Assembly: GCA_943357105.1 (NCBI GenBank)
Contig: CALRGC010000001.1
Coordinates: forward strand, 17,045 to 81,044
Origin: Candidatus Magasanikiibacteriota bacterium
Lineage (GTDB): Bacteria > Patescibacteriota > Patescibacteriia > Magasanikbacterales > GWA2-37-8
Direction: 5' to 3'
DNA length: 64,000 nt
Below the pieces are notes generated by a model, which was not told the DNA's origin, did not search any database, and saw only the letters and a list, made by a program, of their open reading frames with translations. This document shows positions 1 through 64,000 of this stretch, piece by piece. How positions within the stretch are numbered: position 1 is the first letter of the stretch; every line of letters begins with the position of its first letter. The translations under genes were made by a program, and so were the position numbers.

Positions 1-98
1 TAAGAGCGGCAGGGAGGAGAGCAAAAACCGTTCACCAACCTGTTTTGTTTCTAAATATTTTGGAAATAAAATAAGTGAACGGTTTTTGTTTTTTATAG

Positions 99-127
99 AT
101 TGCCAAAAGCGTTTTTTTACATTATAA
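99..127 (+). promoter_or_regulatory. sigma70-like promoter (TTGCCA-17-TATAAT) for the MgtE-N/CBS gene
   Basis: TTGCCA at 99-104 and TATAAT at 122-127, followed by an AAGGGG RBS and ATG at 150. Confidence 0.5.
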
Positions 128-149
128 TTAAGGGGTAATAATTTTTGGT

Positions 150-1364
150 ATGCCATATTTAAGTCGTATTTTAAATAGCACTGTCAGTGATAGTAGTGAA
201 GCGGTAGTTGGCAAGCTAGAAGATATTTTGGTGAAACCAAAAGCGGGGGAATATTGTCCGCTTGAATATCTGATTGTCAAAAAGCGTCATTCCAAAAAAA
301 GAGTAATTATTCCTTATGAGGCGGTGGAAAATTTTAGCAAAGAAGAAGTTTCTTTGCGTGTTTTATTTTCCAAAATAAATTTTTTGGATACTGTGCCAGA
401 AGGTTATGTCCGACTTAATCGCGATGTGATGGATCAACAAATTGTGGATTTGTCCGGCGCGCGGGTAGTGCGGGTAAACGATCTTCGTATTGGTGATTTT
501 GAAGGCAAAATGAATGTTTTAGCGATAGATATTAGCAATCGCGGGCTTTTGCGTCGCTTGGGTGTCACTTGGCTGGATCTATTTAATTTGATGAAAGTAA
601 ATTTGATTGACTGGCGCAAAGTGCAACCGGTAAAAGGCGAATTAAAATTGGATAGCGCTTCAAAAGATCTTACGAAATTGCATCCGGCCGACATCGCCAA
701 TATTGTGGAAGATTTAAATTTAAAACAAGGTAGTAATTTAGTTTTGTCACTCGACAAAAATACGGCCGCGCAAGTATTTGAGGAGATTGATCCGGAGATG
801 CAAAAATTGTTGATTTCTCATCTTAGTCCCGAACACGCCGCGCGTATTAGTGAGCGCATGTCGGTAGATGAGCTAGTGGATTTGATTCACTTTTTGCCGG
901 AACACAAATCCAAACAACTGATGGATTATGTGGAAAAAGATCGTATGAAACATGTCCACAAACTTTTGAAATATGAGGACAATACGGCCGGTGGTTTGAT
1001 GTCGCTAGATTATCTCAGTTGTTTACCGGAAGAGACGGTGGGTCAGGCGATAGAGAAAATTAGAAAACTTTCCGATAAATTTCGCGCCATTAACTATGTC
1101 TATATTTTGGATGATAAAAATAAATATAAAGGGGTAGCATCTTTGCGCAGATTGCTCATCAATGATTCTAGCACTCCTATTGGTAAGATTATGAAAAAAA
1201 GTACCAACTTACCGGTGTTGCATCCAAATCATTCCATAAAAAGAGTGGCTCATATGATGACCAAATATGATCTCAATACCGTGGCCGTGCTGGATAAAGA
1301 TAATAATTTTTTGGGAGTCGTAACGGTCGATGATGTGATGCGCGTATTACTGCCAAACGCCTAA
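150..1364 (+). CDS. MgtE N-terminal domain plus CBS-pair cytosolic protein with no membrane domain
   Basis: 404 aa; MgtE_N-like helical region followed by tandem CBS domains (end ...VLDKDNNFLGVVTVDDVMRVLL); no TM helices; stop lies 3 nt before the next gene. Confidence 0.7.
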   Translation: MPYLSRILNSTVSDSSEAVVGKLEDILVKPKAGEYCPLEYLIVKKRHSKKRVIIPYEAVENFSKEEVSLRVLFSKINFLDTVPEGYVRLNRDVMDQQIVDLSGARVVRVNDLRIGDFEGKMNVLAIDISNRGLLRRLGVTWLDLFNLMKVNLIDWRKVQPVKGELKLDSASKDLTKLHPADIANIVEDLNLKQGSNLVLSLDKNTAAQVFEEIDPEMQKLLISHLSPEHAARISERMSVDELVDLIHFLPEHKSKQLMDYVEKDRMKHVHKLLKYEDNTAGGLMSLDYLSCLPEETVGQAIEKIRKLSDKFRAINYVYILDDKNKYKGVASLRRLLINDSSTPIGKIMKKSTNLPVLHPNHSIKRVAHMMTKYDLNTVAVLDKDNNFLGVVTVDDVMRVLLPNA

Positions 1365-1367
1365 AAT

Positions 1368-2624
1368 ATGAGCACTGAAAAAAAACCTAAAAGACTTTGG
1401 ACCAAGATTTTATTAATCAGTTCGGTAGTTGGGCCGGGGATTATTGCCGGCACAGCCGATAATGACGCCGGTGGTATCGCCACTTATTCGGTGGCTGGCG
1501 CGCAATTTGGATATCATTTGATTTGGGTATTATTTTTGGTTACTTTTGTTTTGGCGATTACGCAGGAGATGGGCGCGCGTCTGGGAATAGTCTCAGGCAA
1601 AGGTTTGGCCGCTTTGATTCGTGAAAATTTTCCTTTCAAAGCGACATTTCTCATAATACTTTTAAGTTTTATCGCCAATTGGGCTAATATTTTGGCCGAT
1701 GTCGCCGGTATGTCGGCGGTTGCTAATATTTATGGAATTCCAGCCTGGATTTTTGTTTTAAGCTCGGCGGCTTTGCTTAGTTGGTTGGTAATTTCTGGTA
1801 ATTTTAAAAATATTCAGCGGGTATTTCTCACTTCTTCGCTAATGTATCTGGCTTATGTATTTGCCGGATTTATGATTCATCCGGATTGGACTGAGGCGAC
1901 CAGATCAATTGTGGTGCCGTCAATTATTCCAACCGCCAATTTTTTATTTATGGCGATTGCCTTAATTGGTACTACCGTTACTATCTGGGGACAGTTTTTT
2001 GTGCAATCATATTTTGCGGAAAAGGGTGTGCGAGCCGAAGATTTGCCGTTGGCTAGATTGGATGTTGGCGCGGGCGCGATTTGGACAAATTTTGTCGCTT
2101 TTTTTATCATTGTGGCGACTGCCGGCACGCTGTATGTGAAGCATATTAACATTTCCGATGCCGCGGACGCCGCGTTGGCACTCGAGCCATTTGCCGGCGC
2201 TTTGGCCAAGCATCTTTTCGCGTGGGGTTTATACAATGCCGCCATGCTTGGCGCCGGTGTGGTGACGATTTCTACCGCTTACACGATTACCGAAGCGTTT
2301 GGTTGGGAGGGTAAAATAAATGCCGGTTTTAAAGAATCCGCTTCGTTTTATAAGATATTTTTGTTTTGTATTTTTTCGGCGGCTCTGCTTGTGCTCGTGC
2401 CACATTTTCCGATAGTGCCGGTACTGGTCGCCTCGCAAGCATTAAATACTTTTATCTTGCCAATCTTGTTTATTTTTTTGTTGCGCCTGCTCAATCGCAA
2501 AGATATTATGGGCAAATATACCAATGGAATGAGTAGTAATATTTTTGGTTGGGTTTCAATTGTCGGCCTATCGCTTTTAAATTTAGCTTATTTTGTCTAT
2601 CTGATTGTTTCTAAATTTAGATAA
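1368..2624 (+). CDS. Nramp/SLC11-family divalent cation transporter with a non-canonical metal-site motif
   Basis: 418 aa; about 11 TM helices; TM1 motif GPGIIAGTADNDAGG; TM6 region lacks the canonical MPH motif. Confidence 0.8.
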   Translation: MSTEKKPKRLWTKILLISSVVGPGIIAGTADNDAGGIATYSVAGAQFGYHLIWVLFLVTFVLAITQEMGARLGIVSGKGLAALIRENFPFKATFLIILLSFIANWANILADVAGMSAVANIYGIPAWIFVLSSAALLSWLVISGNFKNIQRVFLTSSLMYLAYVFAGFMIHPDWTEATRSIVVPSIIPTANFLFMAIALIGTTVTIWGQFFVQSYFAEKGVRAEDLPLARLDVGAGAIWTNFVAFFIIVATAGTLYVKHINISDAADAALALEPFAGALAKHLFAWGLYNAAMLGAGVVTISTAYTITEAFGWEGKINAGFKESASFYKIFLFCIFSAALLVLVPHFPIVPVLVASQALNTFILPILFIFLLRLLNRKDIMGKYTNGMSSNIFGWVSIVGLSLLNLAYFVYLIVSKFR

Positions 2625-3762
2625 TTTTGGCGATTGTTGTTAGCCAATTGGCGGCGGCTTTTTCCCAAGAGTAATTTTCGGCCACAGCGTGGCCTTTTTT
2701 AATATAACTATTTTTTAGTTCGGTGTCAGTGAGTAAAATTTTCATCGCTTGACTCAAGTCACTTATCTTATTGGGGTTTACTAGATAGCTGGCGTTATCG
2801 GTAATTTCCGGCAGAGAGGCGCGATTGGCGGCAATGGTAGGTGTGCCCATACGCATAGCTTCAATGAGTGGGAAGCCAAAACCTTCATAGAAACTATCAA
2901 AAATAAATAATGAAGACAGAGAATAAAAAATTGGTTTATCTTCGGCGGCAATGTAGCCAATAAATTTTATATTTGATGCCAGCGGAGATTTGGTGGCGGT
3001 ATCATAAATCTCTTTATTTTTCCAGCCGGGCGCGCCAACAATTATTAGTGAATATTTGGCGGTAATTTCAAGGGGTAACTTTTCATAAGCCTTGATAATT
3101 GTTGTAATATTTTTGCGCGGTTCAATTGACCCTAAGAATAAAATAAAATTTTCCGGTAGACCATATCGGTTTAGGACTCTGGTTTTGTCGGCGGCCAAAT
3201 TTGGGTTGGTTAGAGAAAAATTATCATTCACACCAGGGTAGATTACCTCTATTTTTTCTTTTGGTATTTCATAATAATTCATCAGATCACGTTTGGTATT
3301 GGCCGATGGTACGATGATTAGTTTGGCACTTTGACACTGTCTTTTTGAGCCGATTATTTTGTGCCAGAAATTTTGTTTGGCGGTATAGAATTCGGGGAAT
3401 AGTTTAAATGACAGGTCGTGAATAGTAAGTATATACGGAATTGTAGAGGAAAGATTAAAAAAATTAAGATTAGGCGCGTACCAGCAGTCAATTTTGACCG
3501 GAATAAATTGATCGATTTTTATCAATTTGAGCGTAAGCGCCAGATTGAAAATTTTATTTGGATAACGGCTTTCTATATAGTGAACATTATCCTGTTGCCA
3601 GGGTAAATTTTTGAGATTATAATTTTTGACGGCATTATAAAATAAATAATATTGATTTTTGGTATCCAATTTAAAAACAGCGCTGAGGAGCTCATAAGTA
3701 TACTCGCCAACGCCGGTTTTGTTTTTGGTCATGAGTGGGCGGATGTCGATGCCGATATTCAT
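2617..3762 (-). CDS. glycosyltransferase family 4 (GT1 fold)
   Basis: C-terminal EGFGFPLIEAMRMGTPTI motif; start trimmed to MNIGIDIRPL because the upstream ORF extension runs into the repeat element. Confidence 0.75.
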   Translation of the reverse strand: MNIGIDIRPLMTKNKTGVGEYTYELLSAVFKLDTKNQYYLFYNAVKNYNLKNLPWQQDNVHYIESRYPNKIFNLALTLKLIKIDQFIPVKIDCWYAPNLNFFNLSSTIPYILTIHDLSFKLFPEFYTAKQNFWHKIIGSKRQCQSAKLIIVPSANTKRDLMNYYEIPKEKIEVIYPGVNDNFSLTNPNLAADKTRVLNRYGLPENFILFLGSIEPRKNITTIIKAYEKLPLEITAKYSLIIVGAPGWKNKEIYDTATKSPLASNIKFIGYIAAEDKPIFYSLSSLFIFDSFYEGFGFPLIEAMRMGTPTIAANRASLPEITDNASYLVNPNKISDLSQAMKILLTDTELKNSYIKKGHAVAENYSWEKAAANWLTTIAKII

Positions 3763-3784
3763 AGTGTGTTCAAGTATCACGCCT

Positions 3785-3950
3785 GAGAAGACATTTGGCA
3801 ATTTTTACCTGATAAAAGTTCGCATAATTGGCTATAAATTTTCGTTACGGCTCTAAGGGTAGAGCCGTTGCCCTGACGGGCACCACGAAAATTTACTTAC
3901 GCCAATTAGGGGCTCACTTTTATGCGGTAAAAATTGCCAAATGTCTTCTC
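3785..3950. repeat. Structured repeat family 1, copy 1: conserved ~130 bp core inside a 25-bp perfect copy-specific inverted repeat
   Basis: Terminal IR gagaagacatttggcaatttttacc / ggtaaaaattgccaaatgtcttctc; core is about 88% identical to 17006-17135; paired positions covary between the two copies. Confidence 0.8.
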
Positions 3951-5052
3951 AGTCTAGATTATTCTGGAATTGAGAAAACTGTTCGGTTACAAAATTTTTT
4001 ATTTCGTTTTTGAAACGGTCGGTAGAAAAATTTTGCGCGTGCGCGCGAATTTTGGCGCTGTCAAATGCGCTTGAGTCAAAATTCAGCAGTGTATGTAGTA
4101 GTGATTCCCAAGTTTGTTGTTCAAAAAATACTCCAGTTTCATTAGGCAAAACTGTTTCGGTAGCACCTCCCTGACTGTAAGCAATTACGGGGCGGCCAGC
4201 GGCCATGGCTTCGAGCGGAGTGATGCCAAAATCTTCTTTTTGGGGATGGATAAAGGCAATCGCTTCACTGAGAAGCTGAGCTTTTTCATCTTCGGAAATT
4301 TTTCCGTAAAATTCAATATTGGCCTTGGCGATTTTTTTCAGATAAGGATATTCTGATCCGATACCAAAAATTTTTAGCGGCCAACCCAGACGATTGAAAA
4401 CTTTTATTACTAAATCCAGGCGTTTGTATGGCACGAGGCGCCCACCGGCCACATAATAATTTCCTACTTTGGCCGCGGTTTGAAATCTATCGGTATCAAC
4501 CGGCGGAAAAATGACTTGACTGTCACGGCGATAATATTTATTGATGCGACGTTTTACCGTATTGGAATTGGCAATAAAATTATCTACGCGTTTAGTACTG
4601 AGTTGATCCCACAAACGCAAGCGATGAGTCAAAATTGGTAAGAAAATTTTTACCAGCCGATTATTTTTGAGATCCGACAGATAATTATTGCCGTCACCCC
4701 ACAAAAAACGCGGCGGGGTGTGACAATAGGCGATATGCAGAGTGTCGGTGGAGGTGATTATGCCCTTGGCAAACCCGGACGAAGAAGAAATAACCAGATC
4801 ATAGCCCTGGAGTTGGTGACGCTCGGTGGCTACAGGCATCAGTGGCAAATACCACTGGAAGATTTGATTGACAAAAGGCAAGCGATTGAGAAAAGAAGTA
4901 TGAATTTTATCCTGATCCAAATAATTTATTTTGTTGGCATCGTGAAATAAAACAAAAATTGGCGCGTCCGGCCAAATTTCGTGTAAGGCTTTGAGCACTC
5001 TCTCCGCCCCTCCATCTTGAGACAGATAGTCGTGAACTAGGGCGACCTTCAT
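3949..5052 (-). CDS. glycosyltransferase family 4
   Basis: 367 aa; N-terminal MKVALVHDYL; GT4-like; TGA stop at 3949-3951 overlaps the repeat IR. Confidence 0.75.
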   Translation of the reverse strand: MKVALVHDYLSQDGGAERVLKALHEIWPDAPIFVLFHDANKINYLDQDKIHTSFLNRLPFVNQIFQWYLPLMPVATERHQLQGYDLVISSSSGFAKGIITSTDTLHIAYCHTPPRFLWGDGNNYLSDLKNNRLVKIFLPILTHRLRLWDQLSTKRVDNFIANSNTVKRRINKYYRRDSQVIFPPVDTDRFQTAAKVGNYYVAGGRLVPYKRLDLVIKVFNRLGWPLKIFGIGSEYPYLKKIAKANIEFYGKISEDEKAQLLSEAIAFIHPQKEDFGITPLEAMAAGRPVIAYSQGGATETVLPNETGVFFEQQTWESLLHTLLNFDSSAFDSAKIRAHAQNFSTDRFKNEIKNFVTEQFSQFQNNLD

Positions 5053-6470
5053 ATGATGGATCCGGTTTTGCGCAAAACAATAAAAGGAGTTTTAATTAAA
5101 ATTACCAGATCGGTAAATAGGCTCCAATGTTCAATATAGAAAATATCCAGGCGCGCTTCTTCGTCAAAGCTCAGATTGCTACGTCCGGAAATCTGAGTAA
5201 TACCGGTGATGCCCGGTTTGATAGCCAGCACGGTTTTGTGCCATTTCTCATATTTGTTTACTTCGCGTTCCTGGTGAGGGCGCGGACCAACCAAACTCAT
5301 TTCACCCTTTAAAACATTATAAAATTGCGGAATTTCATCAATGCTCAATACACGAATAAAACGACCAAATGGGGTAATGCGCGGATCATTTTTTATTTTA
5401 TAAACCGGTCCTTTTTTTTCACTTTTTTCTTCAATTAATTTTTTTTCCAGTTTCAGCGCCTCTTGTCCGTTTTTACCAAACTGTTCGCCGGTGCAATATT
5501 TTTGGTACATTGAACGGAATTTGAGGGTAAGAAATTTTTTGCCTTCTTGCCCCACGCGTTCATTTTTATAAATAATCGGCGTTCCGGTTTCGAGCAAAAT
5601 TATTAACGAAGTAATCAAAAATATTGGCAGAAAAATTATCATTAAAAATAGACTGCCGACAATATCCACGGTGCGTTTGAGTATGCGACCCCAGCCACCC
5701 AGGCGGGTGCGACGCAATTCAATAATTGGAATGCCGGCAATCGTGGATACGGCCATATTGGAAGAAACGGTAGCGAAAAGGTCGGCCGAATATTTGAAAG
5801 TGATGTGGTGCTCGTTGGCAAAATCTATGGCTTGCAGAGCTTCATCTTCGTGACTCTTGGGATCGGTAAAAATAATTTCATCAATACCGGTTTTTTTCAA
5901 AGTTTTTAGTTGGTTTAAATTAAAATTAGGAATCTGTCCAATAATTTTATAACCAAAATGGGAATGTGAATCTAAAGTATTCAAAATTTGTTCTTCTATT
6001 TGGCCACTACCAATAATCACGGTGCGGCGCAGACCAAGCCCCAGGCGATAGCAGAGAATTTTTAGCAGTCGCCAAGCGATTCTGCCGGCATAAACATAGA
6101 TAATGGCAAAAATCCAACTAGCTAAAACCAAAAAGCGTGAATCAAATTTTTGGAAAGTAAAAAAGACATAAATTGTAATCGCGGCAAACCCAGTAGCACA
6201 GGCAAAAAAGACGCGATTGAGTTCGCTGGTGAGTTTGCGATTGGGATTGGCGCTGTATAACCCGGAAAAAGCGAAGATAACTATCCAGCCGCCCGCGACT
6301 ATAAGTGCCAATGGCCAATATTTTTCCCAAGGTAAATTAAAAATCACCGGACGAATGGCCGTAGTGATCTTGGCAAAACGCAAACTATAGGCCGTAAAGG
6401 CGGCCAATATCAGCATGAGATAATCTAGAGGTAGCTGTAAAAAAGTAAATGTAAGTTCAAAGCGTTTCAT
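5049..6470 (-). CDS. undecaprenyl-phosphate sugar phosphotransferase (WbaP/bacterial sugar transferase family)
   Basis: 473 aa; N-terminal TM helices; C-terminal sugar-transferase domain (LSIDEIPQFYNVLKGEMSLVGPRP); 4-nt overlap with the downstream GT gene. Confidence 0.8.
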   Translation of the reverse strand: MKRFELTFTFLQLPLDYLMLILAAFTAYSLRFAKITTAIRPVIFNLPWEKYWPLALIVAGGWIVIFAFSGLYSANPNRKLTSELNRVFFACATGFAAITIYVFFTFQKFDSRFLVLASWIFAIIYVYAGRIAWRLLKILCYRLGLGLRRTVIIGSGQIEEQILNTLDSHSHFGYKIIGQIPNFNLNQLKTLKKTGIDEIIFTDPKSHEDEALQAIDFANEHHITFKYSADLFATVSSNMAVSTIAGIPIIELRRTRLGGWGRILKRTVDIVGSLFLMIIFLPIFLITSLIILLETGTPIIYKNERVGQEGKKFLTLKFRSMYQKYCTGEQFGKNGQEALKLEKKLIEEKSEKKGPVYKIKNDPRITPFGRFIRVLSIDEIPQFYNVLKGEMSLVGPRPHQEREVNKYEKWHKTVLAIKPGITGITQISGRSNLSFDEEARLDIFYIEHWSLFTDLVILIKTPFIVLRKTGSII

Positions 6471-6529
6471 GCTCTATATTTTAAGGCAAAATGCCAATAT
6501 AGTCAATTTATTGACAAAAGTCGCATTTC

Positions 6530-6892
6530 GTGCAGAAGCTCGTCGGGGAGGCCATCCCCGCCGAAATGACCGTCGGCGGCGTCACCTATGAGATCCTCTC
6601 CTTCCACGAGGAAGGTGAAAACTCGGTCGGCGGCGGTGTCATGGTCGAGCGTTCCAAGACGCTCAACGCCCACCAGGGCAAAAAGGAGCGGGAACACCTT
6701 CTGGCCAACCAGGCCGACATTCCGGTGGCCTGCCGCGGCAGGACGGCTTTCGTCTTCACCGACGAAAGGCATCCTGACGTTCCCGACGAGGGCGTCTACT
6801 ATGTCTGCTGGCGCGACGGCCGCTGGGTCGAGGGCTGGGACTGGCTCGACGAAGACTGGGGTCGCGGCGACCGGGTGCTCCGTCGCAAGTAG
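6530..6892 (+). CDS. hypothetical protein encoded in a high-GC (~63%) island, probably foreign or a gene fragment
   Basis: GTG start; strong GC3 codon bias unlike its neighbours; antisense ORFs on the other strand are GC artefacts. Confidence 0.4.
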   Translation: MQKLVGEAIPAEMTVGGVTYEILSFHEEGENSVGGGVMVERSKTLNAHQGKKEREHLLANQADIPVACRGRTAFVFTDERHPDVPDEGVYYVCWRDGRWVEGWDWLDEDWGRGDRVLRRK

Positions 6893-7091
6893 CCCTAGGA
6901 TTCTGGGCACCTTGGTCCTCAAGGTCGCTTGGATCATCCTTCGGTTCACTTTGGTAATTGGCCCACATCAGTACGATCCTTCGGGATACGACTGGTGTGG
7001 GCGCTTCGTTTTTATGCTGGTTATGGTCTTAAAATAGGTTGACAAAAACACTTTTTGGATGTATGATAATAATATATAATTAGAAATAATT

Positions 7092-7328
7092 ATGCAAAAA
7101 AATAATTTACAATTTTCAGTTGTTTATCAACAAGATCTCGACGGTGGTTTTATTGCTACTGTTCCCGCTTTGCCTGGTTGCCATACTCAAGGAAAAGATT
7201 TATCTCAGACTACTTTTAGAATAAAAGAAGCGATAGATTTGTATTTGGAAAGTTTTAAATCTGAAAAATCTATTCGTCAGGCCGCACAAAAACAAATTTT
7301 ATTTGGAACGGTAATGATAGGTGGTTAG
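7092..7328 (+). CDS. hicB: HicB-family antitoxin
   Basis: 78 aa; HicB/UPF0150 N-terminal domain (FIATVPALPGCHTQGKDLSQ). Confidence 0.7.
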   Translation: MQKNNLQFSVVYQQDLDGGFIATVPALPGCHTQGKDLSQTTFRIKEAIDLYLESFKSEKSIRQAAQKQILFGTVMIGG

Positions 7329-7566
7329 TATGGTTAGCTTTAGTCAATTACCAAATCTAAAAGCAAAACAATTAGTGCGTGTTTTGGAAAAGATAGGTTT
7401 TGTGGTGGTCAGGCAAAAAGGCAGTCACGTTATTTTGGTTAATGAAAAAAGTAAACTGCGTACCGTTGTACCAGTGCACACAGGAGAAACAATTAGAAAA
7501 TCATTGTTGATGGAAATTATAAAACAAGTAAATTTAACGGTAGAGAATTTTTTGGAGTTGTTATAA
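7321..7566 (+). CDS. hicA: HicA-family mRNA interferase toxin
   Basis: 81 aa; KGSHVIL...VPVHTGETI motif; 8-nt overlap with hicB. Confidence 0.7.
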   Translation: MVSMVSFSQLPNLKAKQLVRVLEKIGFVVVRQKGSHVILVNEKSKLRTVVPVHTGETIRKSLLMEIIKQVNLTVENFLELL

Positions 7567-7579
7567 TTAGAAGTATATT

Positions 7580-7607
7580 CAAAATAGCCAAATAAGGCTA
7601 TTTTTTA
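7580..7607 (+). terminator. intrinsic terminator after hicA
   Basis: atagcc-aaataa-ggctat stem followed by a T-tract. Confidence 0.6.
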
Positions 7608-7660
7608 ATATCCAAGATTGACTTTTGCCCATAATTTAGATAAAATTAACCCATTAAAAT

Positions 7661-7960
7661 ATGCAATTAATAATCCTCGCTAGCCAAGTCAGTGATCCCG
7701 AACAGTTTATCCGCCGTTGTGGATATGGACAGCACCGCACGCGTACCGGTGAGACTAGTTATGTGAAGCGTGTGCATCGCGACTGGTATCCGCGTTTCCA
7801 TGTGTATGTGAAAAAACAGGGTGAAAATTTTGTTTTCAATCTGCATCTGGATCAGCGGGCGCCGGTATATGAAGGTCAGACCGCTCATGCCGGGGAATAT
7901 GACGGCGAAGTAGTAGAGCGAGAAATGGAAAGAATTAAAAGTTTTGTAGTAGCAGTATGA
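7661..7960 (+). CDS. hypothetical protein (99 aa) with a 4-nt overlap onto the adk start
   Basis: Non-repetitive ORF, slightly GC-elevated; ATGA overlap suggests translational coupling with adk. Confidence 0.4.
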   Translation: MQLIILASQVSDPEQFIRRCGYGQHRTRTGETSYVKRVHRDWYPRFHVYVKKQGENFVFNLHLDQRAPVYEGQTAHAGEYDGEVVEREMERIKSFVVAV

Positions 7961-8616
7961 AAAAAATATTAATATTTATTGGTCCACCAGGATCCGGCAA
8001 AGGCACTCAGGCCAAATTGTTGGCGCAAAAATACGGTTTTAAACATATTTCTACCGGTGATTTATTGCGCGCGCTTTCTGTGGATGCTAAAGCTAGCGCT
8101 GAACAGAAGACAGCTTTGGAAGAAATGAAAGCCGGTAAGCTCGTGCCTGATTGGTTGATCTATGAACTGGCTTTTGAGGCGGTGAAAGAAAATTTAGCAA
8201 GCGGTAAAGGCGTGGTACTCGATGGCGCGATTCGCAATGTTGAACAGGCCCAAAAATATCAAGATTTTTTTGAACAAAATGGTTGGAACGATGAAGTGGC
8301 GGTAATAGAAGTGGCCTTAAGTGACGAAGAAGCATTTAATCGCTTGACCAAGCGCCGTATTTGTAAAAATTGTGGTGAAATAATTCCCTATTTATCAGCT
8401 ACCAAAGATTTAGTTGATTGCCCTAAATGTGGTGGCAAATTAATTTATCGCCAAGATGATAAAAAAGAAATAATTGAAGCGCGTATTCGTGAACAAGGCA
8501 ACGAAGCCTTGAAGCCAATCGTGGATTTTTATGAAAAGTTGGGAATATTAAAAGTTTTGGACGGAAATCAAACTATTGAAAAAGTGAATGCTGAAATTTT
8601 TGCGTTATTTGAATAA
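7957..8616 (+). CDS. adk: adenylate kinase
   Basis: P-loop GPPGSGKGTQA; zinc lid CKNCG...CPKCG. Confidence 0.92.
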   Translation: MKKILIFIGPPGSGKGTQAKLLAQKYGFKHISTGDLLRALSVDAKASAEQKTALEEMKAGKLVPDWLIYELAFEAVKENLASGKGVVLDGAIRNVEQAQKYQDFFEQNGWNDEVAVIEVALSDEEAFNRLTKRRICKNCGEIIPYLSATKDLVDCPKCGGKLIYRQDDKKEIIEARIREQGNEALKPIVDFYEKLGILKVLDGNQTIEKVNAEIFALFE

Positions 8617-8625
8617 TTTTATCTT

Positions 8626-9438
8626 ATGGCCAACATTAAAACTCCAGCGGAAATAAAACAAATTATCACTGCCTGTAAATTGACCGGCGAGATTTTGGAA
8701 AAATTGCAAAAGTGGGTAAGGCCGGGAGTGAGTACTTTGGAAGTAGATGAATTGGCCGAAAAAATGATTCGTGATGCTGGTGGGCGCCCGGCTTTTAAAG
8801 GCTATACGACTGGTCCTGGTGATTCTCCATTTCCCAATACTATTTGTGCATCCGTAAATGAAGAGTTGGTGCACGCTATTGCCACCAAAGAAAAAGTTCT
8901 CAAAGACGGCGATATTTTTACGATTGATATTGGTATGCAATGGCCATTTAAAAAAGGTGAGCCGGGATATTTTACCGATACGGCCGTGACTTTTGTGGTG
9001 GGCAATAAAAAACCAACTGCGGAAATTCAGAAATTATTGGATGTGACGCGCGATTCGATGTATGCCGGTATCGCGGCGGCGGTGCCGGGTAATAGTGTGG
9101 CTGATATTGGTAAAGCGGTAGAAAATTATGTAAATTCCAAAGGCAAATATGGTATCGTGCGTGATTTGGTTGGGCACGGAGTAGGCCACGCGGTGCATGA
9201 AGATCCCAAGATTCCAAATTATTACGATCCAAAATTGGAAAAGATAAAACTCAAACCCGGGATGGTGATTGCGATTGAGCCGATGATTGCGCTGGGGACT
9301 TGGAAGGTGAAAATGCACGATGATGGGTGGACTATTTTGATGGCGGATAATTCGATGTGTGCGCATTTTGAGCATACGGTTGTCATTACTGAAACTGGGA
9401 ATATTGTGGCGACTCAGCGGCCTAGTGAGAAGATTTAA
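8626..9438 (+). CDS. map: methionine aminopeptidase type I
   Basis: 270 aa; conserved D/H/E metal ligands; conserved adk-map order. Confidence 0.9.
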   Translation: MANIKTPAEIKQIITACKLTGEILEKLQKWVRPGVSTLEVDELAEKMIRDAGGRPAFKGYTTGPGDSPFPNTICASVNEELVHAIATKEKVLKDGDIFTIDIGMQWPFKKGEPGYFTDTAVTFVVGNKKPTAEIQKLLDVTRDSMYAGIAAAVPGNSVADIGKAVENYVNSKGKYGIVRDLVGHGVGHAVHEDPKIPNYYDPKLEKIKLKPGMVIAIEPMIALGTWKVKMHDDGWTILMADNSMCAHFEHTVVITETGNIVATQRPSEKI

Positions 9439-9476
9439 ATTTATCATTTCATAAATATTTTAATCTCTCTCGCCTG

Positions 9477-9596
9477 TGAAAATTCTCGGATAATTTGCAA
9501 CTCACTCCGGCTCTGGCCATGAACTCGTCGCTCGGCTCCTCAAACAGCAGGGCCAGCCACGCCTGCGTGACTCACAAATTATTTCCGAGAATTTTC
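9477..9596. repeat. Structured repeat family 2, copy A: GC-rich ~75 bp core flanked by a ~21 bp AT-rich inverted repeat
   Basis: IR tgaaaattctcggataatttg / caaattatttccgagaattttca; core matches the reverse complement of 63669-63747 at about 80% identity. Confidence 0.7.
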
Positions 9597-9597
9597 A

Positions 9598-10017
9598 ATG
9601 GCTCGTTCGATTAAAATATTTATTCCATTTTTATATATGAATATCCTTGCTATTGATTTTGGAACGAAAAATATTGGCCTGGCCTGGAGCGATACCGGGA
9701 TTGGGGTGGTGTTTCCGTTTGGGGTGATTAAGAATGAGGATAAGAATAAAGCTAAAAAAGAATTGCTCGATTTTATTAAAAAAGAACACGCGGAAAAATT
9801 GGTAGTGGGTCTGCCGCTTTCTCTGGATGGCGCGGAAAATAAAAACACTGAGCGTATTCGGGAATTTGTTGCAGATTTAAAAACCGATATCAAAGTAGAA
9901 TTTTTTGACGAGCGGTTTTCATCGGCGCAGGCGGATCGCTCCGAGGGTGGGGTGAGTCGCGATGAAAAATCGGCCATGATAATTTTGGAGGGATATTTGC
10001 ACAAGCTAAAAAAATAA
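9598..10017 (+). CDS. ruvX: Holliday-junction resolvase-like nuclease YqgF/RuvX
   Basis: 139 aa; N-terminal ILAIDFGTKNIGLA motif. Confidence 0.8.
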   Translation: MARSIKIFIPFLYMNILAIDFGTKNIGLAWSDTGIGVVFPFGVIKNEDKNKAKKELLDFIKKEHAEKLVVGLPLSLDGAENKNTERIREFVADLKTDIKVEFFDERFSSAQADRSEGGVSRDEKSAMIILEGYLHKLKK

Positions 10018-10020
10018 AGC

Positions 10021-10728
10021 ATGTATTCCTTTGTTCTCAAGCGTTCTGATTTGCGTGAGCAGGACCAAATAGTGACCCTGTATACTTTGGAAAAAGGCAA
10101 AGTGGACGCTTTGGCGCGCGGGGTAAAAAAAATACTTAGCAAAAACTCGGCCTATCTGTTGCCGGTTTTTTTGATTGATGCCGAAGTGTTGTCCGGCAAA
10201 GAAGTAAATCATCTTACCAAGGCTGTGCCGGTATTTGTCTATAAAAATATTTTGGAGGATTTGAGTAAAATGAGTTTATTGCAAACGGTTTTCAAATGGG
10301 TAAATATTTTGACCAAGTACGAGCGCGAACCAAAAATTTTTCTTTTGATAAAAAGTTGGTTGGAATTTTTGGATGCTACGGATAAAGTGGAAACGGCTTT
10401 GGCGTATGGATTTCTGGGAAATATTTTAACGCATTTGGGGTTTGCGCCTGAGCTCGACAATTGTATTTTTTGTCAGAATAAAAATAATTTAGTGGCTTTT
10501 TATCCGGCCGGTGGCGGGGTGGTTTGTAAAAATTGTTTTTTGCTCAAGAGGCAGGCGGACAATAAAATTTATCCACTTCGAGCCATAGATTTACAGGCTA
10601 TGAGCTTGCTTTTCGCCAGTAATTGGCAAAAAATTCTGAGTCATAATACCGAGATTGCCAATCGGTTGGTATTTTTATATGGGCAATATCACAGTGAGCG
10701 AAAGTTGAATAAAATTAAACTTTTTTAG
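10021..10728 (+). CDS. recO: DNA repair protein RecO
   Basis: 235 aa; OB-fold N-terminus; C-terminal zinc motif CIFCQ...CKNC. Confidence 0.75.
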   Translation: MYSFVLKRSDLREQDQIVTLYTLEKGKVDALARGVKKILSKNSAYLLPVFLIDAEVLSGKEVNHLTKAVPVFVYKNILEDLSKMSLLQTVFKWVNILTKYEREPKIFLLIKSWLEFLDATDKVETALAYGFLGNILTHLGFAPELDNCIFCQNKNNLVAFYPAGGGVVCKNCFLLKRQADNKIYPLRAIDLQAMSLLFASNWQKILSHNTEIANRLVFLYGQYHSERKLNKIKLF

Positions 10729-10783
10729 TCAGTGGAGTGTGTTTTTATAAGTTATAATTATTTACTTTAAATTAAAATTATTG

Positions 10784-10803
10784 TAAACTATGTTCATAGT
10801 TTA
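10784..10803. promoter_or_regulatory. 20-bp near-perfect palindrome (taaactatg-tt-catagttta) immediately upstream of fic; operator-like
   Basis: aaactatg / catagttt inverted repeat with a 2-nt spacer, 10 bp before the fic ATG. Confidence 0.4.
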
Positions 10804-10812
10804 TTGAATTTT

Positions 10813-11901
10813 ATGCAACCGTATATTCCAGAGTCCCTGCCACTCAAAGAGTTAAATTGGGATAAGTATGTTTCTCTGATAGGCAAAGCTAATGCAGAAG
10901 TAGCCAGATTTGATGGTTTGCTACAAGGAATGCCAAATCCAGAAGTTTTGTTGTCGCCTCTTACTATGCAAGAAGCGGTTTTATCTTCCAAAATTGAAGG
11001 TACTATGGCATCTTTAAAGGATGTTTTAGAGTTTGAAGCTGATCCGCAAAAGAAAACAGAAAAATATGATGATATTCAAGAAGTTTTAAATTATAGAAAG
11101 GCAATGCGTTTTTCAGTAAAGGAAATGGAAACCCTGCCTCTGGTTAATAGGCTTATAAAAAATGTACATTCAATATTATTAGACAGTGTTCGCGGACAAA
11201 ATAAACAACCGGGTAGTTTTCGTAGTGGTCAAGTACATATTGGTAAACCAGGGAGTACCCTGGAAACCGCCACGTATGTTCCTCCTGTTCCAAATACAGT
11301 ATCGGATTGTATGAATAATTTGGAAAAGTATTTTCATTATGATGAAAAAGATTTTTTAGTCCAACTGGCCATCATTCATGGACAATTTGAAATTATTCAT
11401 CCGTTTTGGGACGGGAACGGTCGTATTGGTAGAATATTATTACCATTATTTTTATATTACAAAAAAGTTTTATCTACACCAATGTTCTATTTGAGCGCCT
11501 ATTTTGAATCTCACAGAGAAGAATACTATGATAAATTATTACATGTATCCAAGGATAAAGATTGGGATAGTTGGATTATTTATTTTTTACAAGCAATTAT
11601 AGAACAGTCACGAATAAATATAAAAAAGGCTACCGCAATCCATGCTCTGTATGATTCAAAAAAAGAAGAAATAATGAATCTTACCAACTCAAAGTACGCT
11701 ATTAAAACTTTAGATTTTATTTTTAGCTATCCTATTTTTAATAGCACCAATTTTATTAAAACATCCAAAATACCAAAACCTAGTGCTATGAGGGCTTTGT
11801 CGGCTTTAGAGAAAGGTGGTTTATTGAAGAAGATTCATGGTGGTTCCGGTAGAAAACCAGCCACCTATGTATTTGCTAAGTTGTTATCCATAGTTGGGTA
11901 G
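10813..11901 (+). CDS. fic: Fic/Doc family protein (AMPylase-type)
   Basis: Canonical Fic motif HPFWDGNGRIGR; ATG at 10813 preferred over TTG at 10804. Confidence 0.85.
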   Translation: MQPYIPESLPLKELNWDKYVSLIGKANAEVARFDGLLQGMPNPEVLLSPLTMQEAVLSSKIEGTMASLKDVLEFEADPQKKTEKYDDIQEVLNYRKAMRFSVKEMETLPLVNRLIKNVHSILLDSVRGQNKQPGSFRSGQVHIGKPGSTLETATYVPPVPNTVSDCMNNLEKYFHYDEKDFLVQLAIIHGQFEIIHPFWDGNGRIGRILLPLFLYYKKVLSTPMFYLSAYFESHREEYYDKLLHVSKDKDWDSWIIYFLQAIIEQSRINIKKATAIHALYDSKKEEIMNLTNSKYAIKTLDFIFSYPIFNSTNFIKTSKIPKPSAMRALSALEKGGLLKKIHGGSGRKPATYVFAKLLSIVG

Positions 11902-11919
11902 TAGTGTATCATGTAATCA

Positions 11920-11997
11920 ACACTAAATATCTTGTGTATCAAATATTGAAATAAATGACACACTAAATATCTTGTGTATCAAATGGCATATTTAGTA
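11920..11997. repeat. Two 25-bp direct repeats (acactaaatatcttgtgtatcaaat) 40 bp apart, plus inverted half-sites (atatttagt)
   Basis: Exact 25-mer at 11920-11944 and 11960-11984; reverse-complement half-sites at 11988-12010. Confidence 0.7.
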
Positions 11998-12175
11998 TCT
12001 TAGTGGCTATATTTAGCCATTATTTTATTTGAGTTGAGAATTAGAGGACAACAGGAAGTTCGTTTAATTTATACATTCCATAGTAATAAAGCTATAGTTT
12101 TGCACGGATTTTTGAAAAAGTCTCAAAAGATTCCGCAAAAGGAAATTGCTATAGCACAGAAAAAATTATTTTTAC

Positions 12176-12210
12176 TTGACATGGTATAACATATATGTTA
12201 TATTAAATAT
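12176..12210 (+). promoter_or_regulatory. promoter TTGACA-17-TATATT upstream of the XRE gene
   Basis: ttgacatggtataacatatatgttatatt. Confidence 0.5.
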
Positions 12211-12212
12211 GT

Positions 12213-12488
12213 ATGAAATTATATACCAAAATTAAAAGTCAACTTCTTAAAGATAAGCTAACTCGTAAGGCCTATAAAGACCTGGGTGTGGAATTTATGT
12301 TAGCACAAATGGTAATCGAGAAACGCCTTGCCAAGGGATTTACTCAAGCCACTTTGGCCCATAAATTAGGCACTAAGCAGTCCGCAATCGCGAGGCTTGA
12401 ATCTGGTAATTATAACCCGTCCCTAGCCTTTATGGAAAAAATTGCTAAGGCGCTAGATACAAAATTGAAAATTTCTCTAGTAAAATAA
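12213..12488 (+). CDS. XRE-family helix-turn-helix transcriptional regulator
   Basis: 91 aa; HTH LAQMVIEKRLAKGFTQATLAHKLGTKQSAIARLESG. Confidence 0.8.
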   Translation: MKLYTKIKSQLLKDKLTRKAYKDLGVEFMLAQMVIEKRLAKGFTQATLAHKLGTKQSAIARLESGNYNPSLAFMEKIAKALDTKLKISLVK

Positions 12489-12600
12489 TGACCATCAGGG
12501 TCGTTATTTTTATAATAATCAGTACCTTGCCTTTTTTAGCTTAATTTGATAAGATTTACCTGTTTTAGATTCCCGTTTTCACGGGAATGACAATATAAAT

Positions 12601-13893
12601 ATGAATATCCTTATTAAAGAAATTTCCAAACATGTCGGCGAGACCGTGACTATCAAAGGCTGGCTCTACAACAAACGCAGTAGCGGGCCAATCGCCTTCC
12701 TGGAATTGCGTGATGGTTTTGGGTTTGTGCAGGGTGTGGCGGTGCAAAACACTCTGGCTCCGGAAGTGTGGCAGGCTTGTGAAGATGTGACTCAGGAGTC
12801 GTCTATTGAAGTGTCCGGTGAAGTCACCAAACATCCAAAAAAAGAAAATGTTTTTGAATTGCAGATAAAAGATTTTAAGATTTTGCAAAAGGCCGTGGAT
12901 TATCCGATAGCGCACAAAGAGCATGGTCCGGATTTTCTCATGGACAATCGTCATCTGTGGCTACGTAGCAAACGCCAGTGGGCGATTTTGCGCGTGCGTG
13001 ACGCGGTGATTATGGCGATCAATGAATATTTGCATCAGCAGAATTTTATCAAGACCGATTCACCGGTTTTCACGCCCAATGCTTGTGAAGGTACGACCAC
13101 ACTTTTTGCCGTGCCATATTTTGATCTGGGCGAAGCGTTTCTTTCTCAGTCCGGTCAGCTCTATATTGAGGCGGCGATTGCGTCGGTGGGCCGCTGTTAT
13201 GATTTTGGTCCGGTGTTTCGCGCGGAAAAAAGTAAGACCAAACGCCATCTCACTGAATTTTGGATGATGGATGCCGAGGGCGCGTTTGTGGAACATGAAG
13301 AAAATTTGAAAATTCAAGAAGGTTTGGTGCGTCATATTGTGCGCTATTGTTTGGAACATTGTATGGAGGAACTCATTATCTTGGAACGCAATATTGAAAA
13401 TCTCAAAAAAGCCGACGCTCCGTTTACGTGCTATACTTATGATGAAGCGATAGTAAAATTAAACGCGATGGGTAGCGATATTAAATATGGTGAAGATTTG
13501 GGCAATGATGATGAAGGACTGCTGACCAAAGATTCGGAAGTGCCGGTCTTTATCGAAAAATGGCCAAAGAGTATTAAACCATTTTATATGAAACGATCGG
13601 CGGAAAATCCAGATTTGGTTTACAATGATGATTTGATTGCTACTGAAGGTGGCGGTGAATTGATCGGTGGTAGTCAGCGTGAAGATGATATTGAATTATT
13701 GATTGCTTGCATCAAAGCCGAAGGACTAAATGAAGCGGACTATAGCTGGTATACAGATCTGCGCAAATATGGCAGTGTGCCACATTCCGGATTTGGTATT
13801 GGGCTAGAGCGCGCGGTGCGCTGGATCACCGGTGTGGAGCATATTCGCGAATGTATTCCGTTCCCACGTACCATCAGCAGATTGAAACCATAA
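12601..13893 (+). CDS. asnS: class IIb aminoacyl-tRNA synthetase, asparaginyl (or archaeal-type aspartyl)-tRNA ligase
   Basis: 430 aa; N-terminal OB anticodon-binding domain; class II motifs (FRAE, GSQRE, GFGIGLER). Confidence 0.8.
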   Translation: MNILIKEISKHVGETVTIKGWLYNKRSSGPIAFLELRDGFGFVQGVAVQNTLAPEVWQACEDVTQESSIEVSGEVTKHPKKENVFELQIKDFKILQKAVDYPIAHKEHGPDFLMDNRHLWLRSKRQWAILRVRDAVIMAINEYLHQQNFIKTDSPVFTPNACEGTTTLFAVPYFDLGEAFLSQSGQLYIEAAIASVGRCYDFGPVFRAEKSKTKRHLTEFWMMDAEGAFVEHEENLKIQEGLVRHIVRYCLEHCMEELIILERNIENLKKADAPFTCYTYDEAIVKLNAMGSDIKYGEDLGNDDEGLLTKDSEVPVFIEKWPKSIKPFYMKRSAENPDLVYNDDLIATEGGGELIGGSQREDDIELLIACIKAEGLNEADYSWYTDLRKYGSVPHSGFGIGLERAVRWITGVEHIRECIPFPRTISRLKP

Positions 13894-13902
13894 AATTAAA
13901 AT

Positions 13903-13940
13903 AAAAAATCACTCGATTATTTCGGGTGATTTTATTTTTT
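13903..13940 (+). terminator. intrinsic terminator after asnS
   Basis: atcactcga-ttatt-tcgggtgat stem followed by a T-tract. Confidence 0.7.
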
Positions 13941-14100
13941 ACCTTTTCGTCCTGAAAAAATATTTTGGACTCATCAGTGACAGCGTTACTGTCAGAAGGT
14001 GTGGAGAATGGGCAGTCATTCTCCGGCCCCCTTTTTGTTTTTTAACTTTACCTCCTGGTTAGTTATTATTTTTTGACGTATCGCTCTGCCGGCGATCGTC

Positions 14101-14481
14101 TTACTGATCCAACTGATCGCAACTCACCGTGATCAAACGGTGTTGGTCGAATTGAGTCCCGCCGCTGAGATCGTAGTTGAGGCTGAGTTGGTTGAGGATC
14201 ACGAGGTGCTCTCTTGGTCCCTGAGAAAAAACCGTTTCACCGGCTTGCTTGGTGCATGGGGAGAAGAAGCGCCCAGGCGTCCCATTGATATTGGGACAGG
14301 ATTGCTCCAAGATCGTATGTTGAGCGGTGACGCCTTTGGCGATACCGATCGCATTGATATCACGGAGCTTCAGACCAGCAGTTTCGCACCGTCGTACCAA
14401 TTCGCTTTCGGTGATGCACTCCAGAGCCAGTTTGTTCAGATCTGCCTTGTTCATTGTTTCCTTGTCGTCCGTTTTGCCCAC
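14101..14481 (-). CDS. hypothetical protein in a GC-elevated (~50%) segment; strand and start uncertain
   Basis: 126-aa ORF with GTG start; internal ATG has an AAGGA RBS; an overlapping plus-strand ORF 14140-14541 is equally possible. Confidence 0.3.
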   Translation of the reverse strand: MGKTDDKETMNKADLNKLALECITESELVRRCETAGLKLRDINAIGIAKGVTAQHTILEQSCPNINGTPGRFFSPCTKQAGETVFSQGPREHLVILNQLSLNYDLSGGTQFDQHRLITVSCDQLDQ

Positions 14482-14609
14482 GGAACCGGGGAAAGAGCGT
14501 TGCTGAAATTAGGCCTCAGCCGACTGTCTACTCTAAAATAGATAATCGGTTAGTGTCTAACTTATGGCAGATAATATCTTCTATTTTTATGTTTGTCAAC
14601 CCTGTTCGT

Positions 14610-15182
14610 TTATTCTTTTTTTAGCGAGATTTTTTTAATAAATTTTTTAGTTTGTTTTGTTATTCTAATAGTGTATTTATCCGCATTTTTTGTTTTTATT
14701 TTATACAAATTAGCCTTAAAATTTAACCGAGCGATCATTTTTAAAACTTCATCGGCTAATTTCGGTATTATTGTTACAAAATTTACCATTATATATCCTC
14801 GATCGGAATAAATGGATCCGTCGGTTTCTATTAGTCCGCGCAGACATTCAATAGAAAATTTTTTATTATTCAATATCCATTTTGGTATTTTAATATTTTG
14901 TTTATGTTTCGGCCCATTATTTGCTTTCCAGCCAAGCAATTTTTCCCATTGATTGGAATAACAGCTGATATCGCAACAATTTTGTTTTCTGGTGACTATA
15001 GAAATTTTATTTTTAGACATTATTTCTCGTATAACTTCAATAATCCTTTGTCGCAATTTAGGATATTTATTATCACAAGTAATCCGTAGTCGTACGGCGC
15101 GTCCGTTGGGATTAGAAAGATTACCGTCGCCAATGGCGAGGCCTATTAGATAAGCTAGTTTACCCCTCCTAGTTTGAAGCAT
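14610..15182 (-). CDS. LAGLIDADG-family homing endonuclease (two motifs), free-standing, starting 3 nt after tRNA-Leu
   Basis: Motifs LIGLAIGDGNL and LRGLIETDGSI; the annotated ORF extension to 15242 overlaps the tRNA, so the internal ATG at 15182 was chosen. Confidence 0.7.
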   Translation of the reverse strand: MLQTRRGKLAYLIGLAIGDGNLSNPNGRAVRLRITCDNKYPKLRQRIIEVIREIMSKNKISIVTRKQNCCDISCYSNQWEKLLGWKANNGPKHKQNIKIPKWILNNKKFSIECLRGLIETDGSIYSDRGYIMVNFVTIIPKLADEVLKMIARLNFKANLYKIKTKNADKYTIRITKQTKKFIKKISLKKE

Positions 15183-15185
15183 ATT

Positions 15186-15270
15186 TGGTGCCGATGGTGG
15201 GACTTGAACCCACAAACCCGAAGGCACATGATTTTGAGTCATGCATGTTTACCAATTTCATCACATCGGC
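15186..15270 (-). tRNA. tRNA-Leu (anticodon CAA), long variable arm, CCA encoded
   Basis: Cloverleaf: acceptor GCCGATG/CATCGGC; anticodon loop CTCAAAA; T-loop GGTTCAAGTCC. Confidence 0.8.
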
Positions 15271-15325
15271 GCGGTTGCAACTCAATATTGCCAGCTAATT
15301 ATAGTAAATCTTTTGTTTTTTGTCA

Positions 15326-15352
15326 ACCTTATGATATAATATTGCTACTAAT
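15326..15352 (+). promoter_or_regulatory. promoter TTGTCA-15-TATAAT for parA
   Basis: ttgtcaaccttatgatataat. Confidence 0.5.
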
Positions 15353-15358
15353 AATTTT

Positions 15359-16126
15359 ATGTCTGTAGTGATCTCTGTAGTCAACCAAAAAGGCGGAGTG
15401 GGTAAGACTACTTCGGCCGTAAATCTCGCGGCCGGTCTCGCGGAAGCGGGTAAATTTGTGCTCCTTGTCGACCTAGATCCGCAGGGAAATGCCACTTCGG
15501 GACTGGGAATAAAATATCGTGAGCTGGCCAGTGGGCTCTATAATGCGCTGATGGGTCAGGCGCGCGTGCATGATGTGATTGCCAATACTTTGCATACCGG
15601 ATTGCGCGTGGTGCCAGCTACCGCCGACTTGGCAGGCGCCAATGTGGAGTTGGTGAGCGTGGATGGTCGGGAGCGCAAGCTGTCGGATCTGCTCGCTGAG
15701 GTGCGACATGCCTATGATTATGTGATTATTGATTGTCCGCCATCGCTTGGTATTCTTACGCTCAATGGTTTGGTGGCGGCGGACTACATCCTTATTCCAG
15801 TACAAGCCGAATATTACGCGCTCGAAGGTTTGGAACAACTTTTGAAAACTGTAGATTTGGTTCGTGAAAATATTAAGCCGGAATTAAATGTGCTGGGCGC
15901 GATTCTCACCATGTTTGATAGCCGCAATAAACTATCCGAAGAAGTAATGGGTGAACTATATAAATTTTTTCCAAATAATATTTTTCGTTCGGTCATTCCC
16001 CGCACCGTCCGACTGGCTGAAGCGCCCAGTTATGGAAAAAGTATTTTTCACTACGAACCAAAAGGCAAAGGCGCGAAAGCGTATGAGCGCCTCACGCGCG
16101 AAATTTTAGATTTATTTGAAAAATAA
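15359..16126 (+). CDS. parA: chromosome partitioning ATPase ParA/Soj
   Basis: Deviant Walker A KGGVGKTT. Confidence 0.9.
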   Translation: MSVVISVVNQKGGVGKTTSAVNLAAGLAEAGKFVLLVDLDPQGNATSGLGIKYRELASGLYNALMGQARVHDVIANTLHTGLRVVPATADLAGANVELVSVDGRERKLSDLLAEVRHAYDYVIIDCPPSLGILTLNGLVAADYILIPVQAEYYALEGLEQLLKTVDLVRENIKPELNVLGAILTMFDSRNKLSEEVMGELYKFFPNNIFRSVIPRTVRLAEAPSYGKSIFHYEPKGKGAKAYERLTREILDLFEK

Positions 16127-16976
16127 TATGTCATTAGGACGAGGATTAGGCGCGCTTATAACGCCCACCGGAAAAAATAATTCAGTCAGTGTCAGTGCCG
16201 ATGAAGGTAAAGTTTGGTTTATACCGCTGAGCAAAGTGACGGCTGATCCCAATCAGCCGCGTAAAAAATTTAATCAAGAGGAATTAAATCAATTAGCCGC
16301 GTCAATAAAAGAGCATGGCGTGCTTCAACCGATTTTGGTAGTAGAAAAAAACGACGGTGGTTATGAGTTGGTGGCTGGTGAACGCCGCTGGCGTGCTTCG
16401 CACATCGCGGGCATGACCACAATTCCGGCTTTAATTAAAAAATTGGCCGATCAACAAAAAGTAGAAATTTCTTTGATTGAAAATATTCAGCGCCAAGATT
16501 TGGATCCGATCGAAGAAGCCTTTGCGTATAAAAGATTGATGGAAGAATTTAATCTCACTCAGCAACAGGTGGCGGATAAAGTTGGCAAGAGTCGTCCGGC
16601 GGTGGCCAACGCGGTGCGATTGTTGGATTTACCGGTAGAGGTGCAGGCGGCTTTGGTAGAGAGGAAGATAAATTCTGGTCAGGCGCGTGCCTTGTTGGCT
16701 TTATCGACTGAAAAAGAACAGCTAGATATGCTCGCCTCGATGATGGGAGAAAAAATCACCGTGCGTGAGATTGAGCGTGAAGCCAACAAACAAAAAGTTT
16801 TGCATCATCGGCCGATTCGCAAAGATGCCAATCTGTTATTTTTGGAAGATAAATTGCGGGCGGAGTTTGGGACAAAAGTTAATATTACTCAAAAGGGGGA
16901 TAGAGGGACCGTCGTGATTGATTATTATTCGCAGGAGGAATTGAAGCGGGTGATTAAAAAATTACTTGGTGAATAA
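16116..16976 (+). CDS. parB: chromosome partitioning protein ParB/Spo0J
   Basis: ParB box GERRWRA; HTH. Confidence 0.9.
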   Translation: MKNNMSLGRGLGALITPTGKNNSVSVSADEGKVWFIPLSKVTADPNQPRKKFNQEELNQLAASIKEHGVLQPILVVEKNDGGYELVAGERRWRASHIAGMTTIPALIKKLADQQKVEISLIENIQRQDLDPIEEAFAYKRLMEEFNLTQQQVADKVGKSRPAVANAVRLLDLPVEVQAALVERKINSGQARALLALSTEKEQLDMLASMMGEKITVREIEREANKQKVLHHRPIRKDANLLFLEDKLRAEFGTKVNITQKGDRGTVVIDYYSQEELKRVIKKLLGE

Positions 16977-16987
16977 ATTTTTAAAAT

Positions 16988-17152
16988 AAAAAAGACTTTG
17001 GATTTTTTACCTGATAAAAGTTCGCATAATTGGCTATAAATTTTCGTTATGGCCCTAAGGGTAGGGCCATTGGCCTTACGGCCACCACTCAAATTTACTT
17101 AACGCCAATTAGGGGCTCACTTTTATGCGGTAAAAAATCCAAAGTCTTTTTT
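16988..17152. repeat. Structured repeat family 1, copy 2, between convergent parB and tsaD
   Basis: IR aaaaaagactttggattttttacc / ggtaaaaaatccaaagtctttttt; core about 88% identical to copy 1 with compensatory changes; A-tract and T-tract flanks. Confidence 0.8.
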
Positions 17153-17155
17153 ATT

Positions 17156-18235
17156 TTAAAAATTGAGGTGCCAATTTGGGTCTGCCTTTATATCCTCCCA
17201 TTTTGTATAATTATTCTTTTGGGCTTGGTAATATCCGGCCACGGCAATCATCGCGCCGTTATCCATGCAGTATTTTAATTCTGGGCAGAGGAATTTTGTG
17301 TCTGGGAAATTGTCGGTAATATTTTTTTGTAAACATTCCCGTAGTTTTTTATTGGCGCTGACGCCGCCAGCCAGCACCAAAGTTTTTGGTTTTATTTTTT
17401 CTACGGCCTTGAGAGTTTTATAGGCCAACACATCTACTATCGACTGTTCAAAGCTGGCGCAGAAATCTTCGCGGGTGATTGGGTCACCGGAGATACCTAG
17501 TCGGCTTGGCAACCAAGAAAAAATTTTTCCAATTCCAGTAGGATTTACAGCAGCTAGTTTATGATCCCGTAGCCAATACAGTGCGGCGGTTTTTAATCCG
17601 GAAAAAGAAAATTCAAAATTATTTTCTTTGATCATCGGACGCGGTAAATTTATCGCGTCAGTTTTGCCATTCATCGCCAGTTTGGAAATTTGAGGACCAC
17701 CGGGATAGGGAATATCCAATAATTTAGCGACTTTATCAAAACATTCACCAGCGGCATCATCTTTGGTGGCGCCGAGCACTTTATAACTTCCCGGTTCATT
17801 AATTTGGACTATTTCAGTATGACCTCCGCTCACGACTAGAGCAATCGCGGGATATTCGATTTTTTGTCCCGGCGTTAATTCCACCGAATATACATGACCC
17901 TGGAGATGATTGGTCGCAATAAGTGGGATGTTCCAGACCATAGATAAAGTGCGAGCGGCTTCCACGCCCACAATCAATCCGGTGATTAAGCCAGGTCCAG
18001 CCGTGACCGCGATGGCGTCAGGTTTCGGTTGGTCTTTGAGAATTTCTTCAATCAGTGGAATAATTTTTTCGGCATGCATGCGTCCGGCGATTTCCGGCAC
18101 TACACCGCCGTATTTTTTATGCACATCAATTTGCGAAGCAGTTTTTTCGGATAACACAACACAGCCTTGTTCACTACAATCTAGTAGTGCTACGGAAGTA
18201 TCATCACAAGATGATTCAATGCCAAGTATAATCAT
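17156..18235 (-). CDS. tsaD: tRNA N6-adenosine threonylcarbamoyltransferase TsaD
   Basis: 359 aa; Kae1/TsaD family (MIILGIESSCDDTSVALL). Confidence 0.9.
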   Translation of the reverse strand: MIILGIESSCDDTSVALLDCSEQGCVVLSEKTASQIDVHKKYGGVVPEIAGRMHAEKIIPLIEEILKDQPKPDAIAVTAGPGLITGLIVGVEAARTLSMVWNIPLIATNHLQGHVYSVELTPGQKIEYPAIALVVSGGHTEIVQINEPGSYKVLGATKDDAAGECFDKVAKLLDIPYPGGPQISKLAMNGKTDAINLPRPMIKENNFEFSFSGLKTAALYWLRDHKLAAVNPTGIGKIFSWLPSRLGISGDPITREDFCASFEQSIVDVLAYKTLKAVEKIKPKTLVLAGGVSANKKLRECLQKNITDNFPDTKFLCPELKYCMDNGAMIAVAGYYQAQKNNYTKWEDIKADPNWHLNF

Positions 18236-18275
18236 AAAATAGTGAAACTATTTAATCATAATTTTTCTCTCTTGG

Positions 18276-18314
18276 CAATAAAAACAGAACCCCACCGGCA
18301 TGTGCCGGTGGGGG
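18276..18314 (-). terminator. GC-rich intrinsic terminator for prs
   Basis: ccccaccggca-catg-ccggtgggg stem plus T-tract on the minus strand. Confidence 0.7.
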
Positions 18315-18349
18315 AAAGACTGTCGTGATACGCATCGGCTTGACGCGCA

Positions 18350-19288
18350 TCAAAACAAATCGCTGATTGAATCGCCGTCGTGGGTACGGCGAACGGCCTT
18401 GGCGAAGAGGCCGGCGACCGACACGACCTCGAGCTTGTCACTCACCTTCCCTTTCAAGGGGATGGTGTCGCTGACGAGCACCCGCTCGATGATGCTCTGG
18501 TTGATGCGGTCGATGGCCGGTCCAGAGAGGACCCCGTGGGTGGCCACGACCCGGACCGACAAGGCCCCGCGGTCCATGACGAACTTGGCGGCTTCCACGA
18601 TGGTCCCGCCCGTAGCAATTTCGTCATCCACGATGATCGCGTGCAGGCCACTGACATCCCCGATGAGGTTGGTGGCCGTCGCCTTGTCGTCGTCGCCGTA
18701 GCGGCGTTTGTCCACGACCGCGACTGGAAGTTGCAGACGATTGGCGAATTTGCCAATGTCCTTTGTTTCTCCCACATCGCCGGCGACCAGCACACAACCT
18801 TCCAGCTTCCACTGCTTCTTCATGTACTCGCAGAGCGTCGGCGCTCCCACCAGGTGATCGGTCGGGATGCGGAAGAAACCCTGGATCTGCGGGGAATGCA
18901 AGTCCATCATCATCACTCGATTGGCGCCAGCTGTATGCAGGAGATCGGCCATCAGGCGCGCCGTGATCGAGATCCGGGGCTTGTCCTTCTTGTCGGAGCG
19001 AGCATAGAAGTAGTAGGGCATGACGACCGTGATCCGATTCGCCGACGCGTGTTTGAGGGCGTCGACAGCGATGAGCATTTCCACAATGCCGTCGCTGACC
19101 GGAGGGGCCATGGTCTGGATGTAGAAGACATCACAGCCGCGGACATTTTCGCCGATCTGGACCATCAGATTCTCGTTGCTGAAGCGCACCGTCTTGCTCG
19201 GAGTGAGCTTGAGATCCAGATGACCGCAGATGTTCTCAGCGAAATGGGTGTGGCTGCTACCGGAGATGACGCGAATGTTGCCGTTCAT
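18350..19288 (-). CDS. prs: ribose-phosphate pyrophosphokinase (PRPP synthetase) at ~60% GC, atypical for this genome
   Basis: 312 aa full-length Prs; strong GC3 bias; TGA stop; overlapping antisense ORFs are GC artefacts. Confidence 0.9.
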   Translation of the reverse strand: MNGNIRVISGSSHTHFAENICGHLDLKLTPSKTVRFSNENLMVQIGENVRGCDVFYIQTMAPPVSDGIVEMLIAVDALKHASANRITVVMPYYFYARSDKKDKPRISITARLMADLLHTAGANRVMMMDLHSPQIQGFFRIPTDHLVGAPTLCEYMKKQWKLEGCVLVAGDVGETKDIGKFANRLQLPVAVVDKRRYGDDDKATATNLIGDVSGLHAIIVDDEIATGGTIVEAAKFVMDRGALSVRVVATHGVLSGPAIDRINQSIIERVLVSDTIPLKGKVSDKLEVVSVAGLFAKAVRRTHDGDSISDLF

Positions 19289-19431
19289 GGTGTTTCCTCA
19301 CTTTGAAAAGAGCGTTTGGGTACGAAAAACGATCCGCCTTGGATCGTTGCTGAGTTGTTAATTATATTAAACCTTCCAATACTCATAATGTCAATCAAGT
19401 GTCAATATATTTTTGTTTACTTTTGTTATAC

Positions 19432-19466
19432 CTTGACTTTTTGATAAAATAATATATAATATGGTT
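19432..19466 (+). promoter_or_regulatory. promoter TTGACT-17-TATAAT upstream of tRNA-Glu
   Basis: ttgactttttgataaaataatatataat. Confidence 0.5.
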
Positions 19467-19472
19467 CGTAAT

Positions 19473-19544
19473 GGCCTCATCGTCTAATGGTTAGGACAGC
19501 TCGCTTTCAATGAGCAAATACGAGTTCGATTCTCGTTGGGGCTA
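19473..19544 (+). tRNA. tRNA-Glu (anticodon UUC)
   Basis: Positions fit the standard cloverleaf numbering; anticodon loop CTTTCAA; T-loop TTCGATT; two G-U pairs in the acceptor stem. Confidence 0.75.
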
Positions 19545-19824
19545 CAAAACGGGTTTTACCTTCGGCGAAAGCCTTGGAAAGCTCAAAGGTTAGCGACAAT
19601 TTAGGTGTTCCATTAACTAAATTTTCGTAGGTTGGGAATTCCTTGAACAACAGGCCAAACATGGCCTGTTGTTTTGTCATATTATCGCTAACTATAAGGA
19701 AATACTCAGGGTGTTCCATTAAATATTTGACGTGATTTATAAACGCCTTAATTTCGTATTCTGTCACCTCAATTTCTTGTCTTTCTTCTTGAGTGTTTAT
19801 AATTCGTTTTTCTAAACCACTCAA
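19507..19824 (-). CDS. questionable ORF (105 aa) overlapping the 3' half of tRNA-Glu and its terminator
   Basis: Protein-like composition, but it spans a 12-bp perfect hairpin and 38 nt of the tRNA; probably spurious. Confidence 0.25.
   Translation of the reverse strand: MSGLEKRIINTQEERQEIEVTEYEIKAFINHVKYLMEHPEYFLIVSDNMTKQQAMFGLLFKEFPTYENLVNGTPKLSLTFELSKAFAEGKTRFVAPTRIELVFAH
19645..19678 (+). terminator. intrinsic terminator after tRNA-Glu (12-bp perfect stem plus T-tract)
   Basis: aacaacaggcca-aaca-tggcctgttgtt followed by ttgtcat. Confidence 0.65.
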
Positions 19825-20308
19825 GCGCGGTGACAGAGGCCATGACGTAGAACATTTGCAGATACTTTTGGCCAGCCATCCTTTTCTTTATAAAGAGGGG
19901 CTAATTACCGGATATTACAGCAATCTTACAGAGCGGGCAGTCTCGTCGTTTCAAGATCATTATAAACTCAATGTTCCGGTAGTAGGATTGGCCGATCTAC
20001 GCACCCTGAAAGAATTAGAGATGGTTTCGGCAGTTGAGCAAGTTGGCATTGCCGCGGACAAAGTAATATGGTTGGATAGTTTACGTTATGGTTCGGTAGG
20101 TGAAGATGTCGTGAGATTGCAAAAGGCTTTAATCAATTTTGAAAGTTATCCCGAAGCTTTGGTAACCGGATATTTTGGTCCACTTACTCGTAAAGCCGTA
20201 GCGCGTTTTCAAAAAGAACATTACATCTTTCCGGCGGTTGGGTACTTTGGCGCTGTAACACAGCATCGTATGCACGATCTGCTTAGAGCTCAGCGAGTGA
20301 CTTGGTAG
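19793..20308 (+). CDS. peptidoglycan-binding domain protein (two PG_binding_1 repeats); no good start codon, possibly N-terminally truncated
   Basis: Repeats GDRGHDVEHLQILLA...ITGYYSNLTERAVSSFQ and GSVGEDVVRLQKAL...VTGYFGPLTRKAVARFQ; only GTG/TTG starts available. Confidence 0.45.
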   Translation: MFIIRFSKPLKRGDRGHDVEHLQILLASHPFLYKEGLITGYYSNLTERAVSSFQDHYKLNVPVVGLADLRTLKELEMVSAVEQVGIAADKVIWLDSLRYGSVGEDVVRLQKALINFESYPEALVTGYFGPLTRKAVARFQKEHYIFPAVGYFGAVTQHRMHDLLRAQRVTW

Positions 20309-20447
20309 TCTGACTCTTGACAAAAACCATATTTTATGCTATACTTAACTGTTTTTAATCAACAGCCGTGACTTTCGCGGCCTAGACTCGAATCTCTTCA
20401 AGTGTCGCATTTATGTGGCCCCAAGTGAAATCGGGTCACATATATTT

Positions 20448-21743
20448 ATGACACAGATACAAAAAAGTATCACTAATTTTGGTGAATTGGGCTTAGCGCC
20501 CAAATTACTCTCGGTCCTTGAGACCAATGGTTTTATTCATCCGACACCTATTCAACAGCAGGCTATCCCGTTTGCTTTGCAAGGTAAAGATGTAGTAGGA
20601 ATAGCGCAAACCGGTACCGGCAAGACGCTGGCTTTTGGTTTGCCGATGATTCAGATTTTGTCTCGCAATAAGGGGCAAGGTTTGGTATTGGTCCCAACGC
20701 GCGAGCTCGCTTTGCAGGTAGAAGAAACTTTACAAAAAGTTGGTCGCTCAATTGGGTTGCAAACCGTGGTGCTAATTGGAGGCGCGCCAATGTATGCGCA
20801 GACTAGAGCTTTGCGTAATAGTCCGCATATTATTATCGCTACTCCTGGGCGTCTGATGGATCACATGGAGCAGAAGACGGTAAATTTACAAAATGTTAAA
20901 ATCGTGGTGCTTGATGAAGCCGATCGCATGTATGATATTGGTTTTGCTCCACAGGTAAAACAAATTTTGCGCGCGGTGCCAAGCGATCGTCAAAGTATGT
21001 TGTTTTCAGCGACTATGCCGACCGCGATTGCTTCTATTGCCACCCACTCGATGAAAAATCCGGTGCGCGTGGAAGTGGCACCGGTGGGTACGACTGCCAA
21101 ACTGATTGATCAAGCCATATATATGGTAGGCAAAGAATTACGCTTGCAGTTACTTGATTTTTTATTAGAAAAAGAACCAGGCACAGTGTTGGTTTTTTCT
21201 CGCACCAAACATGGCGCCAAAAAAATCGCGTCTGCTATTCGCAATATGAATCACACCGCGATGGAAATCCACTCGGATCGTTCGTTGGCTCAACGCCGCG
21301 CCGCACTCAGTGGATTTAAATCTGGCGCGCATCGCGTACTGGTAGCTACTGATATTGCCGCGCGCGGTATTGATGTAACTGGAATTTCTTTGGTTATAAA
21401 TTTTGATCTGCCAAATAATTCGGAAGACTATGTGCATCGCATTGGCCGTACTGGTCGTGCCGGTGCGTCTGGTCGGGCGGTTTCTTTTGCTTCGCCGGAT
21501 GAACGCGGCGTGTTGCGTGATATCGAACGCCTGATAAAAAAACCTTTACCAATTTTGGCTTTGCCGGTGTTGCCGCCAAAGCGTCCTCAATCCAATTCGG
21601 CTCATACTATGAATCATGAACCTCGTGTCCATAGTCACGCCAATCACAGTCGACCAAGATGGGGAAATAATCAACGTGGTGGTGGAAACGGTCAGCGTAC
21701 CAATAAATTCTCTAATCCTCGTCACGCCCGCGGTCGCTACTAA
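20448..21743 (+). CDS. DEAD-box ATP-dependent RNA helicase
   Basis: Motifs AQTGTGKT, DEAD, SAT, HRIGRTGRAG; basic C-terminal tail. Confidence 0.9.
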   Translation: MTQIQKSITNFGELGLAPKLLSVLETNGFIHPTPIQQQAIPFALQGKDVVGIAQTGTGKTLAFGLPMIQILSRNKGQGLVLVPTRELALQVEETLQKVGRSIGLQTVVLIGGAPMYAQTRALRNSPHIIIATPGRLMDHMEQKTVNLQNVKIVVLDEADRMYDIGFAPQVKQILRAVPSDRQSMLFSATMPTAIASIATHSMKNPVRVEVAPVGTTAKLIDQAIYMVGKELRLQLLDFLLEKEPGTVLVFSRTKHGAKKIASAIRNMNHTAMEIHSDRSLAQRRAALSGFKSGAHRVLVATDIAARGIDVTGISLVINFDLPNNSEDYVHRIGRTGRAGASGRAVSFASPDERGVLRDIERLIKKPLPILALPVLPPKRPQSNSAHTMNHEPRVHSHANHSRPRWGNNQRGGGNGQRTNKFSNPRHARGRY

Positions 21744-21756
21744 TTTTATAAGTTTA

Positions 21757-21789
21757 AGCTCCTCCAGAATTTGGGGGAGCTTTTTGTTT
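21757..21789 (+). terminator. intrinsic terminator after the helicase
   Basis: agctcc...ggagct stem plus T-tract. Confidence 0.6.
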
Positions 21790-21900
21790 ACCATTGACTT
21801 TTTGGCTTAAGTATGATTAAATATTGTCCATGTTGTGCCGCCACTTCGGTTGCATGATGAGTCCAGCACCTGTATGGTGCGTTTCCCAGGAGTTATCCCA

Positions 21901-22071
21901 TGGCCAAGACCCGCGAGTTCGACCGCATCCCGTTCGCCGAGATCACCAAGAAGTTCCGGCAGGACAAGCTGAACGCCAATACGGCTTCTAGCCGTCCGAC
22001 CAAGCGTCGCCGCGAGAACCGGACCCAGGTCCAGTTCGTGCGGCCTGTCCGTCGCCGCAAGCAGTCGTAGG
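21901..22071 (+). CDS. small basic protein (56 aa) in a ~62% GC island with an AGGAG RBS
   Basis: MAKTREFDRIPFAEITKKFRQDKLNANTASSRPTKRRRENRTQVQFVRPVRRRKQS; GC3-biased; not in the ORF track (<60 aa). Confidence 0.4.
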
Positions 22072-22194
22072 CGGGCCTCTCCGCCGCTGTTCCTTGCGGG
22101 CAACCGCAGCAGGGCGTTGCGGTTCTCCTCCAGACCGTTCGCCTTCGCTATCTGCAAACAAATTTTGTTTTCAGATAGCGCGAACGATCTCTTA

Positions 22195-22229
22195 TAAAAA
22201 CATCCCTATTTCATAGGGATGTTTTTTTT
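22195..22229. terminator. bidirectional intrinsic terminator (catccctat-ttc-atagggatg with A- and T-tracts)
   Basis: Perfect 9-bp stem between an A-tract and a T-tract. Confidence 0.7.
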
Positions 22230-22254
22230 GTTATACTATCTTTATCAATTTTAT

Positions 22255-23298
22255 ATGTATAAACAATTAATTTTTCCCATCCTTTCTAAATTCGACCCCG
22301 AAGACGCCCATAATTTTATTTTTTCTTTTCTTAAAATAATTTTTCGTTTTCCCGGCGCCGGCTTGATAACTAAAAAAATTTATAGCGTCCAGAATAAAAA
22401 ATTAGAGCGTACGGTTTTTGGTTTGAAATTTAAAAATCCGGTTGGTCTGGCCGCCGGACTGGACAAAGGCGCCAAACTCTTTGAAGAACTAGCTTGTTTT
22501 GGTTTTGGCTTTATTGAAATTGGTACCGTCACTCCCAAGCCCCAGCCCGGCAATGATCGCCCGCGTCTTTTTCGTCTCAAGAGCGATGAAGCACTTATCA
22601 ATCGTATGGGTTTTAATGGCGAAGGGGTGCAAGCGGTGGTGGAGCGTCTGAAAAAAAGAAGCAACTATGAGGTAGTGATTGGTGGCAATATTGGAAAAAA
22701 TAAAGTAACCAGCAATGAAGAAGCGGTCAATGATTATGAAATTTGTTTTAATGAGCTTTTTCCTTGGGTTGATTATTTTGTTGTCAATGTTAGCTCGCCC
22801 AATACTCCCGGGTTACGCGCTCTGCAAGATAAAGAGCCACTCACAAAATTATTATGCCATTTGCAAAAATTAAATTGGCAAAAAGATAATCCCAAACCGA
22901 TTTTATTAAAAATTGCGCCCGATCTTACCAACGAACAGCTGGATGATATTATTGAAATTATCAAAAATACAAAAATTGATGGCGTGATTGCGACCAATAC
23001 TACTATTGAAAGAGGGGGACTAAAAATATCTTCGGCAGAAATTGAAAAAATCGGTATGGGTGGATTGAGTGGTCGTCCACTAATGAAGCGCAGTACTGAG
23101 GTCGTTCGTTATCTGGCCGATAAATCCGGACATAGTTTTCCGATAATCGCGGCGGGTGGTATTCATACTTCGGCCGATGCGATTGAAAAAATAAAAGCAG
23201 GCGCCACTTTGGTACAAATTTATACCGGTTTTATTTACGAAGGCCCGGCATTGATCAAAAAAATCAATCGAGCCATCTTGTCCACAGAGGTGGTTTGA
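22255..23298 (+). CDS. pyrD: dihydroorotate dehydrogenase (class 2-like)
   Basis: PyrD family; start trimmed to [10 protein letters not shown] because the longer ORF begins inside the terminator T-tract. Confidence 0.85.
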
Positions 23299-23371
23299 CG
23301 GGAAAAATTTTAAGAATTATCATACCATCATATATTGGTAAATTATATATATCTATTTTTAAATTTTTAAT

Positions 23372-23602
23372 ATGGGTGTTGAAATTTGGAATCGTGAAGA
23401 AGGAGATTGGGAAGAAGGTTGGAGTACGACAAAAAAGAAAAAACCAGCTGATCAGCCCAAGCCTGAGGATATGCCTGATATTCGAGATTTACCGGAGTTG
23501 GGAATTATTCCAGCGGTGCCGAATAAGAGAAATAATGATCGACCTGGGTCTGGCAGATTGCCTGGTGAATTAAATAAAGATAAAAAAGAAGATGTAAATT
23601 AA
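23372..23602 (+). CDS. hypothetical low-complexity acidic/basic protein
   Basis: 76-aa ORF with ATG start just upstream of the DoxX gene. Confidence 0.35.
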   Translation: MGVEIWNREEGDWEEGWSTTKKKKPADQPKPEDMPDIRDLPELGIIPAVPNKRNNDRPGSGRLPGELNKDKKEDVN

Positions 23603-23605
23603 AAT

Positions 23606-24013
23606 ATGAATAATCAAAAATTATCTTCGTTGGCTCCGTTGGTTTTGCGCCTAGGGATGGGCGTGGTGGTGGCGTGGTTTGGTACTTCGCAAATTCACAA
23701 TCCGGCTGATTGGGCGGACTTAGTACCGGGCTGGGCGTCTGATCTATCTGGATTGAGTGGTTTGTTAATTGTTAATATTAATCGTTGGTTTGAGGTGATT
23801 GCCGCCTTGTTGTTGGCCTTGGGTTTTTGGGTGCGTTGGGTAGGATTACTTTTGGCCGTTCATTTGTTTGTGATTGCCAGTACTTTTGGCTTCACCAGTC
23901 CCACCGGTATTCGAGATTATGGTTTGAGCTTCGCCCTACTTTCAATTTTTTTTGCCGGTCAAGATAAATATTGTCTTGGTAAGAAAGAAGTGGTAGTCAC
24001 GGAAAATAAATAA
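23606..24013 (+). CDS. DoxX-family membrane protein
   Basis: 135 aa; DoxX-like TM helices (LVLRLGMGVVVAWFGTSQI). Confidence 0.7.
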   Translation: MNNQKLSSLAPLVLRLGMGVVVAWFGTSQIHNPADWADLVPGWASDLSGLSGLLIVNINRWFEVIAALLLALGFWVRWVGLLLAVHLFVIASTFGFTSPTGIRDYGLSFALLSIFFAGQDKYCLGKKEVVVTENK

Positions 24014-24064
24014 TTTTTTTAACAAAAAATACCCTCGATATATTTCCAGGGTATTTTATTTTTA

Positions 24065-24580
24065 TTATTCTACAGTCAAAGTGCCGGTCATATCACGGTG
24101 ACCTTCGCCGCATGGTACGCCACAGCGGAAATTGAAAGTGCCGGCTTTGTCGGCGACAAATTCTACCGTCTGGGTCTGTCCAGGTTCGAGCATCACATTC
24201 AGATTATAATCTTTTAGCATAAAACTGTGGGTCACATCAGTGCTGGTAATTGTCAGGCGAACTTTATCACCTTTTTTTACCGTAATATTATTGGGCGCAA
24301 ATTGCCAATCTTTGGCGGTGATAGTAAACTCTTTTATTGTTTCTTTGGCTGGGGTTGAGACAGGGGCGGGAGCGGGAGTCGGGACGACAGTCTTAGCCAC
24401 TGGCGGTTTTGCTATTGTGGCATTTGTGCCAAGATTTTGATTCTGCTCAGCAGTAGTATTTTTTTCTTCGCCTTTTTCTTGGGCGTTCAAATTATTTGGA
24501 GTAGATGAATTACAACCTGCCCCCATGAGCATTAAAGCGGCTACGGTTCCAGCCAACAAACCAAACTGTTTTTTGTTCAT
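24065..24580 (-). CDS. cupredoxin-fold copper-binding lipoprotein (COX2/CuA-like ligand pattern)
   Basis: Lipobox LMGAGC; H...C-x3-C-x3-H-x2-M (THSFM...FRCGVPCGEGHRDM). Confidence 0.65.
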   Translation of the reverse strand: MNKKQFGLLAGTVAALMLMGAGCNSSTPNNLNAQEKGEEKNTTAEQNQNLGTNATIAKPPVAKTVVPTPAPAPVSTPAKETIKEFTITAKDWQFAPNNITVKKGDKVRLTITSTDVTHSFMLKDYNLNVMLEPGQTQTVEFVADKAGTFNFRCGVPCGEGHRDMTGTLTVE

Positions 24581-24742
24581 ATTTATTAAAATTATGAATT
24601 ATAAATCTAATTATAGATGATTTTTTGAATCCAAGCAACCGGCTGTTTTTTTCAGGATTTCAACCTTTATTACAGCTGTTTTTGCTCTTTTATTTCAATT
24701 AGTTTAGGTCTTGTCTAAATTTTCAATAGTGTGTAAGATAAT

Positions 24743-26404
24743 ATGGTAAAATTAACCTTTTTTATGAAAGCATCGGATTTATTTATCAAATGTTTGGAGG
24801 CTGAGGGCGTTAAGTATGTGTTTGGTGTACCGGGGGAAGAGAATCTGGACTTGCTTGAATCAATGCGTCAGTCGAGTATAAAATTTATTACTACCCGTCA
24901 TGAGCAAGCGGCGGTTTTTATGGCGGCTACTTTTGGACGATTGACTGGTAAGGCTGGGGTAGCTTTGTCTACCTTGGGTCCAGGCGCGACTAATCTGGTC
25001 ACTGGTGTGGCCTATGCTCAGTTGGGTGGGATGCCACTTCTGGTAATTACTGGCCAGAAACCAATTCGTAAAAGTAAACAGGGTCGATTTCAAATCGTCG
25101 ATATTGTGCAGATGATGACTCCACTTACAAAAATGTCAGAGACGATTGTGAGCGCCGACCGAATTCCATCTTTGATCCGCCAAGCTTTCAAGGTGGCTGA
25201 ATCGGAATTACCAGGAGCGGTACATTTGGAATTACCGGAAGATATCGCGGTAGAAGAAAGTGATACGCTGCCCATAGTGCCGGTAAAAATTCGTCGCGCC
25301 GGTCCTGATCCCAAAGCGATAAATATGGCGTTTGAATTATTGAAACAAGCGCAGTCACCAATAGTGTTGATTGCCGCTGGCGCCAATCGTAAATTGGTGC
25401 GCAAACATTTGCAAGCCTTTTTGGATAAAACTAAGATTCCTTTTATTTCCACGCAGATGGGCAAAGGAGTGGTCGATGAAGCATCGGAACTTTATTTGGG
25501 TACGACTGCTCTAAGCACGGGAGATTTTGTTCATAAGATGTTACAAAAATCCGATTGTGTGCTGGTGGTCGGCCATAATATCAATGAAAAACCGCCGGTA
25601 GGGTTGAGTTCTCAAGAGCGTAATGTGATTCATCTGAATTTTAACGAAGCCGATGTAGATGATGTTTATATTCCGACACTCGAAGTAGTGGGCGATGTCG
25701 CGCATTCTATTTGGGCGTTGACCGAAGATATTACGCCCTCACCGCACTGGAATTTTGATTATTTTTATAGTCTGAAAAATAAATTACAAGAACATATCAA
25801 TGAAAAAAGTGCTGATGATAGTTTTCCTCTCAAGCCGCAACGGTTGGTGGCTGATTTGCAGGCAGTATTACCAAATGACGCTATTATGGCTCTAGATAAC
25901 GGCATGTATAAATTATGGATAGCTCGTCACTATAGTGCCCATGGACAAAATACCGTGTTGCTCGATAATGCTTTGGCCACAATGGGCGCGGGATTGCCCG
26001 GAGCAATGGGAGCCAAAATTTTATTTCCTGACAAAGCGGTGGTAGCTTTGGTTGGTGATGGTGGTTTGATGATGTCGGCTCAGGAAATTGAGACCGCTAT
26101 GCGCTTGAAATTAAATCTCGTCGTAGTGATAGTCAATGATAATGGTTATGGGATGATCAAATGGAAACAGCAAGGTGCTAAGTTTGATAATTTTGCTTTG
26201 GAATTTGGCAATCCAGATTTTGTGAAATTCGCCGAAAGTTTTGGTGCGCGTGGAGTGCGCGTGGAGAGTGCGCATGAATTCAGAGAAAAATTAAAATACG
26301 CTTTAGAGAATGGTGGTTTTTGGTTGATTGATTGTCCCGTAGATTATAGCGAAAATATTTTGGTTTTTGACAAAGAATTAAAAGAAAAGACTAAAGATTT
26401 ATAA
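24743..26404 (+). CDS. thiamine-diphosphate enzyme of the acetolactate synthase / 2-oxoacid decarboxylase family
   Basis: 553 aa; TPP N, M and C domains (GDGGLMMSAQEIETA...NDNGYGMI). Confidence 0.85.
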   Translation: MVKLTFFMKASDLFIKCLEAEGVKYVFGVPGEENLDLLESMRQSSIKFITTRHEQAAVFMAATFGRLTGKAGVALSTLGPGATNLVTGVAYAQLGGMPLLVITGQKPIRKSKQGRFQIVDIVQMMTPLTKMSETIVSADRIPSLIRQAFKVAESELPGAVHLELPEDIAVEESDTLPIVPVKIRRAGPDPKAINMAFELLKQAQSPIVLIAAGANRKLVRKHLQAFLDKTKIPFISTQMGKGVVDEASELYLGTTALSTGDFVHKMLQKSDCVLVVGHNINEKPPVGLSSQERNVIHLNFNEADVDDVYIPTLEVVGDVAHSIWALTEDITPSPHWNFDYFYSLKNKLQEHINEKSADDSFPLKPQRLVADLQAVLPNDAIMALDNGMYKLWIARHYSAHGQNTVLLDNALATMGAGLPGAMGAKILFPDKAVVALVGDGGLMMSAQEIETAMRLKLNLVVVIVNDNGYGMIKWKQQGAKFDNFALEFGNPDFVKFAESFGARGVRVESAHEFREKLKYALENGGFWLIDCPVDYSENILVFDKELKEKTKDL

Positions 26405-26405
26405 T

Positions 26406-27776
26406 ATGGTAATAATTTCTAAAAGTCCGGTCACTTGTGAAGTATTTGCTCAATTTTCTGAACTGAGTGGTGATGAAATAGAAAAAAAATTAGCGCTAGC
26501 GCGTAGTGTTTTTTTGAGTTGGCGTCAAACTAGCCTGGAAGAACGCGCGGTTTTGATGAGAAAAGTGGCGATAAAATTGCGTGAACAAAAAAATGATTTG
26601 GCCATTTTGATGGCGCAGGAGATGGGGAAAATTATCAAAGCCGGGCAAGCCGAAATAGAAAAATGTGCCAGTGTGTGCGATTATTACGCGGATAATGCCG
26701 CCAAATTTTTAGCATCAGATATTATTGCCACTGAAGCCAAAGAAAGTTTTGTCCGTTTTGATCCATTGGGTCCGGTGTTGGCGGTAATGCCGTGGAATTT
26801 TCCTTTTTGGCAAGTGTTGCGTTTTGCCGCGCCCGCGCTGATGGCCGGTAATGTTGGTTTGCTCAAACACGCTTCCAATGTGCCGCGCTGTGCTTTGGCT
26901 ATTGAAAAAATTTTTATTGATTGCGGATTTCCGGTGGGAATTTTTCAAACTTTATTAATTGGATCCGGTGCGGTAGAAAAAGTAGTTTTAGATGATAGAA
27001 TCGCGGCCGTGACTTTGACCGGTAGTGAATTTGCGGGTAGTCAGGTAGCCGCCGCCGCTGGTAAAGCGCTCAAAAAATGTGTGCTGGAATTGGGCGGCAG
27101 TGATCCGTTTATTGTTTTGGCTGACGCGGATTTAGTCGGGGCCGTAAAAGCGGCCGCTACAGCCAGAATGCAAAATAATGTTGGACAAAGTTGTATCGCT
27201 TCCAAAAGATTTATTGTGGAAGAATCGGTCGCGGCGGAATTTACCGCTGGTTTGGTCAAAGAATTTTCCGCATTAAAGGTGGGGGATCCCATACTCCCTG
27301 ATGTTAATGTTGGACCACTGGTAAACGAAACTGCTTTGAAAGAAATAGATAATCAAGTGCAAAAAACTTTGGCCATGGGGGCAAAATTAGAATTTGGTGG
27401 AAGTAGAGTGGGGGAAGTTGGAAATTTTTATTTGCCAACGGTGGTGAGTGGTGTTACTCAAGAAATGCCTTTATTCTCCGAAGAAGTTTTCGGCCCGGTA
27501 GCGCCTATTATGGTGGTAAAAAATTCAGATGAAGCTATAGCTGTCGCCAATAATTCTGCCTATGGTTTAGGGGCCACTATTTGGACTATGGATTTGGATA
27601 AGGCCAAAAGAATGGCTTCTCAAATAGACAGTGGTAGCGTGTATATTAATGGTGCCATGAAATCGGATGTGCGTTTGCCGTTTGGGGGGATAAAAAAGTC
27701 TGGTTTTGGGCGTGAGCTTGGATCTTATGGGATCAGAGAATTTGTTAATGTAAAGACGGTAGTGGTAGAAAAGTAA
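26406..27776 (+). CDS. NAD(P)-dependent aldehyde dehydrogenase (succinate-semialdehyde dehydrogenase-like)
   Basis: 456 aa; ALDH motifs ELGGSDP and catalytic Cys region (GQSCIASKR). Confidence 0.85.
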   Translation: MVIISKSPVTCEVFAQFSELSGDEIEKKLALARSVFLSWRQTSLEERAVLMRKVAIKLREQKNDLAILMAQEMGKIIKAGQAEIEKCASVCDYYADNAAKFLASDIIATEAKESFVRFDPLGPVLAVMPWNFPFWQVLRFAAPALMAGNVGLLKHASNVPRCALAIEKIFIDCGFPVGIFQTLLIGSGAVEKVVLDDRIAAVTLTGSEFAGSQVAAAAGKALKKCVLELGGSDPFIVLADADLVGAVKAAATARMQNNVGQSCIASKRFIVEESVAAEFTAGLVKEFSALKVGDPILPDVNVGPLVNETALKEIDNQVQKTLAMGAKLEFGGSRVGEVGNFYLPTVVSGVTQEMPLFSEEVFGPVAPIMVVKNSDEAIAVANNSAYGLGATIWTMDLDKAKRMASQIDSGSVYINGAMKSDVRLPFGGIKKSGFGRELGSYGIREFVNVKTVVVEK

Positions 27777-27866
27777 TTTTTGTGTGGATAGCTTATATTT
27801 ACCAACTACCTGTTTCTTGCTATAATTATATATAGTAATCAAGTTTAATTATTAAATTGTACACTT

Positions 27867-28412
27867 ATGTGTAACAAAATGAGTGCGATGTCTTGCGTAC
27901 ATGGCAAGATGAAGGATTTTGGTCTTTTGGCTTTGCGCCTGGCTTTGGGCGTGATTTTTATCTATGCCGGTTATGAAAAACTTGGTCCTGGTCATGCTAT
28001 GGCTGTTGGAATGTTTGGTAAGATGATTGGTCCAGAATCAGCCGGTGCTTTTTGGGCATATTTTGTCGGTTTGGCTGAATTTGTCGGTGGTTTGATGGTA
28101 TTGCTGGGTGTTTTTGCTACTTATGCTTCAGCTTGGTTGTCGGTAATTATGGTGGTAGCACTAGTATTATTGGCCAGAACTGGCGGTGGCTTCATGAATT
28201 TATTTACTCCGATCGCTGTTTTGGGTGGTACTTTAGCTTTATTGGGTTCTGGTGCCGGCAGTTACCGTTTGGTACAATGTGAATGTCATTGTCCAAAATG
28301 CAAAGCAATGTGTGGTGATGGACAGTGTGAACCAAAAGCCGCAATGTCACCAATGGATGTAAAATCGATGGGTGGATGCTGTGGATCAGGCAACTGCGGA
28401 GATAAAAAATAG
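27867..28412 (+). CDS. DoxX-family membrane protein with a Cys-rich C-terminal tail
   Basis: DoxX TM core followed by CECHCPKCKAMCGDGQCEP...GGCCGSGNCGDKK. Confidence 0.6.
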   Translation: MCNKMSAMSCVHGKMKDFGLLALRLALGVIFIYAGYEKLGPGHAMAVGMFGKMIGPESAGAFWAYFVGLAEFVGGLMVLLGVFATYASAWLSVIMVVALVLLARTGGGFMNLFTPIAVLGGTLALLGSGAGSYRLVQCECHCPKCKAMCGDGQCEPKAAMSPMDVKSMGGCCGSGNCGDKK

Positions 28413-28424
28413 AAAACTAAAAAC

Positions 28425-28466
28425 AAAAACACCTCGGAAAAAATTTCGAGGTGTTTTTAATTTTCT
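28425..28466. terminator. bidirectional terminator between the convergent doxX-like and ABC-F genes
   Basis: acacctcg...cgaggtgt stem between A- and T-tracts. Confidence 0.65.
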
Positions 28467-30265
28467 ATTTTTTCTTGGAGAGCTAGCCACTCATCTTCTT
28501 TGTTTTTGATCTCTTTATCGAGGTCGCCGAGGTGGCGGTAGTCGGCTAGTTGGAATTTGGTAGGATCTTTGGCTTGTTTGCGCAGGAGTTTGGTTTTCAC
28601 TTTTTCCATTTCACAGATGTCTTCTTCGATTTTTTGGAGTTTCTTTTTTTCGGCTTTTATTTCTTCGTAGCGCTGTTTTTTTTCTTCGTCGGTTTTTTCT
28701 ACTGGAGCGACTTCTTCTTTTTTCTCCGGCTCTATGGATTGTTCCAAATTATAAATATATTCTTCATAATTACCCGGGTAGCGGCACACTTCGCCGTTTT
28801 TGACTTCGATAATCATCGTGGCTACGGAGTTTACAAAAGTGCGATTGTGGCTGATAAACAAGACTGTGCCGTTGAATTCTTCCAGGGCCAAGCCAAGCGC
28901 TTCCACGGTTTCAAAGTCGAGGTGGTTGGTAGGTTCATCCAGTAATAATACTTTGCTTTTGGATAGCAGAATACTAACCAGGCAGAGGCGCGCTTTTTCA
29001 CCGCCACTGAGCATGTGGATATATTTTTCCAGGTCATTTTCGTGGAACAAAAAATTCCCGGCCATTCTAAGAATTTCTTCATCGTTGATCTCGCTGGGAG
29101 CGGTAGCGCGTAAATTTGTCCAGACTTTATCTTCTGAATTTAGGGAGTTTGGCACATGTTGGGCATAGTAGGCGAAAGTGGTGTCGATTGCCCATTTAAA
29201 TTTGCCTCCTAGAGACGACAGTTCACCCGCCAGAGTTTTGAGAAAAGTGGTTTTGCCTTGGCCGTTGTCGCCGAGAATAGCGACATGTTCGCCGCGTTCA
29301 ATGTCCAGAGTAATATTTTCAGCGATAATCTTTTCACCATAACCTATAGTTAATTTTTCACTGCGAAATAGTAAACCCTTTTTTGTTTCCACATTGGGAA
29401 TATGAATTTTGACGGTGGAGAGCGGGCTTTGGATATCGAGTTTTTTTAGTTTTTCAATTGCTTTGAGTTTGCTTTGTGCTTGGCTCGCTTTGCTGGCTTT
29501 ATAACGAAATTTATCTACAAAATTTTGCAGATGTCTTTGTTCGCGTTCAATTTTTTTGTTATATAGTTTGGCAAAGGCCAGGCGTTCTTCTTTGTATTCC
29601 AAATATTCATCAATTGGACGCGGAAACAAGGTGAGGTTGCCTTGTTCGATTTCTAAAGTTTGTTCGCAAGTGCGTTTGAGAAATTCGCGATCGTGTGAAA
29701 TGATAACAAAAGATTCACTGTAATCGCGTAAAAATTTTTCTAACAATAACTGAGTGTGAACATCGAGATAGTTGGTAGGCTCATCAAGCAAAAATAAATT
29801 TGGATCTTTGAGCAGCATCGCGGTCAATCGCGCGCGCATCTGGTAGCCGCCCGAGAGAGTAGAGAGTTTGGAGTCAAGCAGTTCATTTTTGATTTCAAAT
29901 TTGCCGGCCATCTTGGCGCATTGCCAATTTTTTTTGCCGCTTTGGCGTTCGAGAAATTGGAGTACGGTTTCATCATCAGCAATTTTTTCGTGCTGTTCTA
30001 GATATTCCAATCTAGTGATGGGTTGAAGAGTGATCACGCCAGAATCGGCCTGCTCTTGGCCCACGATCATGCGCAAGAGGGTGGATTTGCCAGCGCCGTT
30101 GCGACCGATGACGCCGATTTTTTGTTTGCTATGAATAGCCAGATTGGCATCACGAAAAATTACCTGTTGGTGGTAGGATTTATTGAGTTTTTCGATTGTG
30201 AGCAAAGTGGCCACAGTGGGGAAAGGATAACAAAAAAAGATGGATTTGTAAATAAAAAACATCCG
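28457..30265 (-). CDS. ABC-F family ATPase (translation/ribosome-associated, EttA/Uup-like)
   Basis: Two ABC domains (Walker A GRNGAGKST and GDNGQGKTT; LSGGEK signatures); C-terminal coiled coil; start uncertain because the long ORF overlaps divergent dus. Confidence 0.85.
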   Translation of the reverse strand, partial: RMFFIYKSIFFCYPFPTVATLLTIEKLNKSYHQQVIFRDANLAIHSKQKIGVIGRNGAGKSTLLRMIVGQEQADSGVITLQPITRLEYLEQHEKIADDETVLQFLERQSGKKNWQCAKMAGKFEIKNELLDSKLSTLSGGYQMRARLTAMLLKDPNLFLLDEPTNYLDVHTQLLLEKFLRDYSESFVIISHDREFLKRTCEQTLEIEQGNLTLFPRPIDEYLEYKEERLAFAKLYNKKIEREQRHLQNFVDKFRYKASKASQAQSKLKAIEKLKKLDIQSPLSTVKIHIPNVETKKGLLFRSEKLTIGYGEKIIAENITLDIERGEHVAILGDNGQGKTTFLKTLAGELSSLGGKFKWAIDTTFAYYAQHVPNSLNSEDKVWTNLRATAPSEINDEEILRMAGNFLFHENDLEKYIHMLSGGEKARLCLVSILLSKSKVLLLDEPTNHLDFETVEALGLALEEFNGTVLFISHNRTFVNSVATMIIEVKNGEVCRYPGNYEEYIYNLEQSIEPEKKEEVAPVEKTDEEKKQRYEEIKAEKKKLQKIEEDICEMEKVKTKLLRKQAKDPTKFQLADYRHLGDLDKEIKNKEDEWLALQEKIEN

Positions 30266-30328
30266 GAGATTTTCAACGGCATAGATTGACTTTTCCCAAT
30301 AAATATAGGATAATGACCCAATAAATTT

Positions 30329-31309
30329 ATGATTCAAGGATTTTGGAAAAATTTAAAAAAACCGATTATGGTCCTGGCCCCGATGGCCAATGTCACGGAC
30401 TGTGCTTTTCGTCGCATCATCGCTAAATATGGCAAGCCGGATGTAATCTGGACCGAGTTTGTGTCTTGTGATGGCCTCATGTCGCGCGGTCGCGAACATC
30501 TCATGGTCGATCTCAAATACTCTGAAATTGAACGCCCGATTGTGGCGCAGATTTTTGGTAGCAAACCAGAGAATTTTTTTAAGACAGCGCAACTAATAAA
30601 AGAACTGGGATTTGATGGTATTGATATCAATATGGGCTGTCCCGATAGAAATGTAGAAAAGCAGGGAGCCGGAGCTTGTATGATAAAAAATCCTGAAAGC
30701 GCCAAAGAAGTAATCCTGGCCACGATGGCTGGCGCGCCGGATCTGCCGGTATCCGTGAAAACTCGCATTGGCTATAATAAAAATACTTTGTCTGAATGGT
30801 TACCGGTCTTGCTTTCGACCAATCTGGCCGCTATCACTATTCACGCGCGCACGCGCAAAGAAATGTCGCTCGTACCAGCTCGCTGGGGGCATATTAAAGA
30901 AGCGGTAGAAATTCGCGATGCTATTCAAACTGGAGAGGAAAAAACTTTGATACTGGGAAATGGCGATGTCAAAAATCTTACTGAAGCGTATCAAAGAGTA
31001 GAAGAAACCAGCTGTGACGGCGTGATGATCGGTCGCGGAATTTTTGGTAATCCTTGGTTGTTCAACAAAGATATGATTGGTAAAGAAATTTCGATAAAAG
31101 AAAAATTGCGCGTGATGGTAGAGCACACCAAACTTTTTGAAGAGCTACTCGGCGAACACAAAGGTTTTGAACTGATGAAAAAACATTATAAGGCGTATGT
31201 AAATGGTTTTGATAAAGCCAAAGAGTTACGCATTGAACTGATGGAAAAATCTGATAACGCGGCGGCCGTAGAAACCATAGTCAATCACTTTCTTGCTAAA
31301 AATTTTTAG
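30329..31309 (+). CDS. dus: tRNA-dihydrouridine synthase
   Basis: 326 aa; Dus family (VLAPMANVTDCAFRR; catalytic Cys). Confidence 0.9.
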   Translation: MIQGFWKNLKKPIMVLAPMANVTDCAFRRIIAKYGKPDVIWTEFVSCDGLMSRGREHLMVDLKYSEIERPIVAQIFGSKPENFFKTAQLIKELGFDGIDINMGCPDRNVEKQGAGACMIKNPESAKEVILATMAGAPDLPVSVKTRIGYNKNTLSEWLPVLLSTNLAAITIHARTRKEMSLVPARWGHIKEAVEIRDAIQTGEEKTLILGNGDVKNLTEAYQRVEETSCDGVMIGRGIFGNPWLFNKDMIGKEISIKEKLRVMVEHTKLFEELLGEHKGFELMKKHYKAYVNGFDKAKELRIELMEKSDNAAAVETIVNHFLAKNF

Positions 31310-31351
31310 AGTTGGTATACTTATTTTATAATAAAAATAGCTAAATTTGAT

Positions 31352-31885
31352 ATGTTTGATAAACTTTTAAGTAGATTTAACAAAGCTGAAGAAGCTAGAA
31401 GAATGGCCTTAAAACCAGACGAAAAACAAGCCCCGACTCCAGACCCAAAAAGATTGAAGGGAATGGATGATAAGACTCAATTGGAAACTTGGTCAAAAGA
31501 AGACAAAACAGGCGAAAGTTTTGCAGGTCTTAAAGAATTTACCTATCAAGGTGAAGATGGGAAATTGATCAATGGAGAGAAAATAGAAGAACATCCTCAA
31601 CCACACGTGAAATTGGTGGTAGATAATACCAAGCCTGATCATGATAAGAAAATTCAACAAATTGAAGAAACGGCAGAAATGCCAGCGATAGAAGCCGCCA
31701 ATTCAGAGGCAGAAGTAGTTGATGAAACCGAACTTAGAATGCAAAATGAATTAAGTGAAGCCAAAGCAGAAGTTGCGGAAGCTCAAGCTAGGTTTGAAGC
31801 GGCTCAAGCAAAATTTGTTGCTAAGCAAAGAGATTTAGAGGATTATCAGGCCACTAAGGATCATATTGATAAAATCGCGGCTTAA
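31352..31885 (+). CDS. hypothetical charged/coiled-coil protein
   Basis: 177-aa ORF rich in E/K/A. Confidence 0.45.
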   Translation: MFDKLLSRFNKAEEARRMALKPDEKQAPTPDPKRLKGMDDKTQLETWSKEDKTGESFAGLKEFTYQGEDGKLINGEKIEEHPQPHVKLVVDNTKPDHDKKIQQIEETAEMPAIEAANSEAEVVDETELRMQNELSEAKAEVAEAQARFEAAQAKFVAKQRDLEDYQATKDHIDKIAA

Positions 31886-31891
31886 GCTTAT

Positions 31892-32944
31892 ATGAAAGTA
31901 AATGGACAAGATTTTAAAACCGTTTGGCGCGTGGGTGCCTCGGTTTTTTTAATTGAGCAAAATATTTTGCCGTTTGAGTTTAAAATTTTCGAAAGTAAAA
32001 ATTACCGTCAAACTTGTGAGGCGATTATCATCATGCTCGTTCGCGGCGCGATCGCTTTGGAAGCGACTGCGGCTTATGCTTTGGTGCAAGCTTTTTTGGA
32101 AGCGACACAAAATAATTTATGGCAGTATGTAGATCAAGCCAAAAAAGAAATTGAAGCCACTCGTCCCACGGCGGTAAATTTATTTTACGCGGTAAAGCGC
32201 GTCTATGACGCGGCTAAAAATTCTGCTGATCCAGTCAACGCCGCCCAAGCGGAAGCGGAAAAAATGGTGGCCGAAAGTATTGCCGCTACTAAAAAAATTG
32301 GTGAGTATGGCGCTGAACTCATCATCGATGGTATGAATATTGAAACCCACTGTAATGCCGGTTGGCTTGGCTGTGTGGATTGGGGTACGGCATTGTCCCC
32401 AATGTATATTGCCCATCGGGCTGGCAAAAAAATATTTGTTTATGCCGATGAAACCAGACCGCGCGGCCAAGGTTCGCGTCTTTCCGCTTGGGAATTGCAT
32501 AATGAAGGTGTGCCTCACGCCATAATTCCCGACAATGCCGGAGCCTATCTGATGGGTCAAGGGAAAGTAGATTTGATGATTGTGGGAGCTGACAGAATTG
32601 CCGCTAATGGTGACACCGCCAACAAAATCGGCACTATGGAAAAAGCGATTGCCGCTAAATATTTTGGTATACCTTTTTATGTCGCCGCGCCACTAGCCAC
32701 TTTTGATATTAATTGTGAGAGTGGGCAAAATATTAAAATTGAAGAGCGTAGTCAGGATGAAGTGCTCTATCAGACTGGCCCGGATGAAAACGATCAGATA
32801 AAAAAAGTGTTGGTTTGCTCACCAGGATCAAGCGCGGTGAATCCAGGATTTGATGTTACGCCCGCTGAACTGATCACCGGGATTATTACCGAAAAAGGCA
32901 TAATCAAACCAACGATAGAAAATATCAAAGCGCTGTTTGTTTAA
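31892..32944 (+). CDS. mtnA: eIF-2B alpha/beta/delta-like family: methylthioribose-1-phosphate isomerase (MtnA) or ribose-1,5-bisphosphate isomerase
   Basis: 350 aa; LMIVGADRIAANGDTANKIGT motif. Confidence 0.75.
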   Translation: MKVNGQDFKTVWRVGASVFLIEQNILPFEFKIFESKNYRQTCEAIIIMLVRGAIALEATAAYALVQAFLEATQNNLWQYVDQAKKEIEATRPTAVNLFYAVKRVYDAAKNSADPVNAAQAEAEKMVAESIAATKKIGEYGAELIIDGMNIETHCNAGWLGCVDWGTALSPMYIAHRAGKKIFVYADETRPRGQGSRLSAWELHNEGVPHAIIPDNAGAYLMGQGKVDLMIVGADRIAANGDTANKIGTMEKAIAAKYFGIPFYVAAPLATFDINCESGQNIKIEERSQDEVLYQTGPDENDQIKKVLVCSPGSSAVNPGFDVTPAELITGIITEKGIIKPTIENIKALFV

Positions 32945-33566
32945 TATGTCTTTTCACGCGGTAAAATTTCAGACAAAAATACTTTATCGCGCCACGCCGC
33001 AAGACAAGCGCATTGATGAAATTCGTAAATGGGCGAAAATTTTTCATGCTAATAATCTAACGCCAATCATTGAAAGTAATATTTCTTGTGGCAATCTCAG
33101 TTTTCGTATCAATCCCGGTGAGAATAAATTTATTATTACCTGCTCTCAAATGGGTTTTAATAAAGAGCTGTCCGAAGATGCTTTTGCTCAAGTTTTTGAT
33201 TGTAATTTTGAACAGGGCGTAGTGTTTGCACTGGGCGAACGTGAGCCGTCTTCCGAAAGTATGTTGCATTTTGCTATCTATAAATCGCGTCCCGAAGTGA
33301 ACGCGATTTTTCATGGCCACAGTGCGAAAATTTTGGAAAATTATTCCTCACTAAAATTAGTAGAGACGGTCAAGGAACAACCTTACGGCACACCGGAGCT
33401 AGCTTTCGAAGTTTTAGATGTTTTGAAAGATAATAATTTTGTAGTAATGAAAAACCACGGATTTGTATCCGTGGCTGAGACGATGGATGAAGCCGGAAAT
33501 GGAACCTTAAAAATTTTGTTTGATATTTATTCTCCTTCAAATTCTACCAGCGCAAAAGTTTTGTAG
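32937..33566 (+). CDS. class II aldolase/adducin-family protein (methylthioribulose-1-phosphate dehydratase-like)
   Basis: 209 aa; His-rich metal site AIFHGHS; 8-nt overlap with mtnA. Confidence 0.65.
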   Translation: MFNMSFHAVKFQTKILYRATPQDKRIDEIRKWAKIFHANNLTPIIESNISCGNLSFRINPGENKFIITCSQMGFNKELSEDAFAQVFDCNFEQGVVFALGEREPSSESMLHFAIYKSRPEVNAIFHGHSAKILENYSSLKLVETVKEQPYGTPELAFEVLDVLKDNNFVVMKNHGFVSVAETMDEAGNGTLKILFDIYSPSNSTSAKVL

Positions 33567-34060
33567 CCGGCGTCTTCCAGTCTTTTTTTGCCACCTAAAT
33601 CCGGCAGATCGATCACAAAACAACATTCAATTACATCGCCTTGTAATTTTTTTATTAGGCTGGCGGCGGCCATCGCCGTACCACCGGTCGCGATTAGGTC
33701 ATCCACCAATAATATTTTTTCATTGGGCTCAATCGCGTCTTCGTGTAGTTCGATTTTATCGGTGCCATATTCGAGCGCGTATTCTTGAGAAACGGTTTTA
33801 AATGGTAATTTGCCTTTTTTACGAATAGGAATAAACCCAACGCCCAGGCGATGAGCGAGCGCGGCGCCAATAATAAATCCACGAGATTCAATACCGGCTA
33901 TCAGATCAATTGGTGTATCTTTATAGCGTTCTACCAGCAGATCCAACATCTCTTTAAAACCATGCGCGTCTTGTAATAATGTAGTGATGTCGCGAAACAT
34001 TATTCCCGGTTTTGGCCAGTGCGGCACCGTACGAATTTTATCTTTTATAGCTTGCGACAT
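33527..34060 (-). CDS. apt: adenine phosphoribosyltransferase
   Basis: PRPP-binding motif VLLVDDLIATGGT. Confidence 0.9.
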   Translation of the reverse strand: MSQAIKDKIRTVPHWPKPGIMFRDITTLLQDAHGFKEMLDLLVERYKDTPIDLIAGIESRGFIIGAALAHRLGVGFIPIRKKGKLPFKTVSQEYALEYGTDKIELHEDAIEPNEKILLVDDLIATGGTAMAAASLIKKLQGDVIECCFVIDLPDLGGKKRLEDAGYKTFALVEFEGE

Positions 34061-34061
34061 A

Positions 34062-34811
34062 CTATTTAATTTTAGGAATAATATTAGTAAGCAAATCGGT
34101 TACTTTGGCTACATTGTCTTTAAAAATTTCTATTACCGCTTCCCAAGTTACCGGCGCTTCATCTTCTTTCCAACAATCATAATCAGTGGACATAGCAACC
34201 GAAGCGTAGGGGATGCCGAGTTCATTAGCCAAGGCCGCTTCCGGACCAGTGGTCATATTAATAACTTCCGCGCCCCAAGCTCGAAACATTTTGCTTTCCG
34301 CGCGAGTGGAAAATCTTGGACCTTCGATAGTTACAATTGTACCGGTTTTGTGATGCTTGATATTTAGATCTTCACAGCCTTTGATTAAAAGTTCACGCAA
34401 ATTTTTATTAAAGGGATCAGCCATCGGCGTATGTTTCATTTCACCCGGTTCAAATTTTTCAAAAAAAGTAATCGCGCGATGGCGAGTGAAATCAATAAAT
34501 TGATCCAGTACTACCAGATCACCGCGACCAATTTCGAGCTTCAAAGAGCCAACCGCCGTAGTCGCTACGATATGAGTACAGCCAGCTTCTTTGAGCGCCC
34601 ACAGATTAGCGCGAAAGTTTACTTGGGTCGGCGGGATAGTATGCTCACGGCCATGGCGAGCAATTAAAGCCACTTTTTGTCCACCAATGGTGCCAGTTTT
34701 GAGTGGAGATGATGGCGAACCATAGGGAGTATTAATTTCTACATCTTTAGCGTTTTCTAAAATATTTGGATTGTCCAAGCCTGAGCCTCCAATAATACCA
34801 ATTTTTATCAT
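34062..34811 (-). CDS. mtnP: S-methyl-5'-thioadenosine / purine nucleoside phosphorylase
   Basis: PNP/MTAP family (MIKIGIIGGSGLD); start trimmed to MIKIGII. Confidence 0.85.
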   Translation of the reverse strand: MIKIGIIGGSGLDNPNILENAKDVEINTPYGSPSSPLKTGTIGGQKVALIARHGREHTIPPTQVNFRANLWALKEAGCTHIVATTAVGSLKLEIGRGDLVVLDQFIDFTRHRAITFFEKFEPGEMKHTPMADPFNKNLRELLIKGCEDLNIKHHKTGTIVTIEGPRFSTRAESKMFRAWGAEVINMTTGPEAALANELGIPYASVAMSTDYDCWKEDEAPVTWEAVIEIFKDNVAKVTDLLTNIIPKIK

Positions 34812-34920
34812 AAAAAAATTAATTATAATCAACTCAATAATTGTATCATATTTCTTTATTAAGTAAATATAAGCTTTATATTGACTTTTAAGAGTTTTTT
34901 TGTTAGTATATCAATCACTT

Positions 34921-34997
34921 GTCAGGGTAGCTCAGCTGGTTAGAGCACGGCATTCATAACGCCGAGGTCGGGAGTTCGATTCTCCCCTCTGACACCA
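34921..34997 (+). tRNA. tRNA with CAU anticodon (elongator Met or Ile2-lysidine type)
   Basis: Cloverleaf with G1-C72; anticodon loop TTCATAA; T-loop TTCGATT; CCA encoded. Confidence 0.75.
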
Positions 34998-35078
34998 TTG
35001 TCCACCCCGACCCCCGGCTTAAGACACCTGCGCTTTCTTACGTCGCTTCGCTCCTATCTTTCCACTGTCGGGGTGTCC

Positions 35079-35113
35079 AAAAACAAAAAAACCGTCGCAA
35101 GACGGTTTTTTTG
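35079..35113. terminator. bidirectional terminator (accgtc-gcaa-gacggt) between tRNA and hup
   Basis: A-tract / stem / T-tract. Confidence 0.7.
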
Positions 35114-35123
35114 TTTAATTTTT

Positions 35124-35405
35124 TTAGCTAGCTTTGAGCGCGTCTTTCAAAGCTTTACCAGCCTTGAATTTTGGCACTTTCACCGCAGGAATTTGAATTT
35201 TTTCAGTTGGCTTTTGTGGGTTGACACCAGTGCGAGCGGCGCGAGTCTTGGCGCTAAAAGCACCAAAACCAGTGAGCACCACTTCGTCACCTTTTTTCAA
35301 AGTGGCGATAGTGAGATCCACAAAAGCGTTGATCATGTCTTCGGCTTCACGCTTGGAGACATTTAATTTTTCGGATAGTGCTTGAGCTAATTCAGCTTTG
35401 TTCAT
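35124..35405 (-). CDS. hup: HU-family DNA-binding protein
   Basis: 93 aa; HU fold (GFGAFSAKTRAARTGVNPQ). Confidence 0.9.
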   Translation of the reverse strand: MNKAELAQALSEKLNVSKREAEDMINAFVDLTIATLKKGDEVVLTGFGAFSAKTRAARTGVNPQKPTEKIQIPAVKVPKFKAGKALKDALKAS

Positions 35406-35430
35406 ATTATTTAAATTTATTAATTACAGA

Positions 35431-35533
35431 GTAACAGGGAGGCAAATTACTTTTGAGCGGGTTATGAGGCCAAGCCTCATCCTTTCGCCCTCGCGGGCGA
35501 AAAAAGCGAAAAAGTCATTTGCCTCACTGTTAC
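35431..35533. repeat. Structured repeat family 3, copy 1: ~57 bp GC-rich core with two short hairpins inside a copy-specific ~24-bp inverted repeat
   Basis: Core gagcgggttatgaggccaagcctcatcctttcgccctcgcgggcgaaaaaagcgaaaa is identical in 47331-47388; flanks gtaacagggaggcaaattactttt / aaaagtcatttgcctcactgttac. Confidence 0.75.
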
Positions 35534-35599
35534 GAAACTATTATATCATAGCAACCATTTTTTCGCTACAATAGGCGATAATCACTTTTCCACAGCTCT

Positions 35600-37126
35600 T
35601 TAGCGAGCGTATTCGATGATACGAGATTCGCGAATAACATTGATGCGAATTTCACCAGGGTATTGTAAATCTTCCTCCACTTTGTGAGCGATATCTTTGG
35701 CCAACTGATAGGCGCCGTAGTCATCAATTTCATTTGGTTTGACAAACACACGCACTTCACGACCAGCCTGGATAGCATAAACTTTGTCGATACCCGGGAA
35801 GGACATGGCGGTTTTTTCTAATTCTTCCAGACGAGCCACAAATTGCTCCACGCTGTCGCGACGAGCGCCAATGCGAGCGCCAGAGATAGCGTCAGCGGCT
35901 TTGGCAATACAAGCGTAGATGCTTTGGGGTTTGTCCAAATGGTGATCGCGAGCGGCTTGGCAGACATCATCATCAATATTGAATTTTTTCAAAATCGCGT
36001 AGCCCACTTCCGGATGCGAACCTTGAGTTTCTTGATCCACGGCTTTTCCAATATCGTGGAAGAAGCCGGCCTTTTTGGCTTTGGATTGATCCAGACCTAA
36101 TTCAGCGGCCATGATACCGGCGAGATAACCAGTTTCCATCGAATGATTCATAATATTTTGGCCATAGCTGGTGCGATATTTCAGACGACCAACAATGCTG
36201 ACCAATTTTGGATCAATACCCACGATGTTCATTTTGTATAGAGCTTCTTCACCGGCCTTTTTGATCGCCAAAGCTAAATCTTGTTTGGCTTTTTCGACAA
36301 ACTCTTCGATACGAGCCGGCTGAATGCGGCCGTCGGCCATTAATTTTTCCAAAGCCAAACGAGCGACTTCGCGACGAATTGGGGAGAAACAAGAAATAAT
36401 AATAGATTCTGGAGTGTCATCAATTACAATTTCACAACCAGTAAGTTTTTCGATAGTTTTAATGTTGCGGCCTTCTTTACCGATGATGCGGCCTTTCATC
36501 TCTTCGCTTGGCAGATGAATTACCGAACCGGTAGTTTCAGCGGAATGAGAAGAAGCGGTGCGCTGGATCGCTTCGGTCATGAGGTTGCGAGCTTTTTCTT
36601 CGTAATGTTCAGTGGCTTCTTTTTCTAATTTAGAAATACGAGCGTAGAGATCAATTTTACTTTCTTCCTCCACAATAGCGAGCAATTCCAATTTGGCTTC
36701 TTCTCTGGTGAGACCGGCCAATTCCGTCAATTTTTCGGTCTGCTGAACTTTGAGGTTTTCTACCTCTTGTTTAATGGCCTTTACTTTCTCTACCTTTTCT
36801 TGAAGTTTATTTTGACTGTCTTGAAACTCTAACAATTTTTGATCAAACATCGTTTCACGTTTTTCCAAACGCTCTTGGGCGTTGTGGGCTTCGGCGCGAA
36901 TCTGTTTTTCTTCGGCCTTGGCTTCGTCGATAATTTTTTGGGCTTTTTCTTTACCTTCGATGACCAATTCCTGTTGTTTGGTCTTGGCCTCGGTAATCAT
37001 TTTTTCCGCTTTGGCCTCGATGGAGTTGGCCTGGGCCTGGGCGAATTTTTTGCGTAAAAAATATCCGCAGAAGCCGCCAACTATCGTCGCCACTAGGGCC
37101 ACGGCCAGCATAATTAATGAATTCAT
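35600..37126 (-). CDS. rny: ribonuclease Y
   Basis: N-terminal TM, coiled coil, KH and HD domains (FFHDIGKA). Confidence 0.9.
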   Translation of the reverse strand: MNSLIMLAVALVATIVGGFCGYFLRKKFAQAQANSIEAKAEKMITEAKTKQQELVIEGKEKAQKIIDEAKAEEKQIRAEAHNAQERLEKRETMFDQKLLEFQDSQNKLQEKVEKVKAIKQEVENLKVQQTEKLTELAGLTREEAKLELLAIVEEESKIDLYARISKLEKEATEHYEEKARNLMTEAIQRTASSHSAETTGSVIHLPSEEMKGRIIGKEGRNIKTIEKLTGCEIVIDDTPESIIISCFSPIRREVARLALEKLMADGRIQPARIEEFVEKAKQDLALAIKKAGEEALYKMNIVGIDPKLVSIVGRLKYRTSYGQNIMNHSMETGYLAGIMAAELGLDQSKAKKAGFFHDIGKAVDQETQGSHPEVGYAILKKFNIDDDVCQAARDHHLDKPQSIYACIAKAADAISGARIGARRDSVEQFVARLEELEKTAMSFPGIDKVYAIQAGREVRVFVKPNEIDDYGAYQLAKDIAHKVEEDLQYPGEIRINVIRESRIIEYAR

Positions 37127-37388
37127 ATATAAAAAATCTTTCAGAGTGAACTGAAAGACAGCATTTTGCCACTACTTGGCAAAAAAGGAAGAATTTTTGG
37201 TGGAAGATTACAAATTACTCGTTGGCACGAGTAGCACTTAAGTGAGGAAGGAAAAAGTCGATTTTGAAGCGATATTTTCGGTCAATCCAGCCGATAAAAT
37301 GTTGAAATTTGTAGTCATCTTAGCCAAATTTTATTATTTCTCCCAAACGCTGTTTTTGCAGTCAGCTCAGTTGTTATTTAAGTGCTTT

Positions 37389-37417
37389 TATAATAGCACA
37401 AATTGGGTAAAATGTCA
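37389..37417 (-). promoter_or_regulatory. consensus promoter TTGACA-17-TATTAT about 290 nt upstream of rny (long structured leader)
   Basis: Reverse complement reads ttgacattttacccaatttgtgctattat. Confidence 0.45.
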
Positions 37418-37418
37418 A

Positions 37419-38099
37419 TCAACCTTTATTTAAAGGTTTTAATTCGATAGCATCTTCAATTTTGTATTCACCGATTTTGGTGCGGCGCAAAGCCGAGCAA
37501 TAGGCGCCAATCCCAAGTTGTTCTCCAATATCATTGGCTAGAGTGCGAATATATGTGCCGGCTGAGCAACTAACTTCTATGATGAGCTCCGGATAAGAGT
37601 AACTTAAAAATTTAATATCAAAAATTGTAATTCTATTTGGTTGGCGCTTAACCTCTTTGCCTTTGCGCGCCAGTTTATAGAGCCGCTGGCCGTTTATTTT
37701 TTTGGCGGAAAACATCGGCGGGAGTTGGTCTTGTTCGCCAATAAAATTTTGTAATACTTTTTTTATATCTTCTAGATCTACTGGTTTGGCATCCGGATAT
37801 TGCATGATAGTGCCGGTGCTATCAAAGGTGTCAGAAGTAGTCCCTAGGCGTAGGGTGGCAGCATATGTTTTTGGCAGATGCGCAAATTCATCTATTTTTT
37901 TGGTATTCTCGCGCCCAATAGCCACAATCAGTAGTCCGGTAGCAAATGGGTCCAGCGTGCCGGTGTGGCCAACTTTTATTTTTTTATTGCCGGTAGCGTA
38001 GCGTAGCTCGGAGCGAATAAAATTCACGGCGTCAAAACTGGTCCAGGTGGCTGGTTTGTCTATGAGCACTAAATCTTTGTTTAAAAATTGACTATTCAT
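37419..38099 (-). CDS. truB: tRNA pseudouridine(55) synthase TruB
   Basis: TruB family (catalytic GHTGTLDPFATGLL). Confidence 0.9.
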   Translation of the reverse strand: MNSQFLNKDLVLIDKPATWTSFDAVNFIRSELRYATGNKKIKVGHTGTLDPFATGLLIVAIGRENTKKIDEFAHLPKTYAATLRLGTTSDTFDSTGTIMQYPDAKPVDLEDIKKVLQNFIGEQDQLPPMFSAKKINGQRLYKLARKGKEVKRQPNRITIFDIKFLSYSYPELIIEVSCSAGTYIRTLANDIGEQLGIGAYCSALRRTKIGEYKIEDAIELKPLNKG

Positions 38100-38104
38100 T
38101 TAAT

Positions 38105-38385
38105 TTGGAAAGGAGGTTGGGACGGCGTGCACGGGAGGAGGGTGCGCACGCCGTCCCTTTGTCAGTTGTCTCGCTGTTGGACGGTCGACGATCCGCGGGG
38201 AGGAGGGTGGGGACGGATCGTGACATGAATTGCACTTTGCGCTCTTTTGTTCCACCGCACGGGCAGAATAGAGGCCAAAGTAGGCTCGGTGGAAGATTGC
38301 AGCAAGCCTGAAACAACATAACATCATATAAATTAGCCTTTATTTTTAGAAAAGTCAACTCTGGGTCAAAGTTTGACTTTTTCAT
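38105..38385 (+). ncRNA. candidate structured element or sRNA: two GC-rich hairpins with near-identical GGGAGGAGGGTG loops, ending in an intrinsic terminator
   Basis: 12-bp stem gggacggcgtgc/gcacgccgtccc with loop acgggaggagggtgc; 8-bp stem acgatccg/cggatcgt with loop cggggaggagggtgggga; aagtcaa...ttgactt stem plus T-tract at 38353-38385. Confidence 0.3.
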
Positions 38386-38415
38386 AAATTTACATTATAA
38401 TAGCCCAATAATAAT

Positions 38416-40399
38416 ATGAATGTTAGTGAATTAGCTAGACAACTCCGAGTCCATCCTGCCAAGCTCCTGCAAATTTTGCCGGAGTTCGGTTTTGATATCG
38501 GCGCGCGCGCCGTAAAAATCGATGATCGGGTGGCGGCGCAAATTCAGCGCGATTGGCGTCGAATAAAATTTGTGCTCGAGGACAGAGAACTAAAAGCCAA
38601 AGAAAAAGAAAAAGAGTTGGAACGTCAAATGCGCAAAGAAAGTGGTGTGGTGGTGGAGATTCCCAATGTTTTGACGGTGCGTGAACTGTCCGATTTGCTC
38701 AATATGCCGATCAATAAGTTGATTTTGGAATTGATGAAAAATGGTATCTTGGCTACTCAAAATGAAAAGATTGATCGGGACTCCGCTTCTTTAATTGCTC
38801 AAGAACTTGGTTTTACTACTTCGGTAAAAAATGAAAATCAAGTCGTGCCAGAAGATACTACTCACTTGGAAAATTTAGAAAAAATATTATCCAGCAGTGC
38901 CGATACCGCTCGCCCGCCAGTAGTAGTGGTGATGGGCCATGTAGATCATGGTAAAACCAAATTATTGGATTCGATTCGTAGTGCCAATGTGATGGCTAGT
39001 GAAGCCGGTGGTATTACTCAGCATATTGGCGCGTACCAAGTAATTTGGAATAATCCAAAAACCAAAGAAAAATCTCCACTTACTTTTATTGATACTCCAG
39101 GCCACGAAGCTTTTACCGTGATGCGTAGCCGTGGCGCCAAGGTGGCCGATATCGCGATTCTCGTAGTTGCCGCTGATGATGGTGTGAAACCTCAAACTGT
39201 AGAAGCGATCAATATTATTAAGGCTGCCAAATTACCGGTAGTCGTAGCCATAAACAAAATTGATAAACCAGGTGCTGACGTGCAGAAAGCCAAAAGTGAA
39301 TTATCAACACATAATTTAATTCCCGATGATTGGGGTGGCGATGTGCCGATGGTAGAAATTTCCGCTAAAGAAAATTTGAATATTGATAAATTGCTCGATA
39401 CTATTTTATTGGTGGCGGAATTAAATGCTGTGACTATTAAAGCCGATGCTACTCGTGCCGCCGCCGGTACCGTAATCGAAGCCCATGTTGACAAAGGCCA
39501 AGGCCCAGTGGCGACTGTATTGGTGCAAACCGGTACTCTGAAAGTAAATGATCCGCTTGTAGTGAACGGTGAAATTTACGGCAAAGTGCGCGCGATGAAA
39601 AATTATCGCGGTGATGATATGAAAACCGCCACTCCTAGTACGCCGGTGAGAATTCTTGGTTTTAAATTAGCACCTCGCGTGGGAGATGTGCTGGATGTCG
39701 GTAGTGTTGATAGCGCGTCAGAAATTAATCTGAAAAATAAACGCGTACAAAATACCGGCGCCGAACAACGTCCGCTGGCCTCTACCGGTGACACCGAAGC
39801 GGATGAAGCGCGCAAAACTTTTAATATTGTTATCAAGACCGATGTGCTCGGATCGCTTGAAGCCATTACCGCCTCGCTCGAAAAAATGAAAAATGATGAA
39901 GTTAGTGTGAAAGTGGTTGGCAAAGGTTTGGGCCACGGGCGCGCAAGTTTTTGGTTTTAATGTTACCACCAGCTCCCTGGCTAATGAGATGATGGGCAAT
40001 ACCGGCGTCCAATTCAAACAGTTCAAAATTATCTATGACCTTTTTGATTATGTCAAAGAAGAGTTGGAAAAACTTTTGAATCCGGAATTAATTATCACCG
40101 AATTGGGTAATATCAAAATCATGGCTATCTTCCGCACGGAAAAAGGCCATATGATCGTCGGTGGTCGCGTGGAAATGGGCAAACTGCAAAAAGATTGCAA
40201 AGTGCGCGTGAAACGCAATAAAGAAATTATTGGTAAAGGCGCCCTGTCTCATCTGCAGACCGGTAAACAAGAAGTAAAAGAAATTCCTGAAGGCACGGAA
40301 TGCGGTGTACAGTTTGATGGTAAGCTGAGACTTGAAGTTGGGGATGTGCTCGAAGCGTATAAGGAAGAGAAGAAAGAAAAGAAATTGGTTTTGAGCTAA
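38416..40399 (+). pseudogene. infB: translation initiation factor IF-2 with the reading frame broken near 39925-39950 (roughly 29 nt missing)
   Basis: ORF 38416-39960 (G domain VVVMGHVDHGKT) and ORF 39917-40399 (IF-2 C-terminus AQVFGFNVTTSS) are in different frames. Confidence 0.8.
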
Positions 40400-40430
40400 A
40401 ATTATTTAAATACTTTTAATTTCTTATAAT

Positions 40431-40751
40431 ATGGAACACACATTTACTGACGCAAATTTTAAAGCTGAAGTTTTGGAAAGCAAAACTCCGGTGTTTGTGG
40501 ATTTTTGGGCACCATGGTGCGGACCTTGTCAGATGATGGGGCCGATTGTGGAAGAATTGGCCAAAGAATTGGACGGCAAAAATATTAAAATCGGCAAATT
40601 GAATGTGGATGAAAACAATGACACCTCGACTGCCTACAGCGTGATGAGTATCCCAACTTTCTTGATATTCAAAGGTGGGGAAGTGGTGGATCAGATTACC
40701 GGTGGTGTGCAGAAGGAAAAATTGAAAGAAATGATGGCAAAGTATCTGTAA
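40431..40751 (+). CDS. trxA: thioredoxin
   Basis: WAPWCGPCQMM. Confidence 0.9.
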   Translation: MEHTFTDANFKAEVLESKTPVFVDFWAPWCGPCQMMGPIVEELAKELDGKNIKIGKLNVDENNDTSTAYSVMSIPTFLIFKGGEVVDQITGGVQKEKLKEMMAKYL

Positions 40752-40759
40752 AATTAAAA

Positions 40760-40797
40760 TAAAAAACACTCGAATATTCGAGTGTTTTTTATTTTTT
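40760..40797 (+). terminator. intrinsic terminator after trxA
   Basis: acactcgaatattcgagtgt palindrome plus T-tract. Confidence 0.7.
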
Positions 40798-40842
40798 CTA
40801 GCCATTGCTATGTAACAAAAATTTAGGTAAAATAACCCCGCT

Positions 40843-43800
40843 ATGAAAGACTTTGTCCACCTCCACGTTCACTCCCATTATTCGCTTCTCGAAGGTTTGC
40901 CAAAAGTGGCTGACCTGGTAAAAGCCGCCAAAAAGCGGGGTTTTTCGGCGTTGGCGCTCACCGACCACGGTAATATGTATGGGGCAATTGAGTTTTATCA
41001 GGAGTGTGAAAAAAATGGGATAAAGCCGATTATTGGTACCGAAGTTTATGTGGCGGCCAAAAGTCACCTTGATAAAGACGAACATGAAAATTATTCACGC
41101 TTGATTTTGCTCGCGATTGATAACGTCGGTTACCACAATCTTATTACGCTTACTTCGATTGCTCAGACTGCCGGTTTTCATCTCAAACCGCGGGTCGACA
41201 AAGAATCATTAAAAAAATATCACAGCGGGATTGTGGCACTGTCGGGTGGATTTGATGGTGAGATTGCTATAGCCTTGCGCAAAGAAAATAATTTAGATAA
41301 AGCCAAAAAATTAGCTTTGGAATATAGAGATATTTTTGGTGAAGATAATTTTTATTTGGAATTAATGGATCTGCCGGCGCGCGAAGGTCAGACGGAATTA
41401 AATTCATCCTTGATTGAACTAGGACAAGAAACCGATGTGCCATTAGTAGTCACGCGCGATGTTCATTATTTGGATCTGGACGATGCCGAAGCGCAAGATG
41501 TGCTTACTTGTATTCGTGATGGAAAAAATGTCGAAGATGTGAATCGTTATTCCATGGTGGGCGTAGATTATTCGCTCTGTGATGGTGATGATATTGCCAG
41601 CCGATTTTCTCATATTAAAATTGCTTTAGAAAATACTGCGAAAATTGCGGCGCGGGCCAATATAAAATTGGAATTAAACAAATGGCATTTTCCTCATATT
41701 GATCTGCCAGTTGGCAAAAATGCCGATCAATATTTGAGCGATTTGGTCTATGAACGCCTAACCAAATTAATTGAGATTAATGATGCGGTGCGTGAAAGAG
41801 TGGAATATGAATTAGGGATTATTGCTACCAAAGGATACTCCCCATATTTTATCGTGGTGGCGGATTATGTAAATTACGCGCGCGATAATGGTATTGTTGA
41901 AACGACTCGTGGCTCCGGTGCCGGTTCAATTGTGGCCTATGCGATGGGCATTACGACCGTTAATCCGCTTTTTTTCAAATTACCATTTGAGCGTTTTCTC
42001 AATCCTTATCGTCCCAGCGCTCCCGATATTGATGCGGACTTTGCCGATGATCGCCGTGATGAGATGATCGCTTATGTAACCAAAAAATATGGCGCCGATA
42101 AGGTCGCCCAGATTATTACTTTTGGTACGATGGCGGCGCGCGGCGCTATTCGTGATGTTGGTCGCGCACTCGGGTATTCTTATTCTTTTTGTGATCAGGT
42201 TTCCAAGATGATACCCATTGGTGCTCAAGGTTTTCAGATGACTTTGGACAAAGCTTTGAATTTGGAAAAAGATCTGATGGAGCTGTATAAAAAAAATCCT
42301 CAGGTACAAAGATTAATTGATCTGGCCAAAAAAATTGAAGGTTGTGCCCGTCATACTTCAATGCACGCGGCCGGGGTAGTAATTTCGCCAACCCCGCTGA
42401 CTGATTTTACTCCGGTGCAATACGAAACCGGTGGTGATAAAATTACTACCCAATATGAAATGCACGCGGTGGAGGCGGCTGGTCTGCTCAAGATGGATTT
42501 CTTGGGTATTCGCAACTTGTCAATTTTGGGTCGCGCGGTGGAAATCGTGGAAAAAACTACCGGAAAGAAAATAGATATTTTTCAAATTCCTTGGGATGAT
42601 CAAAAAACTTACGATATGTTATCGCGCGGTGAGACCAATAGTGTGTTTCAACTTGCCGGTTCGGGTATTACCCGCTATCTCAAAGAACTAAAACCATCTT
42701 CGATTTTTGATATCACCGCCATGGTGGCGCTGTTTCGCCCTGGTCCAATGGAACAGATTCCAGAATACATTCGTCGTAAACATCATCCGGAAATGGTAGA
42801 TTATCTAGATCCGCGCATGAAAGAATATTTGGATCAATCTTTGGGTTTGATCGTGTATCAAGACGATGTGTTGCTTACTTCTATTCATCTGGCCGGCTAC
42901 AATTGGGAAGAAGCCGATAAATTCCGCAAAGCCATGGGCAAAAAAATTCCCGAAGAGATGGCCAAGCAAAAAGAAAAATTTGTGAAAGGCTGTCGGGAGT
43001 TTGGAAAATTACCGGAAGCCAAAATCCATCTATTATGGGAAATGATCGAGCCGTTCGCGGCCTATGGTTTTAACAAAGCGCACGCGGCCAGCTATGGCGT
43101 AGTGGCCTACCAGACCGCTTATCTGAAGGCCAATTTTCCGGTGCAATATATGACCGCGGTGCTGATAGCGGAAAGTGGGGATATGGATAAAGTGCCGGAA
43201 ATTATTCGCGAATGTGAACGCATGGGAGTAAAAGTTTTGCCGCCAGATATCAATGAAAGTTTGAAAACTTTCGCGATGATTGGTTGGGAAAACGGTGGTA
43301 ATGCCCATATTCGTTTTGGTCTTAGTGGTATAAAAAATTTGGGTGAACATATTGCTGAGGCAATTTATCGCGAACGCAAAGACAATGGACGCTATTTCGA
43401 TCTCACCGATTTTCTTCAGCGTGTTCAGCATAAAGATCTTAATAAAAAGTCACTAGAAAGTTTGATTAAATGTGGTGCCTTGGATTGTTTTGGATTTGAT
43501 CGCGGCGTGCTTTTGGCCAATACCGAAAATTTATTATATTTTTCCAAAAATTTTGGCGAACAAAAAAGAACTTCACAAAATTCTCTTTTTGCCGGTACTG
43601 GAATTGATTTTTCTTCCAAGCTCCATTTAAACAAAGCACCCAATGCCACTCAAGATGAAGTGCTGATTTGGGAAAAAGAGTTACTGGGACTGTATGTCAC
43701 TGCCCATCCATTTGCGCCATTAGCAGCCCAGTTATCAGCCTGTTTAACCGATATTAAAGATTTGGGGAGTTATAGTCGCAACGAGTGGATAGTAGTCGGC

Positions 43801-44304
43801 GGCATTATTGATAGTGTAAAGAAAAAAATTACTCGTAGTGGCTCACCGATGAGTTTTGTGACGATTCAGGACACCACTGATCGTCTGGAGCTCTTGGTAT
43901 TTCCGAAAGTTTATGAAAAAACCAAAGAAATTTGGGCTGAAGGTAAGATGGTCGTAGTAGTTGGTAAAACTTCCCAAGAAGAAGGGGATAATAAATTATT
44001 TGTAGAGAAGGCTTATGCTTTGACTCTCGAGAACGCGGCTCAACTAGCTTCGCAATTGGGCGATGGAAAGAAAAATTCTATTCGCCAGTATGTGTCTCCA
44101 GAATTGTCGGAAAAGACCTTTGAAATCAGCATTACCGCCGATTATCTCAAAGCAAAAGCTGATGATATCAAAGCTTTGTTGGCTTCGGTCCCGGGAGATG
44201 AGGCCGTATATTTGGTAGTAGGGCAGAAAAAAATAAAAACTTCTTATAAAATAAAAACTTCTCCTGAGTTTCAAGAGAAGTTAAGGATTATTTTAGACAG
44301 TTAA
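40843..44304 (+). CDS. dnaE: DNA polymerase III alpha subunit
   Basis: 1153 aa; PHP domain (HLHVHSHYSLLEG); pol III alpha core; OB fold. Confidence 0.95.
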   Translation: MKDFVHLHVHSHYSLLEGLPKVADLVKAAKKRGFSALALTDHGNMYGAIEFYQECEKNGIKPIIGTEVYVAAKSHLDKDEHENYSRLILLAIDNVGYHNLITLTSIAQTAGFHLKPRVDKESLKKYHSGIVALSGGFDGEIAIALRKENNLDKAKKLALEYRDIFGEDNFYLELMDLPAREGQTELNSSLIELGQETDVPLVVTRDVHYLDLDDAEAQDVLTCIRDGKNVEDVNRYSMVGVDYSLCDGDDIASRFSHIKIALENTAKIAARANIKLELNKWHFPHIDLPVGKNADQYLSDLVYERLTKLIEINDAVRERVEYELGIIATKGYSPYFIVVADYVNYARDNGIVETTRGSGAGSIVAYAMGITTVNPLFFKLPFERFLNPYRPSAPDIDADFADDRRDEMIAYVTKKYGADKVAQIITFGTMAARGAIRDVGRALGYSYSFCDQVSKMIPIGAQGFQMTLDKALNLEKDLMELYKKNPQVQRLIDLAKKIEGCARHTSMHAAGVVISPTPLTDFTPVQYETGGDKITTQYEMHAVEAAGLLKMDFLGIRNLSILGRAVEIVEKTTGKKIDIFQIPWDDQKTYDMLSRGETNSVFQLAGSGITRYLKELKPSSIFDITAMVALFRPGPMEQIPEYIRRKHHPEMVDYLDPRMKEYLDQSLGLIVYQDDVLLTSIHLAGYNWEEADKFRKAMGKKIPEEMAKQKEKFVKGCREFGKLPEAKIHLLWEMIEPFAAYGFNKAHAASYGVVAYQTAYLKANFPVQYMTAVLIAESGDMDKVPEIIRECERMGVKVLPPDINESLKTFAMIGWENGGNAHIRFGLSGIKNLGEHIAEAIYRERKDNGRYFDLTDFLQRVQHKDLNKKSLESLIKCGALDCFGFDRGVLLANTENLLYFSKNFGEQKRTSQNSLFAGTGIDFSSKLHLNKAPNATQDEVLIWEKELLGLYVTAHPFAPLAAQLSACLTDIKDLGSYSRNEWIVVGGIIDSVKKKITRSGSPMSFVTIQDTTDRLELLVFPKVYEKTKEIWAEGKMVVVVGKTSQEEGDNKLFVEKAYALTLENAAQLASQLGDGKKNSIRQYVSPELSEKTFEISITADYLKAKADDIKALLASVPGDEAVYLVVGQKKIKTSYKIKTSPEFQEKLRIILDS

Positions 44305-45816
44305 TTAAGTAATTTTTTTCTCAAACAAGTCTTTTATCCAACTGGTCTTGGAAGTATTGAGAGCGGATTTAATATGGCTTTTGGCCGCGTGAGTTTTGAC
44401 AAATTTGAGCCAATCAGGGCTTGGACCTTTGCGATTTTTATCGGTAATCACATCCACTACGTCACCACTTTTTAAAATTGAATCCAAGCTCACCATCTGA
44501 TCATTTATTTTGGCGCCGTTACATTTATTGCCCACTTCGGTATGAATATGATAAGCAAAATCAATCGGTGTAGCATCTTCGGGCAGATCGATAACATCAC
44601 CTTTGGGAGTAAAGACAAAAATATGATTGCGGAAAAAGTCCACTTTCATCTCTTCTAGGTCTTTGAGATTATTGAGAATATCTTTTTGCATTTTGGCCAG
44701 TTCTTTGGCCCAATTATAATCTTTTCTAGATTGATGATGGCCGCTTTTATCATAATTCCAATGCCCAACCGTGGCTCCGTATTCGGCTTCTTCATGCATC
44801 GCTTTGGTGCGAATTTGAAATTCTACGATTTTACCCTCGTCGCAAAACACAGTAGTATGCAAACATTGATAGCCATTTGGTTTGGGTTGAGCGACATAGT
44901 CTTTGATGCGGCCTTTAAGCGGCGGCCAGAGGCGATGAATAACCCCCAAAGTAGCGTAACAGTCGCCCACATCTTGGACAATAATTCTGACGGCCACAAT
45001 ATCGTAGACATTGTTGATGTCCCAATTTTTGCGGATTAATTTTTTGTATAAACTGTAGAGACTTTTTTCTCGTCCGTGAATATTGATAAATTTTACTTCG
45101 GCGGATTTAGATTCGGTTTCCAATTTTTTCATTATCTTTTCTAGATAAATATTGGTCTCCGCCACTTTTTCTTCACGCATCTGTTTGACCCGCTGGTATT
45201 CTTTTGGTTCCAAATGTTTAAAAGACAGATCTTCGAGCAAACTTTTGAATTCACCCATACCCAAACGATTGGCAATCGGAGCGTATATTTCCATACTCTC
45301 CAGAGCGATGCGTTGGCGTTTTTTTTCGGGCAGAGAATCCAGTGTGCTCAAATTGTGAATACGATCGGCAAATTTGATAATCATCACGCGGATATCTTCG
45401 GCCATGGCCACAAAAAGTTTGCGCAGATTTTCGATATAGCGTTCCATGCCACGATATTTTAATTTGCCCAATTTGGTAATGCCGTTGATCATGTTGGCGA
45501 TATCCGGACCAAAGTTTTTTTCAATTTCTTCCAGAGTGACTTCGGTATCTTCTGGCACGTCATGCATTAAGGCAGCAATAATAATGTTTGGTTCAGCCTG
45601 GATCTGCGACAAGATAAAAGCGGCAATGGTCGGGTGGATAATATATGGTTCGCCGGATTTACGAAATTGACCGCTGTGGGCCGCCGCCGCGAAATCATAA
45701 GCTAGGCGAACAGTTTCAATATCGCTGGCGGTACAATATTTTTTGAGATTGGTTATTAAGTCCTCCAGTGAAGCGGATTTGGGGACATTTAGGTGAGAAA
45801 ATAGTAGCTTATCCAT
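44305..45816 (-). CDS. rel: (p)ppGpp synthetase/hydrolase of the RelA/SpoT family (HD, synthetase and TGS domains; no ACT domain)
   Basis: HD motif HDVPEDT; RelA_SpoT synthetase region; TGS domain. Confidence 0.85.
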   Translation of the reverse strand: MDKLLFSHLNVPKSASLEDLITNLKKYCTASDIETVRLAYDFAAAAHSGQFRKSGEPYIIHPTIAAFILSQIQAEPNIIIAALMHDVPEDTEVTLEEIEKNFGPDIANMINGITKLGKLKYRGMERYIENLRKLFVAMAEDIRVMIIKFADRIHNLSTLDSLPEKKRQRIALESMEIYAPIANRLGMGEFKSLLEDLSFKHLEPKEYQRVKQMREEKVAETNIYLEKIMKKLETESKSAEVKFINIHGREKSLYSLYKKLIRKNWDINNVYDIVAVRIIVQDVGDCYATLGVIHRLWPPLKGRIKDYVAQPKPNGYQCLHTTVFCDEGKIVEFQIRTKAMHEEAEYGATVGHWNYDKSGHHQSRKDYNWAKELAKMQKDILNNLKDLEEMKVDFFRNHIFVFTPKGDVIDLPEDATPIDFAYHIHTEVGNKCNGAKINDQMVSLDSILKSGDVVDVITDKNRKGPSPDWLKFVKTHAAKSHIKSALNTSKTSWIKDLFEKKIT

Positions 45817-45903
45817 AGTTTTAACAATTATTTAATTATATCAGGTTCTTGGCCAATTGCAAACTAAACTTGACAAAACGGCTATTTGGTGTTATATTAT
45901 TAG

Positions 45904-46295
45904 GCGTTTACAGTGGATGATCGTCCCTGACCTAGTCAGGGGAGGAAAGTCCGAACACTTTCTTTGAAAAAAGAAAAAAGGCAGTGGGTAACACCCACCG
46001 GTTTGGCGGCAACGTCAAACAAGGGAAAGCGGCACAGAGACAATACTATCCCAGAGCAATTTGGGAGAAAGGTGAAAAGAATATGGAAGTTCTGACTCTA
46101 GAACAGAGCTACCATATACCGACCGTTGTGAGACGGTCTGGTGCCAAGCCCTGCCTGGGTGCAAGAGCAGCCTATGAGAGAGACATAGGAAAAGTTCGCT
46201 CGCTTGATTTTGGCAGTAATGCCAAAACTAGATAAATGATCGTCACGTCTTGCTAAACACAAGACGTACAGAATTCGGCTTATAACTGTAAACTC
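45904..46295 (+). ncRNA. rnpB: RNase P RNA (bacterial type)
   Basis: P4 halves gaggaaagtccgaac and acagaattcggcttat; P1 pairing gtttacagt/actgtaaac; gggtaacaccc element; terminator follows. Confidence 0.8.
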
Positions 46296-46300
46296 ATCAA

Positions 46301-46330
46301 CCTCGTATCTTCGGATGCGAGGTTTTTGTT
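46301..46330 (+). terminator. intrinsic terminator after rnpB
   Basis: cctcgtatc-ttcg-gatgcgagg plus T-tract. Confidence 0.7.
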
Positions 46331-46374
46331 ATTGTGATATAATTATCATGAATATAATTTTTTACCTAATAAAT

Positions 46375-47301
46375 ATGGAATCTTATTCTTTTGATCACGC
46401 GCAAAAAATCGTGGTCATTGGGGCCGGAGCAGTTGGCGCTACAGTGGCTTACACTTTGATGCTGAAAAATTTAGCCGCGCGCATTGTTTTGATTGATGTT
46501 AATATTCAAAAGCAAGAAGGTGAAGTGATGGATATTGATGATGTTTTAAGTTTTGTGGAAACCGGTTCCATTAGTTCGGGTAATTTTAAAGATGCTATTG
46601 ATGCCGACGTGATTATTTTGACCGCTGGGGCGGCGCAAAAGCCGGGTGAGACTAGGTTGGATTTGATAAATAAAAATAAAACTATAACCAGATCTATTTT
46701 TAAAGAAATTGGAAAATTAAAATCTACCGCCATTGTATTGGTAGTGGCCAATCCGGTAGATATTTTGACTTATTTAGTTCAAGAAGTTTCTGGTTTGGAC
46801 CACAAACGAGTTTTTGGTTCCGGCACCAGTTTGGACACTGCCCGTCTGCGCACGGAAATTTCTAAAGTTTTAAAAGTATCTGCCCAAAATGTTGAAGGTT
46901 ATGTTTTGGGAGAACACGGCGATACCGAGTTTGATGCTTTTAGTACAGTTTCGGTCGGTGGTATTTTGATCAAAGATTTTAAATTGCCTAGAGCCAAATT
47001 GGATGAGATCGAAAGTAAAGTAAAAAATGCAGCTTATGATATTATCAATCGCAAAGGCGCGACTTTTTATGGGATCGCGATGGTAGTGGCCGATATTGTG
47101 GAAGCAATTTTATTTGATCAAAGAAAAATTATGCCTTTGTCGGTAAGGTTAGAAGGTTGGAATGGAATTTCCGGAGTATGTCTAAGTGTTCCTGTCGTGG
47201 TAGGGAGACAAGGAATAGAAAAAGTTTGGCCGGTAAAATTAAATTTTTCCGAAAAAATTCGTCTCAAAAAATCCACCAAGGAAATCAAGAAATTCTTGTA
47301 G
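46375..47301 (+). CDS. ldh: L-lactate/malate dehydrogenase
   Basis: NAD-binding VVIGAGAVGATVAY; LDH/MDH family; TAG stop. Confidence 0.85.
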   Translation: MESYSFDHAQKIVVIGAGAVGATVAYTLMLKNLAARIVLIDVNIQKQEGEVMDIDDVLSFVETGSISSGNFKDAIDADVIILTAGAAQKPGETRLDLINKNKTITRSIFKEIGKLKSTAIVLVVANPVDILTYLVQEVSGLDHKRVFGSGTSLDTARLRTEISKVLKVSAQNVEGYVLGEHGDTEFDAFSTVSVGGILIKDFKLPRAKLDEIESKVKNAAYDIINRKGATFYGIAMVVADIVEAILFDQRKIMPLSVRLEGWNGISGVCLSVPVVVGRQGIEKVWPVKLNFSEKIRLKKSTKEIKKFL

Positions 47302-47305
47302 AATT

Positions 47306-47411
47306 AAAAAACACGGCGCATAGTTACCTTTGAGCGGGTTATGAGGCCAAGCCTCATCCTTTCGCCCTCGCGGGCGAAAAAAGCGAAAAGGTCACTGTGC
47401 GCCGTGTTTTT
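47306..47411. repeat. Structured repeat family 3, copy 2, inserted in the loop of a canonical bidirectional terminator (acacggcgca/tgcgccgtgt with A- and T-tracts)
   Basis: Same core as 35454-35511; flanks aaaaacacggcgcatagttaccttt / aaaggtcactgtgcgccgtgttttt. Confidence 0.75.
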
Positions 47412-47429
47412 GTTTGCAAGACTAGAAGT

Positions 47430-49268
47430 TTAAACTTCAATAATCACCGGTAAAATCATCGGACGTTTTTCAGTTTTGGTATAGAGAAACTGTCCCACGT
47501 AGTCGCGAATTTTATTGCGAATATTATTGGTATCGGCCCAAGAGAGCGGGTCAGATTCGGTAACAATTTTTTTCACGCGATGACGTAGATCCTCGATCAG
47601 TTCTTTATGCTCTTTGAGGAAGATAAAACCACGAGAAATAATATCTGGATTTTGAACCAATCTTCCACTTTTGGAATCAACGGTAGCGATAATTACCACC
47701 ATACCATCCTCAGCCAATACTTGGCGATCGCGCAAGACGACGTTGGTTTCATCCGATACTCCGAGGCCATCGACAAACACATAGTCAGACGGAATTTTTT
47801 CTTTGGTCAAAGTACCGACACCATTTTGGAATTCCATTACCTGGCCATTGTCAGCAATAAATACATTTTCTTTGGCCATGCCGATAGAGGTGGCGATGCG
47901 GCCGTTATAATGTAATAAGAAGTGGTTGCCGTGAATTGGTACAAAATATTTTGGCGCGACTAAACGCAACATTAATTTTACATCGTCGGCTTTGGCATGA
48001 CCACCAGCATGCACATCCATCATCTGATAATGAATCACTTCGGCGCCACGGCGAAATAGAGTGTCTTTGAGTCTTTGCACCGTGCGTTCGTTGCCCGGAA
48101 TTACCGAAGATGAAAAGACAATCGTGTCACCCGGAATTAATTTGATAAAGCGATGTTCGCCATTGGCGATACGCATCAGGGCGGCATTTTTTTCCCCTTG
48201 AGCGCCGGTACAGATAATCATCGTTTTATTTTTTGGGTAATTATCTAGTTGTTTTAAATCCACGATAGTTTTGGAATTAAATTTCATGTAGCCGAGCTCC
48301 TAGGCGATTTCGATATTATTTTTCATGGAGAAGCCTTCAATGGCCACTACTTTGCCGGCTTTTTCGGCGATTTCGATCATCTGTTTAATGCGCGATAATA
48401 AGGAAGCAAAAGTACCGATGATCAAGCGACCCGGGACTTTTTTGATAATATCTTCTAGATTAGTACCAATTTCTGATTCAGAAATTTGGTGGCCAGGCTG
48501 TGAAGCATTGGTAGAGTCGGAAAGTAAAGCCAGTACGCCTTCGCTACCGATTTTGGCAATCTTTTGCAGATCAGCCGGAGCATCACCAGCTACCGGTTGA
48601 TAGTCAAATTTCCAGTCACCGGTATGAATAATCACACCTTCCGGTGTGCCAACTTTGATACCCATGGAGTCTGGAATATTATGATTGAGATGGAAAAATT
48701 CCACTTCAAAAATACCGAGTTTGAGTTTATTTTCTAAATTAACATTGTGAATAGATAAAGGACGCAGACCCTTGTAGTCTTCTTGGCGTTTTTTGATAAT
48801 GGCGTTGGTCAAAGGCAAGCCGTAAATTGGCGGATAACCCAAAACCGGAATAAGGTGAGGAATTCCGCCGATATGATCGTAGTGACCATGAGTGATAATT
48901 ACCCCGCGGATATTTTTTTCTTTACCTTTAAGGTAGTTCATGTTTGGGATGATGTAATCAATACCAGGCATGTCTTCTTCGGGGAATTGTAAACCCATGT
49001 CGATAATAATAATATCGTCACCGTATTCGAGAATAGTGCAGTTGCGGCCGATTTCTTCCAGACCGCCGACTACCATGACGCGTAATTTTTTTCCAAATGT
49101 AGCTGGAGTCGGAATGGTGGTGCGTACTCTTGGGAAAGAAGGTCCGCGAAAATTTCGCATTGAGTTAAAAGGTTGTGCTCCTTGCGGTTTGGCCGCTGGA
49201 GAATTTGGTGTTCGATTTGGCCGCGCGCTGTTGGCGCTGGCAAACGAACTTCTTGGTTGTGAAATCAT
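47430..49268 (-). pseudogene. rnj: ribonuclease J (MBL/beta-CASP) interrupted by one in-frame TAG codon at 48300-48302
   Basis: ORF 48300-49268 (HGHYDHIGG MBL domain) and ORF 47430-48287 (beta-CASP/C-terminus) are in the same frame, reading ...IEIA-TAG-ELGYMKFNS... Confidence 0.8.
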
Positions 49269-49330
49269 AGATGATTTTTCTTTAAATAAATTAAAAGAAG
49301 ATATTTCCGCTTAAGCGCGGATTTAAATAA

Positions 49331-49414
49331 GTTTGTATTGTGGGCGAGAGAGGACTCGAACCTCCACAGGATTGCTCCCACAGGCTTCTGAGACCTGCGC
49401 GTCTACCAATTCCG
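49331..49414 (-). tRNA. tRNA-Leu (anticodon CAG), long variable arm
   Basis: Acceptor GGGTGAG/CTCGCCC; anticodon loop CTCAGAA; T-loop GGTTCGAGTCC. Confidence 0.8.
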
Positions 49415-49428
49415 CCACTCACCCGAAT

Positions 49429-51387
49429 TTAAAATTTAATTTGTCTGGTAGTTTTGGTGTACCAGTAATTTAGACCGCTCAATCTATCTTGAGGGCTTAC
49501 TAGGTTACCGGTTTCAACCCCTTTGATATCTTTGCTCACCGCCATAATATAGGTAGGTGAATAAAGGAAAATGGCCGGTAATTCAGAGGCTAAAATACCT
49601 TGAAATTTTTGATAAAGTTTCGCGCGGCTGTCGGTGTTTAGTGTCGTGCGGGCAGATTCCAATAATTTATCCGCGTCACGATTGGCAAACTTGGCTAAAT
49701 TTAGACCAGGATAATCGCTCTGGGTAGAATGCCAAAAAGAATATAGATCAGGATCGGCGCCAATCATTTCGCCATAAATCAAAATTTGATAATTTCTTTC
49801 TTTGAGCACATCGCGTACGATCTGGCGGCTATTGACCGAAATAACATTCGTTTGAATTCCTAAAGAGCGCCACATTTGAGCGATTTGTTCGGCCGTTTTT
49901 ATATATTCGGGAGTATCAGCCGTAGTAATGGATAAACGCAAGACATCATTTTTTCCGTTTTGACGGTAGAAACTTTGCCCCGAAGTCATTTCGGCACGAA
50001 TAGTTTGATTGATATTATTCTCATCACTAGCGGAGATTGGCTGAGTGGTTTCGGTAGTTGTTTTTTTACTTTTGCTATCAGCAGTATTGGTTGTCGGTGC
50101 TAAACTTTTGATAATTTGGGCGTAACGAATTTTAAAATATTCTTCCGGCTGAATGCGCGGCCATTTTTTGTCCAGGATAGTATTAGCGGCAGTCAGATCA
50201 AAGGGAATTTTTTTCACATCATCATAATATCCTAGATTACCTGGCAAGATTGGAGCGTCTAGCGCGATACCGTCGCCGTTTAAGGCTTCGTTGATAACGG
50301 TTTTTTTGTCTATTCCTTGAGCCAAAGCTCGGCGTAGGCTATCATCTTTTAGTTCGGTAGTATTTTGGTTAAAAAATAACGCGGTGTATTGTGGTAGTTG
50401 TAATCCAAAGTTATTTAGATTTTTTCCACTCACTTTATCTTTTAGATTGTGTGGTACAAAACTTAATCCTAAAATATTTTGACTGCGTAAAGATGAAAGT
50501 GCGTCATTAAAATTATCAAAAAATTTAAAAGTAACATTATTTAAATACGGTTTTTGTCCATAATAGTTGGTATTAGGAGCAAGTGTGTAGCTCTGTAAAT
50601 TACCACCACTATCTTTGACCATTTTTTCAAATTTCCATGGACCAGATCCGATTGGTTGTAAGTTGAATTTAGCCAAGCGCATATTGGCGGGAGTAATTTC
50701 CGACCAAATATGTTCTGGTAATATGCCCAAAGTAAGACTATCCAAAAAAGGCGCATAAGGAGTCTTAAGGGTAAAACGCACAGTGTTGTCAGAAATTTTG
50801 TCTATCCGCACTCCTTGAAAAGCCACAATTAACGGGCTACCAACTTCAGCATTTTGAAGAGTTTCAAAAGTGAATAAAATGTCATTGACGGTAAGCGGCT
50901 CGCCATCAGACCATTTTAGGTTTGGTTTAAGTTGGATATCATAGGTTTTTTGGTCCGCTCCCACTACAAATTTTTCAGCTAAATCTGGAACCAATTGTTT
51001 TTTGGAGTCATATTTGAGCAGACCGGAATAGATCAGAGAAGAGATGTCCGTATCAATATCATTGGTGGAAGCGAAAATCGGATTGACATATTTGGGAGTG
51101 CCTATAAGACCTTCGGAATATTCGCCGCCATTTTTTGGCGAAAGAATCGAATGTGTGGAAATAAAGTATGTGACCCAACCAATTAAAGTAACGGTCAATA
51201 AGACACTAGCGGCAATCAAAGTTTTCTTTTCGGTAGTACTAAGAAAATTTCCCAAGTATTTAAACTGGGTTAAGTTCGGAAGTTTGTCGGATTTGATTTG
51301 GTTACGAAGTTTTTTATCCAAGTAGTTACTTGGATTGGATTTGGCGCGTTTAAAACGTTCCAAATAGGAAGAAAGTTTCCAACTCAT
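49429..51387 (-). CDS. ABC-transporter substrate-binding protein family 5 (oligopeptide/nickel type), membrane-anchored
   Basis: 652 aa; N-terminal TM; SBP_bac_5-like domain. Confidence 0.75.
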   Translation of the reverse strand: MSWKLSSYLERFKRAKSNPSNYLDKKLRNQIKSDKLPNLTQFKYLGNFLSTTEKKTLIAASVLLTVTLIGWVTYFISTHSILSPKNGGEYSEGLIGTPKYVNPIFASTNDIDTDISSLIYSGLLKYDSKKQLVPDLAEKFVVGADQKTYDIQLKPNLKWSDGEPLTVNDILFTFETLQNAEVGSPLIVAFQGVRIDKISDNTVRFTLKTPYAPFLDSLTLGILPEHIWSEITPANMRLAKFNLQPIGSGPWKFEKMVKDSGGNLQSYTLAPNTNYYGQKPYLNNVTFKFFDNFNDALSSLRSQNILGLSFVPHNLKDKVSGKNLNNFGLQLPQYTALFFNQNTTELKDDSLRRALAQGIDKKTVINEALNGDGIALDAPILPGNLGYYDDVKKIPFDLTAANTILDKKWPRIQPEEYFKIRYAQIIKSLAPTTNTADSKSKKTTTETTQPISASDENNINQTIRAEMTSGQSFYRQNGKNDVLRLSITTADTPEYIKTAEQIAQMWRSLGIQTNVISVNSRQIVRDVLKERNYQILIYGEMIGADPDLYSFWHSTQSDYPGLNLAKFANRDADKLLESARTTLNTDSRAKLYQKFQGILASELPAIFLYSPTYIMAVSKDIKGVETGNLVSPQDRLSGLNYWYTKTTRQIKF

Positions 51388-51409
51388 GAAATATTGTTAA
51401 GCTCCCGGT

Positions 51410-51631
51410 TTATTGGATAACCAGGCGAACCAAAGAAACGATGAAGAAAATAGCGGCGGTGGCAATCGTGATATAGTGCAAAATTTTGTCCAGACCACGT
51501 TTGGTGCTGTAAATATTGCCTGATCCGCCAAAAATACCACTTAGACCACTGCCTTTTTGTTGTAGTAAGACTGTTAAAATTAGCACAATGGCTAAAACCA
51601 ACTGGATGATGTTTAAGATAGTTTCTTTCAT
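51410..51631 (-). CDS. secG: preprotein translocase subunit SecG
   Basis: 73 aa; two TM helices and Gly-rich loop (LLQQKGSGLSGIFGGSG). Confidence 0.75.
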   Translation of the reverse strand: MKETILNIIQLVLAIVLILTVLLQQKGSGLSGIFGGSGNIYSTKRGLDKILHYITIATAAIFFIVSLVRLVIQ

Positions 51632-51760
51632 AAACTGTTTTAAGCCTAAAGAAGACGATTATAGTGGTTATTATTATACCATGATTGATCCAAAGTGTCA
51701 ATGGGAGTATTGATTTATTTTAAATTGTGGTATAATATGACTGCTTAATATAATAATCCT

Positions 51761-52516
51761 ATGGTTTTTAATAATTCACCACTTTCCTTGCGCTGGTATC
51801 AGCGTTTTGGTGGAGTGCTGGGGGTAGCGCTTGGGGTGACCGCTGTTGCCGCAGTTCTTTTTTTTGCTGGTTTTGTTTGGTATTATTACCATCAAATTCA
51901 AAACGGTAATGGTGAAATATTATTACAAAATTTTTATGGCGGATTTACGGCGGCCGATAAGAATTCCAAAATTGGATCATCTGATGTGAATCGCTCTGAA
52001 GTTGAGCTGGTTGGAGCACCATTTATTGGCAGTAATAATCCCAAAGTCACTATAGTTGAATTTGTAGATTTTAAATGTCCAAATTGTAAGGCCGAAGCGC
52101 CAATTTTGCGTCAGGTGATGCAGAAATATGGCGGCAAGGTAAAATTAATTATGCGTAATTTTCCGATAGAATCTACCCATCCCGGCGCCAATCAACTGGC
52201 AGTTTTGGGGCAGTGTGCCTATTACCAAGGCTGGTATTGGCCCCTACACGATTGGCTGTTTAATAATCAAGATAAACTCGGCGATAGTTTTGCTACTAGT
52301 GATATTGATGATTTGAATATATTTTTTTCTTGGGACGCCAAAAAAATGAAAGAATGTTTTAATAGCCAGGAGGCAAAAGTTTTAGTAAATAAAGATTATG
52401 CCGATGCTGGTCGTTTCGGTGTGGCCGGTACGCCAACTTTTTTTATCAACGGTAAAAAAGTGGAGGGTGTTATCCCGTTTGAAGTCTGGGATAATTTTTT
52501 AAGAAACGTTAAATAA
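51761..52516 (+). CDS. DsbA-like thiol:disulfide oxidoreductase, membrane-anchored
   Basis: N-terminal TM; thioredoxin fold with CPNC active site. Confidence 0.75.
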   Translation: MVFNNSPLSLRWYQRFGGVLGVALGVTAVAAVLFFAGFVWYYYHQIQNGNGEILLQNFYGGFTAADKNSKIGSSDVNRSEVELVGAPFIGSNNPKVTIVEFVDFKCPNCKAEAPILRQVMQKYGGKVKLIMRNFPIESTHPGANQLAVLGQCAYYQGWYWPLHDWLFNNQDKLGDSFATSDIDDLNIFFSWDAKKMKECFNSQEAKVLVNKDYADAGRFGVAGTPTFFINGKKVEGVIPFEVWDNFLRNVK

Positions 52517-52520
52517 TTTT

Positions 52521-54086
52521 ATGCGAACAAAAATTTTATTGACGTTAATTGTTTTTTCTTTTTTAGTACCTGTTTTGGTAAAAGCCGCTGGAGTGACTCC
52601 AGAGTTAAATCCGATCTGTTGGCGCGAAAAAGACTGCCAAACGGCCAGATCTAAGTTTAATATTGATCCCAGTAATAGCGGTTGGCTGAAAAATGAAGAT
52701 CCCTGCAATAGTCCGGAATGGGGTAAATGTTTGCCTACCTCTCAAACTAAAACTACTATTTCTTTTGGTGGTAGAAAATCCTTTTCTGATATTGGAGATT
52801 TTATTAAATATAATTATAATCTAGCTTTGAGTATTGCTGGTATCTTGGCGGTAATTATGATGGTAGTGGCCGGAATCCAATGGGTGACATCGGGTGGAAA
52901 CAGCGAGATGATCAGTAGCGCTAAAAAAAGAATTGGTGGTGCGCTCATTGGTTTATTGATTGCCTATTTATCTTATACTATATTGAATACGGTCAATCCG
53001 GCATTGGTAAATTTACGTTTGCCCCAAGTTTATATGATCAGGCCGGTGAATTTGGTGCTGGGTAACAATTGTGTTGATTTGGAAAAACCTTGGAAAGTTG
53101 CGCCAGTGAAAGATGCGACTGAAGTGCCGGCAGAAAATACGTTCATTGATCCGTTTAAAGAGTTTGATTTAAAGGATATCTGTAAAGACGATGTTAGCAA
53201 TGCTAAGGCCTTAAATCCATTTCGAGAAGATTTTACCAAATGTGGGCAGATGTATTTGGTAAAAGATGGTGGTGGCAATACTTGTATGGGTACTAAATGT
53301 GATAAAGAAGAGGTGTGTAATAAGAATAAATGTGAAAAGTTTGTTAGCCCGGGTGGTGGCCAAAACAATGGTATTATGGGAAAAATTTCCTTTAGCGATG
53401 ATAAATATCTCGACGGCCTTCAGCTGTATGCCGCCTGTAAAGATGGTTCTTCAGTAAAAGTTAATCCGGAGATGGGCAAAGGTAATGGATTTTTGTCTTA
53501 TGCCTCTACCAATATAAATTTATCCAACGACTCTGGCACCTATTGTGGTGGTTTTGATAATATCGATGGTTTCTTTTTTGAGATGGAAGTTAATGATTCT
53601 GACACAGCTCCTAGTAAAGACGATGAGTGGATAGGTGGCATATCTTTATGTAAAAATATTTCCGGTGGTGGTAGCTGTGGTGCTTGGGGTGGCAATAGTA
53701 TTGATGCTGAAGAAAAAAGTTTGGCGGTCCTTAGCATGGGACTTAATGGACAGCTTATTCCTGCCGAAAATTTGAAGAACGGTTTTATATGTGATCTGGA
53801 TATCAATCCACAGTCAATGCCCAATATTGGAAATGGAATTTTACAAAGTACTGGGGCTGGTTTAGTTGGTATGGTTTTTTCAGAAAAAGGAGTCAAGTTG
53901 GCTCAGAAAGTTGATTTACTTAAGCAAGAAAATTATATTGCCGGTGTAAATTATAGTTGTGCCGCTTTTGATAAAAGCGCCGGAGCATTTCAAGCAAAAT
54001 TAAAAAAGGTACAGTGTAAATGTTGGGATACTTGGAGTGAAAATGCCAAACAGAAGCATCCTAAAGATGAATTTTGTAGTAATTAA
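52521..54086 (+). CDS. secreted/membrane protein with a VirB2/TrbC-pilin-like hydrophobic hairpin and a large Cys-rich domain
   Basis: Signal peptide; LAVIMMVVAGIQWVTSGGN...GGALIGLLIAYLSY segment; more than 25 Cys residues. Confidence 0.5.
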   Translation: MRTKILLTLIVFSFLVPVLVKAAGVTPELNPICWREKDCQTARSKFNIDPSNSGWLKNEDPCNSPEWGKCLPTSQTKTTISFGGRKSFSDIGDFIKYNYNLALSIAGILAVIMMVVAGIQWVTSGGNSEMISSAKKRIGGALIGLLIAYLSYTILNTVNPALVNLRLPQVYMIRPVNLVLGNNCVDLEKPWKVAPVKDATEVPAENTFIDPFKEFDLKDICKDDVSNAKALNPFREDFTKCGQMYLVKDGGGNTCMGTKCDKEEVCNKNKCEKFVSPGGGQNNGIMGKISFSDDKYLDGLQLYAACKDGSSVKVNPEMGKGNGFLSYASTNINLSNDSGTYCGGFDNIDGFFFEMEVNDSDTAPSKDDEWIGGISLCKNISGGGSCGAWGGNSIDAEEKSLAVLSMGLNGQLIPAENLKNGFICDLDINPQSMPNIGNGILQSTGAGLVGMVFSEKGVKLAQKVDLLKQENYIAGVNYSCAAFDKSAGAFQAKLKKVQCKCWDTWSENAKQKHPKDEFCSN

Positions 54087-54089
54087 TCT

Positions 54090-56930
54090 ATGCCAAAAAT
54101 AAATCATGATCAGCTCATTATAAGAGGTGCTCGGGTCCACAATCTAAAAAATGTCAGTGTCGAAATTCCCAAAAATAAATTAGTGGTGGTGACTGGATTG
54201 TCTGGTTCCGGCAAATCTTCTTTGGCTTTTGACACTATCTATGCCGAAGGTCAGCGCCGTTATGCCGAGTCGCTGTCGGCCTATGCCCGGCAATTTATGG
54301 ATGTGCAGGATAAGCCGGCGGTGGACTCTATTGATGGATTGTCGCCAACTATCGCGATTGATCAAAAAATTTCTACGCAAAATCCGCGCTCGACCGTGGG
54401 TACGACTACCGAGATTTATGATTATTTGCGTTTGTTGTTCGCGCGTGCCGGGACGCAATATTGTCCGGATTGTCATGAAGTCGCTCAGTCCAATACTTTG
54501 GGCGAAATCGTGGAACAAGCCAGAAAATTGGCGCGTACTAGTGCCCCAGTTTTGATTTTATGCCCTCTGGTTCGTCGTGATGTAATTGAATTAAAGTCGG
54601 TGCTCGAAACGGTGGAGCGTTCGGGCTATGATTTGGTGCGGCTGGATGGCAAAACTATGAAGATTCACGATTTGGTGAAATGTCATTTTGAACCCAATGA
54701 AAAACATGATTTGGAGATCGTAATTGGTAAAGTCAGTGATGTCAAAAAGGACGATCTATTTAAAGCCATCAATACAGCCATAGATCTAAGTAACGGTAGC
54801 TGTGTGCTCTCGGCCAAAGGCGACGATCATTTTTTTACCACTTTTGCCTATTGTGCCAAGTGTGGGCGCAAGATGCCGGAATTGGATGTGCGTAGTTTTA
54901 GCTTTAACAGTCCATTTGGCGCATGTCCGCGTTGTACCGGTCTTGGGGTGACGATGGAAGTCGATGCGGAATTGGTGATGCCTAATACCAGGCTATCACT
55001 TTCTGAGGGAGCGATTCAGCCGTGGATGCGCATTACCGGCAATCAGGTTTGGTATACCAAACTCCTCCAAGCGGTGGCGGCTAAGCACGATTTTTCTTTG
55101 CATCTGCCGGTGGCTGATCTGCCCTCTAGAGTACTGGATATGATTTTATATGGTACGGGTAGCGATGTTTATGAAATTGAAAATAAAAAAGTAAGTTTTA
55201 GTGGGGTAGTATCCGATCTGCTCAAACGACACCTGGAAACCAATTCAGAATATGTGCGCAAAGAGATCGAGCAATATATGCGTGAAAAAACTTGTCCGGT
55301 TTGTCAGGGCAAGCGTTTGCGTCAAGAATCGCTCTGGGTAAAAATTAAAGATATAAATATAGCGGATCTGGCGGCTCTGAGTATTGACGAAGATGTGGAG
55401 ATGCTCAAAAAATGTGAAGAGGGTAATAAGAATGACGATGTTAAAGGAAAAATTTTTGAAACTATTATTAAAGAATTAAAACCACGTTTGCGTAATTTGT
55501 CGCAAGTGGGTTTGGGGTATCTGAGTTTGGATAGATCTATGAATACACTTTCGGGTGGTGAAGTGACCCGTGTGCGTTTGGCCACTCAACTTTCTTCTGG
55601 TTTGACCGGCGTGATTTATGTGCTCGATGAACCATCGGTCGGTCTGCATTCGCGTGATAATGAAAAATTAATTTCTACCTTGAAATATTTGCGTGATTTG
55701 GGCAATAGCGTGATTGTGGTAGAGCACGATAGCGCGATGATGGCCGCGGCCGATTATCTCATTGATGTTGGTCCGGGCGCGGGAATTTATGGTGGTAAAA
55801 TTATTGCCGAAGGTACCTATGAACAGATAAAGAAAAATAAAAATTCTCTTACCGGTGCTTATCTGAGTGGTCGGGAATCTATTTATGAAGCTCCAACTAA
55901 ATCCAAAAGTAAAAAAGAGACAACAAATACTAAAAACAATAAAAAAGAAAAATTTTTGTCGGTAGTTGGCGCTTCCGCTTTTAATTTAAAAAATATTACC
56001 GTGGATTTTCCACTCAATAAGACGGTCTGTGTCACCGGTGTTTCCGGTTCCGGTAAATCCACCCTGGTAATTAATATTTTGGCCGCCGCTTTGAGCAAAC
56101 ATTTTTATCGCAGTAAAGAAGAACCTGGATCACATAAAGAGATTAAGGGTTTGGAAAATATCGACAAAGTAATTTCTATCGATCAAGTGGCTATCGGACG
56201 CACCCCGCGCTCCAATCCGGCTACTTATACCGGTATTTTTACTCTGATTCGCGATCTATTTTCAGCTTTGCCCGAAGCCAGAATGCGCGGTTATGATGCC
56301 GGCAAATTTAGTTTTAATGTTAAAGGCGGGGGTCGTTGTGAAGCCTGCGCCGGTGAAGGCTATGTGCGTATTCCAATGCAATTTTTGGCCGATGTTTTTG
56401 TGACTTGTAGTGAATGTGGTGGTACGAGGTACAATCAAGAAGTATTGGAAGTACATTACTTGGATAAAAATATTGCCGAAGTATTGAATATGACGGTGGA
56501 GGAGGCTTATAAATTTTTTAGTGGCGTGCCGACTTTGGCGGAGAAATTAAATATTTTGCGCAATGTTGGTTTGGGGTATCTCGCTTTGGGACAGCCAGCG
56601 ACTACATTGTCCGGCGGTGAAGCTCAGCGTATTAAATTGGCCACCGAATTGGCGCGTGTTTCTACCGGCAATACTTTATATATTTTGGATGAGCCGACTA
56701 CTGGCTTGCATTTTGAAGATATAAAAAGATTGCTCGCGGTATTGAAACAACTTTCCGACAAAGGTAATACTGTGCTCATTATTGAACACAACACCGACGT
56801 GATTAAATCTTGTGACTGGGTAATTGAGCTTGGTCCTGAGGGCGGCAAAGGTGGCGGTGAATTGGTATTTGCCGGTTTGCCAGAAGATCTCAAGAAGAGT
56901 AAGAAAAGTTGGACGGCAAAGTATCTATAA
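54090..56930 (+). CDS. uvrA: excinuclease ABC subunit A
   Basis: 946 aa; two ABC ATPase modules; zinc fingers. Confidence 0.95.
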
Positions 56931-56977
56931 TCTATAAAAAGAAAAAGACCACAATTTTGTGGTCTTTTTTATAAATT

Positions 56978-57310
56978 TTATTTTGCTTCCTGTAATTTGC
57001 GTTTGAAATCCGGATTGCGTAAGTAGTTGAGGCGAGCACGGCGCACAGCCATCTGTTTTACTACTTCGATTTTGTCCACTACGGGAGAATAGATTGGGAA
57101 GATTTTTTCCACACCGACACCGTCGGAAACTTTGCGAACGGTAATGGTGGATCCGGCCTCTTTGCCGTGTTTGGCGGCAATTACTGTGCCTTCAAAGATC
57201 TGGATACGCTCTTTTTCTTCACCCTTGGTATTCATTTCTTTAATTTTTTGGTGGACTTTTACCACCATGCCCGGCTTGTAGATAACAGCCGTATTAGTAT
57301 TTTCAGTCAT
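56978..57310 (-). CDS. rplS: 50S ribosomal protein L19
   Basis: L19 family ([12 protein letters not shown]...[15 protein letters not shown]). Confidence 0.9.
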
Positions 57311-57392
57311 AAGATTATTTTAGCTTTTAACAGTGGGCTTATTTTAGCCGATTTTTTGAATTTTGTCAATATCTGGTCGGTTTAGTCGTTTT

Positions 57393-57953
57393 TTACTGAT
57401 TAGAAGAGATAATTTTGGCTACGTTGTCGATAGTTTCGTCCAAATGGCCGGCTTTATTAACTACTTGAAATTGATATTCTTTGGCTGCCTGGATTTCCTG
57501 TTTGGCCGTTTCAAGGCGTAATTCCAATTCCGCCTCATTGACCCCACCGCGGTTCAAGATACGCTTTTTAAGATCATTCAAATTATCCGGTAATAAAAAA
57601 ATGGATAAATTTTTTATGCCGGCTTGGGCATAATTACGACGTCCCTGCACATCCACATTGGAGAAGACAACATCAAAATTTTGTAATTTGTTTTCCAGTT
57701 CGGATTTTTGCACGCCGTAGTAATTATCTGCGTAAGTAGCGTATTCCATCATTTCACCATTTTTTATCTTGTTTTCAAAATCCGTTTTGTCGGTAAAATA
57801 ATAAGTGATGCCACTTATGTCTTCGGGACGAGGAGAGCGGGTAGTAGTGGTGACTAATTTGGCGGAGCGTGGAATTCTTTTTATCAGTGCGCGAATCACC
57901 GCGTCTTTGCCTCCGCCCGATGGTGAAGAAATTATTACAAACAATCCAGACAT
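57393..57953 (-). CDS. gmk: guanylate kinase
   Basis: P-loop SSPSGGGKD; Gmk family. Confidence 0.9.
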   Translation of the reverse strand: MSGLFVIISSPSGGGKDAVIRALIKRIPRSAKLVTTTTRSPRPEDISGITYYFTDKTDFENKIKNGEMMEYATYADNYYGVQKSELENKLQNFDVVFSNVDVQGRRNYAQAGIKNLSIFLLPDNLNDLKKRILNRGGVNEAELELRLETAKQEIQAAKEYQFQVVNKAGHLDETIDNVAKIISSNQ

Positions 57954-57954
57954 A

Positions 57955-58920
57955 TTATTTCAGGAGCAATAAAAAGTCGGCCAACGGTTTGGGCAGAGCG
58001 GAAATAAATTCTTGCTTTTCACCATTTAAATCCACAAAACCTAATTTAACACAGTGTAAAAATAATCGGCCACAAACTCTATCCCATTTGTCTTTGCGTT
58101 TTTTTTGAAAGTACAAAGGGTCACCAACGACTGGATGATTATAGGCGAGCAGATGGGCGCGAATTTGGTGCATGCGTCCGGTGTGAATTTTTACTTTCAA
58201 AAGAGTAAAATTTATGAAACGTTTTTCGACATCAAATTCAGTAAGCGCTTCTTTACCAAGAGTATTCACGCGTCCGTATTCGGTGGCGGGTAGAGCCGAC
58301 ATTCTTTCGACATTGCGACCGCGTTCAAGTGGAAAATTGATAGAATCAAAATCTTTGCTGGTTTTACCGTGAGCCAATACGAGATATTCTTTTTCCACGG
58401 TGCGATTTTTGAATTGATCTTTGAGATGCTCAAACATTTTTTGTGTTCGCGCTACCACCAATAGACCAGAGGCTTCTTTGTCGAGGCGGTGCACAATGCC
58501 CGGACGTTTTGGATCATCACCGACTTTTTTTAAGGCCGGATATTTTTTGGCCAGCATTGAAGCTAGTGAATCGGTTTCGTTTTTTTCGGTGGAGTGGGTG
58601 AGTAGGCCATAAGGTTTTTCTACTACCAAATAGTCCGGAGTTTCTTTGATAATGTTAATTTTAAATTTTTCTTTTTTTATTTTTTCCTCTTTGACGGTTA
58701 ATTTTTTTTCTGGCGCGGCTTTATTCACAATTACTTTGTCGGTGGCGCGAATCGAGCCGCCGGTTTTGGTAACAATTTTTCCATTTACGGTTACCTGATT
58801 ATTATCAATCAATTTTTTTATTTGCGAGCGGGAAATTTTTAGTTTGGCGGATAAAAAAATATCCAACCGTTGTGATGGTATGGGTTTCTGCTCTTGATTT
58901 TTTTTGGCAATTTTTTTCAT
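57955..58920 (-). CDS. rluD: RluA-family 23S rRNA pseudouridine synthase (RluD-like, S4 domain)
   Basis: S4 RNA-binding N-terminus; catalytic HRLDKEASGLLV. Confidence 0.85.
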   Translation of the reverse strand: MKKIAKKNQEQKPIPSQRLDIFLSAKLKISRSQIKKLIDNNQVTVNGKIVTKTGGSIRATDKVIVNKAAPEKKLTVKEEKIKKEKFKINIIKETPDYLVVEKPYGLLTHSTEKNETDSLASMLAKKYPALKKVGDDPKRPGIVHRLDKEASGLLVVARTQKMFEHLKDQFKNRTVEKEYLVLAHGKTSKDFDSINFPLERGRNVERMSALPATEYGRVNTLGKEALTEFDVEKRFINFTLLKVKIHTGRMHQIRAHLLAYNHPVVGDPLYFQKKRKDKWDRVCGRLFLHCVKLGFVDLNGEKQEFISALPKPLADFLLLLK

Positions 58921-59502
58921 TTAGATTGATAATTTGATACGCGGAGCGGTTGGCCGGCCGCTGTTACTAGGTAAATTAGGAATGGAAGGATTATTTTTAT
59001 TTCTAATGGAGCTGGCAATACCACTGGAACCGTGGATGGTTTGACCGGCTGACACCACTCTGGTTTGGTCGCCAATCTGACTGACTTTAGCCGATGGTTG
59101 GCCAGCAATTGAAGTAATGCCGTGTGACTGAATTTCATCGCCGGCGCGGATAATGTCGCGACGAATGACCGGTTTCATCAGATGATGACTTAATTTTTTT
59201 ACGGCTTCGTGTTCGGTGGCGCTGAGATGTTCGCCTTTCATCGCCGCTTCGTGGCTGATTTTATGCATCATTTTTTCCGCTTGATTTTTGCTTAAACCGC
59301 CACGGCGAATGAGGTGTTGATTTTTTAGAACTACCGCGTTGATGACTTCTACCGCTACTTTGTTATCCTTGAGCGTGCCCATGCCGTGATAATTATTGAT
59401 AACGGCACTATGAAGTTTGCCGGCAAAACCGGAAGTATGTTTGGCTTGAAAAGACAAACCCGGCTTGGCGGTTGGCGAACTAAAATGTTCTAAAATTGAC
59501 AT
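58921..59502 (-). CDS. hypothetical protein (193 aa), translationally coupled to rluD
   Basis: Start/stop overlap with rluD; no recognisable motif. Confidence 0.45.
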   Translation of the reverse strand: MSILEHFSSPTAKPGLSFQAKHTSGFAGKLHSAVINNYHGMGTLKDNKVAVEVINAVVLKNQHLIRRGGLSKNQAEKMMHKISHEAAMKGEHLSATEHEAVKKLSHHLMKPVIRRDIIRAGDEIQSHGITSIAGQPSAKVSQIGDQTRVVSAGQTIHGSSGIASSIRNKNNPSIPNLPSNSGRPTAPRIKLSI

Positions 59503-59517
59503 ATGTAAGAATTATTG

Positions 59518-59591
59518 TGCTCCCAGATGGACTTGAACCATCGACCACCAAATTATAAGTCTGGTGCTCTAACCAGCTGAGCTATGGGAGC
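59518..59591 (-). tRNA. tRNA-Ile with UAU anticodon (AUA decoder)
   Basis: Acceptor GCTCCCA/TGGGAGC; anticodon loop CTTATAA; Ile-type D and T arms. Confidence 0.7.
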
Positions 59592-60254
59592 ATATTTAGC
59601 AGTTTCTGCCACTAACCTTAGCTGCATCATTATTTTTTGTTTTAATTCTACACTGTAAAATGCGATTCTGCAAGTCCCATGGCCAAATCCGCCCTTGTGG
59701 TTTATTCTGCTTAAATTAGTATTTTTTATGTATGGTTTTCTAAATTGTTTATGTGATATTTCTAAAATTTTAGACCAATAATTAGTTTCTTTTTTTATGT
59801 TCATATCATTATATAAATGCAACGTTACCACTAGGTCTTTTTTATTAATTTCGTATATATTTTTTAGCCATACAATAAAAAATTTAAGTATATCAGGGTC
59901 AGTGTTGGTAATTGCAACTTTAGACCAATCTGATTTTGATCCTTCTCCCCAGTAAAGAGCCAGACCGGTAAGCATAATATCTCGCCTTGATAATTTTTTA
60001 ATATTATTTTTTTCAGCACTGTATATTTCTTCAAGTTTTAGCACCCTCTTTTTTGCCATTGTTTGTCTAAATTTTTCAATCCTTGATTCGTTTCTGTCGC
60101 GTAATTTTTTAATAATAGATTTTGGTAGTGGATAATCTTTTAACCAGCTACTTAGGGTGCTTTTGGGCACCCCGAGCCTATTTTTTATTTGTGAATAACT
60201 CAAGTTTCTTTTTCGTAAAAAAATTACCTTTTCCCTCAATTTTATATTAGACAT
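59553..60254 (-). CDS. HTH plus degenerate LAGLIDADG-like (LTGLALYWGEGS) endonuclease-like protein in a very AT-rich island; 3' end overlaps tRNA-Ile by 39 nt
   Basis: N-terminal HTH (LSYSQIKNRLGVPKSTLSSWL); single LAGLIDADG-like motif; about 25% GC. Confidence 0.5.
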   Translation of the reverse strand: MSNIKLREKVIFLRKRNLSYSQIKNRLGVPKSTLSSWLKDYPLPKSIIKKLRDRNESRIEKFRQTMAKKRVLKLEEIYSAEKNNIKKLSRRDIMLTGLALYWGEGSKSDWSKVAITNTDPDILKFFIVWLKNIYEINKKDLVVTLHLYNDMNIKKETNYWSKILEISHKQFRKPYIKNTNLSRINHKGGFGHGTCRIAFYSVELKQKIMMQLRLVAETAKYAPIAQLVRAPDL

Positions 60255-60403
60255 ATGAATGTATATATTATGGCACTAATCTATAGGTTCAATATTATAT
60301 TATTTTAGCATAAAAAATTAAAGAATTCAAATTTTAGTTTTATTTATTAGCTGTTTTATATAGGGTTGCCAAGGAGGCTAAAAATTGGTAAAATTGGAGC
60401 ACT

Positions 60404-60937
60404 ATGAATTGGAATGATAAACTATTCTTAAGGATTAATGCTAGTGTGGGCCAAAATCGTTGGCTGGATGCTTTTGGGCGCGCTGGGGCCGAATGGGTGG
60501 TAGTAGGCATGGGCGGTTGGTATGCTACCGTGAGCTTTATTTTGCATTATGGCAACCAGCATTTGATGTGGTTGCCAATTTTTACTTTTGCCGGTGCTGA
60601 AATTTTTGGTTTGCTAGTCAGTAATATATTAGGGCTAGTTTTTCAAGAAGTGAGACCACGTTTACGTTTCCCCGAGATTAAAATTTTGTTTTTGCCGGCG
60701 TCGCCTTGGAAATCTTTTCCTTCCGATCACAGCATGACAGTTTTTTTAATATTTTTTTTAGCGCTGGCCTTTGGTTTTCCGACTGCTTGGTCGCTCTTGC
60801 CGCTGGCTTTATGGGTAGCTTGGGGCAGAGTATATAGCGGCGTGCATTATCCAATAGATATTTTAGGCGGTATTACTTTGGCCGCGTTTGTGTCGGTGTT
60901 GGCCTGTGCCGTTTTGTTACATTTTAATTTGATTTAA
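60404..60937 (+). CDS. PAP2-family membrane phosphatase (undecaprenyl-diphosphatase-like)
   Basis: PAP2 motifs PSDHS and SGVHYPIDILGG. Confidence 0.8.
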   Translation: MNWNDKLFLRINASVGQNRWLDAFGRAGAEWVVVGMGGWYATVSFILHYGNQHLMWLPIFTFAGAEIFGLLVSNILGLVFQEVRPRLRFPEIKILFLPASPWKSFPSDHSMTVFLIFFLALAFGFPTAWSLLPLALWVAWGRVYSGVHYPIDILGGITLAAFVSVLACAVLLHFNLI

Positions 60938-60944
60938 ATTCAAT

Positions 60945-61637
60945 ATGAAAGCGATTATTTTGGCTGGGGGACTTGGTACCAGGTTGCGTCCTTTGACGGA
61001 CATTACTCCCAAACCACTTTTGCCCATAAAAGGTAAACCAATCATTGAACATGCGATTTTGAATTTTAAAAAACACGGCATCAAGGATATTATTTTATCG
61101 ATTGGTTATAAGGCCGAAACTATTAAAGAATATTTTGGCGACGGAAAAAAATGGGAAGTGAAAATTAGTTACGCGGTGGAGGATCAGCCGCTTGGTACGG
61201 GCGGCGCCTTGAAGATGGCTTCGACGGGAGTGAAAGAAACTTTTGTGGCTATCAATGGCGACAATCTGGCGGATTTTGATTGGACTGCGGCAATAGAAAC
61301 GCATAAAAAAAATAAAGCTAAAGTGACTTTACAGCTTTTTCCGGTGGAAGATGTTACGAAGTTTGGAATCGCGCGTTTGGATGATGGGAAAATTGTGGAA
61401 TTTATTGAAAAACCAACAGTGGAACAGGCGCCTTCTAATTTGAATAATGCCGGTGGTTATATTTTAGAAGCGGATGCCTTGGATATTTTGCCGGAAGGGT
61501 TTTGTATGATTGAAAAGGATTGTTTTGAGAAATTAGCTTCGACTGGAGTGGTGTTTGCGCATCATCATGGTGGACAGTGGTTTCCGACGGACACGATTGA
61601 GAAATATACTCACGCGGATGAGAATTTTAATCCATGA
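60945..61637 (+). CDS. sugar-1-phosphate nucleotidylyltransferase
   Basis: LAGGLGTRLRPLT signature; TGA stop. Confidence 0.8.
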   Translation: MKAIILAGGLGTRLRPLTDITPKPLLPIKGKPIIEHAILNFKKHGIKDIILSIGYKAETIKEYFGDGKKWEVKISYAVEDQPLGTGGALKMASTGVKETFVAINGDNLADFDWTAAIETHKKNKAKVTLQLFPVEDVTKFGIARLDDGKIVEFIEKPTVEQAPSNLNNAGGYILEADALDILPEGFCMIEKDCFEKLASTGVVFAHHHGGQWFPTDTIEKYTHADENFNP

Positions 61638-62503
61638 ATTTAATTTTTGAAAAATATAAATTTCTCCTCATTCCGACGGCACTGGCGATTTTTTTATTTG
61701 GAGGACTGCTGTCTTACAGACATTTTAGCCGGCCTAAGCGTGTGGCGATACCACCGCGGGCGGAAATAAATATTACGATTATTCCCGGGTGGAATTTGCG
61801 TCAGATCGCGGCCGATTGGCAGGCCAAAGGTCTGATAAAATCCGAGGATGAATTGTATGATTTGGTAGGCAAACCGGCTTATAATTACAAAGCGCATGCG
61901 CGCAGAGCGCCGGTTTTGGATTTTGTTTCCACTTCGAGCTTTGATTATTTTTTTGCCGGTAAATCAAAATATTTATCTTATGAGGGATATTTTTTACCGG
62001 ATACTTATCGGGTATATGCTGACGCGAACGCCAAAGATATTATCAAAAAAATATTTAATCATTTAGATGAAGATATTACTCCGGAAATGCGCGCGGAAAT
62101 TTCACGTCAAGGGAAAAGTTTCCAAGATATTTTAAATATGGCTTCGGTGGTGGAAAAAGAAGCGCCGACGGCGGATAGTATGGGGATGGTGGCGGATATT
62201 TTTTGGCGCCGCCTCAAGTCTGGTTGGCCTTTGCAATCTTGCGCCACGATAAATTATATCACCGGCAAAAATGATCCGGCCGCTTCGGCCAAAGACAAAG
62301 TGATTGATTCTCTCTATAATACTTATAAGTACCCGGGTCTGCCTCTTGGACCGATTAGCAACCCAAGTTTTAATGCTATTAAGGCCGTGATTTATCCGAT
62401 AAAAAATGATTATTGGTATTTTATGAGCGGTACGGATGGACAATTGCATTTCGCGAAGACTCTAGACGAGCACAATCGGAATGTTTATAAATATTTACGG
62501 TAG
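61634..62503 (+). CDS. mltG: endolytic murein transglycosylase MltG/YceG
   Basis: N-terminal TM; YceG domain. Confidence 0.85.
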   Translation: MNLIFEKYKFLLIPTALAIFLFGGLLSYRHFSRPKRVAIPPRAEINITIIPGWNLRQIAADWQAKGLIKSEDELYDLVGKPAYNYKAHARRAPVLDFVSTSSFDYFFAGKSKYLSYEGYFLPDTYRVYADANAKDIIKKIFNHLDEDITPEMRAEISRQGKSFQDILNMASVVEKEAPTADSMGMVADIFWRRLKSGWPLQSCATINYITGKNDPAASAKDKVIDSLYNTYKYPGLPLGPISNPSFNAIKAVIYPIKNDYWYFMSGTDGQLHFAKTLDEHNRNVYKYLR

Positions 62504-62517
62504 ACATAAATATTTTT

Positions 62518-63615
62518 ATGAAAACAAAAGATTTTGATTATTTTCTTCCACACGAATTAATCGCGCAATTCCCAGCGGAGCCGCGGGATTCTTCACGGTT
62601 GATGGTGGTGGATAAAAATACTCAGCAGACAAAGCATGAACATTTTTACGATATTATAAATTATTTGCAAGCAGGGGATTTGCTGGTGTGGAATAATTCC
62701 AAAGTTTTTAAGGCGCGTTTGCGGGGAACGATTGAACTGGATGAAAAAACCGCGGATACTAAAATTCCGGCCAATGCCACAGATAAAATTCTCAACGCCG
62801 CTAAGGTAGAAATATTTTTGGTGCGGCCGATGGAAAATTTTGGCGTGTGGAAGGCGCTGGCCAAACCAGGGAGAAAATTGCGCCTGGGAATAAAAATAAT
62901 ATTTGCTAAAGATTTTTTTGCGGAAGTAATTTCCAAAGAGAGTGATGGCACATTTTTATTGCAATTTAAAGATGATGATATGGAAGTGCGCGCTAAAGCC
63001 AATAAGTATGGCGAAGTGCCAACACCGCCATATATTAAATCCGGTGAATTTGCCAATTTGGATAAACGCTATCAGACGGTGTATGCCAAGCACGAAGGCT
63101 CGGTGGCCGCACCCACGGCCGGGTTTCATTTCACACCGGAGCTGATAGAGAAATTAGAAAAAAAGGGAGTGCAGTTTGCTGAAGTAACATTACATGTTGG
63201 ACTCGGTACTTTTATGCCAGTAAAGACTGAGGCAATCGAAGATCACAAAATGCACAGTGAATGGGTAGAGCTATCCGACAAAAATGCGCATCTAATAAAT
63301 AACGCCAAAGCCGAAGGTCGCCGCGTCATCGCGGTCGGCACTACTACTGTGCGCACCGTCGAAGGCTTGGCTCTAAAATTTGCCAAAGATCAGCTTGAAC
63401 CATATCAAGGCGATATAAATATTTTTATCACGCCTGGTTTTAAATTTAAAATGATTGACGCGTTGATTACCAATTTTCATTTACCGCAGTCTACACTTTT
63501 GATGCTCGTTTCCGCTTTTGCTGGTGACAGGGAATTTATGCTCAAATGTTATGAAGAAGCCGTAAAAGAAGAATATCGATTCTTTAGTTTTGGTGATGCG
63601 ATGTTGATAAAATAG
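62518..63615 (+). CDS. queA: S-adenosylmethionine:tRNA ribosyltransferase-isomerase
   Basis: 365 aa; QueA family. Confidence 0.9.
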   Translation: MKTKDFDYFLPHELIAQFPAEPRDSSRLMVVDKNTQQTKHEHFYDIINYLQAGDLLVWNNSKVFKARLRGTIELDEKTADTKIPANATDKILNAAKVEIFLVRPMENFGVWKALAKPGRKLRLGIKIIFAKDFFAEVISKESDGTFLLQFKDDDMEVRAKANKYGEVPTPPYIKSGEFANLDKRYQTVYAKHEGSVAAPTAGFHFTPELIEKLEKKGVQFAEVTLHVGLGTFMPVKTEAIEDHKMHSEWVELSDKNAHLINNAKAEGRRVIAVGTTTVRTVEGLALKFAKDQLEPYQGDINIFITPGFKFKMIDALITNFHLPQSTLLMLVSAFAGDREFMLKCYEEAVKEEYRFFSFGDAMLIK

Positions 63616-63646
63616 AGAAACAAATATTTTTATTGAACGAACCGCT

Positions 63647-63767
63647 GAAAACACGAGGAAATAATTTGTGAGCCGACGAGGCGTGGCTGGCTCTGCTGTT
63701 TGAGGAGCGTCAAGCGACGAATTCAGAGCCAGAGCTTCGGCGGGTTGCAAATTATCCGAGTGTTTTC
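63647..63767. repeat. Structured repeat family 2, copy B (inverted orientation relative to copy A)
   Basis: IR gaaaacacgaggaaataatttg / caaattatccgagtgttttc; core about 80% identical to the reverse complement of 9498-9573, including a compensatory pair change. Confidence 0.7.
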
Positions 63768-63812
63768 ATAGGTGAGTGAGATAAAAATATTTGTTTCTCT
63801 ATTTTTGAGAAT

Positions 63813-63850
63813 AAAAAAATCCCTCGATTTTACTCGGGGGATTTTTAATT
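63813..63850. terminator. bidirectional terminator downstream of rplK
   Basis: ccctcga...tcggggg stem between A- and T-tracts. Confidence 0.55.
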
Positions 63851-63857
63851 TATTTTA

Positions 63858-64000
63858 TTCGATAGTCACACCCATCTGACGGGCAGTCCCTTCGATCATT
63901 TTCATCGCGGCCTCAAGGCTGTTCACTTTGAGATCCGGCAATTTCTTTTCAGCAATTTCTTTGAGCTGAGCTTTGGTCAATTTGCCAACTTTTTCACGCA
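63858..64000 (-). CDS. rplK: 50S ribosomal protein L11, C-terminal part (partial at window edge)
   Basis: ...[45 protein letters not shown]. Confidence 0.8.

Follow-up and report, generated by a model that had tools for sequence, protein, structure and literature searches.

Organization of the locus

The window, a stretch of 64,000 nt on contig CALRGC010000001.1 of a Candidatus Magasanikiibacteriota bacterium, begins with two adjacent genes on the forward strand, ORF1 and ORF2 (Table 1). The product of ORF1 resembles the cytosolic part of MgtE channels, and that of ORF2 is a transporter related to SLC11/Nramp proteins. Both genes lie in one reading frame, and a one-frame translation across positions 150-2621 meets a single stop codon. 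The preliminary description of this DNA had placed the ORF1 stop 3 nt ahead of the Nramp gene, and the junction sequence confirms this spacing. There is no Shine-Dalgarno-like purine run directly 5' of the ORF2 start, and judging by their arrangement the two genes may be translationally coupled.

The putative promoter upstream of ORF1 matches the sigma-70 consensus at 11 of 12 positions, the best score within positions 1-3000, and the leader of ORF1 is about 20 nt long, which is too short to accommodate a riboswitch. An Rfam search of the same interval at permissive thresholds returned no M-box or other relevant leader; the sole match (16-94, both strands) was to a plant miRNA model and mirrors the hairpin of the upstream terminator, and it was rejected as a riboswitch. 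Downstream of ORF2, a weak hairpin could be where the operon ends, and terminator-like sites are no more numerous than shuffled sequences predict.

Table 1. Features of the ORF1-ORF2 locus (positions within the window)
Feature	Position	Strand	Description
Promoter, sigma-70-like	100..128	+	TTGCCA-17-TATAAT; consensus match alone; 21 nt 5' of the ORF1 start
ORF1	150..1364	+	404 aa; MgtE-like partner without pore (PRC barrel x2, MgtE_N, CBS pair); soluble, no TM segment
Two beta-barrel domains	150..644	+	ORF1 aa 1-165; the first scores as PRC-barrel (PF05239, E = 2.5e-6 and 3.4e-7)
MgtE N domain, helical	678..983	+	ORF1 aa 177-278; D240 corresponds to MgtE D91 (Mg4), D244 to D95 (Mg6)
CBS pair	1002..1352	+	ORF1 aa 285-401; D395 corresponds to MgtE D247 (Mg4), D374 to D226 (Mg5); R398 replaces D250
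Junction TAA-AAT-ATG	1362..1370	+	From sequence; ORF1 stop (1362-1364), 3-nt spacer, ORF2 start at 1368
ORF2	1368..2624	+	418 aa; NRMT-clade SLC11/Nramp transporter (PF01566, E = 4.9e-85)
TM1 metal-site motif	1464..1475	+	D33-A34-G35-G36, the NRMT DxxG; canonical Nramp DPGN; aligned to EleNRMT D55...G58
TM6 metal-site motif	1971..1982	+	T202-T203-V204-T205, the NRMT TxxA/T; T202 aligned to EleNRMT T224, T205 to A227
Terminator-like hairpin, weak	2680..2694	+	Tentative; 56 nt past the ORF2 stop, within a convergent glycosyltransferase gene

The transporter is a member of the NRMT clade

ORF2 matched the Pfam Nramp family along aa 37-387. We rejected a classical MntH label for this protein, as it scored 118 bits against a cut-off of 430 bits in the NCBIfam MntH model and its metal-site signature also differs. 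By far the closest solved relative is EleNRMT (7qia; E = 1.4e-89, 304 bits), with about 41% identity over the full length, whereas classical Nramps matched at E = 1e-19 (DraNramp at 73 bits). The ORF2 model also superimposed on 7qia_A with a TM-score of 0.95 (normalised to the target) and an rmsd of 2.2 Å. TM1 reads ...GTADNDAGGIATYS, in which D33-A-G-G36 aligns with the canonical D-P-G-N, and TM6 reads IGTTVTIW, with T205 at the Met of the MPH motif and W207 at its His. These residues fit the DxxG-TxxA/T signature defined for NRMTs (PMC8806188), in which Gly stands for the Asn of DPGN, Thr for an Ala ligand, and Ala or Thr for the Met, and the equivalent of EleNRMT Gln379 is kept as well; the signature and this Gln are near-universal in 80 related loci, and the Thr202 equivalent is invariant. 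Given the best match to EleNRMT, the complete signature, and the agreement of the model, ORF2 is a member of the NRMT clade of Nramp-related Mg2+ transporters.

The preliminary description had pointed to the unusual TM1 and TM6 motifs (DAGG for DPGN, T205 for Met), which hold up on alignment with characterised NRMT and Nramp proteins. It had also proposed a transporter of altered selectivity, and this is supported by analogy with EleNRMT, which carries both Mg2+ and Mn2+ without H+ coupling and in which T224 is needed for the transport of Mg2+ and not of Mn2+ (PMC8806188). NRMTs are further characterised by excluding Ca2+ and by having lost ionisable proton-pathway residues; in a single pairwise alignment to DraNramp, counted by hand, H232, D131, and E124 align with W207, I108, and F101 of ORF2, but E134 aligns with D111. 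As an SLC11/LeuT-fold carrier, ORF2 would take largely hydrated Mg2+, and also Mn2+, in an enlarged site formed by Asp33, Gly36, Thr202, Thr205, and Gln357, and as in EleNRMT the membrane potential would most likely drive the ions, with no coupling to protons.

The partner is an MgtE-like cytosolic module with two additional barrels

Pfam searches of ORF1 identified MgtE_N (PF03448, aa 177-278, E = 8e-25) and a CBS pair (PF00571, E = 1.4e-17) and did not detect the MgtE pore domain (PF01769), and TIGR00400 covers the protein by profile positions 19-251 of 450 only. ORF1 closes at aa 404 directly past the second CBS domain, with no hydrophobic tail. Because it lacks the pore domain and the plug helix and stops at this point, ORF1 is not an MgtE channel. 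The preliminary description was thus correct that both cytosolic domains are present and the pore is missing, but in describing these domains as the whole protein it overlooked an N-terminal double barrel of about 165 aa. This region makes up roughly 40% of ORF1, with strands at 11-69 and 97-127 (pLDDT about 90), and it is present in all ORF1 relatives examined (68 loci). The AlphaFold model of the full protein has a mean pLDDT of 86; the closest solved relative is the cytosolic domain of Thermus thermophilus MgtE (2yvy, E = 6e-30), and Foldseek comparison with 8gpv and 2yvy gave TM-scores of 0.86-0.87 (normalised to the target). ORF1 corresponds to the cytosolic sensor part of an MgtE channel with PRC barrels, encoded as a separate soluble protein.

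The acidic residues that form Mg2+ sites Mg2-Mg7 of MgtE have been defined (PMC5882242), and we mapped these columns onto ORF1. The equivalents of D91, D95, D226, and D247 are kept, while D250 is replaced by Arg and the Mg7 ligand E59 by Gln, and there is no counterpart of E258 or D259. The protein ends before the plug helix and so lacks sites Mg2 and Mg3. Among 68 diverse partners, Asp occupies the D91, D95, and D247 columns in 52, 66, and 51, respectively; for ORF1 and the candidate-phylum proteins nearest to it, the D250 and E59 positions are Arg and Lys/Gln. The ATP site of the MgtE CBS pair comprises Y170, R187, D188, N203, and F227 (PMC5529423), and of the positions mapped in ORF1, R187 is kept as R333, F227 corresponds to L375, and D188 to R334. 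The retained residues suggest that Mg2+ is the ligand of ORF1; the lost Mg5 and Mg7 ligands, the absent plug helix, and the altered ATP-site residues would count against feedback control by this protein.

The gene pair is conserved across bacteria and archaea

The arrangement of ORF1 and ORF2, which the preliminary description had taken to be uncharacterised, was first described in 2014 by Shin et al. (PLoS Genet, PMC4072509), who reported a gene encoding the cytoplasmic domain of MgtE ahead of most NrmT genes and termed these loci “mgtE-nramp operons”. The pair described here is therefore a further example, from an uncultured candidate-phylum bacterium. Shin et al. found M-box riboswitches upstream of many such operons, though not all, and they proposed cytoplasmic feedback regulation by the MgtE-like partner. 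The term PRC-barrel appears nowhere in their paper, and we found no mention of the partner's two PRC-type barrels in the searchable literature.

To survey the linkage we used 80 NRMT loci on contigs from one genome per species. Two of the 12 loci lacking a partner had no upstream DNA, leaving 78 informative loci, and a same-strand partner was present in 68 of these, directly upstream of the NRMT gene in 64 of the 68. Nine of the linked loci have a 4-nt overlap between partner and NRMT. Conversely, an NRMT gene was present at every metagenomic partner locus with room downstream (71/71). The paired loci span many bacterial phyla as well as archaea, and Raoultibacter, which belongs to the same family as the source of EleNRMT, has the pair as well, again with a 3-nt gap. 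An M-box precedes the pair in two relatives (L078 and L061), and an M-box is also found in L083. These counts, which bear out the co-occurrence that the preliminary description had asked about, place the pair far beyond chance, and the linkage, which holds in both directions, is nearly obligatory. Intact full-length ORF1 homologues of about 400-430 aa, at 24-93% identity, occur in hundreds of species of bacteria and archaea, and 45 positions are invariant over 62 homologues from candidate phyla.

A proposed model for regulation and its alternatives

Taking these results together, we consider it probable that ORF1 and ORF2 form a two-gene operon of the known type, an mgtE-like fragment followed by nrmT, in a Patescibacteria genome, in which the partner senses Mg2+ and restrains the transporter. 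ORF1 likely senses cytosolic Mg2+ and holds back ORF2 in the following manner. At high cytosolic Mg2+, the ion would bridge the N and CBS domains through a Mg4-type site (D240/D395) and a Mg6-type residue (D244), closing the clamp, and the closed partner would then bind the NRMT from its cytoplasmic side, plausibly via the PRC barrels, so that import is slowed or blocked. At low Mg2+ the clamp would open and free the transporter, and the 3-nt spacing would give roughly equimolar synthesis of the two proteins. That Mg2+ is the ligand, that the proteins touch, that control acts in trans as the preliminary description had suggested, and in which direction, and what the barrels do are inferences. 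In a more specific version, which we advance as a tentative possibility, the partner is a dedicated detachable subunit, borrowed from PRC-MgtE channels by loss of the pore, whose PRC barrels dock on the NRMT and whose N/CBS clamp closes on Mg2+ and locks the carrier.

We looked for signs of contact in structure prediction and in natural fusions. An AlphaFold model of ORF1 tethered by a linker to ORF2, the alignment for which included four fusion-like rows, gave two well-folded halves (pLDDT 88, pTM 0.59) with no confident docking. When the concatenated proteins were searched against 1.84 billion representatives, no protein among the best 150 matches spanned both halves. A word-indexed search with the same concatenated query returned a handful of candidates, and we rejected these as contact evidence for being rare and artefact-like: P0269 and P0270 have Arg/Pro-rich linkers of out-of-frame appearance in high-GC DNA; P0264, in which a partner “TAGG” is joined to the NRMT “DAGG” and neither the CBS pair nor the TM1 Asp is left, probably arose by deletion or as a chimera; in P0282, a read-through, the PRC half is missing; and P0242, of 967 aa on a single 5.5-kb contig, contains all domains with an odd three-helix linker.

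The same module could also have Mn2+ or another transition metal as the physiological substrate of ORF2, with the partner responding to that metal or to a different signal. In Acidobacterium capsulatum, where a partner gene also lies next to nrmT and a riboswitch is missing, the NrmT protein restored a Mn2+-uptake mutant fully but a Mg2+ mutant only in part (PMC4072509), and the ability of EleNRMT to carry Mn2+ (PMC8806188), the missing M-box in positions 1-3000 of the window, and the basic or neutral residues at the D250 and E59 positions point in the same direction. However, the Thr equivalent to EleNRMT Thr224 is invariant, the soft Met ligand is missing from ORF2, Mg2+ riboswitches precede related pairs, and ORF1 retains the acidic residues of Mg4 and Mg6, and we consider a transition-metal role unlikely. 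We give slightly less weight again to the idea that ORF1 is co-expressed with the transporter and does not gate it, being either a metal buffer or chaperone in the cytosol, taking over the ion once imported, or a CBS-type signalling protein with another target. The chaperone idea was raised by Shin et al., who also saw no visible effect of the partner when the A. capsulatum pair Acp2976/2977 was co-expressed (PMC4072509). The lack of confident docking in the tethered model and the near absence of genuine fusions in both searches would fit such a role. PRC barrels are also found in many unrelated protein contexts. Against it, the obligate two-way linkage is typical for subunits of one machine, the copied module is a dedicated gate in MgtE, and some partners encoded beside their NRMT, as in Raoultibacter, have a C-terminal TM anchor, which puts them at the membrane.

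It is far less credible that ORF1 is a decaying, functionless remnant of an MgtE that lost its pore. The protein does resemble a PRC-MgtE channel cut just ahead of the plug helix, but the breadth of intact homologues, the number of invariant positions, and the confidently predicted fold effectively rule out decay, and we rejected a pseudogene on the conservation pattern.

Significance

Few routes of Mg2+ import are known, and the NRMTs are the latest to be recognised. Their partner was noted once, in 2014, and has been left unexplained since; NrmT proteins function without it (PMC4072509), as does EleNRMT (PMC8806188), and the EleNRMT structures and transport data were obtained in its absence. 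The pair described here adds nothing categorically new, but the survey around it sharpens the question of what the partner does. The near-obligatory two-way linkage, the constant pair of PRC-type barrels, the retention of acidic residues from only a subset of MgtE Mg2+ sites, and PRC-MgtE channels as a likely source together give a specific model, open to experiment, of how an SLC11 carrier might be controlled after translation. If the partner is indeed a docking subunit, it would be the first MgtE-style Mg2+ sensor to act in trans on a LeuT-fold SLC11 carrier, and the partner-free biochemistry of NRMTs to date would describe the unregulated state only.

Comparison with known systems

Within the NRMT clade, represented by CabNRMT (Ca_c0685) of Clostridium acetobutylicum and EleNRMT of Eggerthella lenta (7QIA/7QIC/7QJI/7QJJ), ORF2 shares the DxxG-TxxA/T signature, the Gln of alpha10, the loss of the Met ligand and of the TM6b His (W207 here), and an upstream MgtE-like gene. 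It differs from EleNRMT in having Thr at 205 in place of Ala227, both of which fall inside the published consensus, and in reading TTVTIW rather than TTIAPW in TM6, a variant that has lost the Pro and is limited to a few loci. It also stands apart from these clade members in its Patescibacteria host, and in the lack of an M-box leader, and its transport activity is predicted from sequence.

Like the MgtE-like fragments found next to nrmT genes (e.g., Acp2976), ORF1 is a single gene with homology to the MgtE cytoplasmic region that lies directly 5' of the NRMT gene on the same strand. In contrast to the fragment as described in PMC4072509, ORF1 and all 68 relatives carry about 165 aa of PRC-type barrels ahead of the MgtE-like domain. 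ORF1 resembles its closest homologues (L004, L015, L065, and the P set) in lacking both the short basic C-terminal tail of many other partner lineages and the C-terminal TM helix of Eggerthellaceae partners. With MgtE of T. thermophilus (2YVX/2ZY9), ORF1 shares the N domain and CBS fold and the acidic residues of Mg4 (D91/D247) and Mg6 (D95), together with D226 as one half of Mg5, whereas Mg1, Mg2, Mg3, Mg7, and the other half of Mg5 are missing, the ATP-stacking Phe227 is Leu, and the PRC barrels are extra. With neither plug helix nor transmembrane pore, ORF1 cannot conduct ions. The nearest match in overall architecture is a set of unannotated, metagenomic full-length PRC-MgtE channels (P0452, P0477, P0479, and P0483), which have the same PRC-PRC-MgtE_N-CBS order and 30-34% identity along the whole of ORF1. 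These proteins run on into a plug helix and a PF01769 membrane domain where ORF1 stops, and channels of this kind are the likely source of the partner.

Classification of the transporter

The transporter gene of the pair, ORF2, matches the Pfam Nramp family (4.9e-85) and scores far below the cut-off of the NCBIfam MntH model (118 against 430 bits). Among solved structures it matches EleNRMT of Eggerthella lenta best (PDB 7qia; 1.4e-89, 304 bits), whereas classical DraNramp reaches only 73 bits. The Nramp-related Mg2+ transporter (NRMT) clade is defined by a binding-site signature, DxxG-TxxA/T, that replaces DxxN-A/CxxM (Ramanadane et al. 2022, PMC8806188). By alignment ORF2 carries D33-A-G-G36 and T202-T-V-T205, a signature type present in all 80 related loci examined, while Q357 occupies the position of EleNRMT Gln379 and T202 that of Thr224, whose mutation in EleNRMT abolishes Mg2+ transport and only mildly affects Mn2+ transport (PMC8806188). 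The NRMT half of the predicted model superposes on 7qia_A with a TM-score of 0.95 and an rmsd of 2.2 A. The preliminary description had noted non-canonical metal-site motifs and guessed at a selectivity "possibly" for Mg2+. Alignment of TM1 (DAGG) and TM6 bears out the motifs, and because of the signature, the EleNRMT match, the Thr224 equivalent and the superposition we judge the guess right as well. The transporter is thus a member of a clade that has been characterised in function and structure; the class is already named, assayed and structurally solved.

A pore-less partner with a PRC-barrel front end

ORF1, the MgtE-like partner gene, has Pfam matches to MgtE_N (aa 177-278) and two CBS domains. 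TIGR00400 (mgtE) covers it with its cytosolic part only (profile positions 19-251 of 450), and its best solved relative is the T. thermophilus MgtE cytosolic domain (6e-30). An AlphaFold model from 62 homologues (mean pLDDT 86) resembles MgtE cytosolic domains with TM-scores of 0.86-0.87, normalised to the target. The protein terminates right where CBS2 ends and lacks both a plug helix and a membrane segment. Its initial reading as only an MgtE N-domain and CBS pair without a pore holds for those elements and missed a front end of ~165 residues forming two beta-barrels, the first of which scores as a PRC-barrel. We found no papers tying PRC-barrels to MgtE or Nramp in the literature searched.

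To map sensor residues, we used an alignment of 130 partners and took the MgtE sites as assigned by Maruyama et al. 2018 (PMC5882242). Both residues of Mg4, a site at the N/CBS interface, are kept in ORF1 (MgtE D91 = D240, D247 = D395), as are the Mg6 residue D95 (D244) and half of Mg5 (D226 = D374). Asp occurs at the D91, D95 and D247 positions in 52, 66 and 51 of 68 diverse partners, respectively. D250 is replaced by Arg and E59 by Gln, and the plug-helix ligands E258 and D259 are absent. The ATP-site residues of MgtE include R187, D188 and F227 (PMC5529423); in ORF1 the equivalent of R187 is retained, but Leu stands in place of F227 and Arg in place of D188. From these residues, a Mg2+-dependent N/CBS clamp is plausible and ATP sensing doubtful.

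Partners elsewhere vary in form. Many, including L013, L039, L047, L052, L061 and L081, have a short tail following CBS2 that is strongly basic (such as P-x-AWKKRLPRIF or SRKKRRKL), possibly a membrane- or transporter-contact element; they lie outside the closest homologues of ORF1, which has no tail. On three metagenome contigs (L155, L156, L157) the partner match ends at about aa 262, past MgtE_N and without a CBS pair, and NRMT starts about 20-35 nt beyond it. In these cases either the partner is naturally truncated or its gene is split, like the one reported in C. acetobutylicum (PMC4072509).

Conservation of the gene pair

Scanning the NRMT alignment against one genome per species gave at least 594 loci. 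Among the best 80, 68 have an ORF1 homologue within 4 kb on the same strand, directly upstream of NRMT in 64 of these; three have one intervening gene, and in the last the partner lies downstream. For the 64 adjacent pairs the gap is estimated at about 20 nt (median), with 4-nt overlaps in nine. The partner is absent from the other 12, two of which have no upstream DNA. Hosts include Chloroflexota, Nitrospirota, Acidobacteriota, Desulfobacterota-type lineages, Omnitrophota, Armatimonadota, Margulisiibacteriota and Patescibacteria, and among archaea Woesearchaeota, Nanoarchaeota and Methanobacteriaceae. Reciprocally, among 80 metagenomic loci collected with the partner alignment, NRMT follows immediately in all 71 with enough downstream DNA. 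The co-occurrence survey proposed earlier therefore shows a conserved pair in both directions.

M-box Mg2+ riboswitches precede two of the pairs and one lone NRMT (Table); an Rfam search found no leader at the operon in the window. In Raoultibacter, a member of Eggerthellaceae, the family that gave EleNRMT, the pair recurs, again 3 nt apart. The Raoultibacter massiliensis partner (L084 2645-3997, 450 aa) has a C-terminal plug-like segment and one hydrophobic TM helix, so it is membrane-anchored, in contrast to the soluble ORF1.

Features of the operon, its surroundings and related loci
Feature	Position	Remarks
Hairpin, then T run	about 24-100	window start
Strong sigma-70-like promoter, TTGCCA-17-TATAAT	100-128	3' of hairpin/T run
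ORF1, 404 aa	150-1364	co-oriented with ORF2
ORF1/ORF2 junction	1362-1370	ORF1 stop TAA, AAT, ORF2 ATG
ORF2, 418 aa	1368-2624	co-oriented with ORF1
Two GT4 glycosyltransferases and Bac_transf sugar transferase	2617-6470	convergent cluster adjoining operon
HicB-like antitoxin	7092-7328	3' of high-GC stretch
HicA toxin	7321-7566	after HicB-like antitoxin
M-box, Pelotalea chapellei	L078 2457-2622	upstream of partner-NRMT operon
M-box, Thermoleophilia MAG	L061 1133-1302	upstream of partner-NRMT operon
M-box, Peptococcaceae CEB3	L083 3557-3723	upstream of partner-less NRMT

Fusion candidates

Fusion proteins were sought because they would have argued for contact between partner and NRMT. An exhaustive search found no protein spanning both halves among the top 150 matches listed, and we dismissed the few candidates as contact evidence, as they resemble frameshifts, read-throughs or deletions. 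In P0264 (531 aa, 12 member sequences, 3 contigs) the partner's conserved "EETAGG" joins NRMT's "GGITTYS" directly, with the CBS pair and TM1 Asp deleted, which looks like the result of recombination, or of a collapse in assembly, at the short AGG motif common to both. Among the candidates only P0242 (967 aa, L086 1601-4504) has PRC, MgtE_N, CBS and Nramp in a single ORF; its halves are linked by a segment of about 130 aa that contains three hydrophobic helices, and a transposase gene lies next to it on a single contig of 5.5 kb. In the window, ORF1 and ORF2 share one reading frame with only TAA-AAT between them, and one mutation or read-through of the ORF1 stop codon would yield a fusion. A tethered ORF1-ORF2 model from an unpaired alignment had both halves well folded (pLDDT 88) but a pTM of 0.59, and shows no confident docking.

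Genomic surroundings

The nearest relatives of ORF1 and ORF2 alike are annotated as Candidatus Magasanikbacteria or Patescibacteria, and local gene order is identical on the contig (L001) whose ORF1 homologue is 93% identical. The first glycosyltransferase gene of the convergent cluster overlaps the ORF2 3' end by 8 nt. Beyond it, region 6500-7566 contains ~450 bp at 58-67% GC in a ~40% GC genome, whose overlapping ORFs on both strands match no Pfam family, followed by the HicAB genes. This ~1.1 kb looks like a recent insertion, since L001 lacks it between the sugar-transferase gene and a 99-aa ORF. The window also holds a bacterial class A RNase P RNA (45905-46298) and five tRNA genes.

Proposed role and relation to known systems

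The best-supported proposal is that the partner, a detachable MgtE-type sensor, would exert Mg2+-dependent feedback control on NRMT, because of the genomic linkage, the partial retention of Mg2+ ligands and the riboswitch association in relatives. Shin et al. 2014 speculated that the product of the MgtE-like gene serves in cytoplasmic feedback regulation or as a chaperone (PMC4072509). In their study two C. acetobutylicum NrmT genes restore a Mg2+-uptake mutant. We consider it unlikely that the pair's function is Mn2+-centred; in favour of that reading, the A. capsulatum transporter acted mainly as a Mn2+ importer (PMC4072509). A non-gating role for the partner seems somewhat less probable still; in its favour, co-expression of the A. 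capsulatum pair brought no change (PMC4072509).

The finding is real and was read correctly at the sequence level; the arrangement, for which the preliminary description knew of no characterisation, had been described in 2014. Shin et al. reported that most members of the clade have a gene homologous to the MgtE N-terminal cytoplasmic domain in their genomic neighbourhood, as "mgtE-nramp operons" (Fig. S5; PMC4072509), and ORF1-ORF2 is a new candidate-phylum member of that pair. We found no later work on the partner in the literature searched; the structural paper of 2022 makes no mention of it, and in the published work on EleNRMT the transporter was studied by itself (PMC8806188).

Three descriptive points are modestly new: the PRC-barrel front end is universal in the partner; its linkage to NRMT is two-way and near-obligate across bacteria and archaea; and full-length PRC-bearing MgtE channels exist, the partner's probable evolutionary source. 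These metagenomic proteins of ~600 aa (P0452, P0477, P0479, P0483; PF05239+PF03448+PF00571+PF01769), for which we found no literature, have the domain order PRC-PRC-MgtE_N-CBS-plug-MgtE pore in P0452 and P0479 (exhaustive search), and the NRMT partner seems to derive from this subfamily or to be its sister. They share the two N-terminal PRC barrels of ORF1 and have a plug and pore, whereas ORF1 resembles such a channel minus its pore.

Follow-up and report, generated by a model that had tools for sequence, protein, structure and literature searches.

A short palindromic repeat nested at the apex of terminator-like hairpins in Patescibacteria, probably a MITE-like non-autonomous element

The tiny genomes of Patescibacteria are thought to be poor in mobile DNA, a literature search for small palindromic repeats in them returned nothing, and we know of no prior description of such repeats there. 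Elsewhere, hairpins serve as targets for mobile DNA: IS1397 and ISKpn1 target the loops of REP/BIME sequences, IS110/IS1111 elements target the hairpins of REP sequences or attC sites, and next to terminators is where class C group II introns insert. The ERIC (or IRU) sequences of Enterobacteria are imperfect palindromes of ~127 bp, and their copies at orthologous loci are, like those described here, better conserved than neutral DNA. Bacterial MITE-like repeats of this kind have been reviewed (PMC3184786, PMC10969869). In REPINs, two REP ends are conserved while the spacer between them is variable (PMC3116915).

The repeat family considered here, F1, was encountered in a 64,000-nt stretch of a Candidatus Magasanikiibacteriota genome (the window) and is known from a few related Patescibacteria (CPR) genomes, which form a narrow clade. 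It is comparable to ERIC in size (~130 nt) and in forming a rod-like palindrome; like ERIC, Correia, RUP, bcr1, and YPAL it has many copies scattered through transcribed intergenic DNA, facing either way; and like ERIC-like repeats it is polymorphic at orthologous loci and non-coding, with no transposase seen adjacent to it. However, the likeness to ERIC is architectural only: F1 has no Rfam match, no TA or other target duplication was found, its core occupies the center of dyad symmetry in a host hairpin and is enclosed by locus-specific arms, and its host is a CPR bacterium. As with REPINs and REP-BIMEs, F1 is a hairpin-forming, non-autonomous, extragenic repeat with compensatory stem changes that is located at the 3' ends of genes and in the gaps separating convergent ones, and a single-copy enzyme acting in trans could plausibly mobilize REPINs and F1 alike (PMC3116915). 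An identity as a REPIN was nevertheless rejected since the pattern is reversed, with the center of F1 conserved and its ends variable; F1 also lacks a GTAG/REP motif, and neither the ~84 kb examined of the window genome nor twelve 8-kb blocks of a related MAG contain a RAYT gene. The paired subterminal hairpins of IS200/IS605 PATEs differ from the two F1 hairpins, H1 and H2, which are central, mutually dissimilar, and ~45 nt from either core end. With the palindrome-targeting ISs and introns F1 appears to share a hairpin or terminator target, so that host-derived inverted repeats border the insert, but those elements are autonomous, 1-2 kb long, and code for a protein or an intron RNA, whereas F1 is 130 nt and non-coding. 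The F1 arms are similar to intrinsic bidirectional terminators, except that in place of a simple loop they enclose a conserved, structured insert of 130 nt. We interpret F1, with a probability of roughly 0.6, as a non-autonomous MITE/ERIC/REPIN-like palindromic repeat that nests at hairpin apexes and is maintained at the DNA level.

The window holds two copies of F1, in agreement with a preliminary description of a structured repeat present twice, and the core of each runs from TTTTACC to GGTAAAA. Composite palindromes (arms plus core) and the arms themselves are given without strand. The copy A composite (3783..3952) folds at -93 kcal/mol (z = -15), and its core (3803..3932, plus strand, CM score 161.8 bits) takes the shape of an imperfect rod (P1-P5) with a three-way junction at its tip bearing two hairpins, H1 (ACGGCTC-TAAGGGTA-GAGCCGT; 3847..3868, plus strand) and H2 (TGCCC-TGAC-GGGCA; 3869..3882, plus strand). 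Its left arm, CTGAGAAGACATTTGGCAAT (3783..3802), is the perfect complement of positions 3933-3952, which hold its inverted-repeat partner, the right arm ATTGCCAAATGTCTTCTCAG (3933..3952). The copy B composite (16976..17164) folds at -84.5 kcal/mol (z = -12) around a core at 17005..17135 (plus strand, CM score 159 bits), with a left arm, AATTTTTAAAATAAAAAAGACTTTGGATT (16976..17004), that provides the A-tract and stem of a bidirectional terminator, and a right arm, AATCCAAAGTCTTTTTTATTTTAAAAATT (17136..17164). The gene context is as first reported. Copy A is flanked on both sides by minus-strand GT4 glycosyltransferase genes, and its right arm, read on the minus strand, includes the TGA that terminates the upstream GT gene (GT1); copy B lies between the convergent genes parB (plus) and tsaD (minus), its left arm starting within the parB stop codon and its right arm covering the final two codons and stop of tsaD. 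Orthologs of copies A and B are found at L012:4122-4296 in the related MAG and at L010:4934-5122, respectively.

An alignment of the two cores (~144 columns) shows 12 differences, an identity of ~92%; the 88% originally given for the core applies instead to a 200-nt alignment including the flanks. Each 30-32-nt core end occurs exactly twice in the window (0 expected, 100 shuffles), and its conserved ends, TTTTTACC and GGTAAAAA, form an inverted repeat. Both compensatory changes quoted in the preliminary description are real, namely CGGCTC..GAGCCG versus TGGCCC..GGGCCA in H1 and GCCC..GGGC versus GGCC..GGCC in H2. A 2-nt change specific to copy A, TC to GA, lengthens a stem and is a signature of hairpin-templated mutation. 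The arms are indeed perfect inverted repeats, of 20 nt in copy A and 29 nt in copy B (27 and 36 nt with the shared TTTTACC included). They were described as unrelated between copies, and while they do differ, they are not wholly unrelated, as a comparison of AAGACATTTGG in copy A with AAGAC-TTTGG in copy B makes clear.

Consistent with the initial failure to place F1 in an RNA family, a search of the whole window against Rfam 15 at the gathering threshold returned RNase P and tRNAs only, and E-value scans of both copies returned far-sub-threshold plant miRNA-precursor hairpins and other noise. Phage and plasmid searches gave no match to F1. There is practically no chance that F1 encodes a small protein: ORFs of 61 and 82 codons do begin within the core (3828-4013 and 17030-17278, the MAINFRYG... 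frame), but the two frames part after a 1-nt indel and then run into unrelated flanks antisense to real genes, for which reason we rejected them as genes, as had been suspected, and the differences between copies fall at base-paired positions. No transposase or other mobilizing gene was found in ~84 kb of the window genome (10-kb extensions included) or beside the copies. The search for a longer element sharing the F1 3' end in the related MAG found none; it returned 12 matches to the 3' end, all with the 5' end at short-element distance except for one cut by a contig end. No direct target-site duplication is recognizable at F1 because the flanks are themselves palindromic.

The preliminary description had proposed searching related genomes for further copies and for hairpins at empty sites, and both were found. 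F1 comprises at least 16 copies, 13 full and 3 partial, at 12 distinct loci, and the co-varying copies outside the window (about 14) come from the related MAG (12), a JGI metagenome (2), and a Logan contig (1, a partial copy). The loci lie mostly between convergent genes with unrelated housekeeping genes as neighbors, and nearly all copies are in transcribed 3' regions; one copy (L004) is located between divergent genes. Short-read assemblies break at F1, and six Logan contigs terminate at the element. Being short, non-coding, multi-copy, dispersed, and insertion-polymorphic among related genomes, F1 agrees in these traits with a MITE. The preliminary description had held that a match to an IS or MITE terminus would count against its own view; by behavior F1 is such a repeat, although no named IS or MITE was matched.

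Filled and empty versions of the same site are found in relatives. Between DoxX and ABC genes, the window has an ordinary bidirectional terminator, AAAAACACCTCGG-AAAAAATT-TCGAGGTGTTTTT (28404..28473, no strand assigned), as does the outgroup L021, whereas the related MAG carries F1 there (L007:3079-3279), with the core occupying the apex of the terminator that is empty in the window. Similarly, the miaA|DUF11 site is a plain terminator in the window genome (L042) and filled with F1 in L015. The window and L019, as well as the CAYHBZ MAG, carry F1 at the parB-tsaD site, where L016 has a different nested core, F3, L039 and L021 have a plain terminator, and L040 has nothing. F3 and another family, F2, have the same architecture as F1. 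At the GT1/GT2 site of copy A, outgroup genes overlap and leave no hairpin, and the F2 site flanked by M24 and ruvX is in relatives a gap of only 2-18 nt. The terminator-apex model accounts for neither site, and at such hairpin-less sites at least part of the arm must have arrived with the element. The F2 insertion also shows a doubtful, imperfect duplication of 18-19 nt.

Orientation varies as well. Relative to transcription, copy A and its ortholog L012 lie antisense and L006 lies sense, and between L013 and L034 both F1 and F3 are inverted at the orthologous site. In the related MAG, 10 of the 12 copies point the same way relative to the G-rich strand (two-sided binomial p ~0.04, from 12 copies and local skew only), among them L014, in which skew and orientation flip together.

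Every F1 core is enclosed by perfect arms, 20-44 bp long and specific to the locus, and over all arms together (379 bp) there are 2 mismatches. In the part of the arms that lies 4-20 positions away from the core, Watson-Crick pairing holds for 236 of 238 pairs, one pair is G.T, and at most five pair types occur per position. The arms of copy A and L012 differ at 9 of 22 positions and a second orthologous pair at 3 of 29, and all 12 of these differences are compensated with no uncompensated intermediates. Terminator-like arms, with an A-tract, a GC-containing stem, and a T-tract, are present in 9-10 of 14 copies (copy B, L005, L007-L011, L014, and L015), and the same form is seen at empty sites; the arms of copy A, L012, L006, and L004 have no T-tract. 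Empty orthologous terminators are perfect over 12-15 bp only and empty terminators often contain G.T pairs, whereas filled arms have about twice the stem length and are free of wobble pairs. A simple terminator scanner does not pick up the composite, whose loop is too long for it. The locus-to-locus differences among outer arms are best explained by their being local terminator stems, with the core nested in the apex.

The core is equally strict in its pairing. Across 13 copies and 51 core pairs there are no G-U pairs and no one-sided changes; 99.7% of alignment cells are paired, 4 pairs co-vary, and none of 612 cells is G-U. The H1 loop and the unpaired internal loops are invariant over all copies. 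The H1 stem exists in two linked states, in which pairs 49:68 and 53:64 switch jointly without intermediates, and H2 varies among copies in sequence and length (12-19 nt) yet is paired in every variant. The two genomes have the same core halves even though their fourfold-degenerate sites are just 38-53% identical, and ~86 nt of the core is near-totally conserved across genomes with saturated synonymous sites. This conservation exceeds what is expected for a purely selfish MITE and leaves room for a host function.

The RNA gene or motif implied by the preliminary description is not supported, because the stems contain no G-U, the fold is equally good on either strand and also as ssDNA, orientation varies, the element is present or absent at the same locus, and assemblies break at it. 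A proposal that amounts to much the same view is that F1 is a host-selected cis-acting RNA module extending a terminator or 3'-UTR hairpin, with selection acting on the transcript, and this we regard as unlikely. Such a module might, for example, stabilize the mRNA, offer RNase III or RNase Y a site of entry, or strengthen bidirectional termination, and could be compatible with DNA mobility; for ERIC and REP elements an RNA-level role has been proposed alongside DNA mobility. The conserved core halves, the invariant loops and co-varying stems, and the transcribed 3' location of nearly all copies all speak for this proposal, as does the fact that nhmmer and CM searches found no decayed relic copies in 244 kb. 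Against these stand the near-total exclusion of wobble pairs from core and arms, the equality of the two strands, the occurrence of both orientations with inversion at orthologous sites, the copy between divergent genes, the close relatives without the element at the same loci, and the empty Rfam result.

The origin of the arms and the means of mobility each allow another account. It is quite unlikely, in our view, that the element makes its own arms, either as long fast-evolving TIRs or by copying one flank inverted, with the terminator appearance being secondary. The GT1/GT2 and M24/ruvX sites, hairpin-less in outgroups and now with perfect arms of 15-22 bp, point in that direction, together with the doubled length of filled arms, the fact that such arms were never seen without a core, and the similarity of arms at unrelated loci (L006 GCCCGGAGATATTTGATAAT versus L012 GCCGGATAAGATGTCTAATAAT; L011 versus L015, matching at 24 of 25 positions). 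Yet at DoxX|ABC and miaA the core-adjacent stem (ACCTCGG, AAAAAAATACC) is the stem of the empty relative and the outgroup, at parB-tsaD the outer arm AAAATAAAAAAGAC is common to two different cores (F1 and F3), and L011 and L015 have the same arms around different core subtypes. More doubtful, and in our judgment improbable, is mobilization as ssDNA in trans by an HUH/Y1 enzyme of the IS200/IS605 (PATE) or RAYT (REPIN) type, which would recognize H1/H2 and insert F1 into single-stranded hairpin loops at the replication fork; the biology of REPINs and IS608 has been described (PMC3116915, PMC6006769). The strand bias in the related MAG, the invariant-loop hairpins inside the element, and a loop target with no detectable duplication fit this route, but the bias comes from 12 copies and local skew, and the inversions seen at orthologous loci make any strand rule less clear-cut. 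Moreover, no such gene was seen in the fraction of each genome read, H1 and H2 are unlike IS608 ends in their dissimilarity and their distance from the core ends, and both the GTAG-type motif and the conserved ends of a REPIN are missing.

If F1 is a MITE-like repeat nested at hairpin apexes, as we favor, its ~130-nt core would have entered at the dyad center, mostly that of a pre-existing bidirectional intrinsic terminator between convergent genes. The self-complementary core rod would let the host stem close with the flanking A/T tracts retained, and for that reason the insertion would be nearly harmless to termination. Most outer arms would then be host terminator stems, with part of the arm delivered by the element at hairpin-less sites. 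Arm complementarity would be kept at the DNA level, likely by intramolecular recombination or template switching across the spacer, and the same arm-to-arm events could also flip the core. Orthologous copies with different H1/H2 subtypes occur, and cores may be renewed among copies by conversion or re-insertion, their sequence presumably constrained by whatever recognizes it. The mode of mobility is inferred, with a hint of an ssDNA route. Counting against the MITE-like reading are the lack of a mobilizing gene in the sequence scanned and of a longer element with the F1 3' end in the related MAG, the lack of a definable target duplication, the two hairpin-less sites, the similarity of arms at unrelated loci (L006 resembles L012 and copy A, and L011 resembles L015), and the very strong conservation of the core.

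It is also possible, though we hold it only tentatively and on the unlikely side, that F1, F2, and F3 represent an undescribed CPR class of hairpin-apex nesting elements with sequence-unrelated cores, a rod with a two-hairpin tip, insertion into terminator dyads by putative dedicated machinery that recognizes structure, and flip-flop arm recombination that keeps the arms perfect and inverts the core. In that case, the conserved F1 core might serve a host role, for example by reinforcing a bidirectional terminator or by acting as a switch of orientation.

F1 illustrates how a repeat can persist in a compact genome, hidden in the loop of a terminator where insertion would be nearly silent, and it offers a natural test case for the DNA-level upkeep of perfect inverted repeats. 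Repeats of this type break short-read MAG assemblies and draw spurious ORF calls. The finding would be of greater interest still if the core proved to have a host function or if its insertion reflected a new structure-specific mechanism.

The preliminary description had placed two copies of a structured repeat, here family F1, in the window, and both were recovered where claimed, with an alignable core of ~130 nt that runs from TTTTACC to GGTAAAA (copy A, 3803-3932; copy B, 17005-17135). There are 12 differences between the two cores over ~144 aligned columns, and each core end occurs exactly twice in the window and not once in 100 shuffles. The outer arms do form a perfect inverted repeat around each core, whose reach past the common TTTTACC is 20 nt in the composite of core and arms at copy A (3783-3952) and 29 nt in that at copy B (16976-17164), and each composite is predicted to fold as one long hairpin (-93 kcal/mol, z -15, for A; -84.5 kcal/mol, z -12, for B). 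The compensatory changes quoted for the two apical hairpins of the core, H1 and H2, are correct, as is the gene context: copy A lies between two minus-strand GT4 glycosyltransferase genes (GT1 and GT2) and copy B between the convergent genes parB and tsaD, with the GT1 stop codon falling inside the arms of copy A and those of parB and tsaD inside the arms of copy B. The ORFs predicted over F1 lose their frame after a 1-nt indel and then run into unrelated flanks; they are therefore not genes, and a protein-coding reading of the element was rejected. In copy A alone, TC is replaced by GA, which lengthens a stem by two pairs and is the kind of double change that hairpin-templated synthesis would make.

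Promoter and terminator scans returned nothing above shuffle expectation except weak promoter-like matches at copy A. One such match, on the minus strand at 3773-3801 just upstream of the downstream glycosyltransferase gene, consists of TTGCCA, which lies in the right arm of copy A, followed after 17 nt by GATACT. The 16 nt GCGTGATACTTGAACA are the same in the orthologous locus of a related MAG (L012) although the arms have diverged, and in the outgroup (L021) the two genes overlap instead.

The window is part of a 437-kb ENA contig, and homologues of TsaD and DnaE assign its organism to Patescibacteria, close to Magasanikbacteria. Searching 185,579 species representatives with an exact 18-mer of the core yielded 12 more F1 copies, all on one 464-kb contig of the related MAG (CAYHBZ010000002). 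A JGI metagenome holds two more (L027 and L034) and a Logan contig (L019) one partial copy, and a scan of metagenomes with a degenerate F1/F2 pattern gave 15 matches, only 2 of them genuine. Six Logan contigs bearing tsaD end exactly at F1, as expected of a repeat. We rejected an assembly artefact because independent assemblies from ENA, NCBI, JGI, and Logan all contain F1. Our own covariance model and nhmmer, run over 244 kb, detected no additional or decayed copies, their only further matches being weak structural ones on two other repeat families, F2 and F3. Eight copies sit between convergent genes, three between co-directional genes (in both orientations relative to transcription), and one between divergent genes, and the neighbours are unrelated housekeeping genes. 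The MAG contig (CAYHBZ010000002.1, source of blocks L004-L015) is titled "uncultured Gammaproteobacteria bacterium", and its proteins are 84-95% identical to those of the Patescibacteria window, so this taxonomic label appears to be wrong.

Among 13 full copies, from which the anatomy of the core was drawn, 46 nt at the left end and ~40 nt at the right end are invariant, and all variation is confined to the H1 stem, H2, and a short stretch on the 3' side of H2. The H1 stem exists in two linked states around an invariant loop, TAAGGGTA; H2, of 12-19 nt, has several sequence versions and is paired in every copy. The predicted consensus structure is a five-helix rod with conserved internal loops and a three-way-junction cap bearing H1 and H2, in which paired cells make up 99.7%. 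Covariation is seen at four pairs (18 cells), with a score above all 500 shuffles, and no one-sided changes of the G-U type were found in core pairs across the 13 full copies. Folding is predicted to be equally good for the minus strand and for single-stranded DNA. The long H2 variant (GTCCCGACTAAGTCGGGAC; e.g., in L005, L008, L009, and L015 of the MAG) has nearly the stem of certain free-standing terminators (AATCCCGACT.AGTCGGGATT; L007:1711-1749 and L011:3598-3625 in the MAG and L043:2378-2410 in a further relative), a likeness suggesting that terminator hairpins and the F1 tip undergo exchange.

In agreement with the preliminary description, F1 matched no Rfam family at the gathering or E-value level. 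With Rfam 15 at gathering score, the whole window gave RNase P and tRNAs only, and permissive scans of both copies retrieved only plant miRNA-precursor hairpins, far below threshold. Although H1 resembles a tRNA D-arm (12 of 16 positions), no match to the tRNA model was obtained, and we rejected a tRNA-like identity. Inspection of the F1 sequence revealed no parS or DnaA-box motifs. Phage and plasmid collections held no relative, and in two scans of viral contigs the gapped pattern was absent and a single chance match fell within a coding region. The nearest analogues are ERIC-type imperfect palindromes, other MITE-like repeats, and REPINs (PMC3184786, PMC10969869, PMC3116915). F1 differs from all of these in being nested at hairpin apexes and in having no recognisable target duplication, and no sequence relationship to them was detected in the Rfam, phage, and plasmid searches; relative to REPINs the pattern is reversed, the centre of F1 being conserved and its ends variable.

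Orthologous sites with and without the core were compared. At the DoxX/ABC junction, the window (28404-28473) and the outgroup L021 have a plain terminator, whose stem, ACCTCGG, is also found in the related MAG but there has an F1 core in its apex. Likewise, the miaA/DUF11 junction of the window genome (L042) is a plain 15-bp terminator, AAAAAAATACCTCTA-G-TAGAGG..., and in the MAG (L015) F1 lies there within AAAAAAATACC...GGTATTTTTTT. Between parB and tsaD, F1 is present in the window genome, the MAG, and L019; the relative L016 (92% TsaD identity) has a different nested core, F3, inside a shared outer arm, AAAATAAAAAAGAC; L039 (92%) and L021 (76%) have plain terminators; and in L040 (89%) the spacer is absent altogether. 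At the GT1/GT2 junction, the genes of the outgroup overlap (ATGA), so no terminator pre-existed there.

We also considered the trx-dnaE terminator of the window (40756-40795), a gap-free perfect 40-bp palindrome of AAAATAAAAAACACTCGAAT and ATTCGAGTGTTTTTTATTTT whose centre, AAT/ATT, is the remnant expected of a precise removal of the F1 core. At the same site, the terminators of two relatives (L043 and L044) are ordinary ones that include wobble pairs, so an excision footprint is unsupported. In L043, whose DnaE is 90% identical, the spacer between trx and dnaE (L043:2400-2853) measures 488 nt against the usual ~90 and carries a 40-codon minus-strand ORF call; it may hold another inserted element.

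F2 and F3 occur in the same genomes as F1 and share its architecture. F2 (window 9451-9623 and, in reverse orientation, 63609-63805; L004:7410-7587) has a core of ~145 nt forming a rod with a branched GC-rich tip and perfect variable arms. Its copy at 9451-9623 is an insertion between a peptidase M24 gene and ruvX that is missing in three relatives, where the spacer is only 2-18 nt; with this copy, 18-19 nt of the spacer may have been imperfectly duplicated. F3 (window 47307-47411 and 35432-35532; L016:10239-10369, L013:4853-4951, and L034:1008-1081) has a core of ~70-77 nt (TACTTTTGAGCGGG...GCGAAAAAGT) with a rod and two GC hairpins in perfect locus-specific arms.

Several other genes of the window deserve mention. 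The RNase J gene (47430-49268, minus strand) has one in-frame stop codon (...NNIEIA*ELGYMKF...) that divides the beta-CASP domain over two ORFs and could reflect pseudogenisation, recoding, or an error in sequencing. The gene for IF-2 (infB, 38416-40399) is broken by a frameshift or an assembly error into two ORFs (38416-39960 and 39917-40399) that overlap and differ in frame; IF-2 is intact, at 672 aa, in the relative L044. A LAGLIDADG homing-endonuclease-like ORF (14610-15242, minus strand; region 14610-15270) abuts or overlaps a tRNA gene (15189-15270), and a similar ORF adjoins parA in two relatives (L001 and L039).

The arms of the 13 F1 copies total 379 bp with two mismatches. Counted from the core, positions 4-20 comprise 238 pairs, of which 236 are Watson-Crick, and a single position can show up to five pair types. 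Most arms resemble the ordinary bidirectional terminators of these genomes, with an A-tract, then CACC, TACC, or GAC, a few bases, and a mirror image closing in a T-tract, as would suit a core that entered a pre-existing hairpin. At the DoxX/ABC and miaA sites, perfect pairing extends over 31-36 bp in the filled arms and over only 12-15 bp in the empty orthologues, which have indels or mismatches farther out; by our own reading of the sequences, G.T pairs occur in 4 of 8 empty terminators versus two in ~400 bp of filled arms. The main weakness of a model based purely on pre-existing hairpins is the sites that had no hairpin beforehand, namely the overlapping GT1/GT2 genes of L021 and the 2-18-nt M24-ruvX spacer at the F2 site. 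Similar arms are also found at unrelated loci (L006 resembles L012 and copy A; L011 resembles L015), and arms of these types never occur without a core in our data, where a free-standing coreless palindrome with non-terminator arms ("F4") was also sought and found absent. Together these observations indicate that at least part of an arm can move along with the core or form on arrival, a reading that we retain as a rival to the pre-existing-hairpin model.

Between the window genome and the MAG, the four-fold sites of parB, tsaD, and the two glycosyltransferase genes are 38-53% identical, so neutral sites are near saturation. In keeping with this, the orthologous arms have diverged (9 of 22 positions between copy A and L012; 3 of 29 between copy B and L010), and every change is compensated on the opposite arm. 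The core halves are identical between the two genomes despite the near-saturated neutral sites, and their identity to the JGI copies is ~94%, against only 76-79% for the genes that flank those copies. Orthologous copies differ in H1/H2 subtype and the subtypes are mosaic, so cores, as read from these sequences, are probably exchanged or renewed between copies through conversion or re-insertion. With the same flanks as reference, F1 has opposite orientations in L013 (MAG) and L034 (JGI), and so does F3.

We propose that F1 cores are non-autonomous repeats seated at the dyad of hairpins, which in most cases are terminators. Being self-complementary, such a core would leave the host stem in place together with its U-tracts. 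The arms, parted by the 130-nt spacer, could then recombine or template-switch with each other, and such exchange would homogenise them, giving perfect complementarity and compensated divergence without wobble intermediates, and would also let the arms grow longer and the core flip. No transposase emerged from Pfam annotation of the window and its flanks or of the genes next to F1 copies. The weak orientation bias of F1 toward the G-rich strand (10 of 12 copies, p ~0.04 by our own binomial calculation) hints at a single-stranded-DNA route of movement. Since conservation of the core is unusually strong, it may also have a host-level RNA or DNA function.

Follow-up and report, generated by a model that had tools for sequence, protein, structure and literature searches.

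The window analysed here, a stretch of 64,000 nt, belongs to a metagenome contig of Candidatus Magasanikbacteria (candidate phyla radiation, CPR), and it raises the question of what the six long hairpins between its genes are and how their arms came to be complementary. The naming as Magasanikbacteria is based on the AsnRS and QueA homologues of the window. The first-pass annotation assigned the hairpins to three unrelated families with a shared architecture, and explained them either as small mobile elements inserted into the loops of terminator hairpins or as structured RNAs at gene 3' ends whose stems are kept by selection. The architecture was recovered for the most part: each family (F1, F2 and F3) has two copies (c1 and c2), which are direct repeats at the annotated places and carry a GC-rich centre within a long hairpin. 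The arms of the six elements are 24–51 nt long, 82–96% complementary and 55–97 nt apart, the GC content is 0.46–0.60 in the loops vs 0.07–0.40 in the arms, and the folding z-scores range from -5.5 to -13. The window contains 12 long inverted repeats, against 0–3 in 20 shuffled sequences, and six of the 12 are the F1, F2 and F3 elements. The F2 core has a single match in the genome collection, a Magasanikbacteria MAG.

All six copies are intergenic, as had been annotated, but their placement at gene 3' ends or between convergent genes turned out to be too narrow a description. F1c1 (3776–3959, plus strand; GC-rich core at ~3820–3915) lies between two co-directional GT4 glycosyltransferase genes, and a check of the gene ends placed the TGA stop codon of the upstream gene (3949–3951) inside the right arm, with the start codon (ATG) of the downstream gene at 3760–3762. 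F3c1 (9451–9623, plus strand) separates the co-directional map and ruvX genes. F2c1 (35431–35533, plus strand), between rny (RNase Y) and the HU gene, starts 8 nt downstream of the conserved TGnTATAAT box of HU (35540–35548, minus strand) and thus belongs to the HU 5' leader. The remaining three copies do lie between convergent genes: F1c2 (16976–17164, plus strand) makes up the entire ParB|TsaD spacer, with a stem AAAAAAGACTTTGGA; F2c2 (47307–47411, plus strand) lies in the ldh|rnj spacer, with a stem AAAAACACGGCGCA and A5 and T5 tracts outside; and F3c2 (63622–63792, minus strand, opposite in orientation to F3c1; 63609–63805 with its outer arms) occupies the queA/rplK (QueA|L11) junction. 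The A and T tracts annotated at two copies are present at F1c2 and F3c2, but two is too low a count, as F2c2 is flanked likewise. A suggested fourth example at 35003–35080 (plus strand) did not stand up: it is a 12-bp imperfect stem around a 53–57 nt GC-rich stretch directly after tRNA-Met, with a single copy and no homologue in the relatives, and its membership in the class is unsupported.

The mobility of the elements was supported by the comparison of orthologous intergenic regions in sister genomes, a check that the annotation itself had proposed. It revealed presence/absence polymorphism, with empty sites for F1c1, F3c1, F2c1 and F3c2, and therefore indicates that the elements insert. The glycosyltransferase junction (GT|GT) is empty in both relatives available for it (a 2-nt gap in L008, overlapping genes in a 93% relative), and Map|RuvX is empty in three of four (the 93% relative, L030 and L031), the fourth, L008, having an orthologous F3 copy at 6797–6975. 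The HU leader is likewise empty in three of four relatives (L011, L013 and L014), while L010 possesses an F2 element at the same position, inverted with respect to the window, and QueA|L11 is empty in one to two relatives, including L038. The opposite situation is found at DnaE|RelA, where the window is empty, L010 shows a plain terminator and L011 carries an F2 copy; a site empty here yet filled in a relative supports mobility as well. ParB|TsaD contains F1 in the window and an F2 copy in L008, and at S8|L6 another hairpin family is inserted in L031, as opposed to a 23-nt spacer in L030. The orthologous core in L010 has decayed (z = -3.7). The elements thus enter short intergenic spacers without an existing hairpin, are polymorphic among close relatives, can flip in place, and decay at old orthologous sites.

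The origin of the outermost arm can be followed at QueA|L11, where F3c2 belongs to a 191-nt stretch inserted with respect to L038, a 90% relative with flanks ~93% identical. The left outer arm AAAATAGAGAAAC (63609–63621, plus strand) is the existing queA 3' end, with the TAG stop codon at 63613–63615, and corresponds to AAAATAAAGAAAT in the empty site. The right outer arm GTTTCTCTATTTT (63793–63805, plus strand) is a perfect 13-nt inverted copy of 63609–63621, and the empty site of L038 lacks it, which indicates that this arm arose anew, as an inverted duplicate of the flank. The genuine bidirectional terminator of queA/rplK, AAAAATCCCTCGA-TTTTAC-TCGGGGGATTTTT (63815–63846, plus strand), adjoins the element intact and is conserved in L038. 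As far as the alignment of the two sites can tell, the outer stem was made by reverse copying of neighbouring DNA and not by entry into a terminator loop. The sequence GAGAAT (63807–63812, plus strand) is probably the second copy of a ~7-bp target-site duplication, the first being GAGAAAC (63615–63621), a repeat that is imperfect and makes the duplication a matter of inference; the other F3 candidate, TCAAATTT/TCAATTT at Map|RuvX in L008, is also imperfect, and no direct target-site duplication is evident for F1 or F2. QueA|L11 is the one empty site that gives a clean demonstration of flank copying; direct reading of the F1c1 left flank against the reverse complement of the glycosyltransferase gene end gives a match at 11 of 16 positions.

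The arms had also been regarded as unique to each copy. This is only partly the case: it is true of no more than the outermost 5–16 bp, while each family has conserved inner arms. In F1 the inner arm TTTTTACCTGATAAAAGT/ACTTTTATGCGGTAAAAA is identical in the two copies, which also share the next layer, AAGAC(A)TTTGG; the F2 inner arm CAAATTACYTTT/AAAARGTCATTTG is common across genomes, and the F3 arms are ~80% identical between copies. F2 was found in five genomes at four different sites; F2c1 and F2c2 have an identical 53-nt core and different outer arms, and for all F2 copies the cores are 72–100% identical and the arms 36–75%. Between genomes with proteins 75–87% identical the F2 cores are 91–100% identical, which calls for selection on the core or recent spread. 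Changes between copies, indels included, strike both arms together: the F2 closing helix is 94.6% paired (41–48% in slid controls), with both sides changed in 35 cells and one side in 4, and F1 exhibits an indel in both arms (GACATTTGG/CCAAATGTC vs GACTTTGG/CCAAAGTC). The 46-nt arms of F1c2 pair at 44 of 46 positions, and their perfect outer 16 bp take in the last two codons and the stop of tsaD (17156–17164). Stem pairing over all arms comprises 385 Watson-Crick, 7 G·U and 6 A·C pairs. Fixed asymmetric mismatches persist inside the inner arms, and homogenisation is therefore incomplete. Arm pairing, the paired changes and the orientation flips fit palindromes maintained at the DNA level better than selected RNAs; the F2 copy of L005, with two arm mismatches that are both G·U on one strand and a U-G pair in one core hairpin, leaves some room for RNA-level constraint.

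We consider it probable that F1, F2 and F3 represent three unrelated families of mobile palindromes of the MITE/REPIN kind, short, non-coding and non-autonomous, in which fold-back template switching makes the two arms evolve together and lengthen. The elements are 103–197 nt long, i.e. below the ~300 bp typical of MITEs, their arms form terminal inverted repeats, and their copies are dispersed and present or absent at orthologous sites. Six-frame translations contain no reading frame conserved between copies, and a peptide search returned nothing. Each element comprises three layers: the centre is GC-rich and made up of one or two small hairpins, and outward from it follow inner arms conserved within the family, with the fixed asymmetric mismatches, and variable outer arms. 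At the DNA level, template switching within a strand during replication would preserve the complementarity and extend it: a change in one arm, including an indel, would be copied onto the other, and the palindrome would spread outward as the neighbouring flank is copied in reverse complement. Such copying would yield copy-specific outer arms that sometimes reach the stop and terminal codons of the neighbours and, where the copied flank is A-rich, a structure resembling a bidirectional terminator. Template switching is a documented route to the creation and repair of perfect stems (PMC8794818), and compensatory changes are common in REPIN hairpins too (PMC3116915). The conserved centres could most simply be the recognition sites of a mobilising enzyme; no transposase, integrase or reverse transcriptase was found in or near the window (83.5 kb of contig), where each family has only two copies.

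An alternative, which we regard as unlikely, is that a GC-rich mobile core enters the loop of an existing intrinsic-terminator hairpin, so that its flanks are inverted repeats from the start. An A-tract, stem and T-tract indeed lie outside the convergent copies (F1c2, F2c2, F3c2 and those of L011 and L008), the plain terminators of this genome, the F2c2 arms and an inner F3 layer all start with AAAACAC, ParB|TsaD hosts two different families in two genomes, and the F2 copies of the window combine identical cores with different outer arms. However, the empty GT|GT, Map|RuvX and HU leader sites have no hairpin, the QueA|L11 terminator stands beside the element rather than around it, with the right arm missing from the empty site, and the inner arms, being family-conserved, travel with the element. 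This part of the first-pass explanation thus fails at the four of six window copies that have an empty comparator (F1c1, F3c1, F2c1 and F3c2), and it may yet fit F1c2, F2c2 and the ancestry of the terminator-like inner layer of F3.

It is similarly improbable that the hairpins are structured RNAs, either sRNA genes or cis-acting 3' or 5' UTR modules, with closing stems kept by selection, e.g. for RNase III processing or exonuclease protection. The cores are GC-rich in an AT-rich genome and the folding z-scores of the elements are strong; core hairpins covary in F1 (ACGGCTC/GAGCCGT vs ATGGCCC/GGGCCAT, and GCCC/GGGC vs GGCC/GGCC) and in F2 (hairpin 2 of L005, hairpin 1 of L008 and L011); F2 cores are 91–94% identical between genomes; and F2c1 would place a hairpin at the very 5' end of the HU mRNA, in a lineage equipped with both RNase J and RNase Y. 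Against this stand the presence/absence at orthologous sites, the decay of the L010 core, an F2 element that is sense to HU in L010 and antisense in the window, F3 copies of opposite orientation within one genome, and G·U pairs as rare as A·C (7 vs 6 in ~400 pairs), while perfect duplexes of 25–46 bp would be RNase III substrates and no promoters of their own were seen for the elements. A search of Rfam 15 at the gathering threshold detected only RNase P and tRNAs, and E-value scans of the three families gave generic hairpin or chance matches only. The proposed 3'-end RNAs with selected stems are accordingly unsupported.

In a somewhat less probable variant, the inverted flank copy would belong to the insertion process and would not be a replication error that came later: integration would be fold-back or hairpin-primed and leave inverted, not only direct, target duplications, and whatever folds as one hairpin would be the unit to move next. 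If so, the elements would grow layer by layer and take in terminator stems on the way, the AAAACAC...GTGTTTT layer within F3 being one such stem, and they would serve the reduced genomes of CPR bacteria as portable bidirectional terminators.

Quite doubtful is the derivation of F2, and perhaps F1, as palindrome-associated elements from single-strand transposons of the IS200/IS605 type, the two core hairpins being the left and right end hairpins and TTAC and GTCA the cleavage and target sites. The F2 core does consist of two small GC hairpins, comparable to the subterminal hairpins of IS200/IS605 ends and their miniature derivatives (PATEs), TTAC is a conserved tetranucleotide at the border, and the F2 copies show no clear direct target duplication. 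TTAC is kept in five of six F2 copies and GTCA in four of six (GTGA in L011), despite a U·C mismatch between them in four copies (U·G in L011), and the REPIN literature ties hairpin elements to IS200/IS605-like RAYT enzymes (PMC3116915). Yet IS200/IS605 elements lack terminal inverted repeats and have subterminal hairpins with a fixed tetra- or pentanucleotide, whereas long inverted-repeat arms are found here; ~8 nt to the left of TTAC are conserved as well, which is too long for a target tetranucleotide; no Y1 transposase and no TnpA/TnpB was found in the window; and the orientation is inconsistent relative to a constant GC skew, without bias. Finally, ordinary terminators that drift has lengthened, or inverted repeats arisen by chance, would suit only the copies that sit where terminators are expected, and they are ruled out by the repeat families, by cores of 53–130 nt common to distant loci and different genomes, by the census against shuffled sequences, and by the three copies at sites where no terminator is expected.

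Under the preferred reading, mobile palindromes extended by template switching, the closest known relatives are MITEs and REPINs. Bacterial MITEs are non-coding, intergenic sequences of 100–200 nt with terminal inverted repeats and presence/absence among strains; in a typical MITE the terminal repeats are fixed and the target duplications exclusively direct. The elements resemble those of the Correia, ERIC, RUP and Coxiella QMITE families (PMC10969869, PMC3184786, PMC5896051) in all the former features, in a possible short target duplication (F3) and in their potential to act as terminators or mRNA stabilisers; they differ in that the arms vary between copies yet stay complementary, the outermost arm derives from the local flank, and no cognate IS with matching ends was found in 83.5 kb of contig. 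Like REPINs (REP doublets; Bertels & Rainey 2011, PMC3116915), they are short, non-coding, intergenic long hairpins that form within-genome families, show frequent compensatory changes on both hairpin sides and are proposed to be mobilised in trans. In REPINs, however, the arms (REP) are invariant and the centre is variable, the reverse of the conserved centres and varying outer arms seen here; REPINs are not described as growing into the DNA beside them, no RAYT gene is present in the window, and copy number appears to be low.

As regards arm growth, the 13 nt copied from the flank at QueA|L11 and the F1 two-arm indel match what is expected of template-switch mutations. Quasipalindrome correction in bacteria is a related template-switch process. 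Template-switch hairpin mutations, which create perfect reverse-complement repeats and multi-base 'compensatory' changes in one step, have been described for rRNA and other RNA genes (Monttinen & Loytynoja 2022, PMC8794818), while here the process would enlarge a mobile palindrome. QueA|L11 offers a clean natural example of a perfect stem made by reverse flank copying. Since mutation can produce 'compensatory' changes and long perfect stems, covariation alone should not be taken to show a selected RNA structure. CPR/Patescibacteria have small genomes that are regarded as poor in mobile DNA. Searches of Rfam, of the phage and plasmid collections and of a literature library turned up no such repeat families for this group, and the best reading is that the elements are new and of a MITE/REPIN-like sort.

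The elements also affect their neighbours: they alter gene ends, and their arms contain stop and terminal codons. The HU mRNA would gain a large 5' hairpin, F2c1 being located at the 5' end of its leader antisense to HU and the L010 copy being sense. F1c2, F2c2 and F3c2 resemble intrinsic bidirectional terminators in their A-tract, stem and T-tract between convergent genes; intrinsic terminators, by contrast, combine a GC-rich stem and a U tract with a loop of 3–8 nt, as opposed to loops of 55–150 nt with hairpins of their own, and a U tract is present at three of six copies and missing from the other three. At QueA|L11 a normal terminator stands alongside, and a terminator scan picks that plain terminator (63815–63846) and not the element. 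At convergent junctions with no other terminator (ParB|TsaD and ldh|rnj), the hairpin probably acts as one, and the elements would thereby supply the only terminator at some junctions. The assembly unitigs break inside three of the copies, and the elements break short-read assemblies of these uncultured organisms.

Direct-repeat and inverted-repeat searches of the window identified three two-copy families of hairpin repeats (copies c1 and c2): F1 (3776-3959 and 16976-17164, same orientation, ~87–90% identical), F2 (35431-35533 and 47307-47411, likewise in the same orientation, their 53-nt cores being 100% identical) and F3 (9451-9623 and 63609-63805, opposite orientation, ~82% identical). Each forms a single long hairpin with a GC-rich centre (GC content 0.46–0.60 in the loops versus 0.07–0.40 in the arms, window ~41%). 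A census of inverted repeats of this kind counted 12 in the window versus 0–3 in shuffles, and the folding z-scores of the F1–F3 copies range from -5.5 to -13; thus, the hairpin families reported in the first-pass annotation are real and far above chance. We propose that F1–F3 are probably three new MITE/REPIN-like families of mobile palindromes in a CPR lineage, unusual in architecture in that the centre is conserved and the arms co-evolve and reach into the flank. The window lies within a 437-kb metagenome contig (ena:ERZ27280322:k141_34775), and its AsnRS and QueA have homologs 90–94% identical, the named ones from Candidatus Magasanikbacteria (Patescibacteria/CPR).

Orthologous regions of relatives (loci designated L below) were obtained via AsnRS, InfB and QueA homologs. 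Between two GT genes, F1c1 takes up 186 nt in the window, the spacer of L008 measures 2 nt, and in a further genome (the 93% relative) the genes overlap; both upstream proteins stop at the same codon, the window stop codon being inside the element arm. The Map/RuvX site is occupied by F3c1 in the window and by a diverged F3 in L008; the 93% relative, L030 and L031 have no element there, with spacers of 1, 4 and 37 nt, respectively. In the HU leader, F2c1 has a counterpart at the same position in L010, with the whole hairpin inverted, and L011, L013 and L014 are empty. DnaE/RelA is empty in the window (0 nt), carries a plain terminator in L010 and an F2 copy in L011; ParB/TsaD holds F1c2 in the window and F2 in L008; QueA/L11 holds F3c2 in the window, is empty in L038 and shows no F3 in the 33 nt available from L039. 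At S8/L6, another hairpin family in L031 is found versus 23 nt in L030. Since filled and empty orthologous sites coexist, the relatives do not share one set of elements across their orthologous sites, the pattern that had been named as speaking against mobility, and the mobile-element idea is right in outline. The elements insert, and they are gained or lost over the time in which species diverge. More distant Magasanikbacteria contain further long hairpins that are GC-rich at the centre and have no sequence relationship to F1–F3 (L012 19926-20109, L031 2769-2870), so the architecture recurs through the lineage with different cores.

The arms had been described as unique to each copy; this holds only for the outermost 5–16 bp, while the inner layers are common to the copies of a family. 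The F3 arms are ~80% conserved, and a 6x6 internal loop rich in pyrimidines is fixed in them. In F1, both copies have the same inner arm (ACC-TG-ATAAAAGT / ACTTTTAT-GC-GGT), which contains a 2x2 mismatch, and share the next layer, AAGAC(A)TTTGG, with an indel mirrored in both arms. In F2, the inner arm (CAAATTACYTTT / AAAARGTCATTTG) is largely common to 5 of the 6 copies, the arms of the L005 copy being different; TTAC is kept in 5 of 6 copies and GTCA in 4 of 6, and they pair with a U·C mismatch in 4. The origin of the private layer is best seen at QueA/L11, where the empty site of L038 (QueA 90% identical) reads ...TTGATAAAATAAAGAAAT followed directly by AAAAAAATCCCTCGATTTTATTCGGGGGATTTTT, and the filled site of the window reads ...TTGATAAAATAGAGAAAC, F3 (63622-63792), GTTTCTCTATTTT, TGAGAAT and AAAAAAATCCCTCGATTTTACTCGGGGGATTTTT. 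The left outer arm of F3c2 is the older end of queA, stop codon included, and the right outer arm is its perfect 13-nt reverse complement; the empty site lacks the latter, so inverted duplication of the flank produced the outer stem specific to this copy. GAGAAAC...GAGAAT at this site looks like a ~7-bp direct target duplication. Weaker traces of this signature are seen at three other sites. In F1c1, 11 of 16 positions of the left flank agree with the reverse complement of the GT gene 3' end, and the 5 bp adjoining the element are perfect. In F1c2, the right arm takes in the stop codon of tsaD and the two codons before it. At Map/RuvX, TCAAATTT and TCAATTT flank F3 in L008, and a single TCAATTT is present in the empty site of L031. 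Some layers may instead have been captured from ancestral terminator stems, as suggested in the first-pass annotation: F2c2 and the F2 copy of L011, at non-orthologous sites, have similar outer arms (7 of 5000 shuffles), and the plain terminators of this genome begin with AAAACAC, the form of one inner F3 layer. Hence such capture may apply to these layers and to F1c2 and F2c2.

The alternative of structured RNAs maintained by selection is not supported. Among the arm pairs of all eleven copies, 385 are Watson-Crick, 7 G·U, 6 A·C and 79 other mismatches, many of the last within family-fixed internal loops; the comparison of G·U with A·C (7 versus 6), which would show up an RNA strand, reveals neither wobble excess nor strand asymmetry. 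Differences between copies overwhelmingly affect both sides. The closing helix of F2 has 22 pairs, of which 16 are changed on both sides (35 two-sided versus 4 one-sided changes among the cells), and 94.6% of cells are paired versus 41–48% with the partner columns slid; in F3, double changes occur in 15 of 58 pairs (three sequences). Indels between copies are mirrored in both arms, the orientation relative to transcription is not constant (HU leader copies, F3 copies), and the orthologous L010 copy has retained the stem and lost core hairpin 1. Taken together, the rare wobbles, two-sided changes, mirrored indels, orientation flips and core decay fit a DNA palindrome kept by a copying mechanism better than an RNA under selection. 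A single intra-strand template switch can yield perfect reverse-complement repeats and multi-base "compensatory" changes (PMC8794818), and in REPIN hairpins compensatory changes are likewise common (PMC3116915). The F2 cores are 91–94% identical between genomes whose proteins are 75–87% identical, and 100% identical between the window copies, with arms 36–75% identical between copies; this may reflect a requirement for the core in mobilisation, which would conserve active lineages, or else homogenisation of the cores between copies.

Insertion into the loop of a terminator hairpin is wrong wherever it can be tested, since at QueA/L11 the genuine terminator (63815-63846, which the terminator scan picked up as well) is whole and adjoins F3c2, which is thus outside any terminator loop, and the empty sites of the HU leader are free of hairpins. 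Judged from the sequence, a dif/Xer-like reading of GTTCGCATAA in F1, and readings as parS, integron attC or hammerhead-like cores, were dropped: a second half-site is missing, and the elements lie among dispersed housekeeping genes.

At the gathering threshold, the Rfam matches of the window were limited to RNase P and five tRNAs, and no family accounted for the elements there or in five loci; E-value scans with F1, F2 and F3 returned nothing specific. The 23-mer of the F2 core had one match in a genome collection, in a Magasanikbacteria MAG (the host species is not among the representatives). Viral-contig scans with the three cores gave 0 matches and BLAST against phage and plasmid collections gave none, so the elements are not carried by phages or plasmids. 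A search of 5.8 billion proteins for ORFs spuriously predicted across the elements, with a chimeric query of six-frame peptides, found nothing at E<=1. No more F1–F3 copies occur in 19.5 kb added to the contig, the F2 covariance model retrieved only the six known copies from 418 kb of relatives, and no transposase, integrase or reverse transcriptase is encoded in the 83.5 kb around the elements.

The genomic context departs from the initial description of copies at gene 3' ends or between convergent genes. Three copies are between convergent genes (F1c2 at ParB/TsaD, F2c2 at ldh/rnj, F3c2 at queA/rplK), and F1c1 and F3c1 separate co-directional genes (two GT4 genes and map-ruvX, respectively). 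F2c1 begins 8 nt past the downstream end of a TGnTATAAT box that five genomes conserve ahead of the HU gene, and is therefore within the HU 5' leader. At ParB/TsaD and ldh/rnj, the composite hairpin with A and T tracts would be the sole terminator candidate; at the HU gene, F2c1 is predicted to fold into a stem-loop at the 5' terminus, and the lineage employs RNase J and RNase Y; and between co-transcribed genes the elements would form a long duplex, predicted to be open to RNase III. Short-read unitigs stop inside F1c1, F2c2 and F3c2, so the hairpin repeats also break up assemblies. The plain bidirectional terminators (28426-28457, 40763-40788, 24021-24062, 63815-63846) share one stereotyped form, i.e. 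A-tract, (C)AC/CC-CTCG(A/G), short loop and T-tract, and may be mutually related sequences.

The segment 35003-35080, proposed as a fourth example, has only a 12-bp imperfect stem, no second copy and no homolog in relatives, and should not be counted among the hairpin elements. Between tRNA-Met and the HU gene, the relatives L010 (6371-6953) and L011 (2932-3409) carry a promoter and a small ORF of markedly high GC content, for a peptide rich in lysine/arginine; in the window, this place is taken only by the GC-rich stub 35003-35080 and a terminator. The stub was rejected as a remnant of this ORF, the similarity being not above the shuffled null.

Several other features deserve mention. A HicB/HicA toxin-antitoxin pair (~7092-7566, + strand; Pfam annotation of L033) separates the glycosyltransferase cluster from adk-map. 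A perfect 25-nt direct repeat, ACACTAAATATCTTGTGTATCAAAT (11920-11944 and 11960-11984, 40 nt apart), flanked by genes of the Fic-domain (10804-11901) and HTH_3 (12213-12488) types, looks like two operator sites; a diversity-generating retroelement (bAvd and RVT_1) upstream of asnS replaces this segment in the 93% relative. A LAGLIDADG_3 homing-endonuclease-type ORF (14610-15242, - strand) abuts or overlaps tRNA-Leu(CAA) (15186-15270, - strand), and relatives have a similar ORF at the same place. The tRNA-Ile at 59517-59591 (- strand) has the anticodon UAU (tat), an uncommon bacterial way to read AUA. Finally, 3.1 kb past the window end (L035 14590-14643, + strand; ~67107-67160 in window coordinates), a type III hammerhead ribozyme (53.4 bits versus the Rfam gathering score of 48.5) adjoins a locally GC-rich stretch (0.51–0.56) with two unannotated ORFs, upstream of gyrB; the ribozyme may be the mark of another small segment of mobile or foreign DNA.

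Follow-up and report, generated by a model that had tools for sequence, protein, structure and literature searches.

A GC-rich island between a sugar transferase gene and hicBA in a Patescibacteria genome is probably a truncated orphan copy of a diversity-generating retroelement target unit

Diversity-generating retroelements (DGRs) act through a reverse transcriptase (RT), which copies the RNA of a template repeat (TR) into cDNA with misincorporation at adenines; this cDNA then takes the place of the variable region (VR) of a target gene. This replacement rewrites the ligand-binding face of a lectin-like domain. DGRs of Patescibacteria/CPR are reportedly also the subject of a study by Paul and colleagues (2017). 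Among the described systems, the closest is a Patescibacteria-restricted DGR lineage (“DGR clade 2”), which has small targets without recognisable domains (Roux et al, 2021; PMC8144416), and a CPR set together with “UVR” classes has been defined as well (Wu et al, 2018; PMC5758913). Remote targets are likewise acknowledged in the literature (PMC8144416). In the Bordetella phage element, efficient homing requires a GC-rich inverted repeat located just past the constant end of the VR (PMC3240598; summarised in PMC5758913).

The protein family reported here shares several properties with the Patescibacteria/CPR lineage, namely the host group, small proteins without recognisable domains, a C-terminal VR, and, in relatives of the window copy, the target–TR–RT order and adenine-specific TR/VR mismatches. 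The copy in the analyzed genome differs from that lineage in being 5'-truncated and in having no TR or RT within 84 kb. The structurally characterized DGR proteins Mtd of Bordetella phage (1yu0) and TvpA of Treponema denticola (2y3c) have no detectable sequence similarity to the family, whose domain, at about 110 aa, is much smaller.

The window, by which we mean the whole analyzed stretch of 64,000 nucleotides, has a mean GC content of 0.416, with a standard deviation of 0.08 between 100-bp windows. Within it, the island between the sugar transferase gene and hicBA (Table 1) reaches 0.605 over 6520–7038 and 0.609 over 6525–7030, and among 128 non-overlapping 500-bp windows just one, 18501–19000 in the prs gene, exceeds it. 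A previous sequence-only reading had put the GC content of 6525–7030 at about 63%; the jump is real, the measured figure lower. Its placement of the island between these two flanking loci, its description of a GTG-start open reading frame (ORF) with biased third codon positions, and the ttcg hairpin that it saw downstream all hold. We consider the island to be, with a probability of about 0.88, a 519-bp, 5'-truncated orphan copy of a Patescibacteria DGR target-gene unit.

Table 1. Features of the GC-rich island and its flanks, in window coordinates.
Feature	Position	Strand	Remarks
Bac_transf sugar transferase	5049–6470	−	
Left copy of the 9-bp direct repeat TTGACAAAA	6511–6519	+	−35-like host promoter sequence abutting the insert
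Inserted GC-rich segment	6520–7038	+	519 bp; probable 5'-truncated fragment of a DGR target-gene transcription unit
GTG-start ORF	6530–6892	+	120 aa; 65% GC; GC by codon position 0.69/0.42/0.835
Variable region (VR)	6767–6889	+	Stretch rewritten by the TR in intact relatives
GC-rich constant VR end ACCGGGTGCTCCGTCGCAAG	6870–6889	+	Encodes RVLRRK; IMH position
Imperfect inverted repeat	6893–6944	+	8-nt units ending CTNGG; starts directly after the stop codon
Terminator-like TTCG-loop hairpin	Stem 6961–7002; T run 7009–7013	+	42 nt; predicted fold
Right copy of TTGACAAAA	7039–7047	+	−35 box of the hicBA promoter (7039–7067)
HicB	7092–7328		Pair with HicA (7321–7566)

The composition changes sharply at both edges of the island, as would be expected if reads of a high-GC organism had been joined to this genome during assembly. 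However, an identical island with both junctions is present in the independently built Logan assembly of run ERR5863125 (1394 nt, 100% identity), and it recurs on the ENA contig k141_34775 (437,183 bp, containing the window in reverse at record positions 44022–108021) and on one further ENA contig of 10–20 kb. Because both junctions are identical on three contigs, an assembly chimera is very unlikely, to the point of being negligible; in addition, islands of this kind are present in relatives across many genomes. The right edge of the insert is blurred and falls between 7016 and 7038.

Periodicity of GC content over codon positions supports the frame of the GTG-start ORF and is not seen for the overlapping ORFs at 6503–6949 (−) and 6588–7037 (+). 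The public gene call that spans the island (ENA ERZ27280322, k141_34775) is an antisense ORF of 144 aa at window positions 6503–6937 (−), and the DGR-target ORF on the plus strand was called in the Logan assembly only. The antisense call is almost certainly a mis-annotation, likely caused by the high GC content.

A first protein search with the window ORF returned eight relatives. One of them is identical, and the other seven (P0002–P0008) are 153–169 aa long, carry about 33 further N-terminal residues, and are 50–67% identical to the window ORF, with the upper value reached by the 153-aa P0002. A profile search yielded 297 family matches, all named “hypothetical” and none with a Pfam domain or name; the exhaustive version of this search gave 1272 clusters at E ≤ 1e-3, including 150 at E ≤ 1e-30. 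Sequence searches of Pfam, NCBIfam, and PDB with the window ORF and full-length relatives produced no match.

Scanning of one genome per species (185,579 species) located 24 family loci, in which the gene has 55–70% GC (GC3 0.64–0.99) versus 33–53% in the remaining locus. The informatively named bins among them are assigned to Magasanikbacteria, Falkowbacteria, Parcubacteria, Paceibacter/Paceibacteria, or the “Patescibacteria group”. The remaining bins come from third parties and are titled “uncultured Gammaproteobacteria” (L009, L013, L014, L016, L017, L020, L021, L023, L026, L027, L029, and L031); their context is equally low in GC, and the labels are probably placeholders or errors. In seven metagenomic loci, the gene again forms an island of 60–68% GC (GC3 0.80–0.94) within surroundings of 38–52% GC, and the neighbouring genes differ from contig to contig. 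None of the 24 genome loci and seven metagenome loci places a family member in a high-GC genome. The family of approximately 153-aa proteins is large, unannotated, and restricted to Patescibacteria. A phage origin is unlikely, as only one locus was found in 2.9 million viral contigs.

Several variations of the basic architecture were observed. Tandem fusions of two to four units occur (P0242 with 517 aa, P0243, P0244, P0009–P0012, and P0301), and P0301, a protein of 1703 aa, contains 25 matches to the VR-proximal segment. Target genes are duplicated in tandem in L022 (5440–6360) and in L025. Short forms that consist of the lectin-like domain alone (108–125 aa) are frequent across the wider family, and L016 encodes one that is equipped with a promoter, a ribosome-binding site, and an ATG of its own.

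The function of the family can be read from eight loci that contain a TR/VR pair. In these loci, an adenine-rich second copy of the last ~122 nt of the gene, the TR, lies about 480 bp downstream and is followed by a reverse transcriptase ORF. Mismatches of the VR fall at TR adenines in 19/22 cases in L002, 13/16 in L006, 20/21 in L012, 15/16 in L018, 12/13 in L020, 15/15 in L021, 18/18 in L022, and 22/37 in L028. The translated TR is rich in Asn (...RHPDNPENVYYVYWNDDRWVxNWNWLDNDWNxNYRVLRRQ), which fits a TR built from AAC codons, and the ORFs after the TR match RVT_1 (E 1e-23 to 1e-27), with no named RT family above its cut-off. Because adenine-specific TR/VR mismatches combined with a downstream RT are the defining signature of DGRs, the family is the variable (target) protein of a DGR; the “unknown function” given to the ORF by the sequence-only reading can be replaced by this assignment. 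The part of the DGR mechanism seen here is the footprint of TR/VR mismatches at adenines alone. Targets of the family can be remote or in tandem: two tandem targets in L022 match a single template, and the VR of L027 is a remote target of the TR of L021, which lies on another contig of the same genome (17/18 mismatches at A). Explanations of the island as an integron cassette or attC site, as a MITE or IS element, or as a structured RNA gene were dropped given the TR/VR pairs and RT genes.

The intact unit has the order GC-rich leader, ~153-aa gene, post-stop inverted repeat, terminator, promoter with a ~100-nt RNA element, TR, and RT. The conserved element of about 100 nt between target terminator and TR (GGATAGTAAACGAAACAGTCCACGG...GGGCGGTTGAACTCTGGATAC) is preceded by a −10 box of its own (TGGTATACT or TATAAT). 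The element, which probably forms the 5' domain of the RNA carrying the DGR template, lies within 2640–2900 in L002, within 740–1000 in L006, and within 6450–6715 in L012, with equivalents in L017, L018, L021, and L022. Rfam returned zero matches at gathering thresholds for the window and ten related loci, and searches by E-value gave only tRNAs and a chance Xoo5 match at E 0.059; no described RNA family thus corresponds to the leader, to the 3' hairpin, or to the element preceding the TR. Otherwise, the window contains ordinary housekeeping RNAs: five tRNA genes and a bacterial class A RNase P RNA at 45905–46298 (+; 174 bits). An ORF of 210 aa with LAGLIDADG-like motifs (LAIGDGNL, ETDGSI) lies at 14610–15270 (−), starting inside or right after the tRNA-Leu(CAA) gene (15186–15270), and is followed by a stretch of 51–55% GC without a clear gene (14101–14541); this ORF possibly encodes a homing endonuclease or belongs to an intron-related element by the tRNA gene.

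Measured against the intact unit, the window copy lacks its 5' part. Nucleotide homology to L007, L006, and L002, the closest full-length relatives, starts at ~6521–6527 and extends past the stop codon across the whole 3' UTR and terminator, with 76.5% identity to L007 over 460 nt. The missing part comprises the conserved GC-rich leader of ~90 nt and ~100 nt of coding sequence, that is, about 33 N-terminal codons, and it coincides with the abrupt start of the ORF that had been remarked on before. The GTG start of the window ORF corresponds to an internal Ala/Val/Cys codon of full-length relatives. In the remaining ORF, which is intact, all invariant residues are preserved.

The window VR was compared with TRs from other genomes. 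Relative to the TR of L006, in which A makes up 25% of positions, 17 of the 27 mismatches are at TR adenines, and these sit at positions of AAC codons; the other 10 are between-genome divergence. With foreign TRs generally, 16–20 mismatches are at A and 10–26 at other bases. By this measure, taken against foreign TRs, the window VR bears an apparent footprint of adenine mutagenesis. It also contains a 3-nt insertion, an extra Asp codon, which is seen in none of the other 75 aligned members. The VR closes with the GC-rich constant end at the position of the initiation-of-mutagenic-homing (IMH) site. The RVLRRK encoded there is invariant in the family alignment, and in relatives the TR/VR homology stops at ...CGTCGC(A/C)AGT.

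No TR or RT for the window copy was found within 84 kb, which comprise the window and 10 kb past either end; for the RT, a tblastn search with the RT of L012 covered the window and its 20 kb of extensions. A cognate DGR may be encoded in the other ~353 kb of the contig or elsewhere in the genome. The VR is identical on all three contigs with the island, and no ongoing diversification was seen among them. The DGR status of the window copy is thus argued from two lines, homology to demonstrated DGR targets (P0002–P0008) and the putative footprint against foreign TRs.

For the closest full-length relative, an AlphaFold model from 76 sequences (mean pLDDT 93) consists of three N-terminal helices (residues 3–41) and a compact alpha/beta domain (residues 45–153). 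The best fold matches were domains of invasin and of animal lectins rather than DGR proteins; Foldseek returned matches of the same kinds, though weak ones, with none at E ≤ 0.001. With these modest scores, the predicted domain is consistent with a C-type-lectin-like fold whose last ~40 codons form the variable region, as in DGR biology. The window ORF aligns to profile positions 36–153, so that in the model helices 1 and 2 and most of helix 3 are gone, whereas the lectin-like domain is whole, with the VR at the C-terminal end of the predicted fold.

Downstream of the stop codon, the window copy retains two predicted structures (Table 1), and its 3' tail folds better than 200 of 200 shuffled sequences (z = −4.55). 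All relatives have a terminator-like hairpin with a T run 60–110 nt after the stop codon. The region in between consists of repeated 8-nt units, each with CTTGG, CTCGG, or CTGGG at its end; in 27 sequences of 75 nt, CTTGG occurs 47 times against three expected (z = 24.6), most commonly at a spacing of 8 nt. Units of this type occupy both arms of one long imperfect hairpin, which starts a few bases from the stop codon and whose G–C blocks are broken by small U–U or U–C internal loops. Single-sequence folding predicts a post-stop hairpin in 22/22 3' UTRs (mean z = −2.7). RNAalifold gave no consensus for an automatic alignment of the 3' UTRs, because the length of the hairpin varies. The central stem varies while its pairing is kept, with ACCTTG/CAAGGT in the window, AACTCG/CGAGTT in L006, ACCTCG/CGAGGT in L029, and CGTAC/GTACG in L013; stem sequences thus covary between genomes. 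In the literature searched, the 8-nt periodicity of CTTGG in the post-stop repeat is not mentioned.

In the window copy, the GC-rich constant VR end is followed by an inverted repeat, as is the constant VR end of the Bordetella phage element. By analogy of position, the post-stop hairpin is likely the counterpart of the Bordetella phage repeat, and the repeat at 6893–6944 is a candidate hairpin or cruciform for target recognition.

The sequences next to the island suggest how it may have arisen. It is bordered by two copies of the 9-bp repeat TTGACAAAA. The right copy opens a strong hicBA promoter-like site (TTGACA, 17 nt, TATGAT) that matches at 11/12 positions, and just left of the insert the minus strand carries a promoter-like site for the sugar transferase. 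If 6520–7047 were excised, a compact stretch of ~93 bp carrying divergent promoters would be restored; the island thus has the look of an insertion by which the −35 box was duplicated. An empty site or alternative allele, searched for in JGI metagenomes with the hicBA-proximal 29-mer, gave 0 matches.

One way to produce such a structure would be reverse transcription of a target transcript, by the RT of a DGR or another one, followed by ectopic insertion with a target-site duplication. Such a retro-copy would account for the 5' truncation with a 3' end that is intact through the terminator, and for a 9-bp direct repeat placed exactly at both composition boundaries. Nevertheless, we regard it as improbable. 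The insert runs ~25 nt past the T run of the terminator, and this stretch weakly resembles post-terminator DNA of relatives, which favours a DNA fragment over a retro-copied transcript. The repeat is a common promoter motif, present seven times in the window against two expected, and the flanking pair is not significant alone (p ~0.14 by shuffling). At 20 of 21 other family copies tested, no significant flanking repeat was found. We infer instead that the fragment would have entered as DNA, by illegitimate or microhomology-mediated recombination, and would have landed among the closely spaced divergent promoters that separate the sugar transferase gene from hicBA. It would have lost the leader and about 33 initial codons and retained the lectin-like domain, VR, constant end, inverted repeat, and terminator.

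The TTGACA upstream of the ORF (6511–6516) is native host sequence, in line with the sequence-only reading, which had called the AT-rich upstream region native-looking. The further proposal that the fragment was placed under this region was not supported in the sense of a promoter: the TTGACA is the duplicated −35 box of hicBA, no −10 box follows at the right spacing, and no plus-strand promoter uses the left copy. In addition, no ribosome-binding site was recognised before the GTG at 6530. Together, these observations make expression of the truncated ORF, which has no recognisable promoter, appear doubtful.

It is possible, if less than an even chance, that the window copy is a working remote target, in which case a DGR elsewhere would rewrite its VR in trans and a 120-aa protein consisting of the lectin-like domain would be made. 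Separation of a target copy from TR and RT is common to remote DGR targets and is proven within the family by L027 and L021. All cis elements that a target is known or suspected to need, namely VR, GC-rich constant end, inverted repeat, and terminator, are still present in the window copy; its ORF is intact, and the natural short forms of 108–125 aa mean that a 120-aa product could work if expressed. Yet neither a promoter nor a ribosome-binding site was recognised, the VR has the same sequence on all three island contigs, and its 3-nt insertion is absent from the other 75 aligned members. The copy also differs from known remote targets in that no cognate TR, and no RT, lies within 84 kb and that no variation is seen across three contigs, and it may be a dead fragment. 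On balance, we slightly favour a silent relic over a working remote target as the reading of the orphan copy.

The unusual composition of the island is a property of the family. Averaged over 23 loci, GC content climbs from ~0.39 to above 0.5 about 80 nt upstream of the start codon, amounts to 0.56–0.70 through the gene and to ~0.55 for 90 nt past the stop codon, and then falls to ~0.4; the high-GC stretch is essentially the transcription unit. RT genes in the same cassettes have a host-like GC content of 0.37–0.46, compared with 0.59–0.67 for the targets, and family members are all GC-rich while being only 41–67% identical to each other. High GC is a trait of the family and not the mark of a high-GC donor, because all members examined are GC-rich in low-GC genomes and the adjacent RTs are host-like.

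The sequence-only reading had taken the island for a fragment of a high-GC organism's gene, which would have been transferred recently into this AT-rich genome. Its third codon positions do resemble those of a gene from a genome of ~60–65% GC, and their profile is close to the one in the prs island, for which the nearest named relatives belong to the Myxococcota/Deltaproteobacteria. However, clear homologs occur in related low-GC genomes, with the 24 genome and seven metagenome loci all in contexts of 33–53% GC and the named ones all Patescibacteria. The divergence between its uniformly GC-rich members means that the trait is old and maintained, and the RT genes next to them are host-like in composition. 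A recent high-GC donor is therefore highly improbable. A donor shared with the other GC-rich islands, which the same reading had raised, fares no better: the prs island has no sequence similarity to the DGR island, and its relatives are Myxococcota/Deltaproteobacteria-like.

The prs gene (ribose-phosphate pyrophosphokinase; 18350–19288, −) is an island of 59% GC with a GC3 of 0.80, and its nearest named homologues, in Myxococcota/Deltaproteobacteria, are 63–71% identical. In a related genome (L039, 4001–4990), a prs gene of 79% identity, likewise next to tsaD, again forms an island of 60–61% GC in surroundings of 31–45% GC. This gene looks like an old transfer without drift to host composition, and evidently GC-rich genes persist in the lineage without such drift. 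A third GC-rich islet (60%) at 21902–22072 (+) encodes a very basic ORF of 56 aa (MAKTREFDRIPFAEITKKFRQDKLN...RRRKQS) with AGGAG ahead, and an apparently structured GC-rich stretch follows it to ~22160. The ORF list gives only an antisense ORF of 116 aa there, and the islet has no similarity to the DGR island.

Third positions of the family comprise 5% A, 11% T, 31% G, and 52% C, and those of the window ORF 6% A, 11% T, 28% G, and 55% C; the prs island has nearly the same profile there. Avoidance of adenine was rejected as the cause of the bias, as T is depleted too and prs shows this profile as well. The composition might stem from GC-biased conversion between paralogues, from selection for the RNA or DNA structure of the unit, or from slow amelioration of an old acquisition. 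We offer, with little confidence, the more specific proposal that the GC excess of about 20 points, which covers leader, coding sequence, and 3' repeat and spares the RT, is selected for or mechanistically imposed on Patescibacteria DGR targets. The excess could come about through GC-biased conversion, shield the scaffold against adenine mutagenesis, or meet a structural requirement of the periodic CUUGG hairpin in target recognition. A GC excess of the target unit over RT and host is not mentioned in the literature searched, which included PMC8144416 and PMC5758913. If the proposal is true, orphan or remote DGR targets would be findable from composition alone, and stray fragments such as the window island would record the movement of target units.

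Taken together, the analysis resolves an unknown GC island to an identifiable object and corrects its gene call. The family of at least 1272 clusters of “hypothetical” proteins can now be placed functionally, as DGR variable proteins with a predicted compact lectin-like fold. In practical terms, this genome poses the question of whether rewriting in trans can still reach a truncated target; for the family, the findings raise the questions of why the target unit is GC-rich but the RT gene is not, and of what role the 8-nt-periodic CTTGG hairpin plays. More generally, a GC anomaly in a Patescibacteria genome need not signal DNA from a high-GC donor.
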